NCBI GenBank assembly: GCA_015061285.1
Contig: SUWW01000004.1
Span: 341-64,340, forward strand
Direction of reading: 5' to 3'
Length of the DNA stretch: 64,000 nt
Origin: Bacteroidales bacterium
GTDB lineage: Bacteria; Bacteroidota; Bacteroidia; Bacteroidales; Marinilabiliaceae
This document shows, piece after piece, positions 1 to 64,000 of the stretch. Both the position numbers and the translations under genes were made by a program. The notes beneath the pieces are model-generated. The model was not told the origin of the DNA, made no database searches, and saw only the letters and a program-made list of their open reading frames with translations. Numbering within the stretch: position 1 is the first letter of the stretch; every line of letters begins with the position of its first letter.

Positions 1-54
1 ATCAATTGAATAAAATAAATTTGTCATTTGTCAAAAGTAACAAAGACGATACGT

Positions 55-462
55 ATGTCAGTAAATAAAGTAATTCTATTGGGTAATGTAGGCAAGGAGC
101 CGGACATTCGCTATTTTGATCGTCAACGAGGTGTTGCCAATTTTTCTTTGGCAACAAACGAGCGTACAGCTTCTGGCGAGGTGACAGAATGGCATAATAT
201 AACAGCATTTGATAGGTTGGCTACTGTTACGGAGAAAATGGTGCATAAAGGAACAAAACTCTATATAGAGGGACGTCTGCGTACACGTCAGTTTACTGAT
301 AGAGAGAATAGAATGCATTCTGTAACTGAGATTATAGCCGATGTTATGGAAATTCTTTCGCCTCGATCGGTTGATAATGAAGACAAGCATCAAGAATCGA
401 ATTCGACCCTTGGTGAACCACCAGCGAAACTTGATGATGAAGGTGCATTTGATGTCAAATAG
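55..462 (+). CDS. ssb: single-stranded DNA-binding protein
   Basis: OB-fold SSB N-terminus (NKVILLGNVGKEPDIRY, TEWHNITAF, LYIEGRLRTRQF) and acidic C-terminal tail. ATG at 55 preferred over the track start at 28. Confidence 0.9.
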   Translation: MSVNKVILLGNVGKEPDIRYFDRQRGVANFSLATNERTASGEVTEWHNITAFDRLATVTEKMVHKGTKLYIEGRLRTRQFTDRENRMHSVTEIIADVMEILSPRSVDNEDKHQESNSTLGEPPAKLDDEGAFDVK

Positions 463-532
463 TTGCATGCACGCTTCTTGATAGTATTAACCAAACAGAC
501 TCCAATTGGAATCAGATTTATACCATAGTATT

Positions 533-1822
533 ATGACCGCTTTGAGTGATATAACAGTCAGGGCGGTCTCTCCAAGAACTATATTAATGTTGGCAGCACT
601 TGTCGTCCTTATTACGATTAGTGCGTTAGTTTCTGCAAGTGAAGTGGCGTTTTTTTCTTTGTCGCCGCAAATGACAGAGAAGCTAAAAGATGGTAAAGAC
701 AGACGAGATTCTGCGGTGTCGAAATTGCTACGTCAGCCACAAATGCTTCTTGCTACCATACTTATACTTAACAACTTAGTTAATGTGTCGATAGTTATGT
801 TGTCGGCAATGCTTGGCAAGACAGCTGTTGATTTTGGCGAACACACAACTTTGAAATTCATTTTTGAATCTGTCATAATTACAGCACTCATACTCTTTTT
901 TGGTGAGATAATGCCTAAGATATACGCAAAACAACGTAATTATAGTTTTTCGCGTTTCATGGCGTTTCCACTCACTGCCGCGGAAAAGATATTATGGCCA
1001 GCGAGTCGCTTATTGATGAAGTCGACTTCTGTTATGAATAGTCGAATGTCGCGATATCAGCCAGAAGTGTCGATAGACGACTTGTCGCAAGCACTTGAAC
1101 TGACAGGTAATGACATAAAAGAAGAAAAGGAAATTCTTGAGGGAATTGTGAATTTCACCGAGTTGAGTGCAAGTGATATAATGACACCGCGTATGGATGT
1201 AGTGAGCGTAGATATTCACGATAAATTCAGCAAAGTGCTTCAGGTGGTGCTCGATTCTGGATATTCGCGCATACCAGCCTATGACGAAAGACCCGACGAA
1301 ATAAAGGGTATTTTGTATGTAAAAGATTTATTGCCTCATTTGGAGGAAAAGAACTACAACTGGGCTTCGATTCTGAGAAAACCCTTCTATATACCAGAAA
1401 CAAAAAAGATAAACGACCTGCTCGAAGAGTTTCAATTGAGCAAAACACATATGGCAATAGTGGTAGATGAATATGGCGGTATGTCGGGAATTGTTACTCT
1501 CGAAGATGTGCTTGAGGAGATCGTAGGTGATATAAAAGATGAATTCGACGAGGAGGATAAAGCGTGGACGCGTCAGGCCGACGGAAGCATAATATTTGAA
1601 GGCAAAATTTCGCTGAACGACTTTTTCAAGGTTATTGATGTCGATCCTGATGAATTCAAAGATAAACGTGGTGATGCGGAAACACTTGCAGGCTTTTTGC
1701 TTGAGTTGAATGGTTTGATACCACAAAAAGGAGATATATTGACATTTGAGAAATATAAGTTTGAAGTTATTGCAGCGGATGCACGACGAATCAAAAAAGT
1801 AAAATTTTCTACAAACAAATAG
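533..1822 (+). CDS. gldE: GldE-like CNNM/CorC-HlyC family membrane protein (DUF21 TM region, CBS pair, CorC_HlyC C-terminus)
   Basis: N-terminal TM helices, CBS-pair region (IMTPRMDVVSV, GYSRIPAY), C-terminal transporter-associated domain. Lies directly upstream of a GldD-like gene. Track start 506 is TTG; first ATG is 533. Confidence 0.7.
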   Translation: MTALSDITVRAVSPRTILMLAALVVLITISALVSASEVAFFSLSPQMTEKLKDGKDRRDSAVSKLLRQPQMLLATILILNNLVNVSIVMLSAMLGKTAVDFGEHTTLKFIFESVIITALILFFGEIMPKIYAKQRNYSFSRFMAFPLTAAEKILWPASRLLMKSTSVMNSRMSRYQPEVSIDDLSQALELTGNDIKEEKEILEGIVNFTELSASDIMTPRMDVVSVDIHDKFSKVLQVVLDSGYSRIPAYDERPDEIKGILYVKDLLPHLEEKNYNWASILRKPFYIPETKKINDLLEEFQLSKTHMAIVVDEYGGMSGIVTLEDVLEEIVGDIKDEFDEEDKAWTRQADGSIIFEGKISLNDFFKVIDVDPDEFKDKRGDAETLAGFLLELNGLIPQKGDILTFEKYKFEVIAADARRIKKVKFSTNK

Positions 1823-1824
1823 GT

Positions 1825-2400
1825 ATGCGCATTGGAGCTATCATCATAATTATAATAATTACGCTATTTACGAGTTGTCGAGAGGTAAAAGTGCCTAAGC
1901 CACGAGGATATTTCAGAATAGAATTACCTGAGCATACATACGTAGAATTTGATAGCGCTGCGTTGCCATATAGATTTGAAATACCTACGTATGCTCGTGT
2001 AGAGCCCGATCATTCCTATGACGCCGAACCGCATTGGATAAACATAAAATTTCCGCGATTCAAAAGCCAAATACACGTAACGTATCGCGATATCAACGGC
2101 ATTGTAGACGCTGCGCTTGAGGATAGTAGAAAATTGGTTTATAAGCATACAGTAAAGGCAGATGCAATAGGCGAGAATTTTTTTGAGTGTGATAGTTTGC
2201 GTGTGTATGGCGAATTGTATCAGATAAAAGGAAATGCAGCTACACCTATTCAATTTGCATTGACCGATAGTATGAATCACCTCTTTAGAGGTTCGCTATA
2301 TTTCTATTGCGTGCCCAATAAAGATAGTTTGGCGCCAGTAGATGAATTTCTTGAAGAGGACGTAGCGCATCTAATAGAAACATTTAGCTGGAGAGATTAA
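1825..2400 (+). CDS. gldD: GldD-like gliding-motility-associated lipoprotein
   Basis: Signal peptide with Cys (TLFTSC). Recalled GldD family motifs PKPRGYFRI, KHTVKADAI, GNAATPIQFALTDS, RGSLYF..PNKDSLAP. Starts 3 nt after gldE. Confidence 0.7.
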   Translation: MRIGAIIIIIIITLFTSCREVKVPKPRGYFRIELPEHTYVEFDSAALPYRFEIPTYARVEPDHSYDAEPHWINIKFPRFKSQIHVTYRDINGIVDAALEDSRKLVYKHTVKADAIGENFFECDSLRVYGELYQIKGNAATPIQFALTDSMNHLFRGSLYFYCVPNKDSLAPVDEFLEEDVAHLIETFSWRD

Positions 2401-3023
2401 TGCCATTACTCAAGAAAATAGAGCACTCCGGAGCCATAATGGGCATTTGGAAACAGACAGAATCGCTATCCGAACTGGAGGCGCAGTATTCTATTCATGA
2501 AAGTGAAAAGCAGATGTATCAGGGTTTTCGTAACGACCGTAGACGCAAAGAGTGGCTCACTGCGCGAATTCTGCTCGAAACTCTTATAGGTAAAGATGCT
2601 GAGATTTGTTATCGCGATTCGGGAAAGCCCTATTTGCGCGATGGTAGGTATTGTATAAGTATTACGCATACAATAGGCTATGTAGGTATACGTTTGGCTG
2701 CTCACCCTGTGGCACTCGATATGGAATATTATTCGGATCGTGTGTTGCATCTGATACCTCGATATGTAGCGCATAGCGAGATGCAGTATGTAAGTATGGG
2801 CGACAAAATTACCTCCGCTTTGATTATTTGGAGTGCAAAGGAAACATTGTATAAACTCTTTGACTTTCAAGATGTTTTGTTCGATGAACATATCTTTGTT
2901 AGTGAACTTGACCCTACTCATACAAATGGTCATTTCAAGGGCACAATACAAAAAGAGAGCTTTCATGCCGATGTGAATTTGACGTATGTTGTTTTAGGAG
3001 AGTTGATATTGGTATATTGTTAG
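2400..3023 (+). CDS. 4'-phosphopantetheinyl transferase (Sfp-type)
   Basis: WSAKETLYKL motif typical of PPTases, ~200 aa. ATG shares its A with the gldD stop codon. Confidence 0.7.
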   Translation: MPLLKKIEHSGAIMGIWKQTESLSELEAQYSIHESEKQMYQGFRNDRRRKEWLTARILLETLIGKDAEICYRDSGKPYLRDGRYCISITHTIGYVGIRLAAHPVALDMEYYSDRVLHLIPRYVAHSEMQYVSMGDKITSALIIWSAKETLYKLFDFQDVLFDEHIFVSELDPTHTNGHFKGTIQKESFHADVNLTYVVLGELILVYC

Positions 3024-3025
3024 AG

Positions 3026-3727
3026 ATGAGTGGTTTATATACATATATACAGCAACAGAAAGCACAGCAGAAACACTCGCTTGCAGTGCTCATCGACCCT
3101 GATAAAGTGGCAAATCTGGAACGCACGATAGCAACTATATCGAAGAGTAGAGCCGATTTGATATTTGTTGGTGGTAGCCTTGTGAGTGCCGATACATCGG
3201 AGGTGGTAGCGCAAATAAAGAAAAAAACAACTTTGCCAATTGTATTATTTCCTGGCAATGCATCGCAGGTAGTTGGCAATGCCGATGCTCTTCTGCTTCT
3301 ATCGCTCATATCGGGTAGAAATGCTGAGTTTCTTATAGGTCAGCACGTGAATGCAGCAGTGCAAATAGCCAAAACAAATCTCGAAGTGATACCTACAGGC
3401 TACATACTAATTGATGGTGGTGTGGCAACATCGGTGCAATATATGAGTGCGACGCAACCTATACCAGCTAATAAAGTAGATATAGCAACAGCTACGGCTC
3501 TTGCTGGAGAGTTGCTCGGGCTAAAGATGGTATACTTGGAGGCTGGTAGTGGTGCTCGTAATCCTGTATCGAGTGAAATTATTTCTTCGGTGCGCGATAC
3601 GTTGCGTATACCAATTATTGTTGGTGGCGGATTGCGTAGTGTTGCCGAAGTAGAGAGGGTGTGGAATGCCGGTGCCGATATAGCAGTTGTGGGAACGGCA
3701 ATAGAAAAAGGCGAATTTCAGATATAA
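3026..3727 (+). CDS. geranylgeranylglyceryl/heptaprenylglyceryl phosphate synthase family protein (PcrB/GGGPS-like TIM barrel)
   Basis: Motifs IFVGGS, YLEAGSGA, IIVGGGLRS. First ATG at 3026 (track start 3017 is TTG and overlaps the upstream gene). Confidence 0.7.
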   Translation: MSGLYTYIQQQKAQQKHSLAVLIDPDKVANLERTIATISKSRADLIFVGGSLVSADTSEVVAQIKKKTTLPIVLFPGNASQVVGNADALLLLSLISGRNAEFLIGQHVNAAVQIAKTNLEVIPTGYILIDGGVATSVQYMSATQPIPANKVDIATATALAGELLGLKMVYLEAGSGARNPVSSEIISSVRDTLRIPIIVGGGLRSVAEVERVWNAGADIAVVGTAIEKGEFQI

Positions 3728-3757
3728 ACAAAAAAATAGAATAAAATATAAATAATT

Positions 3758-4255
3758 ATGAATAAGACAATTAAACCTCTTGTCGGAATCGACAAAGTAA
3801 AGTTCGGCATGACGCGTGAACAAGTCATGGCTGTTTTAGGCAAACCAGATGAGATTGCCGAAGATCAGCAATATGGTGAAACTCCCGACGATACAACCAC
3901 CGTATTCTATTATGATAATGGTATTTCATGTTCGTTCGAAAAATCGGAAAAATATCGTTTGACTGAAATTTCATTTGAAGACGACGAAGAGTATAATATC
4001 GATGGTAAAATCAAGTTGGGTATGGGCATGAAGGAGGCTATATCGGCTGCTGTTGAACTTTTTGGCGAAGAAGAGACCGAAGATGATTTGACAGATGATA
4101 TTGAGGAGGGTAGTCTGCTTCGCTCTTTTTCGTTCTATGAAAAGAATGTAAGTCTTTGGTTTGATGGCGATAAAGAGGGTGAAGAGGAGCTCGTAACTAT
4201 ACAAATAGGTCCGCAATGGACTGAAGATGAAAACGAGATAGTTTGGCCTAAATAA
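3758..4255 (+). CDS. hypothetical acidic protein
   Basis: Clean 165-aa ORF in a same-strand gene array. Asp/Glu-rich, no recognised domain. Confidence 0.5.
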   Translation: MNKTIKPLVGIDKVKFGMTREQVMAVLGKPDEIAEDQQYGETPDDTTTVFYYDNGISCSFEKSEKYRLTEISFEDDEEYNIDGKIKLGMGMKEAISAAVELFGEEETEDDLTDDIEEGSLLRSFSFYEKNVSLWFDGDKEGEEELVTIQIGPQWTEDENEIVWPK

Positions 4256-4278
4256 TATTAATAAAGGGAAATAGTTTT

Positions 4279-5394
4279 ATGAAATCAAAAATATTTACAG
4301 TGTTGGGTGCTGTAGCAATGACACTCGCTACGGCAAATGCACAAATCAAAGTTGCGACAGAATCTGGCGATTTGTCGATACGTTTTGTAGGTCGAACAAA
4401 CTTCGATATAGGTACGCAGCTTGGAGCTGCCGATTCGCTCAATAATACCAACGGCGTGCAGATGAACGATACGCGTTTGGGCGTGGTAGCCAATTTCGAC
4501 GAGCGATTTTCTGCCAAAATCGAAGTTTGCTATGCAAGTAAGGCGATTTCGTTTCGCGACCTTTGGATTGGTTATAAGCTGAACGACAACAACTCGATTC
4601 AAGTAGGACACTTCTTCATGCCCTACGGAGCTAAAATTCTTGGCTTGGGATATAAATTCGTTGAAGATGCCTCTGTCGACTTTGCGCTCTGTCCTTCGCG
4701 TAAGATAGGAGCAGCTCTTTTTCATACCTCCGACAACTTCAATCTCACAGCCGGCATATTTAGCGATGGAAGCGTAGATAATGCTGGTCAGTTGAAGCAA
4801 GGCTGGAACCTTTCGGCGAAGGCTATTGTTCGTCCAATTATAAATGAGCGCACTGTGCTTCACTTTGGTGCTGCACCTATGTTTACTCATTCACCCAACA
4901 ATCCTTCGTTCACTTTCAAAGTGCCTACGCCTATGATGACCGAAGGAAATGGCATCGGAAAAATAAGCTCTGGCGATAATTATAATTATGGACGTTACGA
5001 AGTAGAAGCACTTTTCATTACTGGCCGTTTCTATAGCGAATTCCATTATATGGGTGTGAATGCTAATACGCCTGGCGACGACAATTTCAAGATTAATGGC
5101 TTCTATGGTCAAGCTTCGTTCCTCGTTATTGGCGATCAAGCTAAGTATAACAAGAAAACCGGCCTCGCTGCAGCTCCTGCTCCTAAAAGCCTTGAAGTGC
5201 TTGCCCGTGTTAGCCGTTCGAATATCCAAGAGGATCTTCACATGACCGACATTACTATCGGTGCTAACTATTTCATAAATAAGAATTTGAACTTCAAACT
5301 GAATTTCATCCATTCTAAGTCGACAGTTGATATTGCTGGTGGAGTCGACCAGAAATACAATTGGCTTCAAGGACGTTTGCAGTTCTCTTTCTAA
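4279..5394 (+). CDS. outer-membrane porin (phosphate-selective porin O/P-like beta-barrel)
   Basis: Signal peptide MKSKIFTVLGAVAMTLATANAQ, alternating beta-strand pattern, C-terminal RLQFSF ending in Phe. Confidence 0.6.
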   Translation: MKSKIFTVLGAVAMTLATANAQIKVATESGDLSIRFVGRTNFDIGTQLGAADSLNNTNGVQMNDTRLGVVANFDERFSAKIEVCYASKAISFRDLWIGYKLNDNNSIQVGHFFMPYGAKILGLGYKFVEDASVDFALCPSRKIGAALFHTSDNFNLTAGIFSDGSVDNAGQLKQGWNLSAKAIVRPIINERTVLHFGAAPMFTHSPNNPSFTFKVPTPMMTEGNGIGKISSGDNYNYGRYEVEALFITGRFYSEFHYMGVNANTPGDDNFKINGFYGQASFLVIGDQAKYNKKTGLAAAPAPKSLEVLARVSRSNIQEDLHMTDITIGANYFINKNLNFKLNFIHSKSTVDIAGGVDQKYNWLQGRLQFSF

Positions 5395-5424
5395 CAGAAA
5401 GAATTGTACATAATACACAAAGAA

Positions 5425-5453
5425 AGCAGGGACTATATGTTCCTGCTTTTTTT
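5425..5453 (+). terminator. rho-independent terminator after the porin gene
   Basis: Stem AGCAGG(GA)/(T)TCCTGCT with a short loop, followed by a T7 run. Confidence 0.6.
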
Positions 5454-5566
5454 GTATATAGGCGGCTAAATAATATCCAAAATGTAGATATATATACATA
5501 AATACCCCCAAAAGGACGTAGCTTTGCCGACGATAATAAACTACAACAGGTTATTTATAGGAAGAG

Positions 5567-6229
5567 ATGAAAAAACTAATTTTTATCGTAGCACTGTTAG
5601 GTTTTATGAATAGTGTGCACGCGCAGTGGCGAATAGGCGCGACGGCAGGTTTCGACTGGAATCATTACAAGATTGACAATCACTACATGACAGATTGGCA
5701 CTACGAAGGCAAAAAGGGTCTGACTCTTGGTGTCGCGAGCCAATATGGGTTCAACGATTGGCTTGCCTTGCGAGCTGAGGTTAATTATACCCAGAAGAAT
5801 CATAGGCAATTTCGCACCGGACAATTGTCCGACACCGATTACGATACCAAAAACTCCTATTTGCAATTGCCAATAATGAGTTCGTTCAGTTTTGGCGGAG
5901 AAAAACTGCGTGGTTTCATGAATTTGGGCATCTATGGTGGCTATTGGCTGTCGAGTGCGATAAAGGGCAGTTTCTTTAGCCCATTAACATTTGAGAAGAC
6001 CAATATTGACGAAAAAGTTGAATTTGTTAGCGATCGAGATCAGCGCTTCGACTTTGGCGCTGTGGGTGGTGTAGGCTTAGAGTATAAAATTGGCGAACAT
6101 TGGGCGGCGCAGATTGAAACTCGATGCTACTATAGCACCATAAGCACGCAGAAAGACTATATGGCTATAAAAGATCCTAAATACAACACAACAATCGGCG
6201 TGCAAACGGCATTTTTCTACATATTCTAA
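5567..6229 (+). CDS. outer-membrane beta-barrel protein (OmpW/porin-family-like)
   Basis: Signal peptide ending VHAQ, amphipathic beta-strand pattern, C-terminal aromatic FFYIF. Confidence 0.6.
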   Translation: MKKLIFIVALLGFMNSVHAQWRIGATAGFDWNHYKIDNHYMTDWHYEGKKGLTLGVASQYGFNDWLALRAEVNYTQKNHRQFRTGQLSDTDYDTKNSYLQLPIMSSFSFGGEKLRGFMNLGIYGGYWLSSAIKGSFFSPLTFEKTNIDEKVEFVSDRDQRFDFGAVGGVGLEYKIGEHWAAQIETRCYYSTISTQKDYMAIKDPKYNTTIGVQTAFFYIF

Positions 6230-6242
6230 CTCATAAATAAAT

Positions 6243-7784
6243 ATGACCACAATGAAGAAATATATATATACCATATTTATAGCTACTACGGCGTCTATTT
6301 TCAGTGCTTGCCGCGATGAAGCCGACGATGTGGTTTCGTACGGACAAAACGACTATTTGAATTTTGCGGCTGCCGAAGAGAGCTACGAAGCACAGTTCAA
6401 GGCTCTTTGGACGGCGCTCAACTGCAACTACGCCATTTGGGACTACGAAGAGGCACACGGACTCGACTGGGATAAAGTGTACAAAAAGTACCTTCCCACA
6501 ATGCGAGATTTCGATAGTCGCATTGAAAAAGGTAAAACAATCTCCGACGACGAATTTCAGCGTATATACGATGGCATTCTAAACCCTTTACACGATGGAC
6601 ATACATATATACAAGTGAAGAATTTGTCTACTGGTAGCTATTTGGATTTTTATCCTGCGAGCGAACGCAACTCTAATCGTGTAGACTATTATTATTCTGA
6701 TGTGCCACGATTGAGCTATTATTTGTCAGCAAATGCTGGCGAAAACCAAATTTTGCTATACGATTCGGTATCGACGGGACCATCTGCCTTCACTACTAAT
6801 GAGATTCGTAAAGCTCTTGAGCAAATCGATAGTAGAGTGAATGAACTTGAATCTAAGACTTCGCGTTCCGATTTGGATGAGTATTTTCTTGGAAAATACT
6901 TAGATGCACGCAAAGAGTTGAACGATTACGTAGAATGGGGTTCAACGAGTGTAGAAGGGTATAATTCGTTGATGGAGACATGTGAAAAGCTCGATATTGC
7001 TATGAACGAATACGATATAGATAGCGCTGACGAAATAGATTTGAAATTGGCTGTTTTCAGCGATGGTATAGTCTATTTCAGCTTGTCGGCTTTCGATCTT
7101 TATCCGTATATGACAGGCACCATAGGAGGCTCTTTTTGCTCCGATTCGTTGAGCGAGTGTGTGTTCAATTTAGTTGACAATTGGGTGTATTATGTGCAAG
7201 ATCTACACCAAAATAGAATGCTAAAGGGCGTAATAATAGATGTACGCAATAATGGCGGTGGCTATAGCGATGATTATCAATATGTGCTTGGCTCGTTGCT
7301 TCCTGCAGGCGGTCATAAATATGGCTATCATCGAGTGAAAACTGGAATAGGACGTTACGACTATTCGCCGCTTACGCCCGATTGTATGACTACTCTCGAT
7401 GTGGGGCAAAGTGCTATTAGTGAGCCTATTGTAGTTTTGGCTAATTGCAATTCGGTAAGTATGGCCGAACAGACTTGTCTTGGAGCCAAAGAACTTAGCA
7501 ATGCTCGTGTGATAGGTATGCCGACTTGGGGCGCATATAGTCCTATTTACGACGATCCTTCGGTATATTCTTTTACATACGCCAGTGTATTTGGTGTAGA
7601 AAATGAGACGCCTTTCTATGCATACATACCATGTTCGGCATATTTCAATAGCGAAAAAGAGATTCGCGAAGGTGTAGGCGTTACGCCCGACATAAAAGTT
7701 GAATTGGATGAAGATTTGCTCTACGAAACCGGTCGCGACACGCAACTTGAACGCGCGCTAAAGTATATACGTACGGGTAATTGA
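6243..7784 (+). CDS. S41-family (tail-specific/C-terminal processing type) peptidase lipoprotein
   Basis: Lipoprotein signal (IFSAC). S41 signature IIDVRNNGGGY with downstream Ser region. Confidence 0.7.
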   Translation: MTTMKKYIYTIFIATTASIFSACRDEADDVVSYGQNDYLNFAAAEESYEAQFKALWTALNCNYAIWDYEEAHGLDWDKVYKKYLPTMRDFDSRIEKGKTISDDEFQRIYDGILNPLHDGHTYIQVKNLSTGSYLDFYPASERNSNRVDYYYSDVPRLSYYLSANAGENQILLYDSVSTGPSAFTTNEIRKALEQIDSRVNELESKTSRSDLDEYFLGKYLDARKELNDYVEWGSTSVEGYNSLMETCEKLDIAMNEYDIDSADEIDLKLAVFSDGIVYFSLSAFDLYPYMTGTIGGSFCSDSLSECVFNLVDNWVYYVQDLHQNRMLKGVIIDVRNNGGGYSDDYQYVLGSLLPAGGHKYGYHRVKTGIGRYDYSPLTPDCMTTLDVGQSAISEPIVVLANCNSVSMAEQTCLGAKELSNARVIGMPTWGAYSPIYDDPSVYSFTYASVFGVENETPFYAYIPCSAYFNSEKEIREGVGVTPDIKVELDEDLLYETGRDTQLERALKYIRTGN

Positions 7785-7833
7785 AAATTGAAAATTCATT
7801 CTACACTACGCTATTCTATACAACACAAAAGCA

Positions 7834-7875
7834 ACAGCTGCGAGTGCTATTGAAAGCGCCCGCAGCTGTCTTTTT
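7834..7875. terminator. hairpin terminator between convergent genes
   Basis: Perfect 9-bp stem ACAGCTGCG/CGCAGCTGT followed by CTTTTT. Confidence 0.6.
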
Positions 7876-7914
7876 ATTTAGGTATAGATATTATTGCTAA
7901 TATCTTGACAAGTT

Positions 7915-9783
7915 CTACTGCCAACCACGTACTTGATGCATCGCAGGATTGATGTCGAGGATGCTTTGTGGGATTGGCCAATATTCGTTCTTACCTGCTT
8001 TGAATTCAAGAGTGAGGCCCTTTATATCCTTGAATGGATGGCGAACTTCGTAAACAAGTTTGTGAGGTACAGCATTATTTATGATAGGATTACCATTTTC
8101 GTCTGTTTTTCTCTTCATCTTAGGTTTACCTGTCTTTTCATCTATTTTTACCTCACCTGTCTTTTCGTCAATATCTTCCACCCAAACGAATTCAGATTTT
8201 GACCAAAATTCATCGAATTGATATGGAATGTTGTCCAATACTTTGTCGTAGCACTCCTTAGCAATGCCCCAACGAACGATGTCGTGCCAACGGCAGCCTT
8301 CGAACCAAAGTTCGTATTCCTTCTCGTCTTGGATAACCTGAAGGTCAACAGATGTAGAAATTGTCTTTGAACCTGCGCGTTCTTGAATCAAGTTTACATA
8401 TTTCAATGCTTCAGCGTTGTTACCTGTTGCAAGACAAGCTTCTGCATATATAAGGTAAGCCTCAGCAAGACGTGCAAGACAGAGGTTGGTCTGGTTACAG
8501 TTGTCGCCTACTGGTGCGCCTGGTGCGCAATCGTTGGGGTGCATCATCATCTTTACTTCCATAACGTCTGAACGAGAGAAAGATCCGTCTGAATTGTCTA
8601 TACCACGTTTGAAATCGTATTCCTTTTCTGCACGCGTTTTGAGGCTGCCGCCAGCTTCCACGTCATCGGCCCAAGGGCAGAGTGTAGCATCATAGAAGAA
8701 TTCGTCAGAAGTGAGGAAAGTTGCCTTACGACGGTAGCTATCGCCATCGTTATCGAGCATCTTATGGGCAAATATGTGGTTGATAGCGCCACCGCCCCAA
8801 CCGCCAGTGGAGCATATTTGTGGGTTTTTGCCACCACCAATAATGTCATCACCACGCCAATTGAGTACGTTAGCTACCATCCAACGACCACGGCCGTTAG
8901 CGCCTCTCCAAGCTTCAGTACCACCTGCAGCAGCGGTATTGGTAGAGTAGTTAATCTCAAAAATCTTCTCTTCGCAGCCGTCACCTTCTACATGGAAGAG
9001 GTCGCGGAAACGATCGCCAGGTACAAGAGCATAGTTAGGAGACTCTACGAGATCTTTCATTATAGAAACAACCTTAGCATTGTCGCCAGCAAATAGTGCA
9101 GCTTTACCACCAACGAACTGAGCAAAGCCCTTTGTCGCACGCCAAGCCCCCTGCTTGTCGCCTTGTCCTTGACGCTCGTTGATGTCGGCTATTGCCTCTT
9201 CACATTCCTTTACACACCAATCGAGAATTTCCTTCTGCGATTCAGCATTTACGGGAACATCGTCGGTAATAAGATGGTCTACCAACGGTGGTTGGTAATA
9301 AACGAGAGCAGCCAACATGTGAGCCCATGCACGCATTACTCTTGCCTCGGCTACAGCCTCTTTCTTCTTTTTAGTGTCGGCTTTATCACCGCCAAAGTAG
9401 TTGACTATAAGGTTGGCAGAGTAAATCGATTTATAGAGACGGTTGTACAACTCTTTTATTGGTTCAAGACCTGCATCAAAGCGGAACTCATTCAATTCGC
9501 GGAAACCAGCGTGGTCGTCACAGTTACCACCTGCTGCGAAAACGTCGTCAGCAGAGTAGTTGAGACCCATGATGTAGGCGCTCCAGATACCGTTGTTACC
9601 AGAGATTTGATCTGCGAAGGTGGCGTACATAGCCATCAATGCCGACTCGGCATCTTCATCGGTCTTATAGAATGTTTCGGTAGAACTTGTAGCTTTTTGT
9701 TCTACTTCCAACCAGTCCTCGCTGCAGGAAGCGACAAGCATACTGCCCGCGATTAGTGCTATAGGAACTAATATCTTTTTCAT
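7915..9783 (-). CDS. SusD/RagB-family nutrient-binding outer-membrane lipoprotein
   Basis: Lipoprotein signal (MLVASC), TPR-like helical N-half, 622 aa. Directly downstream of a SusC-like gene. Confidence 0.9.
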   Translation of the reverse strand: MKKILVPIALIAGSMLVASCSEDWLEVEQKATSSTETFYKTDEDAESALMAMYATFADQISGNNGIWSAYIMGLNYSADDVFAAGGNCDDHAGFRELNEFRFDAGLEPIKELYNRLYKSIYSANLIVNYFGGDKADTKKKKEAVAEARVMRAWAHMLAALVYYQPPLVDHLITDDVPVNAESQKEILDWCVKECEEAIADINERQGQGDKQGAWRATKGFAQFVGGKAALFAGDNAKVVSIMKDLVESPNYALVPGDRFRDLFHVEGDGCEEKIFEINYSTNTAAAGGTEAWRGANGRGRWMVANVLNWRGDDIIGGGKNPQICSTGGWGGGAINHIFAHKMLDNDGDSYRRKATFLTSDEFFYDATLCPWADDVEAGGSLKTRAEKEYDFKRGIDNSDGSFSRSDVMEVKMMMHPNDCAPGAPVGDNCNQTNLCLARLAEAYLIYAEACLATGNNAEALKYVNLIQERAGSKTISTSVDLQVIQDEKEYELWFEGCRWHDIVRWGIAKECYDKVLDNIPYQFDEFWSKSEFVWVEDIDEKTGEVKIDEKTGKPKMKRKTDENGNPIINNAVPHKLVYEVRHPFKDIKGLTLEFKAGKNEYWPIPQSILDINPAMHQVRGWQ

Positions 9784-9804
9784 ATAATAATCAAATTAAT
9801 AGTT

Positions 9805-12800
9805 TTAGAAAGTAACACTTACACCAAGAACAAACTTTCTCATGTTAGGATATGCAGCATCGTCGATACCCGGAGCATTGTACTTAGAGGTAACAGTTTC
9901 AGGGTCGAGACCAGGATACTTTGTGAATGTAAAGAAGTCATCGAGTGAAAGATATGCACGTACATTCTGCATGAAGGCTTTCTTTACGATGTTAGTTGGC
10001 AAAGTGTAGCCAAGTTGAATTTGTTTGATCTTGAAGTATGAGCCATCGTAAACAGCAGCGTCAGAAGTCCAAAATGTTGAGCTACCTGCTACTTTCTCCA
10101 ATGGAGGCATCTTGCCAGATTTGAAGTCGTCATATACACCCTTTGCAATGTTGTGGTAACCTGAGTGATACATGCCATAGTAAATATCGTTACCAGCGGC
10201 GCCAGTACCAAAGATAGAGAGGTCGATGCCTTTATACTCAGCTGTAAGAGTGATACCATAGGTTACGTCGGGAATACCATTACCTATGTTGGTCATATCC
10301 TCTGCTTGAGGATCCCAAGTCTCTTTGCCATCCTTGCCCATATACAATGGAACATCGTCGCCTTTATCGTTTTTACCCATGCCTAAATATTTGTAACCAC
10401 GCATATACCAAAGAGGTTCGCCCTCTTCAAAATAGCATGTCATCTTACATTCGTTGGCACCTGAGATATTACCACCTGCAATACGTTGGATAGACGGGTC
10501 GAGGTAAGTTACTTTGTTCTTGAGAGTTGCCAAGTTGCCAGTTACGCTATATCTAACATCGCCGATGTTATCCTTCCAAGAGATTTCCAACTCAAAACCT
10601 TTGTTCTCAACTTCGCCAGCATTGATAGTCATCTTGCTAACACCTGATTCGGGCATAGGAGTGATAGGAACAAGAAGGTCTTTGGTGGTCTTCTTGTACC
10701 AGTCGAGACCGAGAGAGAGTCGATCGCTCAAGAAGCGCATATCGAAACCGAAGTCGATTTGCTCAGAGGTTTCCCAAGTGAGGTTTGGATTAGCTACTTT
10801 GTCTTCGGGCATTGAACCATAGTAAACCTTGCTGGTTTCGTCCATATTATAGAATACGCCGTTGGTGTTGATGCCTGCGCTATAAGGATAGTCCGAGAGA
10901 ACGTTTACGTTACCGTTTTGACCCCAAGAGAAGCGAACCTTGCCGAACGACATGATGCTTTCGTTAACGTTTTCCTTGAAGAACGATTCGTTAGAGAATG
11001 TCCAGCCTAAAGATGCTGAGAAGAACTTACCCCAACGGTTGTCGGCAGAGAGCTTTGATGAGTCGAATGCATCTGCACGGAAGTTGGTTTGTACGCTATA
11101 GCGATTGTCGAAACTATAGACGAGACGACCGAAGTAAGAGATAGCGCGAGTTGTGTTAGGCACGCCACCTACAAGTTTTGTGGTAGACTCTGCAGCGTTA
11201 ACACTGTTGAGGAAGATAAAGTTAGATGTGTAACCCTTGAGAGGGTCAGGACCAGAAGCGTTAGCGTTCACACCATTGCTATTAGATATGCGGAACGACA
11301 TACCTGCCATTGCATTTACATCGTGCTTTTCAGCAAATGTCTGGTTGAAGTTGAGGAAGTTTTCCCACTGATACCAGAGCGAGTTGTTGCTTTCGCCAGT
11401 GATTTTGTAGTTTTCACTCTTGGTCTGTCCGTTGAGGTAGTATGGGAATTCATAATCGCTTACATTGTTGTAAGAGATACGATAACCAAGGCGAGATGTA
11501 AATACAAGTTGCTTGATAGGGTTGATATTTACAAAGGCAGTCCCTTGTACGTTTACTCCATCATCTTTGCGTTGTGCGCGATCTCTCTGAGAGAATGGGT
11601 TACCACCAGAAAGACGAGTGTTGAAGTATGATGTTGCATAGTAGCCATTGTCATCACCGAAGAGAGTATATTTAGCTGCTGCGGTACCTGCTTCTAATGC
11701 ATCATACACAACCTTGAATTCATCGAGGTATTGTTTTGAGTCCGTCCAATAAACTGGTGTTAATGGATCGATGAGGAGAAGCATTTCGAGAGCAGTACCA
11801 TAACCATTTTCAGATATGCCTTTTGTTCTCCATTTTTCGATAGAGGTATTGGTACCTATCTGGAGCCAATCCTTAATCTTGTAGTCGGCGTTGATTTGAG
11901 CTGTAAGACGTTCGTATACATCTTTACCACCCTTCACGATACCATTTTGGTCAACGTAGCTGATACTTGCGAAATATGAGCCACGGTCGTTGCCACCTTG
12001 GAATGTAAGAGTATGCTGCTTAGCCCAAGTGTTTTCGAAGAACTCATCCAGCCAATCGGTATCCGTATTAGGATCCCAGCCATACTTGCTCTCTGCATCT
12101 GACATATCAGACGACACTTTGTCTGCACCAAGTTTCATCGACATCCAATCTTTGAACTCTGATGCGTTGAGCACTTTAGGAACATTGCCAAGAGATTGGA
12201 GTGTGAACTTGCCATCGTAAGTAATAGTGCCTTTCCCTTTTTGACCGGACTTGGTAGTAATAAGTACAACACCATTACCTGCTTCAGCACCATAGATAGC
12301 AGCCGAAGCAGCGTCCTTCAATACTTCCATAGATTCAATCATAGATGGATCGAGGTATTGGATGCTACTTACTTGTAAACCATCTACAATCAAGAGTGGC
12401 CCGATTTTGTCGGAGTTCGATGCATAACCACGTACGCGGATAGATGCACCTTGACCAGGTTTACCAGAACTATTCAAAACTTGTACACCTGCAGCCTTAC
12501 CTTGAATTGCGGCAGCAGCATCCGTTGTAGACCTATTCTTAAGGTCTTTTGCTCCTACTGATGCTACAGCACCAGTGAGGTCGCTCTTGCGTTGCGTACC
12601 ATAACCAACGACTACAACGTCCTCAAGTTGTTTTGAATCTTCTACAAGATTAATTTTTACAGGGTCATTGCCTTCAACTTTTACAGTTTGGGTAATGTAA
12701 CCCATGTAAGATACTGTAAGCAATGCGTCTCTTGCGATGGAAATGCTAAAATTTCCGTCCGCATCAGTGACTGTGCCATTCGTGGTTCCCTTTTCAATAA

Positions 12801-12930
12801 TGGATACACCAATCAGAGGCTCACCATCTGAATCTGAGAGCACTTGACCCTTGACATTTTGCGTTTGTCCAAATGCCATCGATGTGGCAAAAAGACAGAG
12901 CGTCAACAAAAGCATGAGTTTTGTCTTCAT
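9805..12930 (-). CDS. SusC/RagA-family TonB-dependent outer-membrane transporter
   Basis: Signal peptide MKTKLMLLLTLCLFATSMAFGQ, carboxypeptidase-regulatory-like N-domain (GQVLSDSDGEPLIGVSI), plug, C-terminal barrel ending in F. ATG at 12930 preferred over 13002. Confidence 0.9.
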   Translation of the reverse strand: MKTKLMLLLTLCLFATSMAFGQTQNVKGQVLSDSDGEPLIGVSIIEKGTTNGTVTDADGNFSISIARDALLTVSYMGYITQTVKVEGNDPVKINLVEDSKQLEDVVVVGYGTQRKSDLTGAVASVGAKDLKNRSTTDAAAAIQGKAAGVQVLNSSGKPGQGASIRVRGYASNSDKIGPLLIVDGLQVSSIQYLDPSMIESMEVLKDAASAAIYGAEAGNGVVLITTKSGQKGKGTITYDGKFTLQSLGNVPKVLNASEFKDWMSMKLGADKVSSDMSDAESKYGWDPNTDTDWLDEFFENTWAKQHTLTFQGGNDRGSYFASISYVDQNGIVKGGKDVYERLTAQINADYKIKDWLQIGTNTSIEKWRTKGISENGYGTALEMLLLIDPLTPVYWTDSKQYLDEFKVVYDALEAGTAAAKYTLFGDDNGYYATSYFNTRLSGGNPFSQRDRAQRKDDGVNVQGTAFVNINPIKQLVFTSRLGYRISYNNVSDYEFPYYLNGQTKSENYKITGESNNSLWYQWENFLNFNQTFAEKHDVNAMAGMSFRISNSNGVNANASGPDPLKGYTSNFIFLNSVNAAESTTKLVGGVPNTTRAISYFGRLVYSFDNRYSVQTNFRADAFDSSKLSADNRWGKFFSASLGWTFSNESFFKENVNESIMSFGKVRFSWGQNGNVNVLSDYPYSAGINTNGVFYNMDETSKVYYGSMPEDKVANPNLTWETSEQIDFGFDMRFLSDRLSLGLDWYKKTTKDLLVPITPMPESGVSKMTINAGEVENKGFELEISWKDNIGDVRYSVTGNLATLKNKVTYLDPSIQRIAGGNISGANECKMTCYFEEGEPLWYMRGYKYLGMGKNDKGDDVPLYMGKDGKETWDPQAEDMTNIGNGIPDVTYGITLTAEYKGIDLSIFGTGAAGNDIYYGMYHSGYHNIAKGVYDDFKSGKMPPLEKVAGSSTFWTSDAAVYDGSYFKIKQIQLGYTLPTNIVKKAFMQNVRAYLSLDDFFTFTKYPGLDPETVTSKYNAPGIDDAAYPNMRKFVLGVSVTF

Positions 12931-13277
12931 AAATTTTAGATTTGTAATAATTAATAAAGGTTGTTTCTCGGAAAACAATTTGTAGGTGTTTTCTGCTCGC
13001 AAAGTAGTTAAACAAAAATTAATACTTATTACTGTGTTGTTGCATATTTTTTCATTTTTGTTACATCATATTGGGGAAGTGTTGCCGATTTGAAACTACT
13101 CTTGTGTTTGTGTTTTGTTGCTCGTTAAGTGCCTAATAAATATGTATTTGCATTAGTGCTGTTGGCGGTTTTACATGCGTTGTAAGCATTTTTTTTTGTT
13201 TTTATGTATCGTGTAACATATAGCAAAGTGGGTTGTTAAATGTTAAATATATCTAATTATGGGCAATGGTTTTAGTG

Positions 13278-14168
13278 CTATTTAGAAGCCGAATTTTTTC
13301 TCCATTGTTTAGGCGACATACCCAAAAAATGAGAGAAGAGTCGCGAGAAGTAATAAGCATCTTCGAAGCCAATTTTGAATGAAATTTGGTTGATTTTCAT
13401 GTCGGTGGAAGCAAGTAGTTCTTTAGCAAGCTCTATTTTCAAGCGATTGTAGTGTGCAATGGGGCTTTCGCCCACTTGTGAGAGAAAAAGATGCGAAAAG
13501 TGTGAATCAGAGAGACCTACGTATGTAGCAATGTCGTGTAGAGAAAGCCTTTTTTCGATGTTTTCGCTCATATAATGCTTGGCGGCGGCAATAATGTTGT
13601 TGCCGTTTGTCTCGTTATCGCGTGCTTGCCGAAATTGGTTGACGTAGCGCAAAGTGCCAAGGTAATAATGAAATAGGCACGATGCGTAGTGTAGTTGCTG
13701 AGCGCTGTTGCCTTGATGTAGGGTTTGAAAAATCTCTTCGAATATGTGAGTGCGTGTGCTGATGCGCGAATCTATCTCGGGCCGAATATCTTGTGGCATC
13801 TGCATTTTGTCGGCGTAGTATGGCGCGAGTGATCCACCAAAGTGAATCCAGTAGATTGTCCATGGGTGGTTGGCATCTGCTGCGTATGTGTGAGGACGAT
13901 TGGCTGGTAGTATAAAATATTGATTCTCATGCACATGATACTCTTTGCCATCTATCCAATATATTCCAGCTCCTTCCACGCAATAGATGAAAACATATTG
14001 CGGAATTCCTTGGCGGCGTTCTACGTAATGTCCATCGGCAATAGGATAGTAGCCAATGTCGGTAATATGCAGAGCCGAAAGAAGTGCATCGGCTGAATAG
14101 CTATCTATTATGTATGGCGCTAATACAATGTCGCGCGAACCAGAAAAACCTTGTTTTATACGTACCAT
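13278..14168 (-). CDS. AraC-family transcriptional regulator (cupin sensor plus HTH_18)
   Basis: C-terminal AraC HTH (LSLHDIATYVGLSDSHFSHLF, FEDAYYFSRLF). Start moved to MVRIKQG at 14168 because the longer ORF reads through an intergenic repeat. Confidence 0.8.
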   Translation of the reverse strand: MVRIKQGFSGSRDIVLAPYIIDSYSADALLSALHITDIGYYPIADGHYVERRQGIPQYVFIYCVEGAGIYWIDGKEYHVHENQYFILPANRPHTYAADANHPWTIYWIHFGGSLAPYYADKMQMPQDIRPEIDSRISTRTHIFEEIFQTLHQGNSAQQLHYASCLFHYYLGTLRYVNQFRQARDNETNGNNIIAAAKHYMSENIEKRLSLHDIATYVGLSDSHFSHLFLSQVGESPIAHYNRLKIELAKELLASTDMKINQISFKIGFEDAYYFSRLFSHFLGMSPKQWRKNSASK

Positions 14169-14231
14169 ATTAATTACGAATTCCAAATTCCGACTTACGA
14201 TATTGAGAACGCAGATTCTACAAGTCGTATT

Positions 14232-14294
14232 GTCATTCTGAGCGTAGCGAAGAATCCCATAAACACGGAGATCCTTCGCTACACTTAGGATGAT
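14232..14294. repeat. imperfect palindromic intergenic repeat (Bacteroidales REP-like element)
   Basis: Arms GTCATTCTGAGCGTAGCGAAGAATC and GATCCTTCGCTACACTTAGGATGAT are reverse-complementary apart from transition mismatches. Sits in the divergent AraC/MFS spacer. Confidence 0.5.
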
Positions 14295-14403
14295 ACAAAA
14301 CACAAAGAAAAGCAAGATAATCCATCTTTTTGTACGTTTTTTCCATTTTCGATGTAGTAAAAATGCGCTGCCTTTGCGTTGCAAAAAGCTTATATATACC
14401 ATA

Positions 14404-15669
14404 ATGAAAGAATCATTTCTCTACTTCATTTGCTGCGTCAGTGCTATGGGTGGATTGCTCTTTGGCTACGACTGGGTAGTCATTGGCGGAGCAAAGCCAT
14501 TCTACGAGATCTACTTCGACATTCAAGCAAGTCCAATGTTGCAAGGTTTAGCCATGAGCATAGCGCTCGTTGGTTGTCTGATTGGTGCGATGGTGGCTGG
14601 TGCATTGGCCGATCGCTTCGGACGTAAACCGCTTCTCATCATAGCTGCGACGTTGTTTCTTACCTCTGCTGTAGGTACTGGATTATTTAGCGACTTCGTG
14701 TGGTTCAATGTGGCGCGTTTGTGGGGTGGCATTGGTATTGGTGTGGCATCGGCGCTTTCGCCTATGTATATAGCAGAAGTGTCGCCTAAAGAAATTCGTG
14801 GTAAACTGGTGTCTATTAACCAAATGGCTATAGTGTTGGGCATACTCGGCGCACAGATTTGCAACTATCTTTTGGCCGAAGAATCGGTGCAAGTACATAT
14901 AGATAGTTGGAACGCGCAGATGGGGTGGCGCTGGATGTTTTGGGCCGAAGCGGTGCCAGCAGGAATATTCCTCGCTTTGGCATTCTTTATACCCGAATCG
15001 CCTGTTTATCTGCGACTAAAGAGCGAAAACATATCAGAGCATAGCGATGAGGTTGGCTTGAAAGAGCTATTCGGCAATGTGCGTTATCGTGGCATACTTA
15101 TTTTAGGTATAGTGATAGCCGTATTCCAGCAGTGGTGCGGCACAAACGTCATTTTCAACTATGCCGAAGAGATTTTCAAAGGAGCTGGCTACGATGTGAA
15201 TGGCATGTTCATAAATATTGTAGTTACGGGCATAGCCAATGTGATTTTTACCATCGTGGCTATGGCTACAGTCGAGCGCCTTGGCCGTCGCACTCTGATG
15301 CTCATTGGTTCGCTTGGGTTGGGTGTAATATACTTAATATTAGGTACTTGCTATTTCGCCGAATGCACGGGCATAGGTATGGTATGCCTCGTGGTGGCAG
15401 CCATCTCGTGCTACGCCATGACGCTCGGACCTATCACCTGGGTTCTATTGGCCGAAATATTCCCTAATCGGGTGCGAGGCATAGCTATGGCAACTTGCAC
15501 TTTCGCATTGTGGGTTGGCTCTTGCACACTGACGTTCTGTTTTCCGCCAATGAATGCGGCTCTCGGTACTTATGGCTCGTTTTGGATTTATAGCGCCATC
15601 TGTTTTGCAGGCTTCACATTCTTCTGGAAACGTTGTCCGGAGACAAAAGGCACAGCGCTGAGTGAATAA
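14404..15669 (+). CDS. MFS sugar porter (sugar:H+ symporter family)
   Basis: GGLLFGYDWVVIGGA, DRFGRKP, PMYIAEVSPKEIRG, PETKG motifs. 12-TM layout. ATG at 14404. Confidence 0.85.
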   Translation: MKESFLYFICCVSAMGGLLFGYDWVVIGGAKPFYEIYFDIQASPMLQGLAMSIALVGCLIGAMVAGALADRFGRKPLLIIAATLFLTSAVGTGLFSDFVWFNVARLWGGIGIGVASALSPMYIAEVSPKEIRGKLVSINQMAIVLGILGAQICNYLLAEESVQVHIDSWNAQMGWRWMFWAEAVPAGIFLALAFFIPESPVYLRLKSENISEHSDEVGLKELFGNVRYRGILILGIVIAVFQQWCGTNVIFNYAEEIFKGAGYDVNGMFINIVVTGIANVIFTIVAMATVERLGRRTLMLIGSLGLGVIYLILGTCYFAECTGIGMVCLVVAAISCYAMTLGPITWVLLAEIFPNRVRGIAMATCTFALWVGSCTLTFCFPPMNAALGTYGSFWIYSAICFAGFTFFWKRCPETKGTALSE

Positions 15670-15688
15670 TTACGTAGCTATCACATCG

Positions 15689-15831
15689 CACAGATGACAC
15701 AGATAAAACAGATTTTATATCACCAAATTGAACGAATGTCATACATATACATTTCGTTTATTTCGTTCAATTCGGTGATGTTCCCATATACAAATGATCT
15801 GCTGGAATCTGTTCAATATGCGTCATCTGTG
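15689..15831. repeat. nested inverted repeats in the MFS/DUF5107 spacer
   Basis: Outer arms 15689-15714 and 15806-15831. Inner 18-bp arms 15719-15736 and 15762-15779 have one mismatch. A further small hairpin sits in the loop. Confidence 0.6.
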
Positions 15832-15872
15832 TGCTTATTTATGCATAAACTAACAATATATACAACATAATT

Positions 15873-18800
15873 ATGGTCAAAGCATGGCACGAAGATGTGG
15901 TCATTCCTACCTACGAGGTGGGCAAGCCTGAAAAGAATCCCATCTTCCTCGAAAAACGCGTATATCAAGGCTCGTCGGGTGTGGTATATCCATACCCAGT
16001 CATTGAGAGCATCTCTGACGAGAAGACCGATGTTACATATCACGCCATTTATCTCGAAAATGAATACATAAAAGTGATGATTCTGCCCGAACTTGGCGGC
16101 CGCGTGCAGATGGCCTACGACAAGATTCGCAAGCGTCATTTCATATACTACAACCAAGTTATCAAGCCAGCACTTGTGGGATTGGCTGGTCCGTGGATTT
16201 CGGGCGGTATCGAGTTTAATTGGCCTCAGCACCATCGCCCGAGCACATATTCGCCCGTAGATAGCACCATAGAAGAGAATGCCGATGGCAGCGTTACGGT
16301 GTGGGTGAACGAGCGCGAAAAGATGTTCCACCAGCAAGGTCAGGCAGGCTTCACGTTGCGCCCAGGTCATGCCTATCTGGAGATTCAAGGTCGACTCTAC
16401 AACCCCACCGAGATGCCTCAGACATTCCTATGGTGGGCTAATCCCGCCGTGGAGGTCAACGATGAATATCAGAGTGTCTTCCCGCCCGACGTGAACGCGG
16501 TTTTCGACCACGGCAAACGCGCCGTATCATCGTTTCCAATAGCTACTGGCACATACTACAAGATGGACTATAGTGCTGGCGTGGATATTTCTAACTATCG
16601 CAACATTTTTGTGCCTACGTCATACATGATAGCCAAATCGAAATACAACTTCGAAGGTGGCTACGAGAACGACACTAAGGCTGGTATGCTGCATGTGGCC
16701 GACCACCATTTCTCACCAGGCAAAAAACAATGGACTTGGGGTAATGGCGATTTCGGTCGTGCATGGGATCGCAACCTTACCGACCCTGTAGAAGATGGCG
16801 ATTTGCCTGCTGGCGTGCCTGCGTTGGATAGCGAAAAGAAGATGAACCCGCACCGCCCATACATAGAACTTATGGCCGGCGTTTACACCGAAAATCAACC
16901 CGACTTTACTTGGCTAATGCCTTACGAGGAGAAGCGTTTCGTGCAGTATTTCCTGCCTTACCGCGAACTTGGATTGGTCAAGAATGCCAATAAGGATTTG
17001 TTGCTCAATATTGAACCTGCCGACAATGCACAAGCTGTGCTCAAGGTGTTTGCCACATCGCGCCAAGAGATTCGCATTGAGGTGAATGATAACAACGGAA
17101 TTGTGGCGTTCAATGAGAGTGTAACTATCTCTCCAGAAGAGGTTTACATACATACGCTCTCGAATATTGATGCAACAAAGGCGAGCGTACATATTTATAA
17201 AAATGGTCGCGCTGTGCTTGAATACGTACCCGAAACCGATGATATCAAAACAATACCAGACGCTGCCGAAGCTGCATTGTCGCCGCAAGAGACCAAGACC
17301 AACGAACAGCTTTATCTCACTGGCTTACATCTCGAACAATATCGTCATGCTACGTGGTGCGCGCTCGATTACTACGAGGAGGCTCTGCGCCGCGACCCGA
17401 TGGATGTTCGCTGCAACAATGCCATCGGTCTATGGTACATACGCCGTGGACGATTCGACAAAGCCGAGCCATACCTACGCACTGCTGTGAAAGTGCTGCA
17501 AAAACGCAATCTCAACCCCTACGATGGCGAACCTATATACAACCTCGGTCTGTGCCTGAAATACCGCAGCGGTTGGAATCTCGGCACTCAGCTCGACGAG
17601 GCTTACGACTATTTATATAAAAGTACATGGAACCGCGCTTGGCAAGATACTGGCTACATGGCGTGCGCCCAGATCTCGTGCATGCGTGGCGACTTCGATG
17701 AGGCTCTGCGCAACGTTGACCAAGCTCTCATTGCAGGTTGGCACAACCATAAGGCACGCGCGCTAAAGGTTGCCATAATGCAGCGCTTGAACATGTCGTT
17801 CGATGCATTTGCAGCCGAATCATTGGCCATAAATCCGTTTAATTATGGAATTATGTGGGCGCAAGGTCGCACAGATGAGATGACAAAGTTGATGCGCAAC
17901 GAAGCCAACAACTACGATGAAACGGCTCTCGACTTCTGTGCTGCCGGCCTTTGGAACGACGCAATTGGTATTTGGCAATTGGCTATAAACAATGATGCTA
18001 CTACGCCTCTCACTCGCTATTACCTCGCATGGGCAATGGCGCATAGCGATGCATACGCCAACGAGGTTACAAATATGCTCAATGATGCTGCCAAAATATC
18101 ACCTGATTATTGCTTCCCAAATCGTCTGGAGGCTATCCTTGCTCTTCAGTTTGCCATAGATAATAATGCTAATGATGCCCACCCGCATTACTTCCTTGGC
18201 AATCTCTATTACGACAAACGCCAATACGATGTAGCGCAGACGCAGTGGGAGATAGCGCGCAACCTCGAACCTACCTTTCCAACCGTCTGGCGCAACCTGG
18301 CGCTCGTCTATGCCAATAAGCGAGATGACCTCGGCCGCGCCCTCGAATGTATGGAACGCGCTTACTCACTCGACACCACAGATAGCCGCGTGCTGATGGA
18401 ACTCGACCAGCTGTACAAGCGTATGCAACGCCCGCACGACTTCCGCCTACAAAAGTTACAAGCCCACCCCGAGTGCATTGCTCAGCGCGACGACTTGGTG
18501 CTCGAAGAGGTTACGCTGCTCAACCAACTTGGTCGCCACGAAGAGGCGAAGACCAAGATTGATGCTCACACATTCCATCCGTGGGAAGGCGGCGAAGGTA
18601 AGGTCTCGGGGCAATATCAGATTTGTCGTCTGGAGATTGCCAAACGTATCATTAGCAATGAAAAAGCTACCACCGCAGAACTTGAAAATGCCATCGCGTT
18701 GCTGAGAGAGTGTCTCTCATTCCCCGCGCAACTCGGCGAAGGCAAACTCTACGGCGCGCAGGACAACGATTTCTACTATTTCTTGGGCTTGGCATATCGC

Positions 18801-19244
18801 CGTCTAACTGCCTCGACAAACGATATGGATAAGTATGAGACGTTGGCCAACGACAGTTTCCGCCTCGGCACCAATGGTCCGACGGAGCCCGCCGCAGCCA
18901 TGTACTACAACGATGCTAAGCCCGACAAGATTTTCTACGCCGGACTCTGCTACCGCGCTCTTGGCGACGAGAAATCGGCCTTGCGTCTATTCCACAAACT
19001 TGTGAACTACGGCGAGCAGCACATCTACGACCATATCACGATGGACTATTTTGCAGTCTCACTGCCCGACCTACTCGTGTGGGACGACAGCCTCGACCGC
19101 AAGAATCAAATTCATTGCAACTACATGCTTGCGCTTGGTCATTATGGCCTTGGCAGCCTAACAAAGAGTCAGCATTACAGCCACGAAGTCGAAGCGTTGG
19201 ACATCAACCACGCCGGCCTCGCTGCGCTGAAATCGCTGAAATAG
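15873..19244 (+). CDS. DUF5107-like N-terminal domain protein with C-terminal TPR repeats
   Basis: N-terminus (KAWHEDVVIPTYEVGKPEKNPIFLEKRVYQGSSGVVYPYP) matches my recollection of DUF5107. C-terminal two thirds are TPR-like helical repeats. Confidence 0.65.
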   Translation: MVKAWHEDVVIPTYEVGKPEKNPIFLEKRVYQGSSGVVYPYPVIESISDEKTDVTYHAIYLENEYIKVMILPELGGRVQMAYDKIRKRHFIYYNQVIKPALVGLAGPWISGGIEFNWPQHHRPSTYSPVDSTIEENADGSVTVWVNEREKMFHQQGQAGFTLRPGHAYLEIQGRLYNPTEMPQTFLWWANPAVEVNDEYQSVFPPDVNAVFDHGKRAVSSFPIATGTYYKMDYSAGVDISNYRNIFVPTSYMIAKSKYNFEGGYENDTKAGMLHVADHHFSPGKKQWTWGNGDFGRAWDRNLTDPVEDGDLPAGVPALDSEKKMNPHRPYIELMAGVYTENQPDFTWLMPYEEKRFVQYFLPYRELGLVKNANKDLLLNIEPADNAQAVLKVFATSRQEIRIEVNDNNGIVAFNESVTISPEEVYIHTLSNIDATKASVHIYKNGRAVLEYVPETDDIKTIPDAAEAALSPQETKTNEQLYLTGLHLEQYRHATWCALDYYEEALRRDPMDVRCNNAIGLWYIRRGRFDKAEPYLRTAVKVLQKRNLNPYDGEPIYNLGLCLKYRSGWNLGTQLDEAYDYLYKSTWNRAWQDTGYMACAQISCMRGDFDEALRNVDQALIAGWHNHKARALKVAIMQRLNMSFDAFAAESLAINPFNYGIMWAQGRTDEMTKLMRNEANNYDETALDFCAAGLWNDAIGIWQLAINNDATTPLTRYYLAWAMAHSDAYANEVTNMLNDAAKISPDYCFPNRLEAILALQFAIDNNANDAHPHYFLGNLYYDKRQYDVAQTQWEIARNLEPTFPTVWRNLALVYANKRDDLGRALECMERAYSLDTTDSRVLMELDQLYKRMQRPHDFRLQKLQAHPECIAQRDDLVLEEVTLLNQLGRHEEAKTKIDAHTFHPWEGGEGKVSGQYQICRLEIAKRIISNEKATTAELENAIALLRECLSFPAQLGEGKLYGAQDNDFYYFLGLAYRRLTASTNDMDKYETLANDSFRLGTNGPTEPAAAMYYNDAKPDKIFYAGLCYRALGDEKSALRLFHKLVNYGEQHIYDHITMDYFAVSLPDLLVWDDSLDRKNQIHCNYMLALGHYGLGSLTKSQHYSHEVEALDINHAGLAALKSLK

Positions 19245-19262
19245 ACACACTTTCTTTTTCAT

Positions 19263-19298
19263 CAACGGAGGTAAGTACGTATGTATTTATCTCCGTTG
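19263..19298 (+). terminator. hairpin after the DUF5107 gene
   Basis: 8-bp stem CAACGGAG/CTCCGTTG starting 19 nt after the stop codon. Weak T tract. Confidence 0.35.
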
Positions 19299-19320
19299 GT
19301 ATTTATATACTCCGAAAAAC

Positions 19321-19417
19321 AAAAAGTACAATTTCTACAAACGAAAAGTACAATTTTGGGGCGTGATGAATAGTTGACCAAAAGGACCGAAAACGGCAAA
19401 ACGAAAAGTACATTTTC
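19321..19417. repeat. three direct copies of ACGAAAAGTACA(A)TTTT at the left edge of the phage-like element
   Basis: Copies at 19321-19334, 19341-19357 and 19401-19417. Confidence 0.7.
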
Positions 19418-19430
19418 GGAGACACAAAGC

Positions 19431-19469
19431 GAGGGCGCACAGACATTCCTTTTTTGTCTATGCGCCCTC
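19431..19469. terminator. GC-rich hairpin downstream of the last minus-strand phage gene
   Basis: 15-bp stem GAGGGCGCACAGACA/TGTCTATGCGCCCTC with one mismatch and a T/A-rich loop. Confidence 0.5.
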
Positions 19470-19498
19470 GTAGTGTTGGCGATTTTGGTCCGTTGGGA

Positions 19499-19777
19499 TT
19501 ATTCCTCGAATGCCGCGCTGAAGTCCTCTATAGTGCCAATGTTGTGAGCATCATTGGACTCGTTGTGGGCGGCTATCATCGCTTCGACCTCTTCGCGCGT
19601 CACGCCCGTGCATCGCGCGAGAATCTCTTCAAGGTTCTCGATTGACGATGCTGGAATGGTGTCGTCTTTATGTATATAACTATCGAAGATGGCGGCAAAG
19701 TGATTCTCGGTAGGCTTACAGCCGTTTTTGAACCATTTCTTCAGTTGCTCGCGGGTGTATGTATTGTCGGTTGCCAT
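19499..19777 (-). CDS. hypothetical phage protein ending in a GTIEDFSAAFEE motif
   Basis: 92-aa ORF, 5 nt downstream of the preceding gene. C-terminal motif shared with two fibre-like proteins. Confidence 0.5.
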   Translation of the reverse strand: MATDNTYTREQLKKWFKNGCKPTENHFAAIFDSYIHKDDTIPASSIENLEEILARCTGVTREEVEAMIAAHNESNDAHNIGTIEDFSAAFEE

Positions 19778-19782
19778 AATTG

Positions 19783-20268
19783 TCAGTGCGTTATGTTGTT
19801 ATCGGCAATGTCGGCCGACGCGGTTTTTGTAATGTCGGTAGCAGTCCAGTTGGCAGCGGCTGTCTTTAGTGCTGCGCCGCCATCTTGAGGTGCTACAACC
19901 CAGTTTTTGAATGCCGCTCGAAGCGTGTTCAAATCATCTTCGATGGCGTTAATCTTTTGCACAAGTGCATCAATATTTATGAGAGCTCCGTTGTCGCCGC
20001 CGTTCATAACTACCTTGCCACGACTTGCAGCAATGACGAAGCCCGTAGTAGCGCTGTCGAGCAGCACAAGGACCGTGGCACCGACTTCGGGGCGGTAGCT
20101 GATGGCCGCCGTATCGCCTACGCTAAGGTCGATGCCAAGAAGCGGTGCAGCAGTCTCGTCGAGTGGCTGTATGTCGGCTGTCGTGCCATCGGTGGCGGTG
20201 ACGGTGCCAACAACCACGGGCATCGGCTGATTGCCTACTATTGCATTTATGGCTTCGCGAATATCCAC
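19783..20268 (-). CDS. putative baseplate spike / gpV-like protein
   Basis: Size, position after a hub-like gene and an OB-like N-half (PVVVGTVTATDG..ADIQP). GTG start. Confidence 0.3.
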   Translation of the reverse strand: MDIREAINAIVGNQPMPVVVGTVTATDGTTADIQPLDETAAPLLGIDLSVGDTAAISYRPEVGATVLVLLDSATTGFVIAASRGKVVMNGGDNGALINIDALVQKINAIEDDLNTLRAAFKNWVVAPQDGGAALKTAAANWTATDITKTASADIADNNITH

Positions 20269-20320
20269 TTCTATAATTACGAATTATGAATTAAGAATTA
20301 CGAGGTTAGGCGTTCAGAAT
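20269..20320. repeat. heptamer-phased intergenic cassette
   Basis: TACGAAT TATGAAT TAAGAAT TACGAGG in phase, followed by GGCGTTCAG. Confidence 0.8.
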
Positions 20321-21292
20321 TTACAATTTACTACCTATGGTTAGCGTCTGACGAAAGCCGCTACTGCCCCATGCAATATCGTTTTTTTCTATTTGCCACG
20401 TGCCTGATTCTTCGCCATCGAGGGTGAGACGGACGGCATCGAGTTTATCTATCATCTCACCGCCGAAGACCGTCAGACTGCCACTCAGGCCGTCTTGCTT
20501 GAGTTTGGCAAGTTGCTCGTTGGCATACGTACGCATCTCGCTCTCGGTCATATTTATGACGTTGAAGGTGCGCAACTCGCCATCTTTATAGCCAACCTCA
20601 ACAGGCTTGATACTCTTGTTTTGGCGTTTACCCTTTTGTACGGTGCTGTTGTTCTTCACGCGCACAAGGAAACGCACCTCATCTGCTGGCTCGTATTTCA
20701 AATTTGCACGCGAAACTACGTTCCGGTGGTCGTCGAAATCGAATGTGCGAGCGTCCGATGGGCTCATGGCAAGACCGGCATAAAGTTTCGGTTCTGAGCC
20801 TGCACCTATGCGCATCATTGTTCGTATGCCTTGCTTCTTCAGCGCGTCGAGGAGTTCGCTCACTGTGTTGCACTCCACGCGATATGCACCAATGCTCTGC
20901 GTACCTTTTATTTCGGCATTGAGACCTTGGTCGGCAAGCAACTGGTTGAGTGTGGTCGATGTGTAGGCCTTTTTCTTGGCTTCGCGCGTCTGAAACGCAC
21001 ACATGGGGTCTTGCGCTTCAATCTGCATTGGCGTATTAGGCAGCACGCGGCGTACGTAGCCTACAAACGCAAGGTGGTTGCGGCCATCGTAGCCAAGCGA
21101 AATACGTATGGTGTCGCCACGGCGTATGGGATTCCTCTCAACATTGCGCCATCGAATGCGGCGTGGCAACGTCACGGTGGCGGTGTCGCAGAGCGTATCG
21201 GAGTGTTTTTGTATATTTACGCTCTCGGCATGGTCGAACCTTATGACGCCTTCTGTCGTAGAAATCTCTATATCGCACGTTAATCGGTACAT
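20321..21292 (-). CDS. putative tail/baseplate hub protein (gpD / late-control-D-like)
   Basis: N-terminal pattern RRGDTIRISLGYDGRNHLAFVGYV typical of gpD/XkdQ-type hub proteins. 323 aa. Confidence 0.4.
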   Translation of the reverse strand: MYRLTCDIEISTTEGVIRFDHAESVNIQKHSDTLCDTATVTLPRRIRWRNVERNPIRRGDTIRISLGYDGRNHLAFVGYVRRVLPNTPMQIEAQDPMCAFQTREAKKKAYTSTTLNQLLADQGLNAEIKGTQSIGAYRVECNTVSELLDALKKQGIRTMMRIGAGSEPKLYAGLAMSPSDARTFDFDDHRNVVSRANLKYEPADEVRFLVRVKNNSTVQKGKRQNKSIKPVEVGYKDGELRTFNVINMTESEMRTYANEQLAKLKQDGLSGSLTVFGGEMIDKLDAVRLTLDGEESGTWQIEKNDIAWGSSGFRQTLTIGSKL

Positions 21293-21295
21293 GTT

Positions 21296-21628
21296 ATGAA
21301 ACGCATTCTATTTATACTTATAGTCATTAGTGCACTTTGCTGCTCGATGAGGTCGGACGACTGCATATCCAAAGACGGATATTTTCGTGGGAAAAGGCTG
21401 TGCGGAAGGGTGAAGATTGTAGACAGTTTGGCCGACTTCAAAGTAAAAGTGGTTGGTAGTCTTGCCGACCTCCATGTGCGCGTCGTAGATGGCATTGCCA
21501 ATGACCCTGGTGAATGGCGGTTTGTGGAGAGCGGACAAGATTTTTCGGTATGTTTTGTCGAGAGTGGCGAAGACTTTACAATTCGATATGTGGAGAGCTT
21601 GCCTGGTGTCAATCGTCCATGCCGTTAA
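21296..21628 (+). CDS. small secreted lipoprotein with SLAD-x-[KH]V / ES-G-x-DF repeats, antisense to the tail operon
   Basis: Signal peptide MKRILFILIVISALCCS. Four short beta-hairpin-like repeats (SLADFKVKVV, SLADLHVRVV, SGQDFSVCFV, SGEDFTIRYV). Fills the gap between two minus-strand genes. Confidence 0.5.
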   Translation: MKRILFILIVISALCCSMRSDDCISKDGYFRGKRLCGRVKIVDSLADFKVKVVGSLADLHVRVVDGIANDPGEWRFVESGQDFSVCFVESGEDFTIRYVESLPGVNRPCR

Positions 21629-22242
21629 ATGGTTTGCACGACCTCTACTTCGTAGTCGTCATCACTCTTTAGTGTCATCACCACCTCCTGAGTATTTCCA
21701 TACGTAGCTTGATCAATTTCCATTTTTTCCACCACTACACGGTCTATGTCGAAGATGCGCAAGAATGCACTATCGATGTAGACTGCGCTGTTTTCACGGG
21801 CGAGTTCCGAGAGTTGTCGCATGGCATCGGCTGGGTACTCGTCCTCGGTATTTATGAGCGAAAACGTAACCTCAATTTCGTAGTCCTGAGCCGAAATCAT
21901 TTCCTTGACAGTCCCGTCGCGTCCAGCGATAGCTGTGGATACGATATTCTTTGCCATCGTCACTTTGCACACGGCGCTTGTTATAAGCACATCGTCGGCC
22001 GTCTCGGTGAGGCCAAGCGAGAGGTCGGTGTTGTAATACCTACCTAAGTAGCTATCGCGTGGCACAACGCCAACAGAACCATCGGCAGCGGTTTGAACGT
22101 CGCGCGCTTGACTATCGGTTTGCAGCGTATGCGTCTGCACAAGCCGCCCTTTGAAGTGGCTCGCTGCGCCCGTTGTCACCAAGCGAAGGCTCTGTCGCGT
22201 CTGTGGCAAATGCGGCAGGTTGGTTTGAATGTAGGCTTCCAC
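21625..22242 (-). CDS. hypothetical tail-module protein
   Basis: 205-aa ORF between the tube-like and hub-like genes. GTG start. Confidence 0.45.
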   Translation of the reverse strand: MEAYIQTNLPHLPQTRQSLRLVTTGAASHFKGRLVQTHTLQTDSQARDVQTAADGSVGVVPRDSYLGRYYNTDLSLGLTETADDVLITSAVCKVTMAKNIVSTAIAGRDGTVKEMISAQDYEIEVTFSLINTEDEYPADAMRQLSELARENSAVYIDSAFLRIFDIDRVVVEKMEIDQATYGNTQEVVMTLKSDDDYEVEVVQTI

Positions 22243-22349
22243 CCTATAACTAATAATTAAGAGGTAAGAAGTAAAAGAGCCGTGCGGCAGCTATATACAC
22301 TACGCTATACGCTTTACTCTTTTACTTTTTACTTTTCCATTTTTACTTA
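22243..22349. repeat. heptamer-phased intergenic cassette with central core
   Basis: TAATAAT TAAGAGG TAAGAAG TAAAAGA, then a core, then TTTACTT TTTACTT TTCCATT TTTACTT. AAGTAAAAGAG/CTCTTTTACTT are complementary. Confidence 0.8.
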
Positions 22350-22781
22350 TTATAGTTTTCCCCACTCTATGCGCGAGCAGACGAGCGGAATGTCCACCTC
22401 TTTGCTTGTGTCGCCTTCGCTCCAGTCTATCTCCACTTCGGAGAACTGGCAGTCGTGTATCACGTCGTGGACTATTTTGCCGCTTTCGTCTGGTATGTAG
22501 CTTACTTGTATGTCGAACACGCCAAGGTCTTGCAAACGTCCCGTGGTAGATGAACTGGCAAGCGAGCGCACTTCGTCGAGAAGCAGTTTGAGCGAAGCCT
22601 CACACGTGATGCGTCCTTTGCCGCGACCAACGGGATAGCGACCAGCGCCGTAAATATTGACAACATCTTGCTTGTCGGAGTATTTCACCCCGCGTATGCC
22701 CGTCATTGGAGCACCACCTACGAGCACCGTAATATCGGCCCACTCATATAAGTTGCCGTTGATTAGTGGAATTATGTTCAT
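22350..22781 (-). CDS. putative tail tube protein
   Basis: 143 aa, immediately after the sheath-like gene, beta-rich. Confidence 0.4.
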   Translation of the reverse strand: MNIIPLINGNLYEWADITVLVGGAPMTGIRGVKYSDKQDVVNIYGAGRYPVGRGKGRITCEASLKLLLDEVRSLASSSTTGRLQDLGVFDIQVSYIPDESGKIVHDVIHDCQFSEVEIDWSEGDTSKEVDIPLVCSRIEWGKL

Positions 22782-22884
22782 GGTAATTAAGAATTAACAA
22801 TTAAGAAGTAGAAATTATAAGAGCATGGCTTACGGCGGACGCGGCACGCCACGGCTCTCTTACTTTTTACTTTTTCATTTTTAC
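22782..22884. repeat. heptamer-phased cassette with GC-rich core; copy 1 of a repeat pair
   Basis: 22813-22863 is the exact reverse complement of 32252-32302 (51 nt). Flanks are AAGAATT/ACTTTTT heptamers. Confidence 0.9.
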
Positions 22885-23988
22885 TCAATCTTCCGTTGCT
22901 TTCACGAAGCCGATATTCACTACTGCTTTGCGCATGATGCCCACTGGCACGGCATGAATGGTGAACTCCACCGTGCTGGTGCCAAGAACGTCTTGTGCGG
23001 GATCTATCTGAACTTCCCAGCCACTCACCTCGCCAGCCTTCTCCATATCTTCCACAGCCTTTTGAGCTACCGTCTTGAGGTGCTGCAGTGTGTCGGCGCG
23101 GAGAGTGCCGTCGTTGTTGTAATAGATGGGGCGACCGAGTTCTGGCAATAAGTATGTACGCGTGCCGCGCACTGCCTTATCCATGGTGCGTTGTAGCTCA
23201 ATGGTGCAGTAGTCGCTCTGTGCGCTGTCCATATTATGGCTATCGCTGAAGTATACGCCCGACAGTCCTGGATAGGTACGTAGGTATATATAACGAGCTT
23301 CGTCGAGAGATTCGAGGATAACCTTGTAGACATCGGCGTAGGCTTGACCATCGGAGAAGTAGGGTTTGGTGAGCCCCGTTTCGCAGCGCTCCACCCATGC
23401 TATGCTTTCGTTGACGGCACGAGCCGAGAGGATGCCGATGAGTGTACCAATAGCAGGTGCAGAGACTTCGGAATCTCGACTGATGAGTACAGAGACGTTA
23501 GGCGCACTACCGGCGATGTCGGTGGGCAGAGCGTCGATGTCGGTAACCTTAGGTGCGATGACGATGGAGAGTGGCATCCACGCCTCGTCGAGGGCAGAGG
23601 CTTGAGCCTGAAGTGCAGTAATGGTGGCACGGGTTATCTCGACAGTGGTGTCGAGTATACCTATCTGACGGAGGTTGCCAGAGGCAGCACGTTGAAAGTC
23701 GCCCACGGCATGCATGTCGGCAGTGCGGACGGCAAAGCCAACCCAGAGCGATAGTCCAGGGTTGAGGCGTAGGGCTTCATGGACGTGGTAGCCATAGGTA
23801 TCGGAGGCGGCAAGGCCGAGCGCTTCGGCTGTCTTGGTAGACGAGCATGGCTGAAATGGGTTGGATTCGAATTCGTCGGGTATGTCGGACGCTTCGCTGA
23901 CGAGGAAGAGCAAACCACTTATGTGGTCCTGCCCTGCAAGGCTCTTGGCAATGTTGCCGTTTTCGCGGTTGATTACGAGTGTTTGCAT
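22885..23988 (-). CDS. putative contractile tail sheath protein
   Basis: 367 aa, precedes the tube-like gene. Resembles my recollection of DUF2586-type sheath proteins. Confidence 0.4.
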   Translation of the reverse strand: MQTLVINRENGNIAKSLAGQDHISGLLFLVSEASDIPDEFESNPFQPCSSTKTAEALGLAASDTYGYHVHEALRLNPGLSLWVGFAVRTADMHAVGDFQRAASGNLRQIGILDTTVEITRATITALQAQASALDEAWMPLSIVIAPKVTDIDALPTDIAGSAPNVSVLISRDSEVSAPAIGTLIGILSARAVNESIAWVERCETGLTKPYFSDGQAYADVYKVILESLDEARYIYLRTYPGLSGVYFSDSHNMDSAQSDYCTIELQRTMDKAVRGTRTYLLPELGRPIYYNNDGTLRADTLQHLKTVAQKAVEDMEKAGEVSGWEVQIDPAQDVLGTSTVEFTIHAVPVGIMRKAVVNIGFVKATED

Positions 23989-24106
23989 TTCTATAGTTAT
24001 GAGTTAAGAATTAAGAGTTACGAGACGTAGCGTACGGAGAAGGCGTTCAGACGGATTTCAAATCCGCTATTCCCTCGTCGGGGATTACAAATTCCCTACA
24101 ACAGAA
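23989..24106. repeat. heptamer-phased cassette with palindrome motif
   Basis: AGTTATG AGTTAAG AATTAAG AGTTACG in phase, then GGCGTTCAG-ACGGATTTCAAATCCGC at 24042-24067. Confidence 0.8.
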
Positions 24107-24598
24107 CTAATACTCAGGAATGTACTCTTCAAATATGTAGTATGCATTATTGCTGGCGGTGTCTTTGTACATATATGGTACTGTGCATCTGATAGTCTTC
24201 TGACCACCTGAGCAATCGAGGCGAATGAAGGACGCCTTCTCAAAAGGTCTACCTGATACCTGGTTTGCGTTATACCCAAAACGGTTATAGACGCCGTCTT
24301 CGGTTTCTACTCGCGATGCCCAAGTTGTTCGCACGCTTGAAACCGAAGGGAAGTAAATATCAACGTTATAGATGTTGTACATACTACTATAAGATGACGT
24401 CATTGAAATAGGTATGTATACATAAACCATATCCGTAGAGTTCATCTCTCGCGCCTGTGCCTTGAGATATGTTACCCCTTCACTTTCCGGTTCCGCCTCT
24501 TCCAGCGCCGTCGCACGTCCTTCCAAACCATCGAGGAGGTCGGAAAGGTGCTTTAGCTTGGTGCCTAAGTAGTAGCCTATATCATACGTAGTGCTCAT
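24107..24598 (-). CDS. hypothetical protein (possible distal fibre / receptor-binding part)
   Basis: 163-aa ORF after a fibre-like gene. Coiled-coil N-terminus, then beta-rich. Confidence 0.4.
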   Translation of the reverse strand: MSTTYDIGYYLGTKLKHLSDLLDGLEGRATALEEAEPESEGVTYLKAQAREMNSTDMVYVYIPISMTSSYSSMYNIYNVDIYFPSVSSVRTTWASRVETEDGVYNRFGYNANQVSGRPFEKASFIRLDCSGGQKTIRCTVPYMYKDTASNNAYYIFEEYIPEY

Positions 24599-24601
24599 TG
24601 G

Positions 24602-24712
24602 CTATTTTTCGCCTTCGAGGGCTGCTATGCGTGCATTCAGAGCCTCTATACGAGTGTTGAATTCGGCTATCACCGTAGCCAAGTATTGCGCCATCTGTTC
24701 AAGTGTATTCAT
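24602..24712 (-). CDS. 36-aa coiled-coil ORF (below the track cutoff)
   Basis: MNTLEQMAQYLATVIAEFNTRIEALNARIAALEGEK. Fills the gap between two fibre-module genes. Confidence 0.3.
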   Translation of the reverse strand: MNTLEQMAQYLATVIAEFNTRIEALNARIAALEGEK

Positions 24713-24723
24713 AGGTATTAGGC

Positions 24724-25200
24724 TTAGCTGTTGCTATTACTGTTACTACCGTATGCCGTCTCGAATGCAGAAACGAACTCTGCGTATGTGCCCAAACCAT
24801 CGAGCTTCGTTTTATCCTCGGCGGACATGAAGCCAGCGGTCGATTGCGTAGCGTTGCTGTGGGTGTGGTTGCCCGTAGCTGCCTGAAGTGCAGCAATAAG
24901 GTCGCCGTTGTCCTCTATGGCATCGGCAAGTTCCTTCAAGGTGTCCATTGCCGCTGGTGCACCATCGATAAGATCGGATATGGCTTGGTTGATGGCGGCG
25001 TATACCACGCCTTGGCCTGTGCCATTCGTCTCGGTGCCCATGCCGTTGGACGCAGAGCTATTGGTAGCATCTTGAATGCAAGTCTTGATGATAGCCTTGA
25101 GGTCGGCGTTGGAAATGGTAATCAGCCCATCTGCATAGTCTTTGATGCCTTGAAGCCTCCCGGCAATGTAGGTGCCGAGTTGTGTCATTAATGTGCTCAT
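24724..25200 (-). CDS. tail-fibre-like protein
   Basis: DGAPAAMDTLKELADAIEDNGD and HTHSNATQSTAGFMSAEDKTKLD motifs common in phage tail fibres. Confidence 0.55.
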   Translation of the reverse strand: MSTLMTQLGTYIAGRLQGIKDYADGLITISNADLKAIIKTCIQDATNSSASNGMGTETNGTGQGVVYAAINQAISDLIDGAPAAMDTLKELADAIEDNGDLIAALQAATGNHTHSNATQSTAGFMSAEDKTKLDGLGTYAEFVSAFETAYGSNSNSNS

Positions 25201-25298
25201 TTCTATAGTTACGAGTTATGAGTTAAGAGTTACGAGTTGAAAGTTCAGAGTTGAAAGTTCAGAGTTTAGAGTAATTGTCAATTTTCAATTCTCAATTG
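25201..25298. repeat. heptamer-phased intergenic cassette (14 consecutive phased units)
   Basis: AGTTACG AGTTATG AGTTAAG AGTTACG AGTTGAA AGTTCAG AGTTGAA AGTTCAG AGTTTAG AGTAATT GTCAATT TTCAATT CTCAATT GTCAATT. Confidence 0.9.
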
Positions 25299-25610
25299 TC
25301 AATTGTTTGTCGAGACATCCAGCATCTCGTTGCGCACAGGGCAGTCGCCAGCATGCGGGCATTCCTGAGCCTTCTGAATCACCTTAGTCAGCTGGCGCAC
25401 TGTGGTTCGAAGACCGTTTATCTCGCGTTTGAGCGGCTTTACGATATACTCTTCGTTGGTGCGCAAGATGCTGTCGGCATTTGTGGCTTTTATCTCTTGT
25501 AGTTCCTCTTCGGCTTTGCGCTTGGTTGTGCGCAATGTGAACAGTGAAGCTATCAGCCCCGACGAGAGCACCGCTTCACCAATGGTCCGTATTATATCGA
25601 TTGTGTCCAC
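25299..25610 (-). CDS. N-terminal TM plus coiled-coil protein
   Basis: TM segment AVLSSGLIASLF followed by a heptad-rich helix. GTG start. Same architecture as 36805-37170. Confidence 0.5.
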   Translation of the reverse strand: MDTIDIIRTIGEAVLSSGLIASLFTLRTTKRKAEEELQEIKATNADSILRTNEEYIVKPLKREINGLRTTVRQLTKVIQKAQECPHAGDCPVRNEMLDVSTNN

Positions 25611-25693
25611 TTCTTTAGTTACGAGTTATGAGTTACGAATTACGAGCGTCTATAATTACGAGTTATGCATTGTGCATTGTCAATTATCAACTA
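25611..25693. repeat. heptamer-phased intergenic cassette
   Basis: AGTTACG AGTTATG AGTTACG AATTACG ... TGCATTG TGCATTG TCAATTA TCAACTA TCAATTG. Confidence 0.85.
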
Positions 25694-26494
25694 TCAATTG
25701 TCCGCAAATGCTACCACGCCTTCGTTGTCGACGTTGATGCGAGAGCCACCAGCGCGCACGAGAGCCGAAACAACTTCGCCATAGTATAGCGGGTTGCGTT
25801 CGTCCACAAAGAGTTCGTCTCCACCAATGGCGTGGCTTACGCAGTCTTGTTGCCAAGCCATAGCATACACATTCGGATAAGTCTCCGAGATGGTTTGGCG
25901 TATGTATACGTCGAAGCCAAAGAGATTAGTAGCAGCACCAGGCACACTTGGCGGTGGCAGCACCACGCTTATTGGCTTACTGGTGATGGTGTCGAGTATC
26001 TCTATCCATCGACTTGGCTTCACGAGCAAGCAACGTCCAGTGCGCGGTAGGCGCTTTTGACTGAAGTAGGTGTCGGTAGCCACAAGAAGGTTGTCGGCCA
26101 TGCTGGCACCTGTAATCACGTTTGTTTGGCAACCGCCAAGCCAACGCGACACTATCTCTTCGGTGATGGCATCCTCGAGTCTGTCGCGCATCTGCGATAT
26201 AGTAGCAGCACGCGCGTTGGCGTTTTGCTCTATGCGGTCGCGGAAGGGAATAAGTATAGGCGATGTGGAAAACTCGCTGACAGGATAATGCACATCGATG
26301 TCGTCGCGACTGCCTGGCGTGGCAGGGAACGTGGCGCGGTCTTTAGCCACCTGCACCTCGCCCATAGCGCAGGGCACATGCACCTGACGCCCATCGATAA
26401 ACGCCGAATGGTCGAGCGAACGACGTATGAAGCTATTATTGTTGCGTAGCGGAGCAATTATCTCACTAAGCCATAGTTCTTTGTTTAGTGCCAC
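25694..26494 (-). CDS. putative major capsid protein, paralogue 1 (intact)
   Basis: 266 aa in the head module downstream of the protease-scaffold gene. Clear paralogue of 27506-28385. GTG start. Capsid assignment is positional. Confidence 0.4.
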   Translation of the reverse strand: MALNKELWLSEIIAPLRNNNSFIRRSLDHSAFIDGRQVHVPCAMGEVQVAKDRATFPATPGSRDDIDVHYPVSEFSTSPILIPFRDRIEQNANARAATISQMRDRLEDAITEEIVSRWLGGCQTNVITGASMADNLLVATDTYFSQKRLPRTGRCLLVKPSRWIEILDTITSKPISVVLPPPSVPGAATNLFGFDVYIRQTISETYPNVYAMAWQQDCVSHAIGGDELFVDERNPLYYGEVVSALVRAGGSRINVDNEGVVAFADN

Positions 26495-26593
26495 TTTGTT
26501 TAGTTACGAGTTTAGTGTTGAAAGTTTAGAGTTGAGAGTTGAAAGTTTAGAGTTTAGAGTATTTTTCAATTCTCAATTCTCAATTGTCAATTG
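26495..26593. repeat. heptamer-phased intergenic cassette
   Basis: GTGTTGA AAGTTTA GAGTTGA GAGTTGA AAGTTTA GAGTTTA GAGTATT TTTCAAT TCTCAAT TCTCAAT TGTCAAT TGTCAAT. Confidence 0.9.
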
Positions 26594-26740
26594 TCAATTC
26601 CCCTTCGCCCATTTATCAATCGTTGAGTATAGGCGGAAATTGCTTTCGCCCACTGTCGATAGCATGTCGCCTACGAAGGTTAGAAGTAAGCCGCCCACCC
26701 CTAAGGTTGCGGCGGCTATGAAGCGAACGACACCTCTCAT
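26594..26740 (-). CDS. 48-aa single-TM protein (holin/antiholin candidate)
   Basis: MRGVVRFIAAATLGVGGLLLTFVGDML... ATGA start/stop overlap with the upstream small ORF. Below the track cutoff. Confidence 0.35.
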   Translation of the reverse strand: MRGVVRFIAAATLGVGGLLLTFVGDMLSTVGESNFRLYSTIDKWAKGN

Positions 26741-26898
26741 TGTTTCTCGGTGTCGGTCTGTTCGGTCTTCTTGGTGTCGTCGGTGTAGAATTTTTGCATT
26801 CCTTCACCTACAGCACCAATCCAAGAACCGATGTTGGCTACCACGAAACCAATGAGGTCGCGCAGTATGAGTCTTAGAACGAATTTCATTACAGACAT
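26737..26898 (-). CDS. 53-aa membrane protein (holin candidate)
   Basis: MSVMKFVLRLILRDLIGFVVANIGSWIGAV... followed by a charged tail. Downstream of the amidase gene. Below the track cutoff. Confidence 0.35.
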   Translation of the reverse strand: MSVMKFVLRLILRDLIGFVVANIGSWIGAVGEGMQKFYTDDTKKTEQTDTEKQ

Positions 26899-27039
26899 CT
26901 TTATAATTATGAATTAAGAGTTACGAGTTGAAAGTTCAGAGTTGAAAGTTCAGAGTTGAAAGTTCAGAGTTGAAAGTTCAGAGTTGAGTGTAGTTAGATA
27001 TAGTATCGACACTACTCTTTACACTCTACTCACTACTCT
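26899..27039. repeat. heptamer-phased intergenic cassette containing a 14-mer tandem array
   Basis: AATTATG AATTAAG AGTTACG, then (GAGTTGAAAGTTCA)x4.5, then CACTACT CTTTACA CTCTACT CACTACT CTTTACT. Confidence 0.9.
26925..26988. repeat. tandem repeat, 14-bp unit GAGTTGAAAGTTCA x4 plus a partial copy
   Basis: Perfect copies at 26925, 26939, 26953 and 26967, with a partial copy at 26981-26988. Confidence 0.95.
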
Positions 27040-27447
27040 TTACTCCATTGTCAATTCTTTCACGTCGAAGCACGGGCAAGCTTTGTTGGCAAACTCGCTA
27101 TGTCCATGCACAGTGGCTCGAGGGAACTGAGTATGCAGTTCGCGCAAGAGGTTGCGCATAGCCACCTTTTGTGCCTCGGTGCGAGTGTCTTTAGGCGTCT
27201 TTCCATTAGAGGCCAAGCCGCCGACGTAGGCCACACCTATTGAATTGGCGTTGTGACCCGTGCAGTGTGCGCCCGCTATGGTAAGCGGACGACCTATGCT
27301 AACCGAGCCGTCAGGGTGTATGATGTAATGGTAGCCTACGTCGGAAAACCCACGTTTGCGGTGCCAACGGCGAAAGGTCTCGATAGAGAAATCGCGGCCC
27401 TCGCGCGTGGCTGTGCAGTGGATTATTATTTCGGTAATTGGTCTCAT
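27040..27447 (-). CDS. N-acetylmuramoyl-L-alanine amidase (Amidase_2/PGRP-type endolysin)
   Basis: IIHCTAT, GYHYIIHPDG, GAHCTGHNANSIGVAYVGG, HSEFANKACPCFD motifs. Confidence 0.85.
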   Translation of the reverse strand: MRPITEIIIHCTATREGRDFSIETFRRWHRKRGFSDVGYHYIIHPDGSVSIGRPLTIAGAHCTGHNANSIGVAYVGGLASNGKTPKDTRTEAQKVAMRNLLRELHTQFPRATVHGHSEFANKACPCFDVKELTME

Positions 27448-27505
27448 TGAAAAGAAAGTGTATAATGTGTATGATTTAAGTGTGAGCTAAATCAACAGTC
27501 ACAGT

Positions 27506-28385
27506 CTACTCACCTTCGCCGTCGGTCTCTTGAGTATCACCCTCGGTGGTGGTCTCTTGAGTATCACCCTCGGTGGTTGGTGCACTTGCAGAGATAGCAG
27601 CTATGCCCTTGCCATCTTGACGGATGGCAGCGCCACCAGCGCGAACGAGAGCCGAGAGGATGTCGCCGTAGTACGACGGATTCTTTTCGTCGACGAAGAG
27701 ATCCACGTTGCCAAGTGCGCGGCTTACGCACTCTTGTTGCCATGCCACAGCATACACATTGCTATTGGCAGGCGAAACAGACGAACGCAGATAGACGTCG
27801 AAGCCATAGATGGCACCCACGGTGCCTTTCTGAGCATCGGCAGAAGCAAGGAATGCTTGGCTCTGCTGCTGAGTGAGGTCTTCAAGCAGTTGGCTATATG
27901 CCTGTGCGTTGAGGAGAAGACAACGTCCTGTTTGCGGCACATCTTGAGAGTTGAAGGTGGTAGCAAGGTCGAGCACATCCGATGAGCCGAAGCTTGCAAT
28001 AGCCTTCATGGTAGGCGTTACGCCGTCTATCCAGGCGTCCACAATGTCGCCATGCACAGCATCGACAAGAGCTGCACGCATCTGAGCAATGACGCTTTGG
28101 CGTTTGTCGTACGAGAGTTCCACCTCTTCGCCATTGGTGATGTGAATAGGATCGGAAGTATACATCGTTGATGTTGTAGGTGAGGTCTGAGTCGGTTCTA
28201 CCGCCAGCCTGAGCAGGGAAAGTAGAGCGATTCTTGACGATAGAGGGGGCAGAACCAGCATTGGGGACGTGGACAGTCTTGTTGTTCACAAAGCCCGAGT
28301 GGTTGATAGCGCGTGCCGCAAAGGTGTTGTCGGCAAAAAGGGGTGCGACAATGTCGTTGAGCCAAATTTCTTTCTGTAAAGCCAT
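27506..28385 (-). pseudogene. capsid-like paralogue 2, reading frame broken near 28157-28163
   Basis: The N-terminal 76 aa (28385 downwards, MALQKEIWLNDIVAPL...) and the ORF 27506-28261 each align to parts of the 266-aa paralogue but lie in different frames. C-terminus carries a 27-bp tandem duplication (TTEGDTQE x2). Confidence 0.5.
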
Positions 28386-28483
28386 GTTTAGAATTAAGAA
28401 TTACGAATTAATAATTACGAGAGACGCGCCATCGGTATCTGCACTTCGCTATACCCACTACGCTCTGCTCTTTTACTTTTTAC
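28386..28483. repeat. heptamer-phased intergenic cassette with core
   Basis: AATTAAG AATTACG AATTAAT AATTACG, then a core, then TCTTTTA CTTTTTA CTTAC. Confidence 0.85.
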
Positions 28484-29425
28484 TTACTCGAGGTTGAGTT
28501 TCTGACCGAATTTCTCGAAGAACTTCTTCTCGAAGAGCTCTTTGTTTTCGGCTTTGAGTTGCGCGAGAAGGTTCTTGCGGTCCAGTTCGTCCCACGAGAG
28601 CGAAGCGAAGTCGGTTTTGCTTTGTTTTGGTTCTGGCGTTGGCACGCTCTTCTTGGCTGGCATAGCGGCAAGGAGGTTTTGTAGCGCTTCAAGTCGGCCT
28701 ACGTAGTCTTTCTTCAGACAGTCGGCAAGTTGTTGAGTGATGCGATGATCGGCAACTGCCTTTTCGAGCATCTGTTGCACGGCGTTTTGGTCGTTGGAGG
28801 CTTTGAGGTTGTCGAGCTCTTTTTGCAGAGCGTCGGCGCGGTCGGCTTTCGCCTTGAGGTTTACCAAATATGGCTTTAGCACCTCTTCGTCCTCGCTTTG
28901 GAGGTCGGGAAAGATTTCTTTGTAGTTCATATTATTATGGTTATTAATACGCGCCGCAAGGTCGTGCAGCACATTGTCGTTTTCGTCATAAAGTCGGCCC
29001 AGAGCGTTGTAGTTGCCAGGAATATCAACGAGACTAATCTCGCGCGGGAACCAACGTTTCACTGTTGGACCATCTTGTCCGGGGAGTTTATCGGATAGGT
29101 CGTCGCTTATCTCAAGCGCAACGATATGGCCCACCGAAGCAGCATTGATGAAGCCTTCCTCTATTTGTTGGGCGAGGTCGGGGAAGAGTGTGTCGTTGAC
29201 AATAGGAACGGCAAAGAGAGCATCGCCTTCACGGCGGAAGTCGGTCCACTGCACTGCAACACCTTTGTCGCGGTCGTGCATAAGGAAACCCACTGGCGGT
29301 CGGTAGCGGTCGAGTTCCATACCATCAGTAAGCAAGCGATAGCCATAGCAGTTGACGGAGTTGTCGGTTAGGCAAAATTCACGGTCGATACGTTTCATTA
29401 GGGAATAGGTTGTTTTTGTTTTCAT
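28484..29425 (-). CDS. prohead serine protease (HK97/S78-like) fused to a C-terminal coiled-coil scaffold-like region
   Basis: GFLMHDRDKGVAV (His), INAASVGH (Ser) and EISLVDIPGNYNA motifs. C-terminal 120 aa are coiled-coil. Confidence 0.6.
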   Translation of the reverse strand: MKTKTTYSLMKRIDREFCLTDNSVNCYGYRLLTDGMELDRYRPPVGFLMHDRDKGVAVQWTDFRREGDALFAVPIVNDTLFPDLAQQIEEGFINAASVGHIVALEISDDLSDKLPGQDGPTVKRWFPREISLVDIPGNYNALGRLYDENDNVLHDLAARINNHNNMNYKEIFPDLQSEDEEVLKPYLVNLKAKADRADALQKELDNLKASNDQNAVQQMLEKAVADHRITQQLADCLKKDYVGRLEALQNLLAAMPAKKSVPTPEPKQSKTDFASLSWDELDRKNLLAQLKAENKELFEKKFFEKFGQKLNLE

Positions 29426-29527
29426 GGCAAAAATGAATTGCCTCTACACCCCCGCAAAATAGGTGAGCCAAATTGGCGCAACTATTTCCCGCAACGATTC
29501 ACGGGCGGCAACTTTGTGGCCGTTGGA

Positions 29528-29552
29528 GCGGATTTGCAAATCCGCCTGAACG
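29528..29552. promoter_or_regulatory. perfect 18-bp palindrome GCGGATTTGCAAATCCGC followed by CTGAACG in the divergent head/tail spacer
   Basis: Related copy in the same sense orientation upstream of the sheath gene (24042-24067). CTGAACGCC alone occurs upstream of 20268. Confidence 0.4.
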
Positions 29553-29584
29553 TAACTAATAACTCAAAACTTATAACTAAAGAA

Positions 29585-29893
29585 ATGACCGGACAACTCA
29601 CCGAGGCCGAAATCAACCGCCTCAAAGCTCAGTATGGTAAGATTTACGAAATCACAGCCGAAGACGATGGCGAACAATACGTTGCCTACTTCCGCCGCCC
29701 CGACATGGGCACACTCAGCGCCATGACCAAAATGGCCAAAACCGACGAGATAAAAGCTTCTCAAATACTGCTCGAAAACTGTTTCGTGGGTGGTGCCGAC
29801 ACCGTCAAAAGCGACACCTCGCTCTTCATGGCTACTGTGGGCGAACTCTCGAAGATTGTAGGCGCAGCCAAGGCTACAATAAAAAACGTCTGA
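29585..29893 (+). CDS. tail assembly chaperone (short, zero-frame product)
   Basis: 102-aa acidic ORF immediately upstream of the tape measure gene. ATG at 29585 preferred over the track start 29438. Confidence 0.6.
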   Translation: MTGQLTEAEINRLKAQYGKIYEITAEDDGEQYVAYFRRPDMGTLSAMTKMAKTDEIKASQILLENCFVGGADTVKSDTSLFMATVGELSKIVGAAKATIKNV

Positions 29894-30105
29894 CGGAGTT
29901 TGCCCTCAAGGTAGACTCCGACAACGAGGAAGATGAACTCCTCAAAGGCGATGCACTAATACGTGCCAACTTCCACCTTGATCCGTCTACTCTCGACGAA
30001 GAGACGTGGGCGCGTCTGTGCTCCGAATCCCTTTGGATAGAGACATGGCGACTGCGCAACCAAGCAGAAATGCTCGGAAGGCTATTTGGTAGTAAAAAGG
30101 ATTGA
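29585..30105 (+). CDS. tail assembly chaperone, -1 frameshift fusion product (G-T analogue)
   Basis: The zero frame reads A_AAA_AAC at 29881-29887. The -1 frame is open from there for 72 further codons to TGA at 30103-30105. Confidence 0.55.
29881..29920 (+). promoter_or_regulatory. programmed -1 ribosomal frameshift signal
   Basis: Slippery heptamer A_AAA_AAC in the correct phase, a 6-nt spacer, then a 10-bp stem (29894-29903 / 29911-29920, two G-U pairs) with a 7-nt loop. Confidence 0.55.
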
Positions 30106-30264
30106 AAATTCTGCGTTGAGAGGGAATTGCAAGACGCTACATCTAATCTCGATTGCCGAATATACCCATCTCTTTGAAGAGACACCAACAACCAATTCCA
30201 GTTAATATGTAAACGAAGAGTACCATGACTTTGTCGTATTCACATTTCAAATATATAAGTATTT

Positions 30265-32226
30265 ATGGCCAATAACAATACAGTAGAGTTAAAACTTCAA
30301 CTCGTCGACAACGTTACAGGTGCGGTGCAGAATATAACTGGCTCGATTGAGGGTGTAGAGAACGCCGTGAAGAAAGTCCTCGATGCTGCAAAAAAGCAGA
30401 AAGAGGTCTTCGACAAAACCACCGACTCTCTATTCAAATTTAAGACGGCTTCAGACGCTATAAAACACGTTGGCGACACCATAATGCAGACGACAACGCC
30501 TGCCATAGAGTTTCAGCAGCGTATGGCAGACCTGTCGGCCATAACAGGCGTGACAGGCAAAGATCTTGAACGCGTAGGCGAGATGGCACGTCAGATAGGC
30601 AAAGAGAGCGGACTTGGTGCTGCCGAAGCGGCTCGTGCCTTCTCGGTGCTTGCTGGTCAGCTGGACGCTCCAGTAGACGACATCGGGCTTATTCTCGATA
30701 AGAGTGCCACCCTCGCACAGGCGGCAGGTCTCACCATCGACGATGCTGCCAACTCGCTTGCCGCCACCATCAGCCAATATGGACTTGCCGCCAACGATGC
30801 CGACCGCATTATGAATGTGCTTGCCGCTGGTAGCCGCGTGGGAGCGAGCGAAGTGGTAGACCTTGCACAGTCGTTCAAGGTGGTAGGCGCAGCAGCTTCG
30901 AGCCTTGGCGTAGATGTGGAGCATACGGCTGGTGCACTCGAAGTGCTTGGCGGTGCAAACATCAAAGGCGCTGAGGCTGGTACGGCACTACGCAACGTGC
31001 TGCTTAGCCTCAAAACGAAACTCGGTGTAGACACTTCGGTAACCGACCTCTCGGACGCACTGGCGGCTTTGCGACCTAAACTGCAAGACACCGAATTTCT
31101 TGCCAAAACATTCGGCATAGCCAATGTAACGGCAGCCACTTACCTCATTCAAAATGCCGATGCCGTGCGCGATATGACCGACGCTGTAACCAACACCCAA
31201 GCCGCACAAGAGCAAGCCGAAATCCGCAATGCCACTTGGGCGCATCAACTTGAGATTACGCGCGCACAGTTCGACGACCTGAAGATAAGTATAGGTACAG
31301 CCCTCGGACCTGCAGCAGCGTGGACCACAGTGTTGTCGGAGGGTGCACAACAGTTTGTCGCTCTTGGTGAAGCCACAAAACTTGCGGGCGCGTTAGGTAA
31401 AACTTTTATTTCCGTCACCCACAACATGGGTCGCGTGCTTCTCAATCCGCTTGCGTCGGTTCGCCTGTTGCGTTTGCGCTTCAATATGCTACGCACTTCA
31501 CTGATGAAAACAGCGGCGGCACAAAAGGTTGTCATTGCCGTAACCAAGGTGTGGACGGCTGTACAGAAGGTGTTCAATGTAATTATGAGCATGAACCCGA
31601 TAGTCTTGATAGTGCTTGGCATCATGGCGCTTATCGGCGTGGTGTATCTCGTAATAGAAGCCTTCAAGAAATGGGGCGACGAGGCTCTAATGCTCTTCGG
31701 TCCGCTTGGTTCGATGATTCTTGCATTCAAGACGCATTGGGATAGCATTGTAGATGCGTTCAAAAACGAGGGCATAATAGCCGGACTGAAGCGTATCGGC
31801 GAGGTACTTATGGACGTGTTGCTGCGCCCTGTGCAGAAGCTCCTCGGATGGGTGGGCGAACTCACGGGGTGGGATTGGGCTAAGAAGGCTGCTAACTGGG
31901 TGCAAGAGGTGCGCATCGATCACAACCTTGCTAAGCCCGAAGAGACCAAAGCCACCGACAACAAGACCGCCGAAACCAAAGCCGACAACAAGAAGAAGGA
32001 GGAAAAGAAGCTCGGACCGCTCGGCATCAACCTCGCTGCTAACGGCACAGCTACAAAAGCCACTGCGCAGTCGAGCCAAATAAAACGCATCGACATAACC
32101 ATCGACAAGGTGGTGGAGAACTTCACCGTGGCCACTACCAATATGCAACAGACAGCCACCGACGTTCGCGACATGGTTGCCCGCGCCCTCATCGATGCCG
32201 TAAATGATGTGAACTATGCGATGTAA
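30265..32226 (+). CDS. tail tape measure protein
   Basis: TP901-type TMP core (ADLSAITGVTGKDLERVGEMARQIGKESGLGAAEAARAFSVLAGQ), central TM-like helices, 653 aa. Confidence 0.85.
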   Translation: MANNNTVELKLQLVDNVTGAVQNITGSIEGVENAVKKVLDAAKKQKEVFDKTTDSLFKFKTASDAIKHVGDTIMQTTTPAIEFQQRMADLSAITGVTGKDLERVGEMARQIGKESGLGAAEAARAFSVLAGQLDAPVDDIGLILDKSATLAQAAGLTIDDAANSLAATISQYGLAANDADRIMNVLAAGSRVGASEVVDLAQSFKVVGAAASSLGVDVEHTAGALEVLGGANIKGAEAGTALRNVLLSLKTKLGVDTSVTDLSDALAALRPKLQDTEFLAKTFGIANVTAATYLIQNADAVRDMTDAVTNTQAAQEQAEIRNATWAHQLEITRAQFDDLKISIGTALGPAAAWTTVLSEGAQQFVALGEATKLAGALGKTFISVTHNMGRVLLNPLASVRLLRLRFNMLRTSLMKTAAAQKVVIAVTKVWTAVQKVFNVIMSMNPIVLIVLGIMALIGVVYLVIEAFKKWGDEALMLFGPLGSMILAFKTHWDSIVDAFKNEGIIAGLKRIGEVLMDVLLRPVQKLLGWVGELTGWDWAKKAANWVQEVRIDHNLAKPEETKATDNKTAETKADNKKKEEKKLGPLGINLAANGTATKATAQSSQIKRIDITIDKVVENFTVATTNMQQTATDVRDMVARALIDAVNDVNYAM

Positions 32227-32334
32227 AAAAGTAGTAAGTAGAAAGTAATAAGTAAGAGAGCCGTGGCGTGCCGCGTCCGCCGTAAGCCATGCTCTTATAA
32301 TTCTTACTTCTTAATTATAAATTCTTAATTCTCA
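32227..32334. repeat. heptamer-phased cassette with GC-rich core; copy 2 of the repeat pair
   Basis: 32252-32302 is identical to the reverse complement of 22813-22863. Flanks are nnAAGTA and AATTCTT heptamers. Confidence 0.9.
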
Positions 32335-32625
32335 ATGACCCTTGGACTAATACTCGACAGCGAAACCAACGACCTGCTAATAGATGGCAGATGCATTGCG
32401 TTGGGTCGTCCACAAACGACGATAGCAACCATTGTCACCACGGCCAACCGAGGTGAACTGAAGGAGCTGCCACTCATCGGTGGCGAAGCCAACCGTCAAC
32501 TCGGTTCTCCTCGTCAAGCGCTCTGGCTGACACGCCTACGCAAACAACTTGTGGCGGTAGGGCTGAAGGTGAAGAACCTCGCCGTTGATAGCCGTTCAAA
32601 CGCCATTCAAATGGAAGTTGAATAG
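32335..32625 (+). CDS. hypothetical baseplate-module protein (possibly gp25/W-like)
   Basis: 96 aa, positioned after the TMP. Loose gp25-like pattern only. Confidence 0.3.
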   Translation: MTLGLILDSETNDLLIDGRCIALGRPQTTIATIVTTANRGELKELPLIGGEANRQLGSPRQALWLTRLRKQLVAVGLKVKNLAVDSRSNAIQMEVE

Positions 32626-32708
32626 TTCCGAATTCCCAATTACGAGTTCCGAGTAACCATCGTCCATCAGCGACTAACACTCGTAACTAATAACTTATAA
32701 CTAAAGAC
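32626..32708. repeat. heptamer-phased intergenic cassette
   Basis: Ends in AACTAAT AACTTAT AACTAAAGAC before the GTG start, the same sense-strand pattern as the other cassettes. Confidence 0.7.
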
Positions 32709-33029
32709 GTGCAAACCATTACAGCCCAAGACAGACAAACGCTTTTTGACATAGCCCTCGAAGTGTGGGGCCGCGCCGAATTAGCCTACAACCTTGCCGA
32801 AGCCAACGACCTGGTTCTATCCGACGAAGTGGCAGCAAATACTGTTTTGCTAATACCGACAGTGGATGCTAAGACCGACCGCGCCGTGGTGAGTGCATAC
32901 GAGTTGAACAGCATAACGCCTGCCACGTCGGCAAGCCAAGAAGAGATAGATGAACTAAACCCCGAAGGCATAGCATATTGGTACATAAAAGCGCCAGTGC
33001 CGGTCTTCGTGGTCTCACCCAATAATTAA
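32709..33029 (+). CDS. LysM-like small tail protein (gpX-like)
   Basis: N-terminal LysM-like segment (TITAQDRQTLFDIALEVWGRAELAYNLAEANDL). 106 aa. GTG start. Confidence 0.35.
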   Translation: MQTITAQDRQTLFDIALEVWGRAELAYNLAEANDLVLSDEVAANTVLLIPTVDAKTDRAVVSAYELNSITPATSASQEEIDELNPEGIAYWYIKAPVPVFVVSPNN

Positions 33030-33035
33030 TACCCC

Positions 33036-33923
33036 ATGGCACGAACAATAGAAGAGATAAAAGAGGCGATGACCACCGCCTTTATGCGCGACAGCGCGGC
33101 ACAGTCGGCATACGGATTTGGCGAAAATCAGAAGTTCTCGGCACATTTCAGCAAGGCAAGTATCGAGAGCATACTATTCTATGTATTTGCCGTGTGTGCC
33201 TACGCCATTGAGCGCCTCACCGAAACGCACCTCACCGAAGTGACGTCGGTTGTGGCGGCTCTACGCCCACATACGCTCACCTGGTATCAGCAGAAGGCGC
33301 TCGCATTCCGCTATGGCGAAGCCATCGACGATGCAACTGCCGACTACACCACCGACGAGACATCCGACACGGAGAAGCCCGTCAGCCAATGCGCCGTAAA
33401 CGAAGCCGACACGGGCGGACTCGTCATAAAAGTTGCCACCACCGATAGCGATGGCAACCTCACATACCTACCGAGCAACCGTCTGTCGGCATTCTCATCA
33501 TACATAGGTAGGATAAAAGATGCCGGCATTCAAACCACCATACTTAGCCAAGCGGGTGATCGTCTGACGCTCAAACTCGTTGTATATGTAGACGACACTA
33601 TGTATAACACCGATGGAACGCTCATCAGCGAGCCTTCGAGCCCCATTCAAACGGCTATCAAAGAGTATTTGAAGCAGCTACCATTCAACGGCGAACTCGT
33701 CTTGGAGCATCTCACAGACTACCTTCAGACGGTAGATGGAGTAGAAGTGCCGCACATCGTGGAAGCAAGCAGCACCGCCGTAAGTGCAACAGGTCAGACC
33801 TCCAGCGGCTATGGCGATGCCAAACCCATCGACGTCCGTGTGATGCCCGGAAGTGGATACTTCGTGGTCAGCTTCGATGCTACCGATAGCTGGCACTCAA
33901 CAATAGAATACCGGATCAAGTGA
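33036..33923 (+). CDS. putative baseplate J-like protein
   Basis: 295 aa. Position and size only, plus weak recollection of similar Bacteroides phage proteins. Confidence 0.35.
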   Translation: MARTIEEIKEAMTTAFMRDSAAQSAYGFGENQKFSAHFSKASIESILFYVFAVCAYAIERLTETHLTEVTSVVAALRPHTLTWYQQKALAFRYGEAIDDATADYTTDETSDTEKPVSQCAVNEADTGGLVIKVATTDSDGNLTYLPSNRLSAFSSYIGRIKDAGIQTTILSQAGDRLTLKLVVYVDDTMYNTDGTLISEPSSPIQTAIKEYLKQLPFNGELVLEHLTDYLQTVDGVEVPHIVEASSTAVSATGQTSSGYGDAKPIDVRVMPGSGYFVVSFDATDSWHSTIEYRIK

Positions 33924-34119
33924 AGAAACCGTTGGAGGGGATTTAGAAACGATATTGTTATTCAATATATTGCAAAATATTGTATCAAGATAGTATCAAA
34001 CGACTCTATAGCACTTCCCCAACGACCTTGTTTTGCCTCTCAAATTTAACGCAAATACGCCCCCTTTACGCAAAGAAATGGAGGCGCAATTTATTTTGAG
34101 TCTAAAGAATTCTCTCGTC

Positions 34120-34416
34120 CTAATCATCACTCTCTGACCAGCCAGCGACATACGTAAAGACCAATTCCCCTCTTTCTGACCACTTCTGATTATACCGTCT
34201 TTCTCCATTCGGGTACATAATAGTCTGTAATGACGATCCATCTTCATTGGTGGTCTTCTTGACACGGCGAATGAGCCACGTCGGATCATCGTAGCTCGTG
34301 GTTGTCGGCAGACAATAGCCAACGTACATGAGAGTATCGGAGAGTTCTTCGACGATGGCAGGGGTAGTTTGCTCACCGAGGAGAGCGAGCAGGAGTGAAG
34401 TGCTGGTAGGATTCAT
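34120..34416 (-). CDS. hypothetical protein
   Basis: 98-aa ORF, last gene of the minus-strand block. Confidence 0.45.
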   Translation of the reverse strand: MNPTSTSLLLALLGEQTTPAIVEELSDTLMYVGYCLPTTTSYDDPTWLIRRVKKTTNEDGSSLQTIMYPNGERRYNQKWSERGELVFTYVAGWSESDD

Positions 34417-34437
34417 GAGTTCGATGATTGTATGAAT

Positions 34438-34468
34438 GAAACGCTGACGTGATTGGCATCAGCGTTTC
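34438..34468 (-). terminator. hairpin after the basic-protein gene
   Basis: Perfect 10-bp stem GAAACGCTGA/TCAGCGTTTC. No strong T tract. Confidence 0.35.
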
Positions 34469-34498
34469 AAGATTATTGTTGTTGCGATGAGAGCTGCA

Positions 34499-34816
34499 CT
34501 AACGGCTGCGACGGCCACGCCTCACACCGTTGAGAGCCGATGCGCCAACGTTCTTCTTGATAGTCTGACGAGCAGCACCACGAACGGCACGTCCTGCCTT
34601 GCGAGCGGCTGTCTCGTTGTGCGTCTTGGCACGGACAGCACTGCGGACAATGGCAGCAGCCTTGCGGATTGCTTTCCATACCGAACCAGACACGCTGGTC
34701 GTTTTCTTACTTGTTGAACGTGTTGTGCGCTTGCGAGCGGTTTTCTTGCGAGTTGTCGTGCGCTTCTTGTAGGTGCGCGTAGTTATCTTGCGCTTGGTGG
34801 TTTTCTTTGTTGCCAT
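34499..34816 (-). CDS. extremely basic Thr/Lys/Arg-rich small protein (nucleic-acid-binding candidate)
   Basis: MATKKTTKRKITTRTYKKRTTTRKKTARKRTTRSTSKK... Starts 12 nt after the amidase gene. Confidence 0.55.
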   Translation of the reverse strand: MATKKTTKRKITTRTYKKRTTTRKKTARKRTTRSTSKKTTSVSGSVWKAIRKAAAIVRSAVRAKTHNETAARKAGRAVRGAARQTIKKNVGASALNGVRRGRRSR

Positions 34817-34828
34817 GATTATTACGTG

Positions 34829-35371
34829 TTAGTTGAATTCTGATTTTGCGTCGAATGATGGGCAGGCTTTGTTGGCGAAGTCACGATGACCATAGACTGG
34901 AATATTGCCGTATGCCTGACGGAGTTCTTTGATAAGTTGACGAAGCGAGGCTTTCTGTGTATCAGTTCGATTGTCTTGCGGTGTCTTGCCGTCCTCAGCC
35001 ACACCGCCACAATACGATATGCCGATGGAGTTCGAGTTCTGCCCAACGCAATGCGCCCCGACTTTCGACAGCGGTCTGCCTTCATGCACCGAACCGTCTC
35101 TATAAATGACGTAGTGATAGCCAATGCAGTCGAACCCACGCTCACGATGCCACTTGTCAATCAGTTCGACTGTGCAGGCTTGCGAGGGACGAGTGGCGGT
35201 GCAGTGAACGATAATCTTATTGATAGTCCGCCCCACGAGAGCGAGTTTTGTCTTGTCAACGAGGTTCATGATTTGAGTCTTGTATTTGCGGTAGATGATT
35301 ATGCCAGCAGCAGTCGTAGCTATGCCAGCCACAAGAAGAATTGTCCACTTGCGGTTATATGTTGATTCCAT
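34829..35371 (-). CDS. N-acetylmuramoyl-L-alanine amidase (Amidase_2) with N-terminal TM/signal-anchor
   Basis: TM WTILLVAGIATTAAGIIIY, then IIVHCTAT, GYHYVIYRDG, GAHCVGQNSNSIGISYCGG, HRDFANKACPSFD. Paralogue of 27040-27447. Confidence 0.85.
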   Translation of the reverse strand: MESTYNRKWTILLVAGIATTAAGIIIYRKYKTQIMNLVDKTKLALVGRTINKIIVHCTATRPSQACTVELIDKWHRERGFDCIGYHYVIYRDGSVHEGRPLSKVGAHCVGQNSNSIGISYCGGVAEDGKTPQDNRTDTQKASLRQLIKELRQAYGNIPVYGHRDFANKACPSFDAKSEFN

Positions 35372-35828
35372 ACTTACTGAGCTTAGTCTCTATCTCCTCC
35401 ATCATCGAGCCGCTGAGCTCCTTGCGAAACCAACCTACGAGGTCGAGCTGGATGCCATCGCCGAACCACGGCGTGCCTGTCGTGCCGTATGGCTTGACAC
35501 CGAACGCCTTGATAACCGCGAGCCAGTCCTTACCATTCTTCAGCTTGGCGATGACGGACTTGATGACATCGGTATCCGTACCATTCCAGACATTGAACGC
35601 TTCGAAGAGCGTGTTTGCGAATATCTTGGCCTGCTCGGAAGTTATTGTCGCTGAGATCTCATTGTCGGTTGTGGTCAGACTGTTGACGGCGTTTGACAAT
35701 TCACGCTCGTTGCGACCCTCGCGTATGCGCTTGACAATGCGCACGCCTATGACGAGCGCCGTCACACCAAGTGCCGTGATGCCAGCCGCTTTGAGCAATA
35801 CACGCAATTGATTGTCGGATAGATTCAT
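35355..35828 (-). CDS. membrane-anchored hypothetical protein
   Basis: ATGA overlap with the upstream gene at 35825-35828. TM AAGITALGVTALVIGV. Confidence 0.5.
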   Translation of the reverse strand: MNLSDNQLRVLLKAAGITALGVTALVIGVRIVKRIREGRNERELSNAVNSLTTTDNEISATITSEQAKIFANTLFEAFNVWNGTDTDVIKSVIAKLKNGKDWLAVIKAFGVKPYGTTGTPWFGDGIQLDLVGWFRKELSGSMMEEIETKLSKYGINI

Positions 35829-36250
35829 CTGATTAGCTTGAATGTGATTAAGCAGCCGATGATGATGCCGATGAGCAGCCACGCAAACCATAAGTCGGGC
35901 TTTTCCTCTGGCGCAACAGTTTGTGTCGTCGTCTCCTTCTCTCGGTACATAGGTACGTAGACCGTGTCTGGCTGAAGTATGTACACAGTGTTTATCTCGG
36001 CTTCCTTATGGTTGTTAAACTTGACATTTGTGTTGACCTTCGCACGTTCACCTTGCAGCGCCTCAATCTCACGTACGAGTAAGTTGCCAAGCGAGTCGCA
36101 CTCGATGAGCGCGTGCAGACTGGCAGTGTCGGGCTTCGTAACTATGAGCGTATCGCGCACCTCGACCCTTCGCACAGTCTCTATGTATTGCGTCGGTCGA
36201 CAGCTCACGACGAGCATCATCATTAGTATGCCTATAAGTATTCTGCTCAT
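35825..36250 (-). CDS. unimolecular-spanin-like protein (N-terminal lipoprotein signal plus C-terminal TM)
   Basis: Lipobox LVVSC at the N-terminus. C-terminal TM LWFAWLLIGIIIGCLITF. Located in the lysis cluster. Confidence 0.45.
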   Translation of the reverse strand: MSRILIGILMMMLVVSCRPTQYIETVRRVEVRDTLIVTKPDTASLHALIECDSLGNLLVREIEALQGERAKVNTNVKFNNHKEAEINTVYILQPDTVYVPMYREKETTTQTVAPEEKPDLWFAWLLIGIIIGCLITFKLIR

Positions 36251-36420
36251 GCGAATTTTAGAGCTGTCTTGATGAGGAGTGGGTTCTTGACCACCTTGTC
36301 GAGCAAGCGGATAACATCTTGCTTGTCGGACGTAGATAGCACCTTTTGGAGGAGCGTGCCGAGTTGCTTTACCTCGGCTTCACCGCTCGCATCTACTTTG
36401 ATTGAGAGTTTGTATTGCAT
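36247..36420 (-). CDS. 57-aa hypothetical ORF (below the track cutoff)
   Basis: MQYKLSIKVDASGEAEVKQLGTLLQKVL... ATGA overlap with the downstream spanin-like gene. Confidence 0.35.
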   Translation of the reverse strand: MQYKLSIKVDASGEAEVKQLGTLLQKVLSTSDKQDVIRLLDKVVKNPLLIKTALKFA

Positions 36421-36430
36421 GGTAATTTAT

Positions 36431-36438
36431 TACTTTTG
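36431..36438 (+). promoter_or_regulatory. candidate Bacteroides -7 promoter box TACTTTTG
   Basis: Matches the TAnnTTTG consensus, 22 nt upstream of the ATG at 36460. Confidence 0.35.
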
Positions 36439-36459
36439 CGGTAATATTTTCGGATTAAT

Positions 36460-36822
36460 ATGAAAAGGATTCTCGCTTATGTTGACATACTAGTTAGTTT
36501 GGCAAGCATTATTATCTTGGCTCTTGTGTTGCACGGTGCTAATGATGATAATGTTTTCGTAGCCTTTCTTATCTGGATTGCATGGATAATAGTGATACCA
36601 AGTCCTTTGTTTTTATGGGCTGCTTTTTGTCTATTGAAACGTAAAACAAATCATTGTCTATCGGCAATAATGATAATAGTGTTTGGCTTATACTCAATAG
36701 GCCTTATAGGACTTGCAGTTACACGTAGCGTATTTGGCGTGTTGGCCATACTAGAAATTCCTTTCTTTGCACTAAATGTCTATTACACGTTCCCTCGCCA
36801 AACTTTAACCTCTACAGATTAG
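36460..36822 (+). CDS. small polytopic membrane protein, opposite-strand moron
   Basis: Four hydrophobic helices. Visibly AT-richer than its neighbours. 3' end overlaps the convergent gene by 18 nt. Confidence 0.55.
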   Translation: MKRILAYVDILVSLASIIILALVLHGANDDNVFVAFLIWIAWIIVIPSPLFLWAAFCLLKRKTNHCLSAIMIIVFGLYSIGLIGLAVTRSVFGVLAILEIPFFALNVYYTFPRQTLTSTD

Positions 36823-37170
36823 TTTTCTTAGTTGTTCATTCTCGTTGCGGAGCGCATCGATAGTCTGATTCAGTTCCTCGTTGGCACGCTTGAGCATGTC
36901 GATTGTCTGCGCGAGTTGCTTGTTCTTGCTGTCGAGTTCGATGCACTCGGTCTTGATTTGCGCATAGTCTACACGCAACTGAAAAATCTTATCGTAGAGC
37001 TGTTTGTTCTGCTCTACGCAGTCATCGACGGTCTTGCGGAGATCGTTGACGGTGTCGTTGTCGAGTTGCGCCTGCTCTGTGTTGCGCTTGTGCCTCGCCG
37101 CCCACCAGGTTATTGCGCTGGTGAGCGGTACGAGTACAAGTGCCATCCATTGTTGAAGCGTTTCAAACAT
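36805..37170 (-). CDS. N-terminal TM plus coiled-coil protein
   Basis: TM WMALVLVPLTSAITWWA followed by a long heptad coiled coil. Confidence 0.5.
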   Translation of the reverse strand: MFETLQQWMALVLVPLTSAITWWAARHKRNTEQAQLDNDTVNDLRKTVDDCVEQNKQLYDKIFQLRVDYAQIKTECIELDSKNKQLAQTIDMLKRANEELNQTIDALRNENEQLRKLICRG

Positions 37171-37189
37171 GGTGGTTCGGGATTAGTGG

Positions 37190-37582
37190 TTAGGCTGTCT
37201 TCTCATAGAAAATGCTGTCCTTACCGACCTGCTCGTTGAATGCCGCAACGAACTCTTCGTAAGTACCAATGCCATTGAGCGTGTTGTTGATGGTGGTGAT
37301 GATGTCGCCATTCTGACCGACGGCATCGGCGAGTTCCTTGAGGGTGTCGAGAGCCTCGGGCGCACCGTTGACGAGGTTGTTTATCTGTGTATTGGTGTAC
37401 GCCTTAGCCTCGTTGAGAACGACGGTGCACTTGTCGTCGGTGTACTTCTTGGCTTCGGTGACAGCCTCGGTCTTGGCCTTGGGGATGACAACGTTGATGA
37501 TGTTGTCGAACTGACTTGCGATGAGCTTGAACTTGCGACCAAGAAAGTCACCAATCTTTGCGAGAATTGTGTTGAGTACCAT
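37190..37582 (-). CDS. tail-fibre-motif protein
   Basis: NGAPEALDTLKELADAVGQNGD motif and GTYEEFVAAFNE motif, shared with 24724-25200. Confidence 0.55.
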   Translation of the reverse strand: MVLNTILAKIGDFLGRKFKLIASQFDNIINVVIPKAKTEAVTEAKKYTDDKCTVVLNEAKAYTNTQINNLVNGAPEALDTLKELADAVGQNGDIITTINNTLNGIGTYEEFVAAFNEQVGKDSIFYEKTA

Positions 37583-37617
37583 AAATAGTTAAGAGTTAAA
37601 AGTTTAGAGTTAAGAGT
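37583..37617. repeat. heptamer-phased intergenic cassette
   Basis: Sense strand reads TAAACTC TTAACTC TAAACTT TTAACTC TTAACTA TTT ATG. Confidence 0.8.
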
Positions 37618-38142
37618 TTACTGAACTGGAGAGTTGGTCTGTGAATACCCAGTGAGGTTGCCTGCCTTGATGACGGCATTGACGAGATCCTTGTAGTCGG
37701 TCTCGCTCATGCACGAAATCTTGTAGTTGACGTAGGGCACAGACTGGTTGACAGCTAACGACCACTGATTGTAGCCCGTTAAGCCATTGAGCCAAGAGTT
37801 GAGTCCCGATAGGCTGTTGTTGGCCGTCGTACCTGTCGTTGTAGAGCTGTAAGAGACCGCCGTAGCAGTCTTCGTGGCATTGTTGGAGACGTTGCTCATG
37901 GCGAACATCTTAGCTGCGGGGATGCACTTGACAGATGTCTTCCAATACTTAGCATCGAAAACGCCATCGATGAACGTCTGGAACGTTTTGGCGTAGGATG
38001 AGTTGTTGAATCCGTTATTGGTATTTATGTTTACAGACGAACTGCTGTACTTTGTCGCTACCATACCAAGTACAGATGCGGCTAAGTAGTAGGTGTTCAG
38101 GTCGTTGCCCTGAGTGGTGAAGGAGAGCGCGTATTTACTCAT
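37618..38142 (-). CDS. hypothetical Ser/Thr/Asn-rich structural protein
   Basis: 174-aa ORF in the fibre region. Confidence 0.5.
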   Translation of the reverse strand: MSKYALSFTTQGNDLNTYYLAASVLGMVATKYSSSSVNINTNNGFNNSSYAKTFQTFIDGVFDAKYWKTSVKCIPAAKMFAMSNVSNNATKTATAVSYSSTTTGTTANNSLSGLNSWLNGLTGYNQWSLAVNQSVPYVNYKISCMSETDYKDLVNAVIKAGNLTGYSQTNSPVQ

Positions 38143-38662
38143 GATTGATGTAGTTATTGAAGGTTAGCGTTGAGGCCGTCTGGTTCACGAAGTTGCCGAA
38201 GGTCATGGTGTTCTTGCTCGTTTCTATGAAGTTTGAGAATGTCAATTGATTGCTATTCGTATTCACAAAGTCTTTGAACGTCAATGTATTGCCGTTCGCA
38301 TCCACGAAGTCTTTGAACGTCAGTATGTCTCCTTTCGCATCTACAAAATCACCGAACTCAATGGTATCGGCAATGACAATAGGAGTACCGCACTCGACGA
38401 AATCACTGAACTCAATAATATCGGCAATAACAACAGGACTACTGCACTCTACGAAATCACTGAACTCAATGGTGTCAGCAATGACAACAGGACTATCACA
38501 CTCGACGAAATCCTCGAAAGTCAGTTTATCCTTGTCGTTGCACTTGCATTTGTACAATTCAAGCAGCCGCTCACACTCCCTGAGACGAGCCTCCATGAGC
38601 ATGAGTTTGCGAGCGATGAAGTCGCCCTGTTTCTGCATTATGTTGGAATCGCTCGTAATCAT
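38135..38662 (-). CDS. tandem-repeat protein with about ten [TE]F-x-[DN]F[VI] units
   Basis: N-terminal coiled coil, then repeats FVECDSPVVIADTIEFSD x3 and FVDANGNTLTFKD-type units x6. Confidence 0.55.
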   Translation of the reverse strand: MITSDSNIMQKQGDFIARKLMLMEARLRECERLLELYKCKCNDKDKLTFEDFVECDSPVVIADTIEFSDFVECSSPVVIADIIEFSDFVECGTPIVIADTIEFGDFVDAKGDILTFKDFVDANGNTLTFKDFVNTNSNQLTFSNFIETSKNTMTFGNFVNQTASTLTFNNYINHE

Positions 38663-38985
38663 TTCAGACAGTCATCTTTAGTGTTATCGGAGTTATGGCA
38701 GTCGGCAATCTCTTTGCCCGCCTCGGATGCTAAGAAGTGGTTCTCGAACACCTGATACTCGCCCTCGTCATTCGCACCCCCGACAGCTATCCACTCCTTG
38801 CCATTCCACACGTAGACAGTGTCTGTCTCTCGCACAAAGACCTGCAAACCCACGGCACGCTTGATCTCCTCAAGCGCATCGCGTTCCGCCAACGAATCGA
38901 AGCGACAGCGGTTGTCCACGAGCTCTTGTGAGCCCATGTCGAAGCCGCAGTTCATCGCTATGCCTTTGCCGAAAGAGTTTGACAT
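38659..38985 (-). CDS. hypothetical fibre-associated protein
   Basis: 108-aa ORF. RFDSLAERDAL...VFVRETDTVYVWNGKEW pattern seen in some fibre proteins. Confidence 0.45.
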   Translation of the reverse strand: MSNSFGKGIAMNCGFDMGSQELVDNRCRFDSLAERDALEEIKRAVGLQVFVRETDTVYVWNGKEWIAVGGANDEGEYQVFENHFLASEAGKEIADCHNSDNTKDDCLK

Positions 38986-39782
38986 CAGTTGAGTGAGTAA
39001 GTGATTTTGCAGGTATATGACTCCTGCTTGTTTGGGTTAGAGATGTAGATGTTGTAAGGCACTTCCTGCCCATCGAGACACGGAATCTTGATGACAAACC
39101 GAGTATCGAACGAGTTCAGAATCTTGTAGCCCGACGGGTTAAGTATGTCCGAGACTGTACCAGCCACAGCCACGATCATGCGCATCGAGTCGAACTTCCC
39201 GAATGCCGCCGTGATAGTGCCGCTGTTCGCCGTAGGTATGACCTTCGTTAGCCCTTGGGTTATACCTGGGTTAGCGTTGGTATCAGCTACGATGCCGTAG
39301 TAGATAGGTCTGCGGAAAGCATACTTTATCTCGTTCGATTTTCCTGTTAGACCTTTTTCATCGGCAACAGTGGCAGTAAACGAGACGTTCTTACCAACGT
39401 TCATAACGATGAAAATCTCAGCGCCGCCAGCAGCATTTGGTGCAGCGATAGACTGCCCTTCCGATAGCTTTACCAACTTGATTGCATACGATTTCTTGGT
39501 AGTCGTTGCCGTCAGCGTGAGCTTATCGATGACGTCACCAATTTCACGATTGTAGTTGGTATCGCTTGCTGAAAGCGAGATTAGCGGTGCACGCTCAGGA
39601 TAGAAGAGCATGTTGAATACATCCTCCATCGTGGCGTTCTCGAACGATGTACCAGCCTTCACACCGCCGATTGTCTCAATGGTCTTCTCGGCATTGGTGT
39701 AGGTCATGCCCTCGCTGCCACTGCCGTCGCCAACCATGTCGAACTTGCCTGTGATGGGGTTTACTTTGAACTTCTCTGCCAT
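38985..39782 (-). CDS. tail fibre / receptor-binding-like protein
   Basis: N-terminus KFKVNPITGKFDMVG typical of fibre N-termini. Beta-rich remainder. Confidence 0.45.
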   Translation of the reverse strand: MAEKFKVNPITGKFDMVGDGSGSEGMTYTNAEKTIETIGGVKAGTSFENATMEDVFNMLFYPERAPLISLSASDTNYNREIGDVIDKLTLTATTTKKSYAIKLVKLSEGQSIAAPNAAGGAEIFIVMNVGKNVSFTATVADEKGLTGKSNEIKYAFRRPIYYGIVADTNANPGITQGLTKVIPTANSGTITAAFGKFDSMRMIVAVAGTVSDILNPSGYKILNSFDTRFVIKIPCLDGQEVPYNIYISNPNKQESYTCKITYSLN

Positions 39783-39784
39783 GG

Positions 39785-40918
39785 CTATCGTAGTTTCAAA
39801 TCTTTATCGTCGTGCATAACAGCCCCACGAGGTTGCGCTTGCGCGTGTTGTGTCTGCACTGTCGCCATTTTCCACTGATTGTAGAGACTCGTCATCGACT
39901 GCTTGTTGAGCATAAAGACATTCATTATGGCCAAGAACTGGTTGAACTCATCGTCGGTCAATCCTTTTGCCCATGTCCCTATCTGCTGTATTTGCCCAGA
40001 ACGTAAATCTTCAGATTCCACCTCCACATCTGCATCATCATCCGTCTCTGCTGTGTATTGTCCCATGCCATCATCCTGAGCTGCCATAGCTGCATCGAGT
40101 GCTGGTTTGGGTATGCCCGATAGCGCACTGATAACGCCCGTGTTCGACTTGACAACGCCCGTAAGGATGCTCTGCCCAAGAGCCTTGAGAGCGATGCCAC
40201 CGAGTGAGTTCTCTGGCTTCATCTTCTCAAGTTCCTCGACACGTTCCTCACTTCTTTCCAACTTGCGAGATAGCTTCTCAATTGTCTTGTCCTTGGTAGC
40301 TATCTCACCTTTCAGCGAAGCAATCTCCTCTCGAAGCGTTGCTGCATCTTGATGCGCTACATCGAGCAATCTCGACTGCTCCTTCATCTCGTACTGCTGG
40401 CGTATATTTCCATCACGCACTGCCAGAATAGCACCAAGGCCACCGAGAGGCGAGTTGTCGTCTGCTCCATTGAGACCTATGTCGAAGCCGAGCAGTCCGA
40501 GCATAGCGTTCACGTTCCCAAACGGCGCATTACCGTGCATCTGGTTGTATGCGGCCTTAGCGTTGCGCACATCGCGTGTGTCGGACGAAAGTATCTCGAC
40601 CTCACCAGCACGACTTGGCGTTAAGCCATTCAACGGATGCGAATCCCGAAGTACAAACTCCACATAGTCCTTGCTCCTGACGCGCGAGTTGCCCATGTCC
40701 ACGCGGATGTAGTCGATATGCGAGTCCTTCAAAAGCAGGTTCAGTTTCTCCTCAACACTGGCAGCTGCGAGCGCACCATCCTCATACGACGAGTCGAACT
40801 CGCGCACTGTTGGGTCGCCCTGCTTAGTGTAGGCAATGCTCCAACGTACCTTCTTGTTGCACGTGCGGAGCTTCGCCACGAGGTTGTTCTGTGTGAGTTG
40901 TATTTCGGTTTGAGTCAT
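39785..40918 (-). CDS. hypothetical protein with central coiled coil
   Basis: 377-aa ORF. Coiled coil REEIASLKGEIATKDKTIEKLSRKLERSEERVEELEK. Confidence 0.5.
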   Translation of the reverse strand: MTQTEIQLTQNNLVAKLRTCNKKVRWSIAYTKQGDPTVREFDSSYEDGALAAASVEEKLNLLLKDSHIDYIRVDMGNSRVRSKDYVEFVLRDSHPLNGLTPSRAGEVEILSSDTRDVRNAKAAYNQMHGNAPFGNVNAMLGLLGFDIGLNGADDNSPLGGLGAILAVRDGNIRQQYEMKEQSRLLDVAHQDAATLREEIASLKGEIATKDKTIEKLSRKLERSEERVEELEKMKPENSLGGIALKALGQSILTGVVKSNTGVISALSGIPKPALDAAMAAQDDGMGQYTAETDDDADVEVESEDLRSGQIQQIGTWAKGLTDDEFNQFLAIMNVFMLNKQSMTSLYNQWKMATVQTQHAQAQPRGAVMHDDKDLKLR

Positions 40919-41298
40919 CGTTTCTGTTGAATGATTGGAGTTACACGAATGAAGTCGAGGCGGAACGGCGTGATCTTGTCCTCTGCTGAATACGCTTTAG
41001 CGCCTGTCGTCTTGATGATGAGATAGTTGCGAAACATGCGGTTTGTTGTCGTGCCAAGCGTCGCAATCTCCTGTTCTGTCGCCAAAAGGCTATCAGTTGG
41101 CGAGATTAGGCACACTTCGTTCAAATCCTCCACGAGGTTTGGTGCGGAAGCTCGTATGCCCGTAAGTATGTAGCTATCGTTCATCAGCTGCATTATCTGC
41201 AATGGCGATGTGACTGTGATGCTTGTTGGTGTGACAACCGTCTTGAAGCCCATGCGCTCGAAGCGTTGCTGCTCTATGTATGCGAGTCTACTTATCAT
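40915..41298 (-). CDS. hypothetical protein
   Basis: 127-aa ORF with 4-nt overlaps to its neighbours. Confidence 0.5.
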   Translation of the reverse strand: MISRLAYIEQQRFERMGFKTVVTPTSITVTSPLQIMQLMNDSYILTGIRASAPNLVEDLNEVCLISPTDSLLATEQEIATLGTTTNRMFRNYLIIKTTGAKAYSAEDKITPFRLDFIRVTPIIQQKR

Positions 41299-41821
41299 AC
41301 TCCATGTAGAATTTGGCAGTGTAGCCGTTCGTACTCACGTTCTTGGGTTTGCCGTCCGCTGTCAGACTGAAGTAGTCGAGAGCCTCGCACGTATCGTCAA
41401 GCGACAGTCGCTCATCTTCACGCTCGAAAGGTTCAAACAGCTTCTCTTCAATGATGATGCGTAGTGCCGAACCATTCTCCACGTCGATGCCACCTTGCGG
41501 CAGCATCGTGCGAACCATATCTATAGTGCCCTTATTGGCCTTGCTCAATACGCAGAGAGGCGTTGAATCCGCAACCACATGCGTATTGTTGAGCGTAGCC
41601 GACAGAGAGCCAATCTGCACTGAGCGATCGCCGTAAGCGGTCTGTTTCAAATCTTTCTTTGCAGCGCAAATGACCTTCTGCAAAACACTCGTGGTCGGCA
41701 GCGTGACGTTGCTCCAGAAGGCTCTGACGTGGCGCACTTGCGATGGCAGAATGACTTCCACCTGATGTACCGCGCCCCATTTCTTATGGTCTGGAATCTC
41801 TATCGTAGCCACATAAATCAT
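41288..41821 (-). CDS. hypothetical protein
   Basis: 177-aa ORF, overlapping its neighbours. Confidence 0.5.
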   Translation of the reverse strand: MIYVATIEIPDHKKWGAVHQVEVILPSQVRHVRAFWSNVTLPTTSVLQKVICAAKKDLKQTAYGDRSVQIGSLSATLNNTHVVADSTPLCVLSKANKGTIDMVRTMLPQGGIDVENGSALRIIIEEKLFEPFEREDERLSLDDTCEALDYFSLTADGKPKNVSTNGYTAKFYMEYDK

Positions 41822-42222
41822 CGCTCAAGCACGAAATAGAGGTTGAACATCTGGTCGGTCTTGGTGTTGTTCGTTAGGATCATCTCGAACTCGCTCGACT
41901 TGGCTGGTATCTCATCTTTAGAGAAATCGTAAATCGTCTGCCCGAGCGACACCTCGCCTTTGAACGCGATGAGCGAGAGGTCGAAGCCGTCTGGCAGTAT
42001 CTCGTTCTGCGCAATCTTTAGCGAGCATGTCACGCCCGACAAATCGGTGCTTGCCGACTGTGGCACGACGAACACGCCCACGCATTTCGTAAAGTCCTGG
42101 CGCAGCTGGTCCGTCAGCGACACAATGTTGCCGCCCGCCGTGACTTTATTCGTCTCCGAGTCGGTACTCTCGATTATGCCCTTGGCTATTATGTTCCTGA
42201 ATATCTGAAAGCTTCTCTTCAT
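41818..42222 (-). CDS. hypothetical beta-rich protein
   Basis: 134-aa ORF. Confidence 0.5.
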   Translation of the reverse strand: MKRSFQIFRNIIAKGIIESTDSETNKVTAGGNIVSLTDQLRQDFTKCVGVFVVPQSASTDLSGVTCSLKIAQNEILPDGFDLSLIAFKGEVSLGQTIYDFSKDEIPAKSSEFEMILTNNTKTDQMFNLYFVLER

Positions 42223-42234
42223 GGTTGTTTGTGG

Positions 42235-43596
42235 TTAGACTATTTTCTTGTAACCGAACAGGAAGAACAGCGTCCAGTCGGCGAACATCACTGGGTGTTT
42301 GGTGATAGCTATATCAGCCCCTCGCACGTCTTTGCGTCTGTTGACATTGACGGATATGGATCGTGTCACGCCGTCCTCGACATCAAATGTCATCAGCGCA
42401 TCGCGCATGGGTATGCGGTCGTTTGCTGTATAGAGTTCGAGGTCGGTATCAGGCTCTGTTATCTCACGTCCAGCCCCCGACAGTGTGAAGGTCAGCGGAT
42501 AGTCGCAATGCAGCCAAATGTCGTCGGCATTCGACTTGGGCGAGTGGATGCGCGTGAGGTTATAGACGAACATCATCTTCGGCTCATGGTCGAAGCGGAA
42601 GATGTTCTCCTGGCGAAAAAACTCACTGTTGTAGAGTGCCTTTTGTTGCACCCACGAGGCCATCCTGAAGAGGTCTTCCTTGCGGACCTCCGTTCCCTCG
42701 ATGCTCTTGTCGGTGCAGTAGTCGGCGGTCGTGTAAACAGCATCGTCAATACGTACCGAAAACGCCGCGCTGTCGGCAATCTTCACCACCGCACCATTCC
42801 CGCCTAAGTACATCAGATTATCGGGTGATGCCTTGGGCGTTCCTTCGATGATGAGTGATGGAAAGCCGCCCTCGGTGAAGACTGTTCGTGCCGTCAACGA
42901 GAAGAGTTTCGTGAACTTCGAGAGGCACGCCAAAGGTTCTTGCGGTGACGGTGCTTTGACTCCGTTTCGAGTATATTGCGCCGTTCTCAGAAGCACCGTC
43001 GTCTCGCCAGAAATGGTGTGTTTCCACTCCACGCCGTGCTGGTCGGCAATGAACCGCTCCCACAGTCGAGCAACGTCCGCTTTGGTCAACTCCATTGATG
43101 ATGAGCTTGCGGAAGAATTGCCGTCTCCGCTTGTCGTTGTCGTCAATGCCGCCTTGTCGAAAGCCTCCTGCAACGCCTTGCGAATGACGCTGATATTGGC
43201 AGTCTTGCGCAGCGTAATACGTTTAGTCTCAAAGAAATCAAAGCCGAGCGACTCGTCAACTCCCTCGTCCGAGCAGACCATGATGACGTTGAAATCACCG
43301 AGTGCCGAGGACTGTATTCTTATCTCCGACAGGTTGCAGTTGACGTTGACCTCAAGCGCCACTTTCTGCCAAGCAAATCTGTCTGGCGAGTATGGCGACG
43401 AGGTGCAGAACGGCAGAACGAGCAAGTCTCTGCATATCTGCTTGCCATCTATAGATATGGAGATCGTGTCGGGCGCAGTCTTGAAGCGGAAGAGTCCGTC
43501 GTTCTTATTCTCGAAGTAGAGATGGCGTATACTCTTCGCACCAAGTGGCGTAGCACTAATGGTCAGCTCGGACGATATGGGAATGACGTGAAACAC
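42235..43596 (-). CDS. hypothetical two-domain protein
   Basis: 453-aa ORF. GTG start. Ser/Thr linker TTTTSGDGNSSASSSS between the domains. Confidence 0.5.
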   Translation of the reverse strand: MFHVIPISSELTISATPLGAKSIRHLYFENKNDGLFRFKTAPDTISISIDGKQICRDLLVLPFCTSSPYSPDRFAWQKVALEVNVNCNLSEIRIQSSALGDFNVIMVCSDEGVDESLGFDFFETKRITLRKTANISVIRKALQEAFDKAALTTTTSGDGNSSASSSSMELTKADVARLWERFIADQHGVEWKHTISGETTVLLRTAQYTRNGVKAPSPQEPLACLSKFTKLFSLTARTVFTEGGFPSLIIEGTPKASPDNLMYLGGNGAVVKIADSAAFSVRIDDAVYTTADYCTDKSIEGTEVRKEDLFRMASWVQQKALYNSEFFRQENIFRFDHEPKMMFVYNLTRIHSPKSNADDIWLHCDYPLTFTLSGAGREITEPDTDLELYTANDRIPMRDALMTFDVEDGVTRSISVNVNRRKDVRGADIAITKHPVMFADWTLFFLFGYKKIV

Positions 43597-43650
43597 GGGT
43601 CAATTGAAAATTGAGAATTGAAAATTGACAGTTAAATCAGGCTATGCCTG
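43597..43650. repeat. heptamer-phased intergenic cassette
   Basis: Sense strand reads TAACTGT CAATTTT CAATTCT CAATTTT CAATTGA CCC GTG. Confidence 0.8.
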
Positions 43651-44292
43651 TTAGCCGTTGTTCTTGACTCCTTTGAAGACGATCTTGATTGCGCCCTTGG
43701 CAGCTGCTGGGAGCCAAAGCGTCGGCACGATGTCGGTGAGAGGAACGAGAATCTTCATGTTCTCCAGTCGCTTCATGCCTTGAAGTCCGTGCTGTGCATC
43801 GGCTTTGGTGCAGAAGCACTCCATGGAGTTGCGTGGATAGATGATCTTATCGCCCTGCTTGATTTCGAGTTCGCCATTGCGGAGAAGTGAGTCGCTAATT
43901 GGCTTCCAATCGGTAGCTACACGCGCCTTATCCTCGGTGTCAGACGACTCGGAATAGAGTATCTGAATGAACTGAATGCCTGCGTAGGTGTTGGCCTCAA
44001 GCTGACGCTTATTGAGGTTTCGGAGACCGACTTTCTTTTGGTCGGCTGATTCCATAAGCTCAACAGTGGTTGACTCGCTGAGACACTTGGTGGAGTAGAT
44101 TTCGTAGTCTACAATCTTGAGATTTCCATTGACTACGGCCTTTGCGACTGCCTCGTCGAGGAGCGCGAGACGGCTCTCGAACTCGACCTTTGCGGACGAG
44201 TCGTAAGTACCTACTGAGCCATGCTTCTTGACGAGCTTTCCGCCTATGACTGTTGCCTGCTCTGAGGCGTTGACGTTTACTGTTTTTGCCAT
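43651..44292 (-). CDS. hypothetical beta-rich protein
   Basis: 213-aa ORF. Confidence 0.5.
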   Translation of the reverse strand: MAKTVNVNASEQATVIGGKLVKKHGSVGTYDSSAKVEFESRLALLDEAVAKAVVNGNLKIVDYEIYSTKCLSESTTVELMESADQKKVGLRNLNKRQLEANTYAGIQFIQILYSESSDTEDKARVATDWKPISDSLLRNGELEIKQGDKIIYPRNSMECFCTKADAQHGLQGMKRLENMKILVPLTDIVPTLWLPAAAKGAIKIVFKGVKNNG

Positions 44293-44336
44293 TTGAATTG
44301 ATGGTTTTGTGGTTATTTATTCTGTCGGTTTGCGAC

Positions 44337-44843
44337 CTACACGATTGCTGCCTCTTCGATACCCGAAAGGTCAACTGGTGCGAGGTCTGAGCCTATGCCT
44401 TCGACGTTGTCAACGGGCACTTCCTCGGCTGATGCGTCCTCGGGTTCTGCCTCGTAGTGAGTGGCTGCATAGTTCTCAGATGGAAGCAATGGGATGTCGC
44501 CGCCCATGCCAGGGAGAAGCGGTTCTACGTCGCCATTGAGAGAGACGACCTGCTTGCCGATGACGTTGTTGACGATTGTCGATGCGCCCGAGATGGAAGC
44601 GCCGAGAGCCACGTCGCGAAGCATTCCGTCCTTAGACGACTGATGCGCCATGAGACCTGCTATGGCGACGGCTGCTGGACCGATGTAGTGGGCGTAGTTG
44701 GAGATGCCGTCCACGCCCGATGTCTGCACGGTGTCAGATAGTTTGCGGCTGATGAACGTCCCGACACCCACGCCAAGCAGCATACAACCGATGCGCTTGA
44801 GACTGTCCGAGTTGACGGCACGTGTGAATGATGATTTTGCCAT
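44337..44843 (-). CDS. glycine-rich membrane protein with acidic C-terminus
   Basis: Hydrophobic segments MLLGVGVGTFI, IGPAAVAIAGLMA and ALGASISGAS. Confidence 0.5.
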   Translation of the reverse strand: MAKSSFTRAVNSDSLKRIGCMLLGVGVGTFISRKLSDTVQTSGVDGISNYAHYIGPAAVAIAGLMAHQSSKDGMLRDVALGASISGASTIVNNVIGKQVVSLNGDVEPLLPGMGGDIPLLPSENYAATHYEAEPEDASAEEVPVDNVEGIGSDLAPVDLSGIEEAAIV

Positions 44844-44869
44844 GTTGTTGTGATGTTTGAGTGGTTTGG

Positions 44870-45367
44870 TTACTTGAGTCGGAGCGGTTTGCGCGAGATG
44901 CCGTTGAGCGATTTACTGCGCTTACGGGAGCTGCCGCCGCTGCTCTTGTTCATTAGCTTATAGCCCGCAAAAGCGACGATGCCAACGCCTGCCGCTATGA
45001 GGACGTACTTGCCGTATTTCTTGATTTTTTCGCCCATTATTGAGTTGTTGTTAGATGGTTGGTTTGTGACTATTGTAGATGTGACATCTGACTGTGGCGT
45101 GTCTTTGACTGTCGGAGTTGTACTCGGCATTGCAAGATACTGTGACGAGACGAAGCCCTCGGTAGTGTTGTAGCGCACAGGTGTCCATCCGCTCGTAGTC
45201 GTGCAGTTGAGGACATCCACTGTCGCACCACGTGGAATGCGTAGTAGCGAGAGGCTCGACGTTGTCGGTGCTTGGCGCAGATTGAGTGGATCGGTCTTCG
45301 TAGCTACAACGCGCTTGCCGACTGATGCCAGATTCTTGAGTGCCGATGCTGTGGTTATGTTTGCCAT
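44870..45367 (-). CDS. SH3b-domain protein with C-terminal TM and basic tail
   Basis: LNLRQAPTTSSLSLLRIPRGATVDVLN..GWTPVRYNTTEGFVSSQYL, then TM YVLIAAGVGIVAFAGY. Confidence 0.55.
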   Translation of the reverse strand: MANITTASALKNLASVGKRVVATKTDPLNLRQAPTTSSLSLLRIPRGATVDVLNCTTTSGWTPVRYNTTEGFVSSQYLAMPSTTPTVKDTPQSDVTSTIVTNQPSNNNSIMGEKIKKYGKYVLIAAGVGIVAFAGYKLMNKSSGGSSRKRSKSLNGISRKPLRLK

Positions 45368-45369
45368 AT

Positions 45370-47703
45370 CTATCGTTTTCGGGTGAGAGCAAAGACTGCG
45401 AGTCCGCCAACGAGTGCTACACCGCCAATGATGAGATACTTCTTCGTTGCGGGCGCGAGAGCTACGCTAAACGAAGTGTTTGCGGTTGTTGTTTGCGGTT
45501 GACTGCTGGCGGACTCGGTCTCTGTAGGTGTTTGGTTGATTGGTGATACTGATGACGGCTCTGAAGATGGCGATGTCGATGACGCTGGCGATATGTATGT
45601 CGGCTCAACCTGCTTCGTTGGTGCGAAGTCGGCTGTTATCTGCTTGACGGTATCGGCTATCTTCATGCCCTTGTCGAGGATGGTAGCGACCTTACTCTTG
45701 CTTGCATCCGTCTTTGCTGCACTGCTCGTAGTCTCAGATTTCGCCTGTTTGATGTTCGTTGCTATGCCCTGAGCAAGTTTCGTCGTGGTATTTACGGTCT
45801 CTGCCACGCTTGCCGCCTTGTCCTTGCCGAAGGCCTTGGCAACACTCGCAACAAGTCCTGTGATTGTTGAAACTGTTCCTGCTATCGCTGCGAGTGTCAT
45901 TGGCTCTACGTAGCCCAAACCGAACAATCCGCTAACTGGAGCATCAACGGTTACGGTTTTAGTTGTGTCGGTCGTCTGTAACTTCTGAGCCTCGGCATCG
46001 GTCGCAGCACGGCAGAGCGATTTCTTTACATAGCCATTCTGACCGCCGTAGTTGACGTTGTAGTAGGTTGCGTTATTGGTTGTCGTATCATATAGAAGTG
46101 ACGTACCTGCGGGTATGTTTGCGAGAACTTTTGTCGATGTTGCTGACTCGTATAGCGATGCCGCAGCAGTTGTAGTGATGGCGTTCTCAGCCACCTCGAC
46201 TGTCACTTGCGTCTTGACGATCTCGCCTGCTGGCACTGTCGAGTCCTCGACTGCGCCTTCTTGCTTGAGTTGTGCTTTCTCGTCGGCTACTTCCTCCTTA
46301 GCATCTTTCTCGCCCTCCTCGTATAGCTTAGTTAGGCTTGATTTAGTGATGCTCGTATTCAGGTCACCTTTTGCCTTGCGTCCGTAGCCAGTCTTTAGGC
46401 GCGATTTGAGTTTCGATTCCTTACCGCCAATCTTTTCAAAGACTGACTTGAACTTTGCATACGACGGCTTGTACTTCTTCTCGTAGTCAGCCTTGCTTAT
46501 GCCGATTTTCAATGCCTCTGCTTCACTCAAAGAGCCTGGATAGCATTTGCTCGCGAGTGAGAACCAATTGCAACGTGCGCAGAGACATAGAATGGCTCGC
46601 ATAATGGCCGTAACAGGATTGAATCGTATGAGGAACTTGACGACCTTCTTCGCAACTTTGGCTATCTTTTTGCCAATCTTCTTGGTAATCTTCGCGACTG
46701 CCTTGGCTGCCGACTTGACGCCTTTGGCTACTGCCTGAGCCGCAGTCTTAACGCCCTTGCCAACAGTCTGTGCCACCTTCTTGATGCCTTTGCCGATTTT
46801 CTTGAATGCCTTGCGTAAGCGACCAAAGAGTCCCGATGATTGCTGCGTGAGTGCAGGGTTATTCTGCGCCTGCGTTAGTGCAATATCACGCAACTCCTTA
46901 TTGTCCCAGTAATCGAGCACTGAACCAAGTCCACTGACTACGGCACGAGCTTCACGTTCTGTCGGAAAGAAGAGTGTAGGTGCTTCATCGATGGCGTTAT
47001 GCAAGCGAGTAAGATAACGTCTGTTAGTCTCATCGCCGCCATAGTATTCGTCTTCCAATCCGTACACGACACCGCAGAGCGTGAGTTCGTCCATAGGGTC
47101 ATCAACGCCCGACAGATTGGGAGTGTTCGCACTACGACTCTTGCGGTGTCGGCGGATCGTACTTGCTATGGCAGAAGATGTATCTTGGTTGTTTTGGCGT
47201 GCTGTACGTATGCTGCTGCGTAGCTTGTTCTTGGCGCGTCTTAGTATGGCCGCTCCACATAGTCCTGCAATCTCGCTCTGCGGCCTCAGCATCATATACA
47301 ACGCCTTGAAGAACTCTGAGCCGAACTCGTCACCCTCGACACGACGTATCATGCCATGTGCAAAGAGCTGTCGTTCTTTTTGCGCCATCAAGAGTGCTGC
47401 TTGTTCACGCTCTGATGAGTCCCAATAATGAAGTATGTAAGCGCACATTTGCGAGAACGTCTCTGGGTTGCGCGTTGACTGAATGAGTGCTGGCGATTGG
47501 TCGGCTATTTTCTTTGTTCGTATTAGGTATGCTCGGATCTTCTCTGTGTCGCTAGCGGTATTGAGACCTTCATAGTTATCGAGGTCAAAGCCGCCAACGA
47601 CAGAGTCAACATCCGCTCTTGTATGCAGTAACTGATGCTGCACACTGTCGAAGAGCGTCTGCGTTGCGCCTAATGTTATGCCGTTTAGATATTGAAGTTG
47701 CAT
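45370..47703 (-). CDS. large multi-domain protein: polycationic amphipathic segment, SH3b-like domain, Ser/Thr/Pro-rich region, C-terminal TM
   Basis: Residues ~294-357 (nt 46633-46824) are KKIGKGIKKVAQTVGKGVKTAAQAVAKGVKSAAKAVAKITKKIGKKIAKVAKKVVKF. SH3b-like SLYESATSTKVLANIPAGTSLLY..YGGQNGYVKK. TM at the C-terminus. Confidence 0.55.
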   Translation of the reverse strand: MQLQYLNGITLGATQTLFDSVQHQLLHTRADVDSVVGGFDLDNYEGLNTASDTEKIRAYLIRTKKIADQSPALIQSTRNPETFSQMCAYILHYWDSSEREQAALLMAQKERQLFAHGMIRRVEGDEFGSEFFKALYMMLRPQSEIAGLCGAAILRRAKNKLRSSIRTARQNNQDTSSAIASTIRRHRKSRSANTPNLSGVDDPMDELTLCGVVYGLEDEYYGGDETNRRYLTRLHNAIDEAPTLFFPTEREARAVVSGLGSVLDYWDNKELRDIALTQAQNNPALTQQSSGLFGRLRKAFKKIGKGIKKVAQTVGKGVKTAAQAVAKGVKSAAKAVAKITKKIGKKIAKVAKKVVKFLIRFNPVTAIMRAILCLCARCNWFSLASKCYPGSLSEAEALKIGISKADYEKKYKPSYAKFKSVFEKIGGKESKLKSRLKTGYGRKAKGDLNTSITKSSLTKLYEEGEKDAKEEVADEKAQLKQEGAVEDSTVPAGEIVKTQVTVEVAENAITTTAAASLYESATSTKVLANIPAGTSLLYDTTTNNATYYNVNYGGQNGYVKKSLCRAATDAEAQKLQTTDTTKTVTVDAPVSGLFGLGYVEPMTLAAIAGTVSTITGLVASVAKAFGKDKAASVAETVNTTTKLAQGIATNIKQAKSETTSSAAKTDASKSKVATILDKGMKIADTVKQITADFAPTKQVEPTYISPASSTSPSSEPSSVSPINQTPTETESASSQPQTTTANTSFSVALAPATKKYLIIGGVALVGGLAVFALTRKR

Positions 47704-47721
47704 AGTGAGTCTTAGTTGTGG

Positions 47722-48762
47722 TTAGCACGGAAAATCCTTTTTCTCTGATGGTTTCTTCTCGTAGAAGCACTTGTCTACAACAGGGTCAACGACGAGTTCC
47801 TTGTCGCCATCGCGCACGACCACATAGACGTGCTGGAAGTAGCTACGCCCATTGTACTTAGCTATGCGCAATGAGAATGTAATGCCGAGGTTTGTAAGTA
47901 TGCTGCCTATGAGCGTAGCGTAACAATCGCAGTCGCCTTTCTGGTCGTAGAGCGTGCGCAATGGTCTGCGAACCTGCTCCATGACAGCCGAGTCAGGTAC
48001 GTACTGGATATGCTGATAGACGAAGTTCCAGATGTTTTGAAGGGTCTCTCGTAGAGATGATGCACGTAGCGACTGTGCCAAACGTGCTGTATCGCTTGTC
48101 GTCTCACGTATCACCTTGTGCATAAACAAGACCGTCTGCTCAGGCGCTGCGCTGCTCATTCTGATTGCGTCTTCACGGCGAAGTTCTGTGCGTGGTGGGA
48201 TTAGCGCTGCGTAGTCGCTAAGTGGGCGTATGCTTCGTTTGCTCGATGCCGTGAGTCCAAGGCTACCAAGCGACGTCTGTTTGTCAAACCTCATGTTGCC
48301 GCTGATAGTTGCCAGTCCGTTGACTGTCACAGCAAACTGCAACGACGTATTGGCAATGACCTTCGTGAAATCTTTGCTCATGAGGTCATTGAGATTGTCG
48401 AGAATTGTGGTGAGTAGGTTGTTGATTGGTATAGCGATACTCAGTCCTTTGAGTCTGCTTGTGCTATTCGGCGAAATGACAACAGTCGCTCCCTCCTCAG
48501 GCACATCCACTTTTGCGACTTCACGCCCTGCAATGATTGCCGAGCCTTGAAGAACGGTCACAGTTGCCTTCTCCGCGGTTGGGTTGGTGATGTCGATGCA
48601 GATGGGTATGGTGAGTTTCGACAGACTGATCTTCGGCTTGTCGTAGACCTTCGGCACGAAAGAAATCTGCTGCGCCATGTCGGCATACCCTCTGACTTTC
48701 CTCAGTAGTATGACCGCCAACGCCCCTATAGCCCCAATGAGTATAATTGCCTTGCTGTTCAT
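47722..48762 (-). CDS. membrane-anchored protein with transglutaminase-like cysteine-protease core
   Basis: N-terminal TM. C-terminal Cys-His-Asp pattern (KGDCDCYATL, FQHVYVVV, VVDPV). Confidence 0.5.
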   Translation of the reverse strand: MNSKAIILIGAIGALAVILLRKVRGYADMAQQISFVPKVYDKPKISLSKLTIPICIDITNPTAEKATVTVLQGSAIIAGREVAKVDVPEEGATVVISPNSTSRLKGLSIAIPINNLLTTILDNLNDLMSKDFTKVIANTSLQFAVTVNGLATISGNMRFDKQTSLGSLGLTASSKRSIRPLSDYAALIPPRTELRREDAIRMSSAAPEQTVLFMHKVIRETTSDTARLAQSLRASSLRETLQNIWNFVYQHIQYVPDSAVMEQVRRPLRTLYDQKGDCDCYATLIGSILTNLGITFSLRIAKYNGRSYFQHVYVVVRDGDKELVVDPVVDKCFYEKKPSEKKDFPC

Positions 48763-48819
48763 TTTGCCTTATCGCTTGGTGAAGGCAAAGATGCAGGCAA
48801 CCCACTGCGAGCATGTATA

Positions 48820-48849
48820 GATTAGTGAGGATTAGTGGAGATTGGTGAT
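48820..48849. repeat. three tandem 10-bp units GATTAGTGAG / GATTAGTGGA / GATTGGTGAT
   Basis: Read directly. Lies upstream of the first minus-strand gene of the element. Confidence 0.8.
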
Positions 48850-48876
48850 AAAAGAATAGTATAAATTGCTCTTGAC

Positions 48877-49785
48877 TTAAACGTTCGCTTCTACTGTATA
48901 TTGTCTCTTTTTGAGTATAAACAATTCGTATTTACCTCGAACAGTTTCTGATAGTTTGGTTAGTTCGCTTTGGGCGTAGGCTAATCGTTCGTGATAGTCT
49001 TTCGTATAATCATATTCGGGATACTTCCAGCATCTATCTTCGTATTTTACATTCACTGACACTATCTGACGCAAATAAGTTATGCATTTACAGTCAAAAG
49101 TCTGAAGTGCATCTATATATTGCTGAAATAAATAGTTTAATTCATTTGTTAAGAACTTATTTGAAGCATATTTGAATGCCTCGATTATAGAGTCCATTTT
49201 TTTGTACTCTTCATGTCTAATAAATAGATTGGTAGGTACATACTGAATAATGTCATATAACTCTGTTTCAGAGAGCATCCCGTTTAATTTTTGGAAAACT
49301 GACTCATTCTTGTACTGAATAGAATCTTTATAGAACCTATCACAAATAGAATTGTAGTTGTTGATTATAGTATCAATAGCAGTCTTAGCTATCTTTTTTA
49401 GTTCATTGCGATTTGTATAAGGTGAGAGCCTTTGCTGGTTAATATCAAATGGATAATCAGTTATAGATTCATCTTTTTTGAGAAAACACACAATACGTTC
49501 CCATCCTAAAGTTTTTACTGCATAACCCAACTCCACTAAAACATTGGGATTAGGAATACAATCATCACCTTTTTTGATAGTAGTTGTTAGGTCACAAATA
49601 AAGATGTCGCATTTGCCTATCTTATTGAAAATTGTTGTCGGTATATTGGGACTGCCTGAACAATTACGAGTGGCCTCATCAATATTTACTAATTCATTTT
49701 GGTTTGCATAGTCTTTTAGAGCTTTCCTAATGTCATTTGAATTCTCTTTGACATCCGATTGCCAAGAAAAGAAAATTGTATACAT
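48877..49785 (-). CDS. TIR-like / nucleoside-deoxyribosyltransferase-like N-domain protein with helical C-terminal domain
   Basis: IFFSWQSD at the N-terminus and CDIFICDLT..NPNVLVELGYAVKTLGWERIV motif, typical of bacterial TIR-like (STIR) domains. Confidence 0.45.
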   Translation of the reverse strand: MYTIFFSWQSDVKENSNDIRKALKDYANQNELVNIDEATRNCSGSPNIPTTIFNKIGKCDIFICDLTTTIKKGDDCIPNPNVLVELGYAVKTLGWERIVCFLKKDESITDYPFDINQQRLSPYTNRNELKKIAKTAIDTIINNYNSICDRFYKDSIQYKNESVFQKLNGMLSETELYDIIQYVPTNLFIRHEEYKKMDSIIEAFKYASNKFLTNELNYLFQQYIDALQTFDCKCITYLRQIVSVNVKYEDRCWKYPEYDYTKDYHERLAYAQSELTKLSETVRGKYELFILKKRQYTVEANV

Positions 49786-49851
49786 ATTTTGGTTGACTTC
49801 TATCTAAATAATAGCAGGTGGATATTACTTCAAATAAATACACCCATGCTT

Positions 49852-50532
49852 TTAGCCTACTCCCTTAATCTTTATGTTGTTCCCCGTTCTAACCAGCTCT
49901 TTCGCGTCTTTCAGGTGCGCTTCAAGTTCTTCTGACGGGACAAAATAAATCTTAGGAGTATTTGCCCGTGGGAAACGATTGAAGAATGGATCTGTCGAAA
50001 CAACCCATTTTAGCTCAGCCATGTTAGGAAAACTTGGCATCTCGTCCCAAAGTTTGAAAAGACAGGACTTAGTCGCAACAGTCACACCTCGCTTGCCTGT
50101 TCTCAGACGAGAAACGCAAATGAGATGCTGGCGAGTCTCGGTATCATTATCGTGCTCTTCTTTTGTCACATTATGGATTACAGAAATATTCCTGTTGAAC
50201 TTCATGTTGATTTCTTTCATCTTTTGGGAGAACAAATCCCCATGAGGTGCATTGTCCTGCATCTGGTTATAGAGAATCCAATAGTGAATCATTTCATGGA
50301 TTATCGTATCCTCGACTTGCGATTCTGGGAGATCAAGTTTAGTACTTATGACAAACTGAAATCCACAATAGTGCCATGTGCCGTCGGGATTCTTATCTCT
50401 AACAAATCTTACTTGGCCAAGAAACGTTCGTGCATTGCTAAGTTTGAAGGGAAGCAACGGTAGCTTCCCTTCAAAACATAAGTCGTTGAATTCGCTAAAC
50501 TTAGCCTTTACATACTCAAGTGTAGGAATCAT
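49852..50532 (-). CDS. SprT-like zinc metalloprotease domain protein
   Basis: SprT N-terminal pattern FEGKLPLLPFKLSNARTFLGQ and HEMIH zinc motif followed by HG. The C-terminal 110 aa are unassigned. Confidence 0.7.
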   Translation of the reverse strand: MIPTLEYVKAKFSEFNDLCFEGKLPLLPFKLSNARTFLGQVRFVRDKNPDGTWHYCGFQFVISTKLDLPESQVEDTIIHEMIHYWILYNQMQDNAPHGDLFSQKMKEINMKFNRNISVIHNVTKEEHDNDTETRQHLICVSRLRTGKRGVTVATKSCLFKLWDEMPSFPNMAELKWVVSTDPFFNRFPRANTPKIYFVPSEELEAHLKDAKELVRTGNNIKIKGVG

Positions 50533-50538
50533 AATGGA

Positions 50539-53463
50539 CTATTCTTTCTCGCTTTCTAAATTTGCCTTATACTGAGCAAATAGTTCTTCGTCTTCAGGTG
50601 TAAGTACAACCTTGACAATGTCTGCAAGATTGAACTGAATGTACCAACAGCAAACGCTATCATCTATCTTGTCTACTCCAGTATTCTTGCTTGAATAGAC
50701 TACGTCATACTGGTTAAACCTATCTGGAAAAAGCTCGTAAGGACTGTCAGAATTAAGAGCAACAATCGCTTGACTTCCACTATAGTCTTGCGAAGCTCGC
50801 AGATAGAGGGCCTTGACCTGCTTAACCTCATACGGAAATACTCCATCGTTGTACGAACTCAAGTCGTAGTACTTGTCTGGATCTGCTTCATCGACAAGGA
50901 TGAAATTACCCATGATGTCTTTCGCAAGGTAAAGAGAACAAGTCGTTCGCTTTATTTCTCTTATCTCCTCTGTCTTAATGCCTGCAAGAATGTCGAACAA
51001 GAATCCTTGCTTGATAGGCAGGCGAAGGATGTCCTGTTCCGTATATGGCGCAGGAGGTGCAATCGTAATCTGTTTACGCGGAGCGCGTAACTTCTTGTTG
51101 CCGTTTATGGTGAAGATGCCTGCGTTAACCTTCTGCTGCACTACGAAGACTGGCCAATAGAACGGAGCATTGCGCCAGCCATTAGCTTCATCACCATTCT
51201 GACCAAGCAGCATAAGTACAGGTCTGTCTACTGCCTTATCACGTGATGGGGCAGTGTCGCTGTGACCATCGTCAGGAGAATCAATCCAACGTTTACCTTT
51301 CGTTGCTGATTCTTGGCGTTCACGGCTCATGTTACGACCTGTACGATGCAGGCAATAAATGAAACCATCTGAGCCAAACGTACAATGTTCGAGTGCGGTC
51401 AGCATCTCGTTCTTGTCCCAGAGGAAATCTACATTCTCGTATTCTTCGCCATAACGGAATGTACTGTCTATCAAATTGATGATTTCGACAGCCGTCTCGT
51501 ATGACATGAGGAAGAATTGCTCTTCATCGTTGACGTTGACGTAATCTGGACATGACTTGATGAGTCTCTCAATCTGCGAAACAGCATCAGATATTTCTTC
51601 AGATGTTCCTGTTTGAAAACCGACGGGGAGTATACGCTGCTTCGGTTTTATAACCTTTGTATTGGCAGGCGTGTACTTGTTAGCTGCACTTGGATTGATG
51701 CGATTATCATAACCAATCACCATGCTTGTGAAGTCATCTGTCTGAACGGTATCGCGATGGGCTTTCAGGTACTCATACATCATCGAATCGATGCTGTTGA
51801 TAGATTTGAGCACACTGTAAATGGCTTCTGTCGTAAAGAAACGAGTGCAGGCCATGTCTTCCTTGTCTCGTGCGCCATACATACGTGCATGTTGCAGAAC
51901 AGTGTCCATCTGGAACTTCTTGGGGTCACGTCCATAGAAGAAGCAGAGCATGTTGTCAATCGTGATGCCGCGATCGAGGATGTTGCCTCCTATGAAGAAA
52001 TTCATGGCCTGTTCAAGACGAAGTTGTCCTTTCTCGTTTAGCATGGTGGAAACTGGATTCTCAGAATTGACTACATTGATGGTGTAGTCATTGTACTCCA
52101 AGATACGCTTAACCTCTGCTTCAACTTCGGCAAACGTCGGGTACTTCTCACTGATGAGTTCATACTTGTTGCCAAGCTCGTTGCTCAACTTGAAACTCTC
52201 GTACGCATCTCTTTCCAAGTCAAGTATGTGGAGGTCTGAATTAGATTGATTCAAGAATGCATTCTTGATGTCATCTATTATCTCTGTGATGAGTTTTTCC
52301 TGCCAGGCATGATTCTTCTTTGAAATCTCGCAATGGATAAGACAGCTTGAATAGTATTTCTTGTTGGTCTTCTTCTTTACCTGTATACTACGAATAGCAG
52401 TAGCAAAGAGATAGCTGACAATTGCAAAGTTCAGTGAGTCAAGATTGTCAGAGTGTGCTTTCGATTGCAAATACCACTCATTTCTTGCCGATAGAACATC
52501 TATGCAGACCTCGTCTACAGGTTGGTAAAGACAGCTGTACATAGAATTCTCATCTTCGCTTAGTTCATAGTACTGACGACCGCCAATGTATCTGTTGTGA
52601 ATCGGTACGAGGCCAGTATAACGAGGCAACCAAGGTGATGCCTCTTCTCCATTACGTAGCTGTATCGTACCATCTGGTTGCAAATAGAGAGAATACGGTG
52701 TCGCTGTTATTTGCAAGTATCGACAGTATGTTGGCAGAGTGATGAACTTCTCAATGTGCTCTGCTATCTTCAACAGTGATAGTTCGCCCTTCCTCTTGTA
52801 ATAGTTACGGCTGGCAAAGTCTGCCTCATCATCGCAAACCAGAACTTTCTTACTACGAAGAAGTTCACTCTTCTCGAAAATCGCATTGAGATACGATAAG
52901 TTGGTATCCTCCTTTTTTACAACGATGATAAACTTGTTTGCTGGATTGTTGAGCTGATAATCGCTGAGACCACCGCGATGGCCAAGGTCAAGGATGTCCC
53001 AAACAGAAATAATAACTTTCTGGTTATAGGTCTGCTGATCCTTGAAGAAGCGGAAGTCATTGTTAAGTCGCTGTATGGTCTGCTTCGTCAACGTGTTAGT
53101 GCCTTTGGTCATAACCACTGCAACGTCAATTCCTCTATCGAAGCATAGCCCCATGATGCTAAGGAAGGTATCGGTCTTACCGCACTGCACTTTACCAAGC
53201 AAAAGGCAAGGTTGCTTAGCGGTTTCATCTTCCTTCATCAGCTGATCGACCATCTCGCGGACAACTTGTTCCTTCTCTTCCGTCATGAACTTGTTGTTCG
53301 CCTTCATCGTCCCAAAGATGTACTCGTCTTCAGGAATGGAATTCTCCATCTCAATGCGTTCCTTCTCATCCAGCACCCATTGTGGCACTGGCTTACCTTT
53401 CGCTTCGAGGAAGTCTATATAGTCGTTGACTTCGTCTTTATTTGCAAATCGCTGTGTCTCCAT
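50539..53463 (-). CDS. Z1-domain SF2 helicase-like protein with C-terminal ASCH/PUA-like extension
   Basis: LLLGKVQCGKT (Walker A), VCDDEADFAS, QITATPYS. Z1 core GGNILDRGITIDNM..LQHARMYGAR. C-terminal LPIKQGFLFDILAGIKTEEIREIK. Confidence 0.7.
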   Translation of the reverse strand: METQRFANKDEVNDYIDFLEAKGKPVPQWVLDEKERIEMENSIPEDEYIFGTMKANNKFMTEEKEQVVREMVDQLMKEDETAKQPCLLLGKVQCGKTDTFLSIMGLCFDRGIDVAVVMTKGTNTLTKQTIQRLNNDFRFFKDQQTYNQKVIISVWDILDLGHRGGLSDYQLNNPANKFIIVVKKEDTNLSYLNAIFEKSELLRSKKVLVCDDEADFASRNYYKRKGELSLLKIAEHIEKFITLPTYCRYLQITATPYSLYLQPDGTIQLRNGEEASPWLPRYTGLVPIHNRYIGGRQYYELSEDENSMYSCLYQPVDEVCIDVLSARNEWYLQSKAHSDNLDSLNFAIVSYLFATAIRSIQVKKKTNKKYYSSCLIHCEISKKNHAWQEKLITEIIDDIKNAFLNQSNSDLHILDLERDAYESFKLSNELGNKYELISEKYPTFAEVEAEVKRILEYNDYTINVVNSENPVSTMLNEKGQLRLEQAMNFFIGGNILDRGITIDNMLCFFYGRDPKKFQMDTVLQHARMYGARDKEDMACTRFFTTEAIYSVLKSINSIDSMMYEYLKAHRDTVQTDDFTSMVIGYDNRINPSAANKYTPANTKVIKPKQRILPVGFQTGTSEEISDAVSQIERLIKSCPDYVNVNDEEQFFLMSYETAVEIINLIDSTFRYGEEYENVDFLWDKNEMLTALEHCTFGSDGFIYCLHRTGRNMSRERQESATKGKRWIDSPDDGHSDTAPSRDKAVDRPVLMLLGQNGDEANGWRNAPFYWPVFVVQQKVNAGIFTINGNKKLRAPRKQITIAPPAPYTEQDILRLPIKQGFLFDILAGIKTEEIREIKRTTCSLYLAKDIMGNFILVDEADPDKYYDLSSYNDGVFPYEVKQVKALYLRASQDYSGSQAIVALNSDSPYELFPDRFNQYDVVYSSKNTGVDKIDDSVCCWYIQFNLADIVKVVLTPEDEELFAQYKANLESEKE

Positions 53464-53482
53464 AGTTGGAATGTTTGTTCTG

Positions 53483-54088
53483 TTAGCTTATAAATTCAAA
53501 ATAAGGATAAGTTTCAATATTGTCCAACTCGCTGTAAGTCGGATTATTGACAAGAAAGGCTTTCTTGTAGAATGAGAGGCTAAAATCTGAGAGGCCAGAC
53601 AGTCTGCAAGCTTTATATATGCCTGTTTCAGGACGTGTTATAAGGCCAGCCTCAACCAACATCTTTATGGCACTATTGAAACCAATAGTACTATCGACAC
53701 TTGAGCCGTACTTCTCGCTAAGTTTCGCTATTATAAGACTTGTTGGTACTTCGTCTTGTACGTGAAAATGTTTTCCAAGCAGTGTCACAAGGTCATAGAA
53801 TAGCGGATATGCAGCGCACATAAGAGCAGTATATACTGCGGTTTTGTTAGTCCCTTGAATGCTATTGGCAAGAAACTCGTGTGAATGCTCTTTTATGAAA
53901 GGTAATAGCTGATTATTTACGGTCATGCGTCGAATTGTTCTATTCACCTTCTCTGTGCGGCTTTTGCCACTTGTTTCCAAAGCGACAAGTTCGAGTATGT
54001 AATCTTTAGTACACGATCCGTTGAGTATTGCCGACATGGCAAGACTCAACGAACCTAACGATGCTGATGCCTTTACTCCTATCGCCAT
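53483..54088 (-). CDS. BrxA-like (DUF1819-like) small helical protein, tentative
   Basis: 201 aa. Start shares one nt with the PglZ stop codon. Position after pglZ as in type 3 BREX. Sequence resemblance is only loosely recalled. Confidence 0.3.
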   Translation of the reverse strand: MAIGVKASASLGSLSLAMSAILNGSCTKDYILELVALETSGKSRTEKVNRTIRRMTVNNQLLPFIKEHSHEFLANSIQGTNKTAVYTALMCAAYPLFYDLVTLLGKHFHVQDEVPTSLIIAKLSEKYGSSVDSTIGFNSAIKMLVEAGLITRPETGIYKACRLSGLSDFSLSFYKKAFLVNNPTYSELDNIETYPYFEFIS

Positions 54089-55548
54089 TATAGTCTCCCT
54101 ATCTTTATCAATGGTACAATCATTTCGAGAAAATGACTACCACCATGTGTTAACATTGTTGTTCTGTCATTGACAAAACAATGGTTGTCGCGTATTGACA
54201 TCCAATTGTCATGCTTTATCATACGTATATCTTGATTCTCTTGGAAGAAACGCTCCTGTTCTTCCTTGTTGTTATATATGAGATGCCTAGCTCCACGACT
54301 CCCGTCTTTATATAAGAATACTTTCTCAACCTGGCTCAGTGTTCGCCATCCGTATGAAAGCACACTACCATGGTCTGACGTCAGATATAGTTTATAGCCA
54401 GCATTCACAATAGTTATAATCTGCTCTACAATTCTTGGACACCAGTTCTCTGTCAATGAATACAAGTCTTTGTAGTCAGACGACGAATGCATCTTCTCGT
54501 CCATCTTGACGGTCACCACTGCCAGACATTTTATGCCCTCGTTTATGGCAAACTCATCTTTGTCGCTAATATATTGAACATCATAACTTCCTAAGCCTTG
54601 TGAGCGCCAGAAGTCCACCCAGAGTTTCTTTTCATTCTCTGGACTTTGTTTGTAGTCTTGTTGTGGAACAGCTCCGCGGAAAATGGCTTGCCTTGATAAC
54701 ATCGTGATGCTCGGCATCCAAGCCAATGTGCAACCGTCTTCTATGTTGATTGTCTCTCTGCCCAAGTATTCCTTCAGTATGACGTATTGCCAGTATGCAA
54801 AGCCATCAACAACAAGTAAGGCGATCTTTTCGTCTCCTTCTCTGTTTGCTGCTATGTGTGGAAGTATCTTATTAACGCTCTTGGCTTTTAGCAGCGCATT
54901 ACTCTGAAGTGTCGCAAAGTATTCTTTGTCTACCCAATTTTGGAAAGACTCATTTATCTCGTCAATCTTATTTTCTATGCCTTCGTAGACACCTTCTTTG
55001 ATTGCTTTAGCCAGAACCTGTGAAACTAAAGAGATAGTAGTTGCCTTATTCCAATCTAATTCAATGTCAGCAAGTTGCTTCGCCAAATAATCTGCCGATT
55101 TGCGTTTCTTGTCTGCAAGATCTTTGGCAATTGCTTGAACGAGTAGTGTACATTCCTGTAAACTGACCTTTCTGATGTCTATTTGACTGTGTAGTATATC
55201 AAGGACTTCAAATGGTTGCTTTTTCAGTAGGGCTTTGTCTGCAAACAACGGGAAGACATCACTGATGGAAAAATCTACTACGTGTGCACTCCGCTTCATG
55301 TCAGCAAGTATTGTGTCTTTCGATTTGCAGATATATACGTAGCGTCTCCCAGTAGAAACTTTATAGTGCAATTCGTAGTGTATGCGCAGTTGCAGATTAC
55401 TGCCGACAACGACTTCTATGCCACAATCCTGAAGTAAAAGTGCGCGCACCACATCTTGTGAGAGAAATCCGTCGGGATTCTCCACAATGCTCAGATTGCA
55501 GTAGTCTACCGTAATCCGTTGTGCTACTTTCTTTATCAGATCGCTCAT
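54088..55548 (-). CDS. pglZ: PglZ-domain alkaline-phosphatase-superfamily protein (short form, 486 aa)
   Basis: ALLVVDGFAYWQ, MPSITMLSRQAIFRG, LTSDHGS and THGGSHFLEMIVP motifs. Confidence 0.8.
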   Translation of the reverse strand: MSDLIKKVAQRITVDYCNLSIVENPDGFLSQDVVRALLLQDCGIEVVVGSNLQLRIHYELHYKVSTGRRYVYICKSKDTILADMKRSAHVVDFSISDVFPLFADKALLKKQPFEVLDILHSQIDIRKVSLQECTLLVQAIAKDLADKKRKSADYLAKQLADIELDWNKATTISLVSQVLAKAIKEGVYEGIENKIDEINESFQNWVDKEYFATLQSNALLKAKSVNKILPHIAANREGDEKIALLVVDGFAYWQYVILKEYLGRETINIEDGCTLAWMPSITMLSRQAIFRGAVPQQDYKQSPENEKKLWVDFWRSQGLGSYDVQYISDKDEFAINEGIKCLAVVTVKMDEKMHSSSDYKDLYSLTENWCPRIVEQIITIVNAGYKLYLTSDHGSVLSYGWRTLSQVEKVFLYKDGSRGARHLIYNNKEEQERFFQENQDIRMIKHDNWMSIRDNHCFVNDRTTMLTHGGSHFLEMIVPLIKIGRL

Positions 55549-56024
55549 CAGTCCTTGAATTGTTTCTCTATTTCAAGGCGTCGTTCACGTCCATTATTGA
55601 TGGCCACCTTTACCCATTCCTCGTATTCTGTTCCGTCTATAAGGCTTTGTATTATGGCCGTCAGCACTTCTTTCTCTAAGCAACCTGCAGCAAGGTCAAG
55701 CACCAGTTCTTCGGTGTCCTTCATGAAACTTTGGGCTGCCAGCAAGTAACCATTTTGCAGTAGGAAGTACATCGTCAGTGTGATTGATATGCGCTTGTTG
55801 CAGTCCTCAAAGTAGTGACCTCTGCATAGGCTAAACATCATATATGCAGCTTTGTCAGCAATTTCAGGATAGTACACGTCGTTTTGCACCATATCCAATA
55901 CTAATTGTATGCCTCCAACGTCACGCACTCCTGCTAAGCCTCCACCACTCTTTTCTACTGTTTTCGCGTAGATTTTGAGAGCCTGCTCATAGTCTATGTA
56001 TTCTATTCCCATGGCGGTTCTCAT
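55548..56024 (-). CDS. doc: Doc/Fic-family death-on-curing toxin
   Basis: Fic/Doc motif HYFEDCNKR (HxFxD[GAC]NKR). 158 aa. Confidence 0.8.
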   Translation of the reverse strand: MRTAMGIEYIDYEQALKIYAKTVEKSGGGLAGVRDVGGIQLVLDMVQNDVYYPEIADKAAYMMFSLCRGHYFEDCNKRISITLTMYFLLQNGYLLAAQSFMKDTEELVLDLAAGCLEKEVLTAIIQSLIDGTEYEEWVKVAINNGRERRLEIEKQFKD

Positions 56025-57029
56025 TTATTGCTTCAAGTGGTCAAGCACGTCTTTATTCTCTTCGAGCAGTCTGTCGAAGTCGTTCGACGTATCACCTAAG
56101 AATTTCTGATACTCTTCTGGCATAACAGCACGTATATAGGCTGCCAAATTACCATGATATACGTTTCTAAGCGCATTATCACGCGATGCCATCTTGACGC
56201 GAGCATCCTCGACAATAGGCTTTCCAAACGGCATGGCGGCCAACTGCTCTACTATTTCGCCTACTTGTGCTATGCTCAATGACCTCCCCAACTCTTGGGC
56301 ACGACGTGTAATTTCATCGGCTGCACCATTCTCGAAAGCAGAAACAGCTGTGAGAACCTCTGAGTAAAGCGTGTGCCTAATATTGTCCTTCTTGGTTAAG
56401 GCGAGCAGTTGTTTATACTCCTTGGCTTTCTCGCAGAATACAGCTTTGTATATCAAGTCTGTTACTTGAGCATACTTAAATGTCTTATGGCCTTCGACGT
56501 ATTTGTTGATGGCATCAGTAAGATTCTTGTGGTAATTTTCTTCTATTATAGCAGAAGCAAGATAACCACTGTCACGTCGATTTATATACTTTGTGTTACC
56601 TCCTGTCTTTTCGTAGATGGAATACAGGACTATGTCGAGTATCTTGCTGCGCAACATCTTGGCCTTTTCGCTGTCGGTAAGTAGCATACCTACATTGAGA
56701 AAAGCTCTAAAATCGAAGAGTCCTAACAGAGTAGTTTTGGTAGCGACATCGATGTCGCTACCAAAACGTAACTTAAACTCTTTCAATGCGTTACCCTTAC
56801 ATAAAAAGTAACCATTGCTCATTATTTCCTCTTCGTTAGCCTTGATGCACCTGTCTATTGTGCGCACATCGACCTCATAAAAATCGGCCACTTGTTGCCT
56901 GGTTATCACATACTTCCCCTGAAACTCATAGAACTTTACATCCAGAGATTCCTGTATCTTGGGTAGGGCAATGGCGTTGTTCAATATGTTTTGTCTGTCT
57001 ATAGCAGACGTAGTCAAATCCTTTGTCAT
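56025..57029 (-). CDS. ORF6N/KilA-N-like DNA-binding N-domain protein, putative partner of Doc
   Basis: N-terminal FQGKYVITRQQVADFYEVDVRTIDRCIKANEEE resembles ORF6N-type domains. Its stop abuts the doc ATG. Confidence 0.45.
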   Translation of the reverse strand: MTKDLTTSAIDRQNILNNAIALPKIQESLDVKFYEFQGKYVITRQQVADFYEVDVRTIDRCIKANEEEIMSNGYFLCKGNALKEFKLRFGSDIDVATKTTLLGLFDFRAFLNVGMLLTDSEKAKMLRSKILDIVLYSIYEKTGGNTKYINRRDSGYLASAIIEENYHKNLTDAINKYVEGHKTFKYAQVTDLIYKAVFCEKAKEYKQLLALTKKDNIRHTLYSEVLTAVSAFENGAADEITRRAQELGRSLSIAQVGEIVEQLAAMPFGKPIVEDARVKMASRDNALRNVYHGNLAAYIRAVMPEEYQKFLGDTSNDFDRLLEENKDVLDHLKQ

Positions 57030-57048
57030 ATCTAATGCTTTCGGCCTA

Positions 57049-59769
57049 TTATATCTTATTCATCGCTATATCGTAGAGCATGAGCAGCACCTCATCCTCA
57101 TCTCGGAGGTTCTGCGGTATCTTATCGCCTACGGCAACTATCGTCTGAAAGTCGTGGTCGCTGTAGCACTGTTGGAAGCCTGCTCGTAGAGCCTCTACGC
57201 GAGCCTCTTTTATTCGGCCTTTCTTGTTTGCTGCTTCTACGTACACCTTGAACTCTCGGAGCAGAGCTTTGTTGCGTAGGACTTCCTTATCAACGTTATC
57301 GTGAACATCTGGCAAGCGCCACTTGCCATCTTCCATCTCTATGAAGTTTTCTTCGAGTATGGTCTTCAGCTCTGGCAGAATATCTCCCTTGCGGGTTGCT
57401 ACGAGGGCTTTCATCCACTTGGGCTGCAACTCCTGATAGGTCTGCGCTCCATTGACTTTGAGCTCGTTCTTTAGCCAATTGATGCCTTCCTCCTCACTGC
57501 CGATAAACAGAGCCAATACGGCCATTCCGTCTGTATTCTTCTTCTTTTCTTCGTATTCCGCTGCTTGCGCAGCAGTGAAGAACATACCGTCCCGCTCGAT
57601 GTAGCGTTCACGCAGGCCTTTTTGAAATTCCTGTGCATCCATTGGCACTGGCATACCATGCACCACATAGTAACTAATTAGGCGGTCGTATAATATCTTC
57701 GGACTGCGCTCGACCACAGTAGTTGTCTTATTTTCTCTTTCTATATGGATGGCCAGATGCTCCAAATGTTGCTGAATGAAATCCCATACTACATCAGGCC
57801 TGTTCATCTGTATCTCAAATTGCGCAGACAACTCTTCTGATGGCTTATAGCAAGTGATAACAAGGTCTTGCTTCACGGCTGTTGTGGTTGTTACCGCGTT
57901 GAATGAGCCTTGTCTTTTATCAAGAGCTGATACGTTGGCAACTATAAATCCTGCGTATTGCAAAGCCGACTGTATTGAATTCCATACAATGGCATTTGTG
58001 TTACTAAACTCAACTGTCATCCATTTGCCAGGTTTCAGTACTCTCCAATACTCATAGAAACACTGACTGATAGTTTCACGATAATGCCGTGCATCTTTAC
58101 CTTGTGCAGGATTTTCAATGGCTTCGTGGCTATTGTTTGTTACTACTCGCAGCCACGGCTCGGGAAGTGAGTTTAGCTCTGAATAATAGATATTTGCGCC
58201 GAATGGCGGGTCTGTAAATATATAGTCAACGCTGTCGTCGGACAACTGAAGTGAATCGGCAGAGCCAACATAAAGTGCATTTGGACGCTCCTTTGCAAGA
58301 AATTCTGCGGTACGTACCATAGCGCTGTATTTATCACCTATTTGCTCCAATACAGAAGTTTCGGTGGGTGCATTCGGCACATAAAGCGTTCCTTTCAAAA
58401 ATCCAGCATTCCAACCGCCACCACCATTGAAATAGTAATTTATATGCACACGGTTCATACACGTCGAACGGTTAATCATTGCCGTGAACATAAAACGTAA
58501 TGCGTGTGGCATCTTTGACTTTTCAATTTTATCGTAGAGTTTAGCTAGGACTATAAGGTTACGCTTTGTGTAGAATTGGTGGGCATAATAGATTCCCCTA
58601 TCGGTGTTTCTTTGCGTCTCTTGTCCCTCTGGTAGAGTGTAGGTTGGGTAGAAAATATCAATTTTAGTTTCTTCGATACGTTTCAGTACGTCAAAGTCGA
58701 AATCGGTGGGAGTTCTCTGAATCTTTTCTTTTCCAGCCTTGCCAACTACTATCACAGGCACCTGCTTCACTCTTTGTGTAGTTTTCTGCAAAGCATCATC
58801 AAAATATGTCTCTATGGCAGCTCTTGCAGTTTTCTTAGACTGCATAGCATTACAATGAGGACATACAAACTCATCAAGCATACATTTGTGCTCATGATCT
58901 ACAGCTTGATGCCAAAACACATACTCCTTCCCACATTCAGGACAAATAAAGATGTCACTCCACACTACAAAACTAATCTTCCCATTGGGTTCTCCTTTGC
59001 TATTCGTTGTAGTGTACATCCATCCGCATTCATCCTCCATCTCTTTCTGAATACGCTCAACCTCAGCTTTGAGTAGCGAAACATTTACTGGTGTGTTGTA
59101 AAAATAAGCGATATTGGTGGCATAGGGCGAGAGGTCGCCAATAATAGCATGGCGTGTTCCCCAAATGGGCTTGCGTCCGAACTGTTTTTCCCACTCAATA
59201 TTGATGCGCTTAGCTATTTCATCATTTTCATTGGAGCAAGCTGCTGCGGCAACACCAGTCATTCCTGTGCCTGCAAAGCCATCAAGCACAATGTCTCCAG
59301 GTTGAGTATACTGTAGTATATAACGCATTATGGCAGGGTGCGGCACCTTGGTATGGTACGTGTGGGCGGTATATACAGGATTGTTTTTCCCCTCGCTTAC
59401 ATCACTTGCATACGGTTCTTTCACCTCAAAATCGGCCTTGCGTTTGCCCTCGGCTTCAAGTTGTTTTTTTTCCTCTTCCCATTGTGCAATAAAGTCGTTC
59501 AGCCATGGGTTAGGGCAGGCCGTGTAGTATGGCGGGTCGGAGAGATTTATTATGTCGTCATCGTTGCCAATAGGGAATCCTTCTATCTTCCGCAACTCTG
59601 GCAATTTCTTGCGCAGCTCATCGCGAAAGTATTCTCGGCGTGCATCATCGTTTGGGAATGTATGGCCAAGACAAGTTACTTCGGCATTGTTGAGAAGTGA
59701 ATTGTCAACCAACTTGTCAAGTTCCTCGGTAGAGAACAGCGAGTTGTTATTGCTATCTTGTTTTGCCAT
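57049..59769 (-). CDS. adenine-specific DNA methyltransferase with inserted Zn-ribbon (PglXI-like)
   Basis: SAM motif VLDGFAGTGMTG preceded by HTKVPHPAIMRYIL. CPECG..CPHC zinc ribbon. FTDPPFGANIYY catalytic-type motif, plus an N-terminal SDPPYY. Confidence 0.75.
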   Translation of the reverse strand: MAKQDSNNNSLFSTEELDKLVDNSLLNNAEVTCLGHTFPNDDARREYFRDELRKKLPELRKIEGFPIGNDDDIINLSDPPYYTACPNPWLNDFIAQWEEEKKQLEAEGKRKADFEVKEPYASDVSEGKNNPVYTAHTYHTKVPHPAIMRYILQYTQPGDIVLDGFAGTGMTGVAAAACSNENDEIAKRINIEWEKQFGRKPIWGTRHAIIGDLSPYATNIAYFYNTPVNVSLLKAEVERIQKEMEDECGWMYTTTNSKGEPNGKISFVVWSDIFICPECGKEYVFWHQAVDHEHKCMLDEFVCPHCNAMQSKKTARAAIETYFDDALQKTTQRVKQVPVIVVGKAGKEKIQRTPTDFDFDVLKRIEETKIDIFYPTYTLPEGQETQRNTDRGIYYAHQFYTKRNLIVLAKLYDKIEKSKMPHALRFMFTAMINRSTCMNRVHINYYFNGGGGWNAGFLKGTLYVPNAPTETSVLEQIGDKYSAMVRTAEFLAKERPNALYVGSADSLQLSDDSVDYIFTDPPFGANIYYSELNSLPEPWLRVVTNNSHEAIENPAQGKDARHYRETISQCFYEYWRVLKPGKWMTVEFSNTNAIVWNSIQSALQYAGFIVANVSALDKRQGSFNAVTTTTAVKQDLVITCYKPSEELSAQFEIQMNRPDVVWDFIQQHLEHLAIHIERENKTTTVVERSPKILYDRLISYYVVHGMPVPMDAQEFQKGLRERYIERDGMFFTAAQAAEYEEKKKNTDGMAVLALFIGSEEEGINWLKNELKVNGAQTYQELQPKWMKALVATRKGDILPELKTILEENFIEMEDGKWRLPDVHDNVDKEVLRNKALLREFKVYVEAANKKGRIKEARVEALRAGFQQCYSDHDFQTIVAVGDKIPQNLRDEDEVLLMLYDIAMNKI

Positions 59770-59775
59770 AGTTAT

Positions 59776-62700
59776 TTACTTGAAGATGATGCGCACATTG
59801 TCGGCTTTGCTACCATTCGTTAGTTGATCAATATAACCACGGAATGCTTTGAGTGCTTCGTTTGGTGTCATCGGCCGATTGAATACATTGCGACGAATAT
59901 CATCTACCCCAATTGTTATCTTGTTGATACCTTGATGTAGTTTGCCGACAATGCTAACCAATCGTTCAGCATTCGTAGGCGACAACTCCTCGTCTCCATT
60001 GTTGAAGCGGTTCAGTAATCCCTGCTCGCTGTCGTCGAGAATCTCCTTGTTCTTCAGTAAGTCTTCGTCCCTGAGTATGACATGGAGTGTTTCTTCGGCA
60101 TTGGCATATATTGCTTCAAGTTCGACCTTCAAATCGCCAAGGTCGGGCAATTGCTTACCAACAAAAGACATAGGGTTGAATCCCTGATAAGGCACACGAA
60201 GCACTGCGTCTTTGTTGACATTCGGGCTACTCATAGTGAGCGACTGAATCTTCCTCTCCCATTCGCTATACTGTGTGGCCATAGAGAAGTAGCCATTGCT
60301 TTGGTCTGCTCTACAGATGGTTTCGCATACCTTCTTTTCGTTGCTATTGAGTAGCTTGTTCTTCTCTGCATTTTGTATAGCAGTGATATGCAGTCGGTTG
60401 TATTCCGAGAGATACCAGTCGGCATAATTGCTCATGATGGCATCAAGCTCAGCCTTATAAGCGCTCACCTTCTGCTCGTCGTTCATCTCGGCTATTACGC
60501 CGTTTATCTTCTGTATGGCAGAGTCAACAGATTGCTTCATCTCTTCGCTCGTCATGTACTGCTTAGCCTGATTCAAGTAGCTGAAGCGAGAACTGAATTC
60601 CGAGACTATCGAGAGTTTCTTCTTTATTTCGTCCTTCTTGCGAATCAGTGCGCACTTCTCCTTTATCTCGTTGGTAGGCCAAGGCAGATTGCGCATCTTT
60701 GTTGGAGTAGCATAGGCCTGAAGTTTGTCGCACATGCCAGCCAGAGCTTTGAAGTCGTTGTTGAGTTTTAAGCCTTCGCTTGGCGATAGTATCTCGTGTC
60801 CTTGAAGTTCTATACCGTTTGCAACCTTGTGACCTAACTCTACTGCGTCAGCTGCAATAGTCTTGGCATTGCTAAGTAGTTCGGCATATATCTCCAGATT
60901 CTGTAGCTGGGCCGTCATGTCCTTGCCCGTGATGCCAAGGAAGAGCTCACGCACTGCCGCCACATTCATTCCTTTGGGTGCGCGGATGTGCGAGAAGGTA
61001 TATGTCTTGTCGTGCGCAAAATTCTCGATGTCAGCAAGATTGGTTGCATTGATACTTACACCACCAGGGTAGTCAATTTCAATTTCGCCCATCGCAACCA
61101 TGGCCGCAAGCACAAGGAACTCGTATTCAGAATCGATGTCGAAGTCGTTGCTGCGCCATTCGTTATCCCACTCTTTGAAGAACCGATGCAAAATCTCGTC
61201 TCGGTTGAGAACCTGCCCTTCGCCCTTGTTATGCAATTTTTCCTTTATGCTTATTGCATACTGGCAAGCATCCACACTGAGCTGATTGTCTTGCAAGAGT
61301 GATAGACCTGCAAGTATTGCATCGCCATCAGAGTTTACTGTCGCTGGATTGGCAATCTTGCGTCGTGCTCCTTTGAGAATGTTTACACGATTCACTTCAG
61401 TCAACGGAGCACGAAGAAGTGTGAACTTAGGATAGTTTGGCAACTGCTGACAGAAATAGTCTTCGAGTAGAGTGCTGGCTATATTGCTAATTATCTGCTC
61501 TTTAGAGCCACCGTTCATCTTGTCTGGCGTAACAGGTTGCGCCTCGCCTTGATAAACTATTTCTGTGCATTGCATGAAGTCGCGCTGGAAGAGCGCCTTC
61601 AACTTGTCGGTATATCGTTTCTTATACTCCTCGTAGAACGGCTTCTGCGAACTATCTACACTGGCTATAAGAGCCTCTGTAGAAGCGTATAGCTCCACAT
61701 AATCCTTCATCTCTTGACTTATCTTGTCAAGGTGAACGTAAACACTGTCTGGCTCATCGTCATGCTTCATCTTCGCCTTATTGAAGATAGGCATGAAGTA
61801 TATGTAGAAGTTCTGTTGCGGCTGTGTTGTGCTACGTTCATTTGGATTACCCATGAATATGTAGCCGTCAAGCATTATCTTATGACTCTTCCACTCTATG
61901 CGGTGACAGAATATCTTGAACTCACGTCGATATTGCTCTGTTTCGATGGGCAGATATTCCACTAGGAAGTTGAAGAAATGGCTATCCTTGTTGTCGTCAC
62001 TCATGGTGGCTACGAAGTCCTTAATCTTCTGTTCGTAGTTAACGCCGCCCTCGATGCGCAGGTGAAATTCCTGATTATTGTCGTTCTTCTCGAAGTACTG
62101 ACCAACAGTGGCCGTGACTATTTGGTTGGCCACGGTATTTATGGTGTCGAGCAAGAACTCGCGACTGAGGCAAGTCGCATCAACATAACAGAGATCATCG
62201 ACAAGATTCTCCGCGCTTACACCATTAGTCTTTTCGAGGCTGTCTTGAAGTATCTTTACCGCACAGGCATTGGCAATGCGATGCGCAAGAGGAGCCTTCT
62301 TTGCACGTGCGGCAGTGAAGTTTTCGTCTATCTTCTGATGGACTATATCCATGATTTCCGTCACTCGACGAATATCTGGATTGGTCTGCATATCGCTTAC
62401 CTGCAAATCTTCCCAATAGCTATCATAGCAGATAAGTCCAGGATTTGTCTCTGGTACATCTACATCGAGCAACGACTCAAACTTGCGGGTGAGAGTCTTC
62501 ATTACCTCTCGCTGACTCTTGCCAATCTTGATTTGCTGGAAGTTCTCAAAGAACGATGGATTAACAGGGAACAGGTTCACGTAGTTTTCCAAATTGGCAT
62601 GTATGTCGCTAAAATACTGCGTGAACTTGCTTAGATGCTTGCGAATAATGTCTTTCTGCGCATCATTCTTATGAAGTAGACGTTGTTGCACCACAAACTG

Positions 62701-63453
62701 CACGTCTTGTTTGGTGATTTCAATCTGACGGAAACGGTCGTTGACCTTCTGCAACATATTAGCTGCGAACTGGAACTCTGGTGCTTTGTATATATGCTCC
62801 TGTACGCCAAACACCATTCGGAATTTGCTGTGGTCACTCATCTGACCAAAAGCCTGTAGCACGGCGAGGTCTCGGTTCAAGTCAGCCGAGCCGCTACGTC
62901 CCTTTAGATAGCTAAGCATCTCGTCGATGACAATCATCAGGCCTTTACCCTGGAACGTTTCTTCAAACTGAGCCATCATGCGGTTCAATTTGTCGGTGTA
63001 CATATCAGGCTTGTCGTCCTTTTCTATGCTGTAGTCGACGCCCCATTTTTCGAGTTGCAAGTCTATTTGATGGCAAACTATACGCCAGAGCTCATCGTTA
63101 GAGCCTAATTCAAAACGAACAACCTTGTACTTTCCTGCAATATTTCGCAGCACCTGACGTGCCGTGTCGCTTTTGACAAATTCCAAGTATTGCTCGTCTT
63201 CGGCCACAAGAGAAAATAACGACATCAGGTGTGATTTACCTGTACCGTAATTACCCACTATCTGTAGACCGTATGTATCGTAACTCGCTGTGTAATCAAG
63301 ATTCTTACACAGCGTAGGGATTATATTCTTCTCATAAGCCTCTGAAAATACGAAATCGCTCACCAGCGAACGACGATAATCGTTCTCCTGTAGCCTATCG
63401 AATTTTACTACTTCGTTTATCGGTTCAAACTGAATAAGATCTCTATATTTCAT
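59776..63453 (-). CDS. brxC: BrxC/PglY-like large P-loop ATPase
   Basis: 1225 aa. N-terminal KYRDLIQFEPINEVV and Walker A GNYGTGKSH. Placed between the BrxF-like and methylase genes. Confidence 0.7.
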   Translation of the reverse strand: MKYRDLIQFEPINEVVKFDRLQENDYRRSLVSDFVFSEAYEKNIIPTLCKNLDYTASYDTYGLQIVGNYGTGKSHLMSLFSLVAEDEQYLEFVKSDTARQVLRNIAGKYKVVRFELGSNDELWRIVCHQIDLQLEKWGVDYSIEKDDKPDMYTDKLNRMMAQFEETFQGKGLMIVIDEMLSYLKGRSGSADLNRDLAVLQAFGQMSDHSKFRMVFGVQEHIYKAPEFQFAANMLQKVNDRFRQIEITKQDVQFVVQQRLLHKNDAQKDIIRKHLSKFTQYFSDIHANLENYVNLFPVNPSFFENFQQIKIGKSQREVMKTLTRKFESLLDVDVPETNPGLICYDSYWEDLQVSDMQTNPDIRRVTEIMDIVHQKIDENFTAARAKKAPLAHRIANACAVKILQDSLEKTNGVSAENLVDDLCYVDATCLSREFLLDTINTVANQIVTATVGQYFEKNDNNQEFHLRIEGGVNYEQKIKDFVATMSDDNKDSHFFNFLVEYLPIETEQYRREFKIFCHRIEWKSHKIMLDGYIFMGNPNERSTTQPQQNFYIYFMPIFNKAKMKHDDEPDSVYVHLDKISQEMKDYVELYASTEALIASVDSSQKPFYEEYKKRYTDKLKALFQRDFMQCTEIVYQGEAQPVTPDKMNGGSKEQIISNIASTLLEDYFCQQLPNYPKFTLLRAPLTEVNRVNILKGARRKIANPATVNSDGDAILAGLSLLQDNQLSVDACQYAISIKEKLHNKGEGQVLNRDEILHRFFKEWDNEWRSNDFDIDSEYEFLVLAAMVAMGEIEIDYPGGVSINATNLADIENFAHDKTYTFSHIRAPKGMNVAAVRELFLGITGKDMTAQLQNLEIYAELLSNAKTIAADAVELGHKVANGIELQGHEILSPSEGLKLNNDFKALAGMCDKLQAYATPTKMRNLPWPTNEIKEKCALIRKKDEIKKKLSIVSEFSSRFSYLNQAKQYMTSEEMKQSVDSAIQKINGVIAEMNDEQKVSAYKAELDAIMSNYADWYLSEYNRLHITAIQNAEKNKLLNSNEKKVCETICRADQSNGYFSMATQYSEWERKIQSLTMSSPNVNKDAVLRVPYQGFNPMSFVGKQLPDLGDLKVELEAIYANAEETLHVILRDEDLLKNKEILDDSEQGLLNRFNNGDEELSPTNAERLVSIVGKLHQGINKITIGVDDIRRNVFNRPMTPNEALKAFRGYIDQLTNGSKADNVRIIFK

Positions 63454-63468
63454 GTTGTTAGTTGCTTT

Positions 63469-63882
63469 TTATATGTATTTATAGGAAAGTCCTTTGAGGT
63501 TCACTGCAATATTGTCGGTGGATGATAGAAAATAAAGCTTGTCATCTTGCACCATAGCATCTGACCTTACAAACAAACACAGGCCTTTTGAGTACGAATC
63601 CAAGATTGCATAAACGTCAATCTTCAACTCAGGCTCGAATAGAATCCCGACATTTTCGATGGCAATGTATTTACCAATTGTTGGATGAACGCGAATCTGA
63701 CTTAGCACCTGCTTGTATTTCGACTCAACACCATTCTCCACTGACGTATCCTCTTTCACGAGTGCAGACAACTCCCTGCCGACATTGACGAATTGTATTC
63801 CATCGATGTCGTCTTTGCAAAAGACTATTCTATTCCTCGTGTTTTGTTGAGTGTACGCCAATATATCTCGGATCGAAGCCAT
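63469..63882 (-). CDS. BrxF-like small protein lacking a Walker A motif, tentative
   Basis: 137 aa, first gene of the operon. IAIENVGILFEPELKIDVYAILDSYSKGLCLFV resembles the C-terminal half of BrxF as I recall it. No GxxxxGK[ST]. Confidence 0.3.
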   Translation of the reverse strand: MASIRDILAYTQQNTRNRIVFCKDDIDGIQFVNVGRELSALVKEDTSVENGVESKYKQVLSQIRVHPTIGKYIAIENVGILFEPELKIDVYAILDSYSKGLCLFVRSDAMVQDDKLYFLSSTDNIAVNLKGLSYKYI

Positions 63883-64000
63883 ACTGCGTGTTTTTTACTC
63901 TACAAAAGGGATAACATGAGTGCGACTCAAAACGTTCAGCCGACATCCGATAACAACAACGTGTTTCAACGAGCAACCGTCCCAACCTCCGACAATGGCA

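Follow-up and report, generated by a model that had tools for sequence, protein, structure and literature searches.

Fourteen intergenic gaps in a Bacteroidales myovirus-like prophage were found to be tandem 7-base repeat arrays (cassettes), each of which exactly replaces the whole stop-to-start spacer. The spacers are compound heptanucleotide tandem arrays, a class known as long simple sequence repeats (SSRs), cyanobacterial STRR and TAACTGA-type intergenic repeats, which is poorly understood and which also occurs sparsely in ordinary Bacteroidales operons. The cassettes most likely act as mRNA spacer or leader sequences rather than as phage promoters. In the explanation that we favor, and to which we give about an even chance, the arrays were made by slippage, copied among junctions, and tolerated or used as intercistronic leaders independent of Shine-Dalgarno (SD) pairing. 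The repeats reported in a preliminary description of this DNA are confirmed as an observation, and the interpretation given there is partly supported.

Seven-base periodicity and its extent

The lag-7 identity of each of the 13 spacers in the preliminary description was compared with that of 1000 dinucleotide-preserving shuffles, and a significant excess was found in 13 of 13 (z 3.4 to 8.4). The pooled value was 0.583, compared to 0.274 ± 0.014 (maximum 0.320) for the shuffles, with harmonics at lags of 14, 21 and 28. Tandem Repeats Finder (TRF) independently placed arrays of period 7, 14 and 21 at the same sites, including super-periods of 14 and 21 nt. The spacer coordinates agree with the ORF boundaries, and the total spacer lengths are not multiples of 7. 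As shown in Table 1, all 13 spacers are real and one further cassette, at 29521–29584, had been missed. The claim of an unbroken phase holds within arrays, as in the example originally given (spacer 25201–25298, with 15 units in a single phase from CAATTGA to TATAGAA, followed by ATG), but not across the GC-rich cores that interrupt the period in the six spacers starting at 22243, 22782, 23989, 28386, 32227 and 32626; in 23989–24106 the heptamer phase is confined to about 35 nt by the start.

A sliding lag-7 scan of the whole 64 kb stretch of DNA that was analysed (the window) found threshold-reaching arrays solely at 20.2–43.7 kb, inside the myovirus-like element; the 19 kb on its left side and the final 19 kb of the window had none. 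This amounts to 14 cassettes in about 23 kb (20.3–43.7 kb), with 12 of the 14 within 12.4 kb. Outside the element, TRF found a single array in the window, of 2.6 units, which provides the stop codon of the host gene 6243–7784 and shows that the heptamer class exists outside the element at low density.

Table 1. Heptamer cassettes of the element, and the host mini-array (last line), with the order of units given in the sense direction.
Position	Strand	Location	Periodicity	Order and features
20269–20320	−	5′ of 161-aa gene 19783–20268	lag-7 identity 0.60, z 4.9; TRF period 7	...TCGTAAT TCTTAAT TCATAAT TCGTAAT TATAGAA, GTG start
22243–22349	−	5′ of DUF6046 baseplate gene	0.55, z 5.8	Palindromic: (AAGTAAA)n arm, core, CTTTTAC/TTCTTAC arm, TTATAGG, GTG start; arms 34 nt, 79% complementary; sense RNA MFE −36.1 kcal/mol, z −5.7
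22782–22884	−	Between sheath and tube genes	z 6.2	AAAAAGT-type arm, GC-rich core (GAGAGCCGTGGCGTGCCGCGTCCGCCGTAAGCCATGCTCTT), CTTAATT-type units, ATG start
23989–24106	−	5′ of sheath gene	0.39, z 3.4	Small GC-rich hairpins, TCGTAAC TCTTAAT TCTTAAC TCATAAC TATAGAA, ATG start
25201–25305	−	5′ of 158-aa gene	0.69, z 8.3	(CAATTGA)x4–5, TCTGAAC/TTTCAAC x2, TCGTAAC TCTTAAC TCATAAC TCGTAAC TATAGAA, ATG start; first CAATTGA provides stop of upstream ORF; antisense folds better than sense via G-U pairs (z −3.4 vs −0.8)
25611–25693	−	5′ of 103-aa gene	0.62, z 7.0	AATTG/ACAATGC units, TCGTAAT TCGTAAC TCATAAC TCGTAAC TAAAGAA, GTG start
26495–26610	−	5′ of intact capsid-like paralogue	0.71, z 7.9; 21-nt super-period (TRF)	(AATTGAn)x5, (CTAAACT/TTCAACT)n, CGTAACT AAACAAA, GTG start; 77% in-register identity to 25193–25304 cassette
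26899–27039	−	After amidase gene	z 8.4; 14-nt unit, 4.5 copies, 100% match at 26925–26987 (TRF)	GAGTAGn arm with hairpin, (TCTGAACTTTCAAC)x4.5 perfect copies, TCGTAAC TCTTAAT TCATAAT TATAAAG, ATG start; sense RNA MFE −35.3 kcal/mol, z −3.9
28386–28483	−	5′ of capsid-like gene	0.55, z 6.1	GTAAAAA units, GC-rich core, TCGTAAT TATTAAT TCGTAAT TCTTAAT TCTAAAC, ATG start
29521–29584	+	5′ of gene 29585–29893 (gene call L011 4096-4404)	TRF period 7 at 29553–29580	Inverted repeat: GC hairpin (CGTTGGAGCGGATTTG/CAAATCCGCCTGAACG), TAACTAA TAACTCA AAACTTA TAACTAA AGAA, ATG start; 86% identical to 32679–32707
32227–32334	+	After tape-measure gene	z 7.2	Plus-strand copy of 22782–22884 cassette: AAGTAnn arm, GC core identical to that of 22782–22884, CTTAATT-type units, ATG start
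32626–32708	+		0.59, z 6.6	(A/G)TTCCGA-type units, core, TCGTAAC TAATAAC TTATAAC TAAAGAC, GTG start
37583–37617	−		0.79, z 4.2; TRF periods 7 and 14	Short: ACTCTTA ACTCTAA ACTTTTA ACTCTTA ACTATTT, ATG start
43597–43650	−		z 3.4	Small GC hairpin, (nTCAATT)x4, GACCC, GTG start
7779–7796	+	Host DNA	AATTGAA x2.6 (TRF and the sequence itself)	

Polarity and properties of the start-proximal region

The cassettes share a general order, which is the upstream stop, purine-rich stop-bearing units, often a palindromic core, G-poor and AUG-free units, TAWAGAA, and the start codon. The earlier claim that orientation tracks gene direction was borne out: 14 of 14 cassettes, on both strands, are in the sense orientation relative to the flanking genes, and the copies at 22785–22885 (−) and 32230–32330 (+) are each sense to their own gene. 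As had been described, the arrays lie between genes, are not random and have a polarity that follows gene direction. All three reading frames are stopped in 12 of the 14, and there are 82 TAA triplets in the sense strand compared to 35 in the antisense strand. The phase is fixed relative to the start codon, with T/A/A at −11/−10/−9 in 9 to 10 and at −18/−17/−16 in 9 to 11 of the 14 cassettes. These polarity and phase statistics do not represent 14 independent events because the 14 cassettes are paralogues.

Initiation in Bacteroidia depends on weak structure, on adenines 5′ of the start and on a depletion of AUG, and not on SD pairing (PMC6847099). The G content of the last 40 nt before the start was 6.7% in cassettes, compared to 16% 5′ of other genes, and within cassettes the G fraction was 0.20 on the stop-proximal side and 0.05 on the start-proximal side (p = 0.0015). 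In the sense direction these 40 nt contain no ATG, whereas 4 would be present were the cassettes reversed, and the SD-like motifs GGAG and AGGA were not found in the cassette leaders. The predicted unpaired probability from −20 to +10 was 0.57 for the native sequence, 0.41 for the reversed cassette (lower in 13 of 14; Wilcoxon p = 0.0012) and 0.50 for the shuffled cassette (p = 0.025). Therefore, of the four candidates in the preliminary description, a leader suited to SD-poor Bacteroidota fits best. SD motifs are likewise absent from the ordinary genes in the window, the leaders of which are A/C/T-rich with TAAC. In comparison with the Flavobacterium johnsoniae optimum, the cassettes agree in that A is common at −1, −2, −4, −6, −9 and −10, but differ at −3, where 5 of the 14 have G and 6 have A, and at −12/−13, which are mostly T/C. 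Counting against a leader role, the antisense strand of AATTGA/TCAACT cassettes folds better than the sense strand, which the leader model explains only as avoidance of mRNA structure.

Related elements, host operons and other phage contigs

Six relatives of the element with sheath proteins 68–87% identical (L007, L014, L015, L017, L256 and L257) have no cassettes and their genes abut; the sheath-tube junction of L007 orthologous to that of this element is 9 nt. Two others (L013 and L259) have cassettes of different sequence and the same layout, a hairpin followed by a G-poor heptamer leader. At the same junction, the cassette sequence of L013 differs from that of this element, and in L013 the sense orientation, the phase to the start codon and the TAWAGAA-type end recur, with a G fraction of 0.27 stop-proximal compared to 0.07 start-proximal (p = 0.004). 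The cassettes are not conserved phage regulators, and any benefit would be dispensable because close relatives do without them.

In the curated annotation of Parabacteroides distasonis, the gaps between stop and start codons in housekeeping operons (fcl-gmd, where the spacer is only 25 nt, DUF3298-rsmG, metK and cysE-THUMP) are occupied exactly by AATTGAn/nTCAATT arrays, and the heptamer class is therefore not phage-specific, though strongly concentrated in this element. In this species start codons are found directly next to arrays in either orientation, AATTGA or TCAATT, which argues against a leader. AATTGAn/nTCAATT arrays are also present in many IMG/VR contigs. Across IMG/VR contigs, a general orientation rule was not found, which also argues against a leader: (TAACTnn)x4 adjoins a start in 19 forward and 16 reversed cases and (AATTGAn)x4 in both orientations (29 vs 48), and a crude SD-poor subset was no better. 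Of the (TAACTnn)x4 arrays, 125 of 126 lie outside ORFs.

Late promoters and terminator-promoter cassettes were among the earlier suggestions; on such a reading, every structural gene would be transcribed as a unit of its own. Most late structural genes have a cassette in front, the cores in 22243, 22782 and 32227 are hairpins with A-rich 5′ and T-rich 3′ flanks, L259 has a GC stem and T6 ahead of its heptamer leader, and TTGACA is found inside AATTGAC arrays. However, the Bacteroidetes −7 motif TAnnTTTG was found on neither strand of any of the 14 cassettes, and neither σ70-like matches (27 vs 19.7 ± 5.1) nor terminator-like matches (25 vs 19.3 ± 5.0) exceeded shuffles, the sole terminator-like match in any cassette being 22292–22278, in 22243–22349. 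In the relatives, expression of these genes proceeds from ORFs that abut and have no cassettes, and arrays lie inside housekeeping operons, in a spacer as short as that of fcl-gmd. We therefore rejected the promoter and terminator-promoter readings, which appear very improbable.

It had also been stated that no described phage regulatory element of this form was known, which is incorrect with regard to kind: intergenic heptamer direct repeats immediately 5′ of start codons have already been described (PMC4679880), the nearest description being MacGregor's TAACTGA repeats (2015). S1, Csp and CsrA-like proteins have been put forward for those repeats (PMC4679880), and a heptamer-binding partner has been proposed in Nostoc. 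The cassettes might be a lattice bound by a protein whose footprint on RNA, ssDNA or dsDNA is 7 nt and which co-regulates late genes. It could be a protein with a cold-shock domain, ribosomal protein S1, or a regulator encoded by phage or host. The strict period of 7 despite unrelated unit sequences and the super-periods would fit such a lattice. The units (AATTGAn, AAGTAAA, GAGTAGA, TCNTAAC, CTNATTC, CAGAGAC) are so diverse as to be hard to square with one sequence-specific binder, relatives have the same genes without arrays, and a candidate heptamer-binding protein was sought in the window and none was found; we regard this possibility as improbable.

Origin and copying of the cassettes

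In the model that we favor, heptamer units would arise through slippage in 7-nt steps, and whole stop-to-start cassettes would then be copied or homogenised among junctions by recombination between similar arrays, as in gene conversion. In this lineage, cassettes would now occupy at least 14 junctions for which most relatives have only a few bases. The perfect 14-mer repeated 4.5 times shows recent unit duplication, and the 101-nt pair formed by 22785–22885 and 32230–32330, which is stop- and start-bounded and 90% identical as reverse complements, shows cassette copying. The cassettes would be transcribed as intercistronic mRNA and act as leaders and insulators, with a layout dictated by translation without SD pairing. 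The purine-rich units AATTGAn, AAGTAAn and GAGTAGn would each bring a stop codon and, because 7 is 1 modulo 3, three successive stop-bearing units would close all three frames after the upstream gene. The optional palindromic core may form a hairpin that stabilises the upstream 3′ end or attenuates transcription. A leader of TCNTAAY, CTTAATT or nTCAATT units, which is G-poor, AUG-free and predicted to be largely unpaired, would run in phase into the TAWAGAA-like last unit and the start, giving the downstream gene its own open initiation region after the cassette broke stop-start coupling. The leaders are probably at least functionally sufficient, because the structural genes need translating from them after a 100-nt insertion broke that coupling.

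Alternatively, the arrays may be neutral or selfish expansions by 7-nt slippage that survive only where they are harmless, between stop and start, a possibility that we consider rather unlikely. The polarity would then come from one composite cassette copied in one orientation, together with purifying selection against structure and spurious AUGs near starts. Among long SSRs in prokaryotes, heptanucleotide units are reported to be the most frequent and have been ascribed to slippage of the polymerase (Mrazek 2007, as cited in PMC4679880), and the cassette-free relatives, the different L013 sequence at the same junction, the perfect recent duplications, the lack of a universal IMG/VR orientation rule and the near-exclusion of (TAACTnn)x4 from ORFs are all consistent with neutrality. 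In contrast, the uniform sense orientation, fixed start-codon phase and conserved TAWAGAA end, which recur in L013, the exact replacement of spacers, the clustering of cassettes between flanks that have none by the lag-7 scan, and the probable sufficiency of the leaders for translating the structural genes argue against it.

Shared arrays at gene boundaries could also provide short homology for module swaps between co-infecting phages that leave ORFs intact, and for long arrays a role in rearrangement was suggested by MacGregor. A divergent extra capsid-like paralogue (25694–26494, 38–40% identical) and its small neighbours lie between closely similar AATTGA/TCAACT cassettes and are missing from that position in L007, and the amidase-to-sheath gene order varies among relatives. 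This case is purely circumstantial, and housekeeping operons, which are stable, contain arrays as well; we consider it highly unlikely that the cassettes are recombination linkers. The cassette at 43597–43650 has the array type of 25272–25305 in the opposite orientation, adjoining the start instead of the stop, and is reverse-complementary to 25272–25305 (94%) and to 26566–26593 (93%).

Heptamer arrays between the genes of the element

The 13 spacers of the preliminary description were found to be exact gaps between ORFs, AT-rich (23–42% GC), with flanking ORFs that look more GC-rich than the spacers. Their proposed 7-nt periodicity was upheld: in every spacer the lag-7 identity (the base match at a 7-nt offset) exceeded that of 1000 dinucleotide-preserving shuffles, with z scores of 3.4 to 8.4, and the pooled value was 0.583 relative to 0.274 ± 0.014 for the shuffles (maximum 0.320; z about 22), with harmonics of the 7-nt period at lags 14, 21 and 28. 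Tandem Repeats Finder, which is independent of the lag scan, placed arrays of period 7, 14 and 21 at the same sites, including a perfect 14-mer repeated 4.5 times at 26925–26987. A sliding lag-7 scan of the whole window confined the arrays to 20.2–43.7 kb; neither the 19 kb that precede the element on the left nor the final 19 kb of the window had any. The single Tandem Repeats Finder array outside the element consists of 2.6 units at 7779–7796 and provides the stop of a host gene.

All 13 listed spacers are real, but a 14th had been omitted, at 29521–29584, before the plus-strand gene that starts at 29585. The 14 spacers, here called cassettes, lie between 20.3 and 43.7 kb, 12 of them between 20.3 and 32.7 kb, and they fall under the definition of long simple sequence repeats (LSSR), head-to-tail units of 1–11 nt in runs longer than composition predicts. 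The claim that the units keep unbroken phase is literally true, from stop to start, of 25201–25305 (15 units) and nearly so of 26495–26610, but it did not stand for the six cassettes that are interrupted by a GC-rich core. In the cassette at 23989–24106 the periodicity is limited to the 35 nt adjoining the start. No constraint was seen on total cassette length modulo 7.

Read on the sense strand of the flanking genes, a cassette has up to three parts. Purine-rich units containing a stop triplet (AATTGAn, AAGTAAn or GAGTAGn) come right after the upstream stop codon, which they sometimes provide. A core is often present, and the arrays that flank it are imperfect inverted repeats around it. The start-proximal part, or leader, consists of pyrimidine/A-rich, G-poor units (TCNTAAC/T, CTTAATT or nTCAATT) in a fixed register up to the last unit, which is degenerate (TATAGAA, TAAAGAA, TATAAAG, TAAAGAC or TCTAAAC) and adjoins the ATG or GTG. 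The bases T, A and A occupy positions −11, −10 and −9 in 9–10 of the 14 cassettes and positions −18, −17 and −16 in 9–11 of them.

In the spacer 22246–22350 the arms are 34 nt long and 79% complementary, and the sense-strand folding energy was below that of shuffles for the cassettes at 22243 (z −5.7), 26899 (z −3.9) and 22782 (z −3.1). For the AATTGA/TCAACT cassettes at 25201 and 26495, antisense folding energies were the low ones (z −3.4 and −3.0), and the mRNA strand is predicted to be essentially unstructured (z −0.8 and −1.0); their arms pair well on the antisense strand only, because the pairing needs G-U.

The polarity with respect to gene direction that had been proposed is real: all 14 cassettes lie in the sense of their own genes, and the layout of the plus-strand cassettes at 29521, 32227 and 32626 is the reverse complement of that of the minus-strand cassettes. 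The spacers 22785–22885 and 32230–32330 are 90% complementary copies of one cassette, with a similarity that stops at the stop and start codons, and the start-proximal 45 nt form a family of eight copies. AATTGAn arrays occur in both orientations within the element, after a stop at 25272–25305 and 26566–26593 and, in the nTCAATT form, before a start at 43601–43634.

Cassette-free relatives and arrays in other genomes

Relatives of the element were found by their sheath protein, together with their genomic contexts, and one (L260) by a DNA pattern at the tube start. Six relatives found by sheath protein lack arrays (see table). At the sheath-tube junction, L007 has 9 nt (TAATACGCA, followed by ATG) compared to 103 nt in the window, and L260, the only relative yielded by a single metagenome scan with a sheath-tube junction pattern, has a 9-nt junction identical to that of L007 and no cassette. 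The relative L013 (81% sheath identity) carries cassettes at most junctions, differing in sequence from the window at the same junction; its arms are of the GAGTAGA/TCTACTC and CAGAGAC types, grading into leaders of CGTAACT CTTAACT ... TAGAA before ATG as in the window, and all its cassettes are in sense orientation, those at two divergent junctions included. In L259 (79%), GC hairpins are followed by (CTNATTC)n leaders. Other assemblies with an identical sheath protein were 100% identical, and one source assigns that protein to a Bacteroidales MAG.

Because the cassettes are absent or different in relatives, they are lineage-specific additions, and such arrays mark lineage-specific variation in gut prophages. 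They were gained or turned over repeatedly and are dispensable for the phage genes themselves. A conserved phage-specific regulator is unsupported, as six relatives have the same genes without arrays and the class also occurs in host operons. With 14 cassettes here and none in six relatives whose phage structural genes have the same local arrangement, the case is an unusually clean natural comparison.

None of 50,697 phage records matched the 24-kb element by megablast, a distant blastn search with the GC-core cassette was also negative, and a search of IMG/VR for the GC core of the cassette that is present twice gave nothing. The repeat units themselves are widespread in IMG/VR: more than 120 stretches contain (TAACTnn)x4, with 125 of 126 arrays outside ORFs, and more than 119, whose median GC is 0.51, contain (AATTGAn)x4; contigs L181, L236, L152, L206 and L227 each have 7–11 arrays in 5–13 kb. 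A TCAATT-like complement was located downstream of AATTGA arrays in 25 cases and upstream in 3 (n = 125), and therefore the arrangement of purine arm, core and pyrimidine arm is general. A universal polarity rule was not found in IMG/VR, where, with rough ORF-based gene calls, orientation to the nearest long ORF start was mixed: forward versus reverse orientation was 19 versus 16 for (TAACTnn)x4 and 29 versus 48 for (AATTGAn)x4, and the mix was no different in a crude subset poor in Shine-Dalgarno (SD) sequences. This is weak negative evidence against universal polarity. In L227, the same palindromic (AGTTTTT)n/(AAAAACT)n cassette is present at 3291–3415 and 5668–5785, with the loop inverted and in opposite orientation to the genes, and a separate SD-like GGAG lies between the reverse-oriented copy and the start, which suggests that cassette and ribosome-binding site are separable in SD-using hosts.

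A BLAST search of PLSDB with one cassette of the window gave 26 records, including 12 of Parabacteroides, 3 of Bacteroides, 1 of Phocaeicola, 4 of cyanobacteria (replicons of Kovacikia, Nostoc, Sphaerospermopsis and Annamia), and Serratia and Phaeobacter. In the curated annotation of Parabacteroides distasonis, the arrays occupy stop-to-start gaps of housekeeping operons (see table), at a low density of 0 in 50 kb of one record and 1–2 BLAST places per listed record. Given these host operons and the 14 cassettes in the prophage, the class is therefore not phage-specific, yet it is highly concentrated here. Because cassette-free relatives exist and P. distasonis is a culturable gut species, the question of junk, leader or binding lattice is directly testable.

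The PLSDB records NZ_OY7257xx–NZ_OY7258xx (P. distasonis TSDC17.2-1.1) are labelled as plasmids and carry rpmF, era, der, pstABC, metK, gcvP and rsmG; they are evidently chromosome fragments. At 1501–1610 of the locus L261, from record NZ_OY725751.1, the annotated rsmG start is upstream of an (nTCAATT) array and the annotated N-terminus runs through the repeat, with the conserved RsmG N-terminus starting just 3′ of the array. The annotated start is probably a misannotation due to the stop-free strand of the array, and heptamer arrays are in this way a trap for start-codon annotation.

Genes of the element and its neighbourhood, P. distasonis junctions with arrays, and relatives without arrays
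Feature	Position	Strand	Observation
DUF2586 sheath protein	22885–23988		
Amidase_2 (N-acetylmuramoyl-L-alanine amidase), two separate genes	27040–27447 and 34829–35371		
TIR-like, BREX-like cluster	48877–49785	minus	weak match
Z1-domain protein, BREX-like cluster	50539–53463	minus	
PglZ-domain protein, BREX-like cluster	54088–55548	minus	
N6/N4 DNA methylase, BREX-like cluster	57049–59769	minus	
DUF6079 AAA protein, BREX-like cluster	59776–63453	minus	
P. distasonis fcl-gmd			25-nt spacer, ...AATTGAAAATTAGAGAA, then ATG
P. distasonis DUF3298-rsmG			palindromic cassette
P. distasonis DUF3332-GH2			palindromic cassette
P. distasonis cysE-THUMP			palindromic cassette
P. distasonis hyp-metK			(nTCAATT)x4 TAAAACG, then ATG
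P. distasonis DNA-binding protein-glucosaminidase			AATTGAn array
P. distasonis YihY-MATE			AATTGAn array
Relative L007			sheath identity 87%; genes abut or nearly abut, no heptamer arrays
Relative L014			sheath identity 85%; genes abut or nearly abut, no heptamer arrays
Relative L015			sheath identity 79%; genes abut or nearly abut, no heptamer arrays
Relative L257			sheath identity 77%; genes abut or nearly abut, no heptamer arrays
Relative L256			sheath identity 70%; genes abut or nearly abut, no heptamer arrays
Relative L017			sheath identity 68%; genes abut or nearly abut, no heptamer arrays

Known heptamer repeats and candidate functions

Heptanucleotide repeats between genes have been on record in cyanobacteria from about 1990 onwards; Beggiatoaceae and a few Bacteroidetes were added later, and to our knowledge no function has been demonstrated for the repeats. 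For the cyanobacterial STRR and for LSSR, we know of no description of a start-codon phase or of a concentration in prophages. The STRR heptanucleotide repeats, reportedly described by Mazel et al. in 1990, are said to have units of CCCCAGT and similar, and the window units differ from these in sequence. The likeness to STRR and to LSSR of 5–11 nt is in the predominance of heptamer units, the intergenic location, the sporadic phylogenetic distribution and slippage as the proposed origin. As relayed in a later paper, heptanucleotide repeats are the commonest class of long simple sequence repeats in prokaryotes, possibly owing to the length of DNA held by the polymerase in slippage (Mrazek et al. 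2007, via PMC4679880).

The preliminary description knew of no described phage regulatory element of this form, but a close analogue is known in the TAACTGA-type repeats near start codons. These heptamer direct repeats, almost always intergenic, are abundant in five Bacteroidetes, in many Cyanobacteria and in marine Beggiatoaceae; they are mostly forward and a few nt from start codons, those of 'Maribeggiatoa' and Flexibacter being without SD. Close relatives have shorter repeat-free spacers, the repeats vary by 7-nt indels, and several heptamers can be mixed in one assemblage (MacGregor 2015, PMC4679880). Binding by S1, Csp or CsrA-like proteins, or a role in rearrangement, was proposed in that work. 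The cassettes are likewise tandem 7-nt direct repeats, almost always intergenic and near starts without SD, and their leader units TAACTCG, TAACTCA and TAACTCT are nearly the TAACTnn of the MacGregor repeats. Forward orientation near an SD-less start, as TAAY units and then a TAWAGAA-like unit before ATG or GTG, was found in about 10 of the 14 cassettes, and shorter repeat-free spacers were found in the relatives L007, L014, L015, L017, L256, L257 and L260. In contrast to the TAACTGA repeats, the three exact copies of TAACTGA in the window all stand singly (the leader units being TAACTCN, TAATTCN and TAACTAA), and the cassettes are composite, with a purine array, palindromic core and leader, and are concentrated in a prophage.

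The recF and recO genes of Nostoc PCC 7120 are preceded by contiguous heptamer repeats, which lie within 30–100 nt of the start codon or overlap the start, and their deletion altered reporter output modestly; a binding partner was proposed (bioRxiv 10.1101/2022.06.06.494920). The Nostoc units, TTTTGAA and GAC(C/T)AAT, are unlike those of the window and belong to another organism. The cassettes thus belong to a known but functionally unexplained kind of repeat; in the literature, of which coverage was incomplete, no paper was found on such arrays in Bacteroidales phages. What is notable here is their density in one prophage, the composite palindromic layout, the cassette-free relatives and a culturable host species with the same arrays.

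As dispersed imperfect palindromes of about 50–140 nt after stops of co-oriented genes, with strand-dependent hairpin potential and copies common to several junctions, the cassettes also resemble REP/BIME, MITE and attC (VCR) elements, whereas their arms, unlike those of REP or attC, are tandem heptamers. In the 64 kb of genome seen, the REP/BIME or MITE features were palindromy in about five cassettes and the copies common to several junctions; no target-site duplication was visible when the L007 and window junctions were compared, and no transposase, RAYT or integrase was among the proteins scanned. Integron attC was rejected: its R″ (RYYYAAC) and R′ (GTTRRRY) core sites, read directly, are not at the cassette ends, and the genes on either side, phage structural genes in synteny with those of relatives, are also found without cassettes. 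That the cassettes are recombination linkers is very unlikely.

In T7 late mRNA, intercistronic hairpins are RNase III sites, and 3′ stabiliser hairpins occur in polycistronic mRNAs. The cassettes are similar as long imperfect hairpins between late phage genes in what would be polycistronic RNA; only about five of the 14 fold significantly, however, and the T7 hairpins are not known to have a heptamer periodicity. The cassettes are non-coding, and Rfam covariance models at the gathering score had no match on either strand of the 64 kb. DNA curvature was ruled out by reasoning alone: bends of 7-bp units cancel because three units span two helical turns.

Promoters and terminator-promoter units, which had been among the initial candidates, found no support. 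The −7 motif of the Bacteroidetes sigma-A promoter (TAnnTTTG, with TTTG at −33) was in 0 of 14 cassettes on either strand, and sigma-70 consensus matches in 19–38.5 kb were not above shuffles. A site resembling an intrinsic terminator (GC-rich stem and T-run) was found in one cassette, at 22292–22278, and the 25 such sites in the region were not above the 19.3 ± 5.0 of shuffles. We therefore consider promoter or terminator-promoter units very unlikely.

Bacteroidia ribosomes ignore SD, and initiation is tuned by low structure, by A at −3, −6, −12 and −13 and by AUG depletion (Baez et al. 2019, PMC6847099). Of the traits of such SD-independent initiation regions, the cassettes have a low G content, a predicted high accessibility and neither SD nor AUG. 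In cassettes, G made up 6.7% of the final 40 nt ahead of the starts, compared to 16% for other genes of the window; the G fraction was 0.20 in stop-proximal and 0.05 in start-proximal parts (p = 0.0015), and 0.27 and 0.07, respectively, in the independent relative L013 (p = 0.004). There was no ATG in the last 40 nt on the sense strand, compared to four with the cassettes reversed, and no GGAG or AGGA on the sense strand of the cassettes. TAA was counted 82 times on the sense and 35 times on the antisense strand, and 12 of the 14 cassettes have stops in all three frames because the length of the stop-bearing unit is 1 modulo 3. The predicted unpaired probability from −20 to +10 was 0.57 for native cassettes, 0.41 for cassettes reversed in silico (lower in 13 of 14, p = 0.0012) and 0.50 for shuffled cassettes (p = 0.025). 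Position −6 is A in 9 of 14 cassettes. In contrast, −3 (A in only six, G in five) and −12/−13 (mostly T/C) depart from the Flavobacterium optimum. SD-free, A/C/T-rich leaders with TAAC are also seen in ordinary genes of the window.

These G-poor, AUG-free, SD-free and predicted-open leaders make translation initiation in SD-poor Bacteroidota the best of the four functions initially offered. An insertion of 100 nt ends stop-start coupling, and therefore the downstream structural genes must be initiated from the leaders, which would thus be at least sufficient for initiation. In the best-supported account, whose probability we put near even, arrays of the LSSR, STRR and TAACTGA kind were copied as cassettes and serve, or are allowed, as intercistronic leaders. 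The arrays would arise in 7-nt steps, to judge from a perfect 14-mer run here, from the way adjacent units grade into each other in L013 and from indels of 7 nt in the literature. Whole stop-to-start cassettes would then be copied or homogenised among junctions, because of the 101-nt opposite-strand pair and the eight-copy family. They would lie within polycistronic late mRNAs in a layout that the translation of an SD-blind host permits, with all-frame stops, an optional hairpin, and then a G-poor, AUG-free, open leader phased with the start.

The main rival explanation, possible although distinctly less probable, is that the cassettes are tolerated slippage products whose polarity came from the copying of one cassette and from purifying selection. 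Little separates this neutral reading from the leader reading, because the cassettes are paralogous, positions −3 and −12/−13 are off the Flavobacterium optimum, and polarity is not universal in phage contigs or P. distasonis. That the arrays are protein-binding lattices seems improbable; binders have been proposed for similar repeats, and no candidate repeat-binding or repeat-mobilising protein emerged when the remaining genes of the element were scanned against PHROG and Pfam. A more far-reaching reading, unlikely when taken as a whole, is that the arrays are a dedicated, transferable intercistronic expression element of SD-independent organisms, that an S1 or cold-shock-domain binder reads the 7-nt register and loads or re-loads ribosomes at the next start, and that Bacteroidales phages spread and amplify the element, setting the stoichiometry of late proteins. 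If this were true, the TAACTGA and STRR repeats of Beggiatoaceae and Cyanobacteria would also be explained.

Gene content of the element and its surroundings

Besides the sheath protein and the two amidases, this myovirus-like prophage or phage-like element encodes tube, baseplate-hub, tape-measure and capsid-like proteins. Left of about 19.3 kb are host genes (DUF5107/TPR, MFS transporter, AraC and SusC-like), and a BREX-like defence cluster adjoins the element on the minus strand, from about 50.5 kb (48877–63453 with the weak TIR-like match).

The capsid-like gene at 27506–28385 (minus), an orthologue of L007 6367–7170 (59% amino acid identity), is split into ORFs 27894–28385 and 27506–28261, which overlap in different frames with a break near GATGTATACTTCC. 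Mutation, assembly error or a programmed frameshift could each account for the break, which the independent ENA contig L011 has in identical form. At the 3′ end of this split gene, a perfect 27-nt tandem duplication at 27524–27577 (two copies of GGTCTCTTGAGTATCACCCTCGGTGGT) encodes a repeated acidic nonapeptide. A second capsid-like paralogue at 25694–26494 (minus) is intact and divergent, sharing 38–40% amino acid identity with both the first copy and L007. It is bordered on both sides by very similar AATTGA/TCAACT cassettes, between which it may have been acquired as a module.

In-frame tandem repeats of 54 nt (3.1 copies, 84% match) and 39 nt (2.2–2.4 copies) are located at 38237–38512, inside ORF 38135–38662, which had no Pfam or PHROG assignment. 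The two baseplate genes are separated by a small gene of the Septknot family at 21296–21628 (plus), which is encoded on the strand opposite to theirs, an arrangement that is kept in the relatives L011, L013, L014, L015 and L257.

Follow-up and report, generated by a model that had tools for sequence, protein, structure and literature searches.

A probable type 3 BREX variant of Bacteroidales with a DEAD-Z1 protein encoded after brxA and no BrxHII

The operon described here, located in a 64-kb stretch of Bacteroidales DNA (the window), is most likely a type 3 BREX variant carried on Bacteroidales mobile DNA, in which a DEAD-Z1 protein encoded after brxA would replace the BrxHII motor. An SprT-like protease gene would accompany Z1 as an optional partner, and an ORF6N-Doc pair would be separate cargo. 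Across related loci, the exchange of BrxHII for Z1 marks a monophyletic BrxC/PglZ clade.

Operon layout and type 3 backbone

Nine closely spaced minus-strand ORFs were listed at 49852-63882 (Table 1), separated by intergenic gaps of 15, 6, 19, 0, -1, -1, 19 and 6 nt. An initial annotation of the window had given exactly these eight values and proposed gene identities that were all recovered by HMM searches (Pfam, PADLOC and NCBIfam), that of BrxF weakly. Its count of ten genes was one too many, since eight gaps imply nine genes and nine were named there. The GC content is 0.41-0.455 across all nine genes, 0.326 in the next gene and 0.507 in the prophage beyond that gene.

Table 1. Genes of the operon, with coordinates in the window
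Gene	Coordinates (strand)	Length	Description	Assignment
brxF-like	63469..63882 (-)	137 aa	Degenerate P-loop lacking Walker A	PADLOC BrxF, E 5e-6
brxC	59776..63453 (-)	1225 aa	AAA+ ATPase (DUF6079); Walker A GNYGTGKS at 67-74	Pfam, PADLOC
pglXI	57049..59769 (-)	906 aa	Adenine methyltransferase with zinc ribbon insert	PADLOC, PF01555
ORF6N/KilA-N-like	56025..57029 (-)	334 aa	Embedded cargo	Pfam ORF6N, PDC-M59A
doc	55548..56024 (-)	158 aa	Doc-type Fic toxin, embedded cargo	Pfam Fic, TIGR01550, PDC-M59B
pglZ	54088..55548 (-)	486 aa	Short PglZ form usual in Bacteroidales type 3	Pfam PglZ
brxA-like	53483..54088 (-)	201 aa		PADLOC BrxA, E 1e-11
DEAD-Z1	50539..53463 (-)	974 aa	Helicase-like motor	Pfam Z1, PADLOC Helicase_II, N.NgoAVII homology
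sprT-like	49852..50532 (-)	226 aa	SprT/Spartan-like zinc metalloprotease; H79-E80-xx-H83 + H97	Pfam SprT-like

The gene order reportedly described for type 3 BREX by Goldfarb et al. in 2015 is brxF-brxC-pglXI-brxHII-pglZ-brxA, and the core order brxF-brxC-pglXI-...-pglZ-brxA first proposed for the window is indeed that of type 3. BrxC matches DUF6079 across its full length (Pfam, 786.8 bits) and the PADLOC BrxC model (833 bits). PglXI scores 1093 bits with PADLOC and 55.9 bits with PF01555; its motifs are DPPY at 78, FAGTG at 165, CPEC at 276 and CPHC at 303, FNGGG at 447 and DPPF at 520, with CPEC/CPHC making up the zinc ribbon (residues 276-306). For PglZ, the Pfam score is 50.5 bits (cut-off 25), and the top NCBIfam model, BREX_PglZ_3, reaches 178.7 bits, under its cut-off of 250; homologues of about 486 aa number more than 500, and D248, T282, D392, H393 and H468 are invariant. 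The BrxF match is weak, with 21.9 bits for the NCBIfam model BREX_3_BrxF (cut-off 50), and the position and size of the gene are constant in 20+ related loci. No GK[ST] motif was found in the BrxF proteins of the window's clade or of its sister clade. The BrxA-like protein has no Pfam match; in related loci its gene is always flanked by pglZ on one side and Z1 on the other.

The DEAD-Z1 protein and the loci without BrxHII

The window resembles type 3 BREX in its backbone and gene order: it encodes a DUF6079 BrxC, a PglXI carrying a zinc-finger insert, PglZ, BrxA and a BrxF-like protein that lacks a P-loop. It has no Snf2/RapA-like BrxHII between pglXI and pglZ; its clade instead encodes a DEAD-Z1 protein after brxA, often with an SprT-like protein. 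The Z1 protein contains a Walker A motif (GKVQCGKT, 90-97), a DEAD motif (212-215) and a Z1 domain (343-576; Pfam, 84.3 bits; PADLOC Helicase_II, E 1e-46), followed by an H-subunit-like C-terminal domain to about residue 771 and an extra beta-rich domain at about 800-974. By BLASTP, residues 57-771 align with residues 7-614 of N.NgoAVII (23% identity, E 1e-29), the gene of which adjoins R.NgoAVII (PDB 4rct). The alignment brings together the regions of Walker A, DEAD, TAT and motif VI, and the ATPase motifs are invariant in 24 Z1 homologues. These alignments identify the window's protein as a homologue of N.NgoAVII/H.CglI along the whole length of the H subunit. An AF2 model of moderate quality (pLDDT 71.8, pTM 0.39) matches HsdR, Snf2 and DEAD-box folds. 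Translocation on dsDNA has been characterised for H.CglI (PMC5861437), and an ATP-driven activity of this kind is predicted for the Z1 protein as well.

Two accounts raised at the outset, that Z1 would score as BrxHII or be an unlinked neighbour, did not hold. A tblastn search of the window with a bona fide BrxHII query gave no match, and a PADLOC profile search of the Z1 protein gave no match to BrxHII models. In every related locus with sequence at this position, Z1 follows brxA closely, at -17 to +26 nt (19 nt in the window). Our comparison set comprised 38 species-representative genome loci and 80 metagenome loci. Z1 is present in 13/13 genome loci of the window's clade that have DNA after brxA, and BrxHII in none of them. 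The sister clade, that of the canonical Bacteroidales type 3 loci, encodes a full 921-923-aa BrxHII in 14 loci (PADLOC, 808 bits) and a partial or degenerate one in two more, and among the 38 genome loci no Z1 was found in any of this BrxHII type. In the metagenomes, brxA precedes 46 of the 47 Z1 genes with 52% identity or more, and BrxHII was found in 0/52 BREX-linked loci with Z1. Trees of PglZ, BrxC and BrxA show a clean split between the Z1 and BrxHII clades, and pairwise Z1 distances correlate with those of BrxC (r 0.83) and PglZ (0.81).

Many Bacteroidales of the gut and rumen share this arrangement. A 12.7-kb block that includes the SprT-like gene is 97% identical between two species (loci L011 and L017). 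It reaches 64 nt beyond sprT and, at the other end, 155 nt ahead of brxF in L011; the L017 contig starts at that point, so the block may continue further upstream.

The SprT-like protease, Z1 outside BREX and the cargo slot

The SprT-like protein scores 45.7 bits with Pfam, and its HEMIH motif (79-83) and H97 are invariant. The top Foldseek match of its AF2 model (pLDDT 89.7) is the SprT domain of human SPRTN (6mdx_A, E 5.5e-6, 23% identity). The protein shares with SPRTN/Spartan and bacterial SprT the HExxH motif and downstream His as well as the predicted fold, but differs in being small, stand-alone and translationally coupled to a defence motor. No phage-defence role for the SprT/Spartan family was found in the literature searched.

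Z1 and the SprT-like protein had both been described initially as appended after brxA; the Z1 part stands (13/13 and 46/47), but SprT is not a fixed member. Among the metagenome loci, Z1 is followed by SprT in 25 of the 52 that are BREX-linked and in 15 of the 24 that are not, and SprT is missing from 27 of the BREX-linked ones. The Z1-to-SprT junction is -17 to +6 nt at 58-77% Z1 identity and is kept again at 39-41% Z1 identity in a non-BREX context. Pairwise distances of SprT follow those of Z1 (r 0.84), not those of BrxC (0.37). Because SprT also follows distant Z1 proteins outside BREX, we regard it as an optional partner of Z1 and not of BREX as such; its absence from about half of the BREX-linked loci, together with solo homologues elsewhere, indicates that it is not required.

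These solo homologues (53-61% identity) lie at unrelated places, beside integrase, RhuM and toxin-antitoxin genes, and are intermixed with BREX-linked copies in the SprT tree. Along with the many loci without SprT, they would suit a function outside defence, either as a mobile-element gene (e.g. an ArdC-like anti-restriction or establishment protease) or as a resident neighbour of the island. It fits this view that no gene beyond SprT is included before homology breaks off, and that L005, L010 and L011 carry an integrase and a Mob gene upstream of brxF. We nevertheless consider a function outside defence rather unlikely, given the tight junction in both BREX and non-BREX contexts, the co-divergence with Z1, the absence of synteny in the flanks downstream of SprT, and a GC content that agrees with the operon. 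If SprT acts with Z1, its likeliest role, as a matter of speculation, is DNA-dependent proteolysis of proteins on the motor's DNA track.

Z1 homologues of 39-45% identity occur in non-BREX contexts in the metagenome loci, and in principle Z1 could therefore function without BREX. The non-BREX Z1-SprT pairs often stand behind a conserved 330-aa protein and have HsdR-like, TmtA-like or type III R-M genes as neighbours. The existence of such pairs without any BREX gene raises the alternative of two systems side by side: a helicase-less type 3 BREX, minimal or degenerate, and a co-transcribed but independent Z1(-SprT) restriction-like module with its own targets and no BREX role. Unrelated defence genes are commonly embedded in or appended to BREX operons (bioRxiv 10.1101/2024.01.29.577857; PMC12839542), in line with this alternative. 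However, no 330-aa protein or PLD R-subunit was found beside Z1 in the BREX-linked loci, which leaves Z1 there without a nuclease partner of its own. Its strict mutual exclusivity with BrxHII and its co-divergence with BrxC and PglZ, unexpected for freely exchanged cargo such as the pglXI-slot genes, likewise argue against independence, and we judge this alternative distinctly improbable.

The slot after pglXI holds Schlafen, Fic or AbiGi genes in other loci, and in the window the ORF6N-Doc pair. ORF6N scores 28.7 bits with Pfam and 471 bits with PADLOC PDC-M59A; Doc, with the motif HYFEDCNKR at 70, scores 38.9 bits with the Fic/DOC Pfam model, 39.4 bits with TIGR01550 (DOC_P1) and 155 bits with PDC-M59B. 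The two genes are adjacent, with a 0-nt gap, and the same pair occupies the same slot in L074 and L103. PDC-M59 is a PADLOC candidate found via 'guilt by embedding' (bioRxiv 10.1101/2024.01.29.577857), defined as adjacent ORF6N and Doc genes embedded in a BREX operon, and no difference from this definition was seen. The pair is a separate embedded toxin-type candidate system, which probably serves as a backup abortive layer. Although the initial annotation had placed this toxin module at the BrxHII position, it sits in the cargo slot directly after pglXI, which is also filled in canonical loci (Schlafen, AbiGi), besides BrxHII. A decaying BREX that lost BrxHII and its function through insertion of the cassette would account for the missing BrxHII and for a toxin cassette where BrxHII had been expected, but is highly implausible, as none of the nine ORFs is disrupted, dozens of loci, in most of which pglXI abuts pglZ with nothing inserted, share the BrxHII-less architecture with full-length genes, and the catalytic motifs of PglZ, BrxC and Z1 are invariant.

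Proposed mechanism and relation to known systems

On sequence grounds, we interpret the apparent takeover of the BREX-3 motor role by Z1 as a non-orthologous displacement. In our model, PglXI, loaded by BrxC, would adenine-methylate host sites. On unmethylated phage DNA, a BrxC/PglZ/BrxA complex would engage the DEAD-Z1 protein, which would spend ATP on dsDNA translocation, like H.CglI, and supply the long-range motor step that is the job of BrxHII in canonical type 3 systems. This step may be linked to PglZ, which in type 1 is reportedly a metal-dependent nuclease, or to replication blockage. Methylation, ATPase activity and phage exclusion are thus predicted for this operon.

BrxHII is present in 77% of type 3 systems in the survey by Rakesh & Krishnan 2026 (PMC12839542). 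The terms 'Z1 domain', 'SprT', 'ORF6N' and 'Fic' are absent from its main text, as are 'Z1 domain', 'PF10593', 'SprT' and 'Wss1' from the supplements searched. No description of a Z1-type BREX arrangement was found in the literature searched, the coverage of which was incomplete, and an earlier one may exist. Of the two readings first offered, an undescribed BREX subtype holds in part, as a recurrent sub-type in the set of 38 genome and 80 metagenome loci; a BREX fused to a restriction-like module likewise holds in part, the extra genes stemming from such a module, with Z1 a homologue of the H/N subunit of CglI/NgoAVII.

In the ATP-dependent restriction enzymes CglI and NgoAVII (R2H2), the H subunit is a DEAD-Z1 motor (PMC5861437, PMC4267653). 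The window shares this homology, but neither a PLD/B3 R subunit nor a C5 methyltransferase is found among the nine proteins, the partners of Z1 are BREX proteins, and Z1 has an extra 55 N-terminal residues and an extra C-terminal domain of ~200 residues. The Mza system also includes a Z1 protein, MzaC, but was rejected, as the NCBIfam MzaC score is 43.9 bits against a cut-off of 1500 and there is no MutL, AIPR or other Mza partner. MANTIS/Gao_RL, a DUF499-centred, BREX-related system (bioRxiv 10.64898/2026.09.23.753747), is likewise methylation-based: its PglXI-like methyltransferase is loaded by an AAA+ ATPase, and restriction falls to a separate helicase-type motor. The ATPase there is of the DUF499 type, helicase and nuclease are fused, and PglZ is lacking, whereas the operon here has a DUF6079 BrxC, PglZ and DEAD-Z1. 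MANTIS/Gao_RL offers a framework in which to view the mechanism of the type 3 family.

More tentatively, DEAD-Z1 and the Spartan-like protease could form a portable motor-plus-protease module for varied recognition or nuclease front ends. Type 3 BREX would be one of these and the 330-aa protein (X), with its PD-(D/E)xK-like motif, another; in that case X-Z1-SprT would make up a stand-alone defence system not yet described. The role of the protease would be to rid phage DNA of protein roadblocks, DNA-end-protecting proteins or anti-restriction proteins bound to it, for the benefit of the translocase. Should this possibility, which we hold to be less than even, prove true, it would be the first DNA-protein-crosslink-type protease in antiviral immunity.

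Gene content of the operon

The operon (window 49852-63882) comprises nine minus-strand ORFs, listed in operon order in the table, with intergenic gaps of 15, 6, 19, 0, -1, -1, 19 and 6 nt. The initial annotation had miscounted ten genes although its own list named nine; the identities it gave were each recovered by HMM scans (Pfam, PADLOC and NCBIfam), weakly in the case of BrxF. The GC content of all nine genes lies between 0.41 and 0.455, compared with 0.326 for the next gene downstream and 0.507 for the prophage beyond. Scans for internal sigma-70 promoters, terminators and the Bacteroidetes -7 motif TAnnTTTG performed no better than on shuffled sequence, and are hence uninformative on internal promoters. 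The catalytic motifs of BrxC, PglXI, Doc, Z1 and SprT given in the table are intact. Bacteroidales MAGs and metagenomes of gut and rumen contain proteins identical or close to those of the operon. Megablast of the region against E. coli genomes gave no hit, which excludes E. coli as the host.

PglXI contains two methyltransferase motif sets in opposite order (DPPY at 78 then FAGTG at 165; FNGGG at 447 then DPPF at 520) with the zinc ribbon between them, and PADLOC type II MTase models match each half separately. The public JGI gene call for a protein identical to Z1 starts 25 codons later, giving 949 aa; the 974-aa start is backed by N-terminus conservation in homologues.

Features of the operon, its flanks and related loci (coordinates without an L-number are those of the window; L-numbers denote related loci)
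Feature	Location	Strand	Size	Evidence or remark
BrxF-like		-	137 aa	weak: PADLOC E 5e-6; NCBIfam 21.9 bits, below cut-off of 50
BrxC		-	1225 aa	DUF6079 786.8 bits; Walker A intact
PglXI	57049-59769	-	906 aa	PADLOC 1093 bits; DPPY and CxxC...CxxC zinc ribbon
ORF6N protein		-	334 aa	PADLOC PDC-M59A 471 bits
Doc		-	158 aa	PADLOC PDC-M59B 155 bits; motif HYFEDCNKR
PglZ		-	486 aa	Pfam 50.5 bits; best NCBIfam model is type 3, score below its cut-off
BrxA		-	201 aa	PADLOC E 1e-11
Z1-domain protein		-	974 aa	Pfam 84.3 bits; PADLOC Helicase_II E 1e-46; Walker A GKVQCGKT, DEAD box
Z1 start region	53389-53463	-	25 codons	absent from JGI gene call
SprT-like protein		-	226 aa	45.7 bits; HEMIH
302-aa ORF	48877-49785	-	302 aa	downstream of sprT
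Baseplate hub	20321-21292
DUF2586	22885-23988
Major-head-like	28484-29425
Tape measure	30265-32226
SH3	44870-45367
Transglutaminase-like	47722-48762
Cross-species block	L011:3091-15804; L017:54-12765		12.7 kb	brxF to sprT
Mob_Pre-like gene and integrase	L011:1-2888			upstream of brxF
Two SprT-like genes	L045:8001-8681; L045:10624-11307			also in L046
Genes after Z1, SprT-less branch	L013:15030-17975; L014:13979-15226; L025:4831-5811
X-Z1-SprT set	L106, L108, L110-L114, L116, L117, L120-L122, L131; e.g. L122:4983-9761		Z1 ~1020 aa	SprT usual, absent in L108

Distribution of Z1 and BrxHII in type 3 BREX

A scan of one genome per species with the PglZ alignment as query yielded 38 loci, nearly all from Bacteroidales, which split into two groups when mapped with the window's proteins. 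The window's clade (identity to the window's proteins of 39% or more for PglZ and 55% or more for BrxC) has the gene order brxF-brxC-pglXI-(optional insert)-pglZ-brxA-Z1. Z1 is encoded in 13/13 of its genome loci with DNA after brxA, at a brxA-Z1 spacing of -17 to +26 nt, and its genome loci contained neither a match to BrxHII, the canonical type 3 Snf2 helicase, nor space for one. In the sister clade (PglZ 33-39% identical to the window's), a full 921-923-aa ORF lies directly before pglZ in 14 loci, with a partial or degenerate copy in L027 and L030. This ORF scores 808 bits in PADLOC and has SNF2 and Helicase_C domains, which make it a bona fide BrxHII; Z1 was found in no locus of the clade. 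The BrxHII query gave no match in the 64-kb window. Scanning metagenomes with the Z1 alignment added 80 further loci, 52 of them with Z1 at least 52% identical; brxA lies directly upstream of Z1 in 46 of the 47 of these with upstream DNA present, and BrxHII occurs in 0/52.

Neighbour-joining trees of PglZ, BrxC and BrxA place the Z1 and BrxHII groups cleanly apart, and pairwise distances of Z1 correlate with those of BrxC (r 0.83) and PglZ (r 0.81). The co-occurrence of Z1 with this BrxC/PglZ clade, raised in the initial annotation, is thus borne out in genomes and metagenomes alike, and Z1 co-diverges with it. On the basis of locus content, trees, distance correlations and a block common to L011 and L017, Z1 is an inherited, co-diverging member of this BREX clade, mutually exclusive with BrxHII. 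The PglXI tree (L001-L036) is mixed and does not follow the clade split, and PglXI distances correlate with those of no other gene (r ~0.3), suggesting that this methyltransferase, the specificity gene, was swapped between the two sub-types. In L032 and L033, PglZ and BrxA belong to the BrxHII clade, pglXI lies close to pglZ, and neither BrxHII nor Z1 is present within the available stretch; these may be helicase-less or rearranged systems.

The toxin module had been thought to hold the BrxHII position, which proved not to be so. Within the window's clade pglXI mostly abuts pglZ, and the insert after pglXI, where present, is a Schlafen/HATPase_c_4 protein (L004, L008, L009 and L014), a Fic protein (L001) or ORF6N-Doc (the window, L074 and L103). 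In canonical loci the slot after pglXI, before brxHII, carries Schlafen or AbiGi genes. Since the slot is filled in both clades, ORF6N-Doc is hot-spot cargo and no stand-in for BrxHII. The PADLOC candidate that it matches, PDC-M59, comes from a catalogue compiled by "guilt-by-embedding", which covers genes located inside BREX, DISARM and type I R-M operons (bioRxiv 10.1101/2024.01.29.577857). Truncation by toxin insertion, which might account for the short PglZ, was ruled out, as a length of ~486 aa is shared by more than 500 homologues from both clades.

The putative Z1 motor and its optional SprT partner

PDB sequence searches with Z1, as a single sequence and as a profile, returned no match. 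The sole route to the CglI/NgoAVII link was a tblastn match on a Neisseria gonorrhoeae chromosome, to a 629-aa ORF that adjoins a protein identical to R.NgoAVII (PDB 4rct, E 4e-240) and is therefore N.NgoAVII, a homologue of the CglI H subunit. Residues 57-771 of the window's Z1 align with residues 7-614 of N.NgoAVII at 23% identity (E 1e-29). H.CglI is an SF2 helicase-like motor in which the DEAD and Z1 domains make the two RecA lobes; it translocates along dsDNA in an ATP-dependent manner and activates a separate nuclease subunit (PMC5861437). The AlphaFold model of Z1 (pLDDT 71.8) matches HsdR of EcoR124I, ISWI/Snf2 and DEAD-box motors, and the ATPase motifs are invariant in 24 homologues. 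Among 1.84 billion representatives, 3231 Z1 relatives were found (204 with E ≤ 1e-30), in two size classes: 710-790 aa, with the match ending near residue 785, versus ~1000 aa, with an extra C-terminal domain of ~200 residues (~800-974) common to the class.

The SprT-like protein has the zinc site HExxH...H, and a single structure matched its confident model (pLDDT 89.7) significantly: the SprT domain of human SPRTN (6mdx_A, E 5.5e-6). The view that SprT is appended to the operon held as to adjacency, as sprT lies -17 to +6 nt after Z1 in 25/37 loci with Z1 of 58-77% identity, but not as to a fixed role: it follows Z1 in 0/15 loci at 52-55% identity, and solo homologues (53-61% identity) occupy unrelated sites, often beside integrase, RhuM or toxin-antitoxin genes, and are interspersed with BREX-linked copies in the SprT tree. 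SprT pairwise distances correlate with those of Z1 (r 0.84) but not with those of BrxC (r 0.37). The linkage to Z1 is real but optional, and we regard SprT as an optional partner of the motor. The alternative that SprT is a resident core gene serving as the island's insertion point, in favour of which solo homologues can be cited, is mostly ruled out by non-syntenic downstream flanks and by the inclusion of SprT in the cross-species block.

The solo homologues of L039, L042, L044 and L047 lie in variable, island-like places. L045 and L046 have two SprT-like genes 2 kb apart with MNT/HepT toxin-antitoxin genes between them; in L045 one is coupled to Z1, and the second, beside housekeeping genes, is only distantly related (a paralogue at 41% identity). 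Within the Z1 clade, the branch that lacks SprT has after Z1 a NERD/UvrD-type helicase (PDC-M16A), a PIN_4 protein or a WYL/HTH regulator, and given this variety the position after Z1 is a second cargo slot.

The 28 Z1 genes of 39-45% identity lie in surroundings free of BREX genes. A SprT gene follows Z1 in 15 of the 24 such loci with downstream DNA, and of the 26 with DNA upstream, 13 have a conserved protein of ~330 aa, X, encoded before Z1. Neither Pfam nor PADLOC matches X, the PDB offers no credible hit, and a relationship of X to BrxA was ruled out (hhalign probability <1%). Its invariant or near-invariant D244...E259-x-K261 resembles, by eye, a PD-(D/E)xK-like motif. HsdR-like, TmtA/MkoA-like or type III R-M genes lie further upstream of X, and from sequence the X-Z1(-SprT) set looks like an undescribed CglI-like restriction module. 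Because the Z1-SprT pairing recurs with distant non-BREX Z1 genes, it predates the link to BREX; Z1 and SprT seem to derive from a CglI-like restriction module that became joined to a type 3 backbone.

Mobility, proposed mechanism and significance

Two loci from different species, L011 and L017, share a 12.7-kb brxF-to-sprT block that is 97% identical. In L011 it extends from 155 nt upstream of brxF, a limit set by the L017 contig start and not by a homology break, to 64 nt past the sprT stop, where homology ends. Upstream of brxF in L005, L010 and L011 are a Mob_Pre-like gene and a tyrosine integrase (Arm-DNA-bind_5, Phage_int_SAM_5), which suggests that a mobilisable element carries the cassette. 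Kilobases 1-19 of the window are typical Bacteroidales chromosome (SusC/SusD, AraC, sugar transporter), followed at ~19.7-48.8 kb (GC ~0.50) by a block of phage structural genes, which places a prophage directly beside the BREX island. In another sample (L049), the same brxF is preceded by a CI-type repressor and a large AAA_34 helicase, and the island may be inside or at the edge of a prophage. From the phage genes, CI-type repressor, integrase and Mob around it, we conclude that the cassette travels on mobile elements.

A gap of 66 nt separates sprT from the 302-aa ORF, which lies downstream in the same orientation and has a much lower GC content (0.326) than the operon. The ORF has a sub-threshold CAP12/Pycsar TIR match (21.6 bits versus a cut-off of 24.7), a PADLOC TIR effector match (E 0.0016) and a weak phrog_3634 match. 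It is found beside SprT in no related locus, and one possible reading is a separate TIR-type defence gene lodged between BREX island and prophage.

For this operon, gene content, order, linkage, homology and conserved motifs are direct observations. By analogy with BREX and its relatives, PglXI would mark host DNA, BrxC, PglZ and BrxA would recognise unmodified DNA, and DEAD-Z1 would supply the ATP-driven translocation step, as the Snf2/RapA-like BrxHII does in canonical type 3 systems (PMC12839542). PglZ, described as a metal-dependent nuclease in type 1 BREX (PMC12205998), could be the separate nuclease, in the role that R.CglI plays for H.CglI. More speculatively, the Spartan-like protease might strip proteins off DNA in the path of the motor. 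In the BREX-related MANTIS system, an AAA+ ATPase loads a related methyltransferase and a separate helicase-type effector restricts (bioRxiv 10.64898/2026.09.23.753747), a scheme that fits the frame proposed here.

According to the latest survey of BREX diversity (PMC12839542), 77% of type 3 systems have BrxHII. The main text of the survey has no mention of "Z1 domain", "SprT", "ORF6N" or "Fic"; the supplements searched contain no "Z1 domain", "PF10593", "SprT" or "Wss1". Full-text literature searches, which are incomplete in coverage and give absence of evidence, found no description of Z1, DEAD-Z1, CglI or SprT in BREX. We rate the operon as a type 3 BREX whose motor has undergone non-orthologous displacement. 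This variant is abundant among Prevotella of gut and rumen and among other Bacteroidales; Prevotella sp. P5-64 and Prevotella sp. SGI.027 are among the named sources of Z1 homologues. Current annotation tools would probably call the variant an incomplete type III BREX.

To our knowledge, how BREX acts against phage has yet to be settled, and little work has been done on type 3. That the Snf2 helicase is repeatedly replaced by a CglI/NgoAVII-type motor suggests that the step needs a generic ATP-driven dsDNA translocase. The H subunits of CglI and NgoAVII are biochemically well understood, and the motor swap offers a tractable handle, with known motifs to mutate and known single-molecule behaviour for comparison. 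A Spartan-like protease tied to a defence motor is a new lead, and the exchange indicates that BREX cores evolve by swapping motors with classical restriction enzymes.
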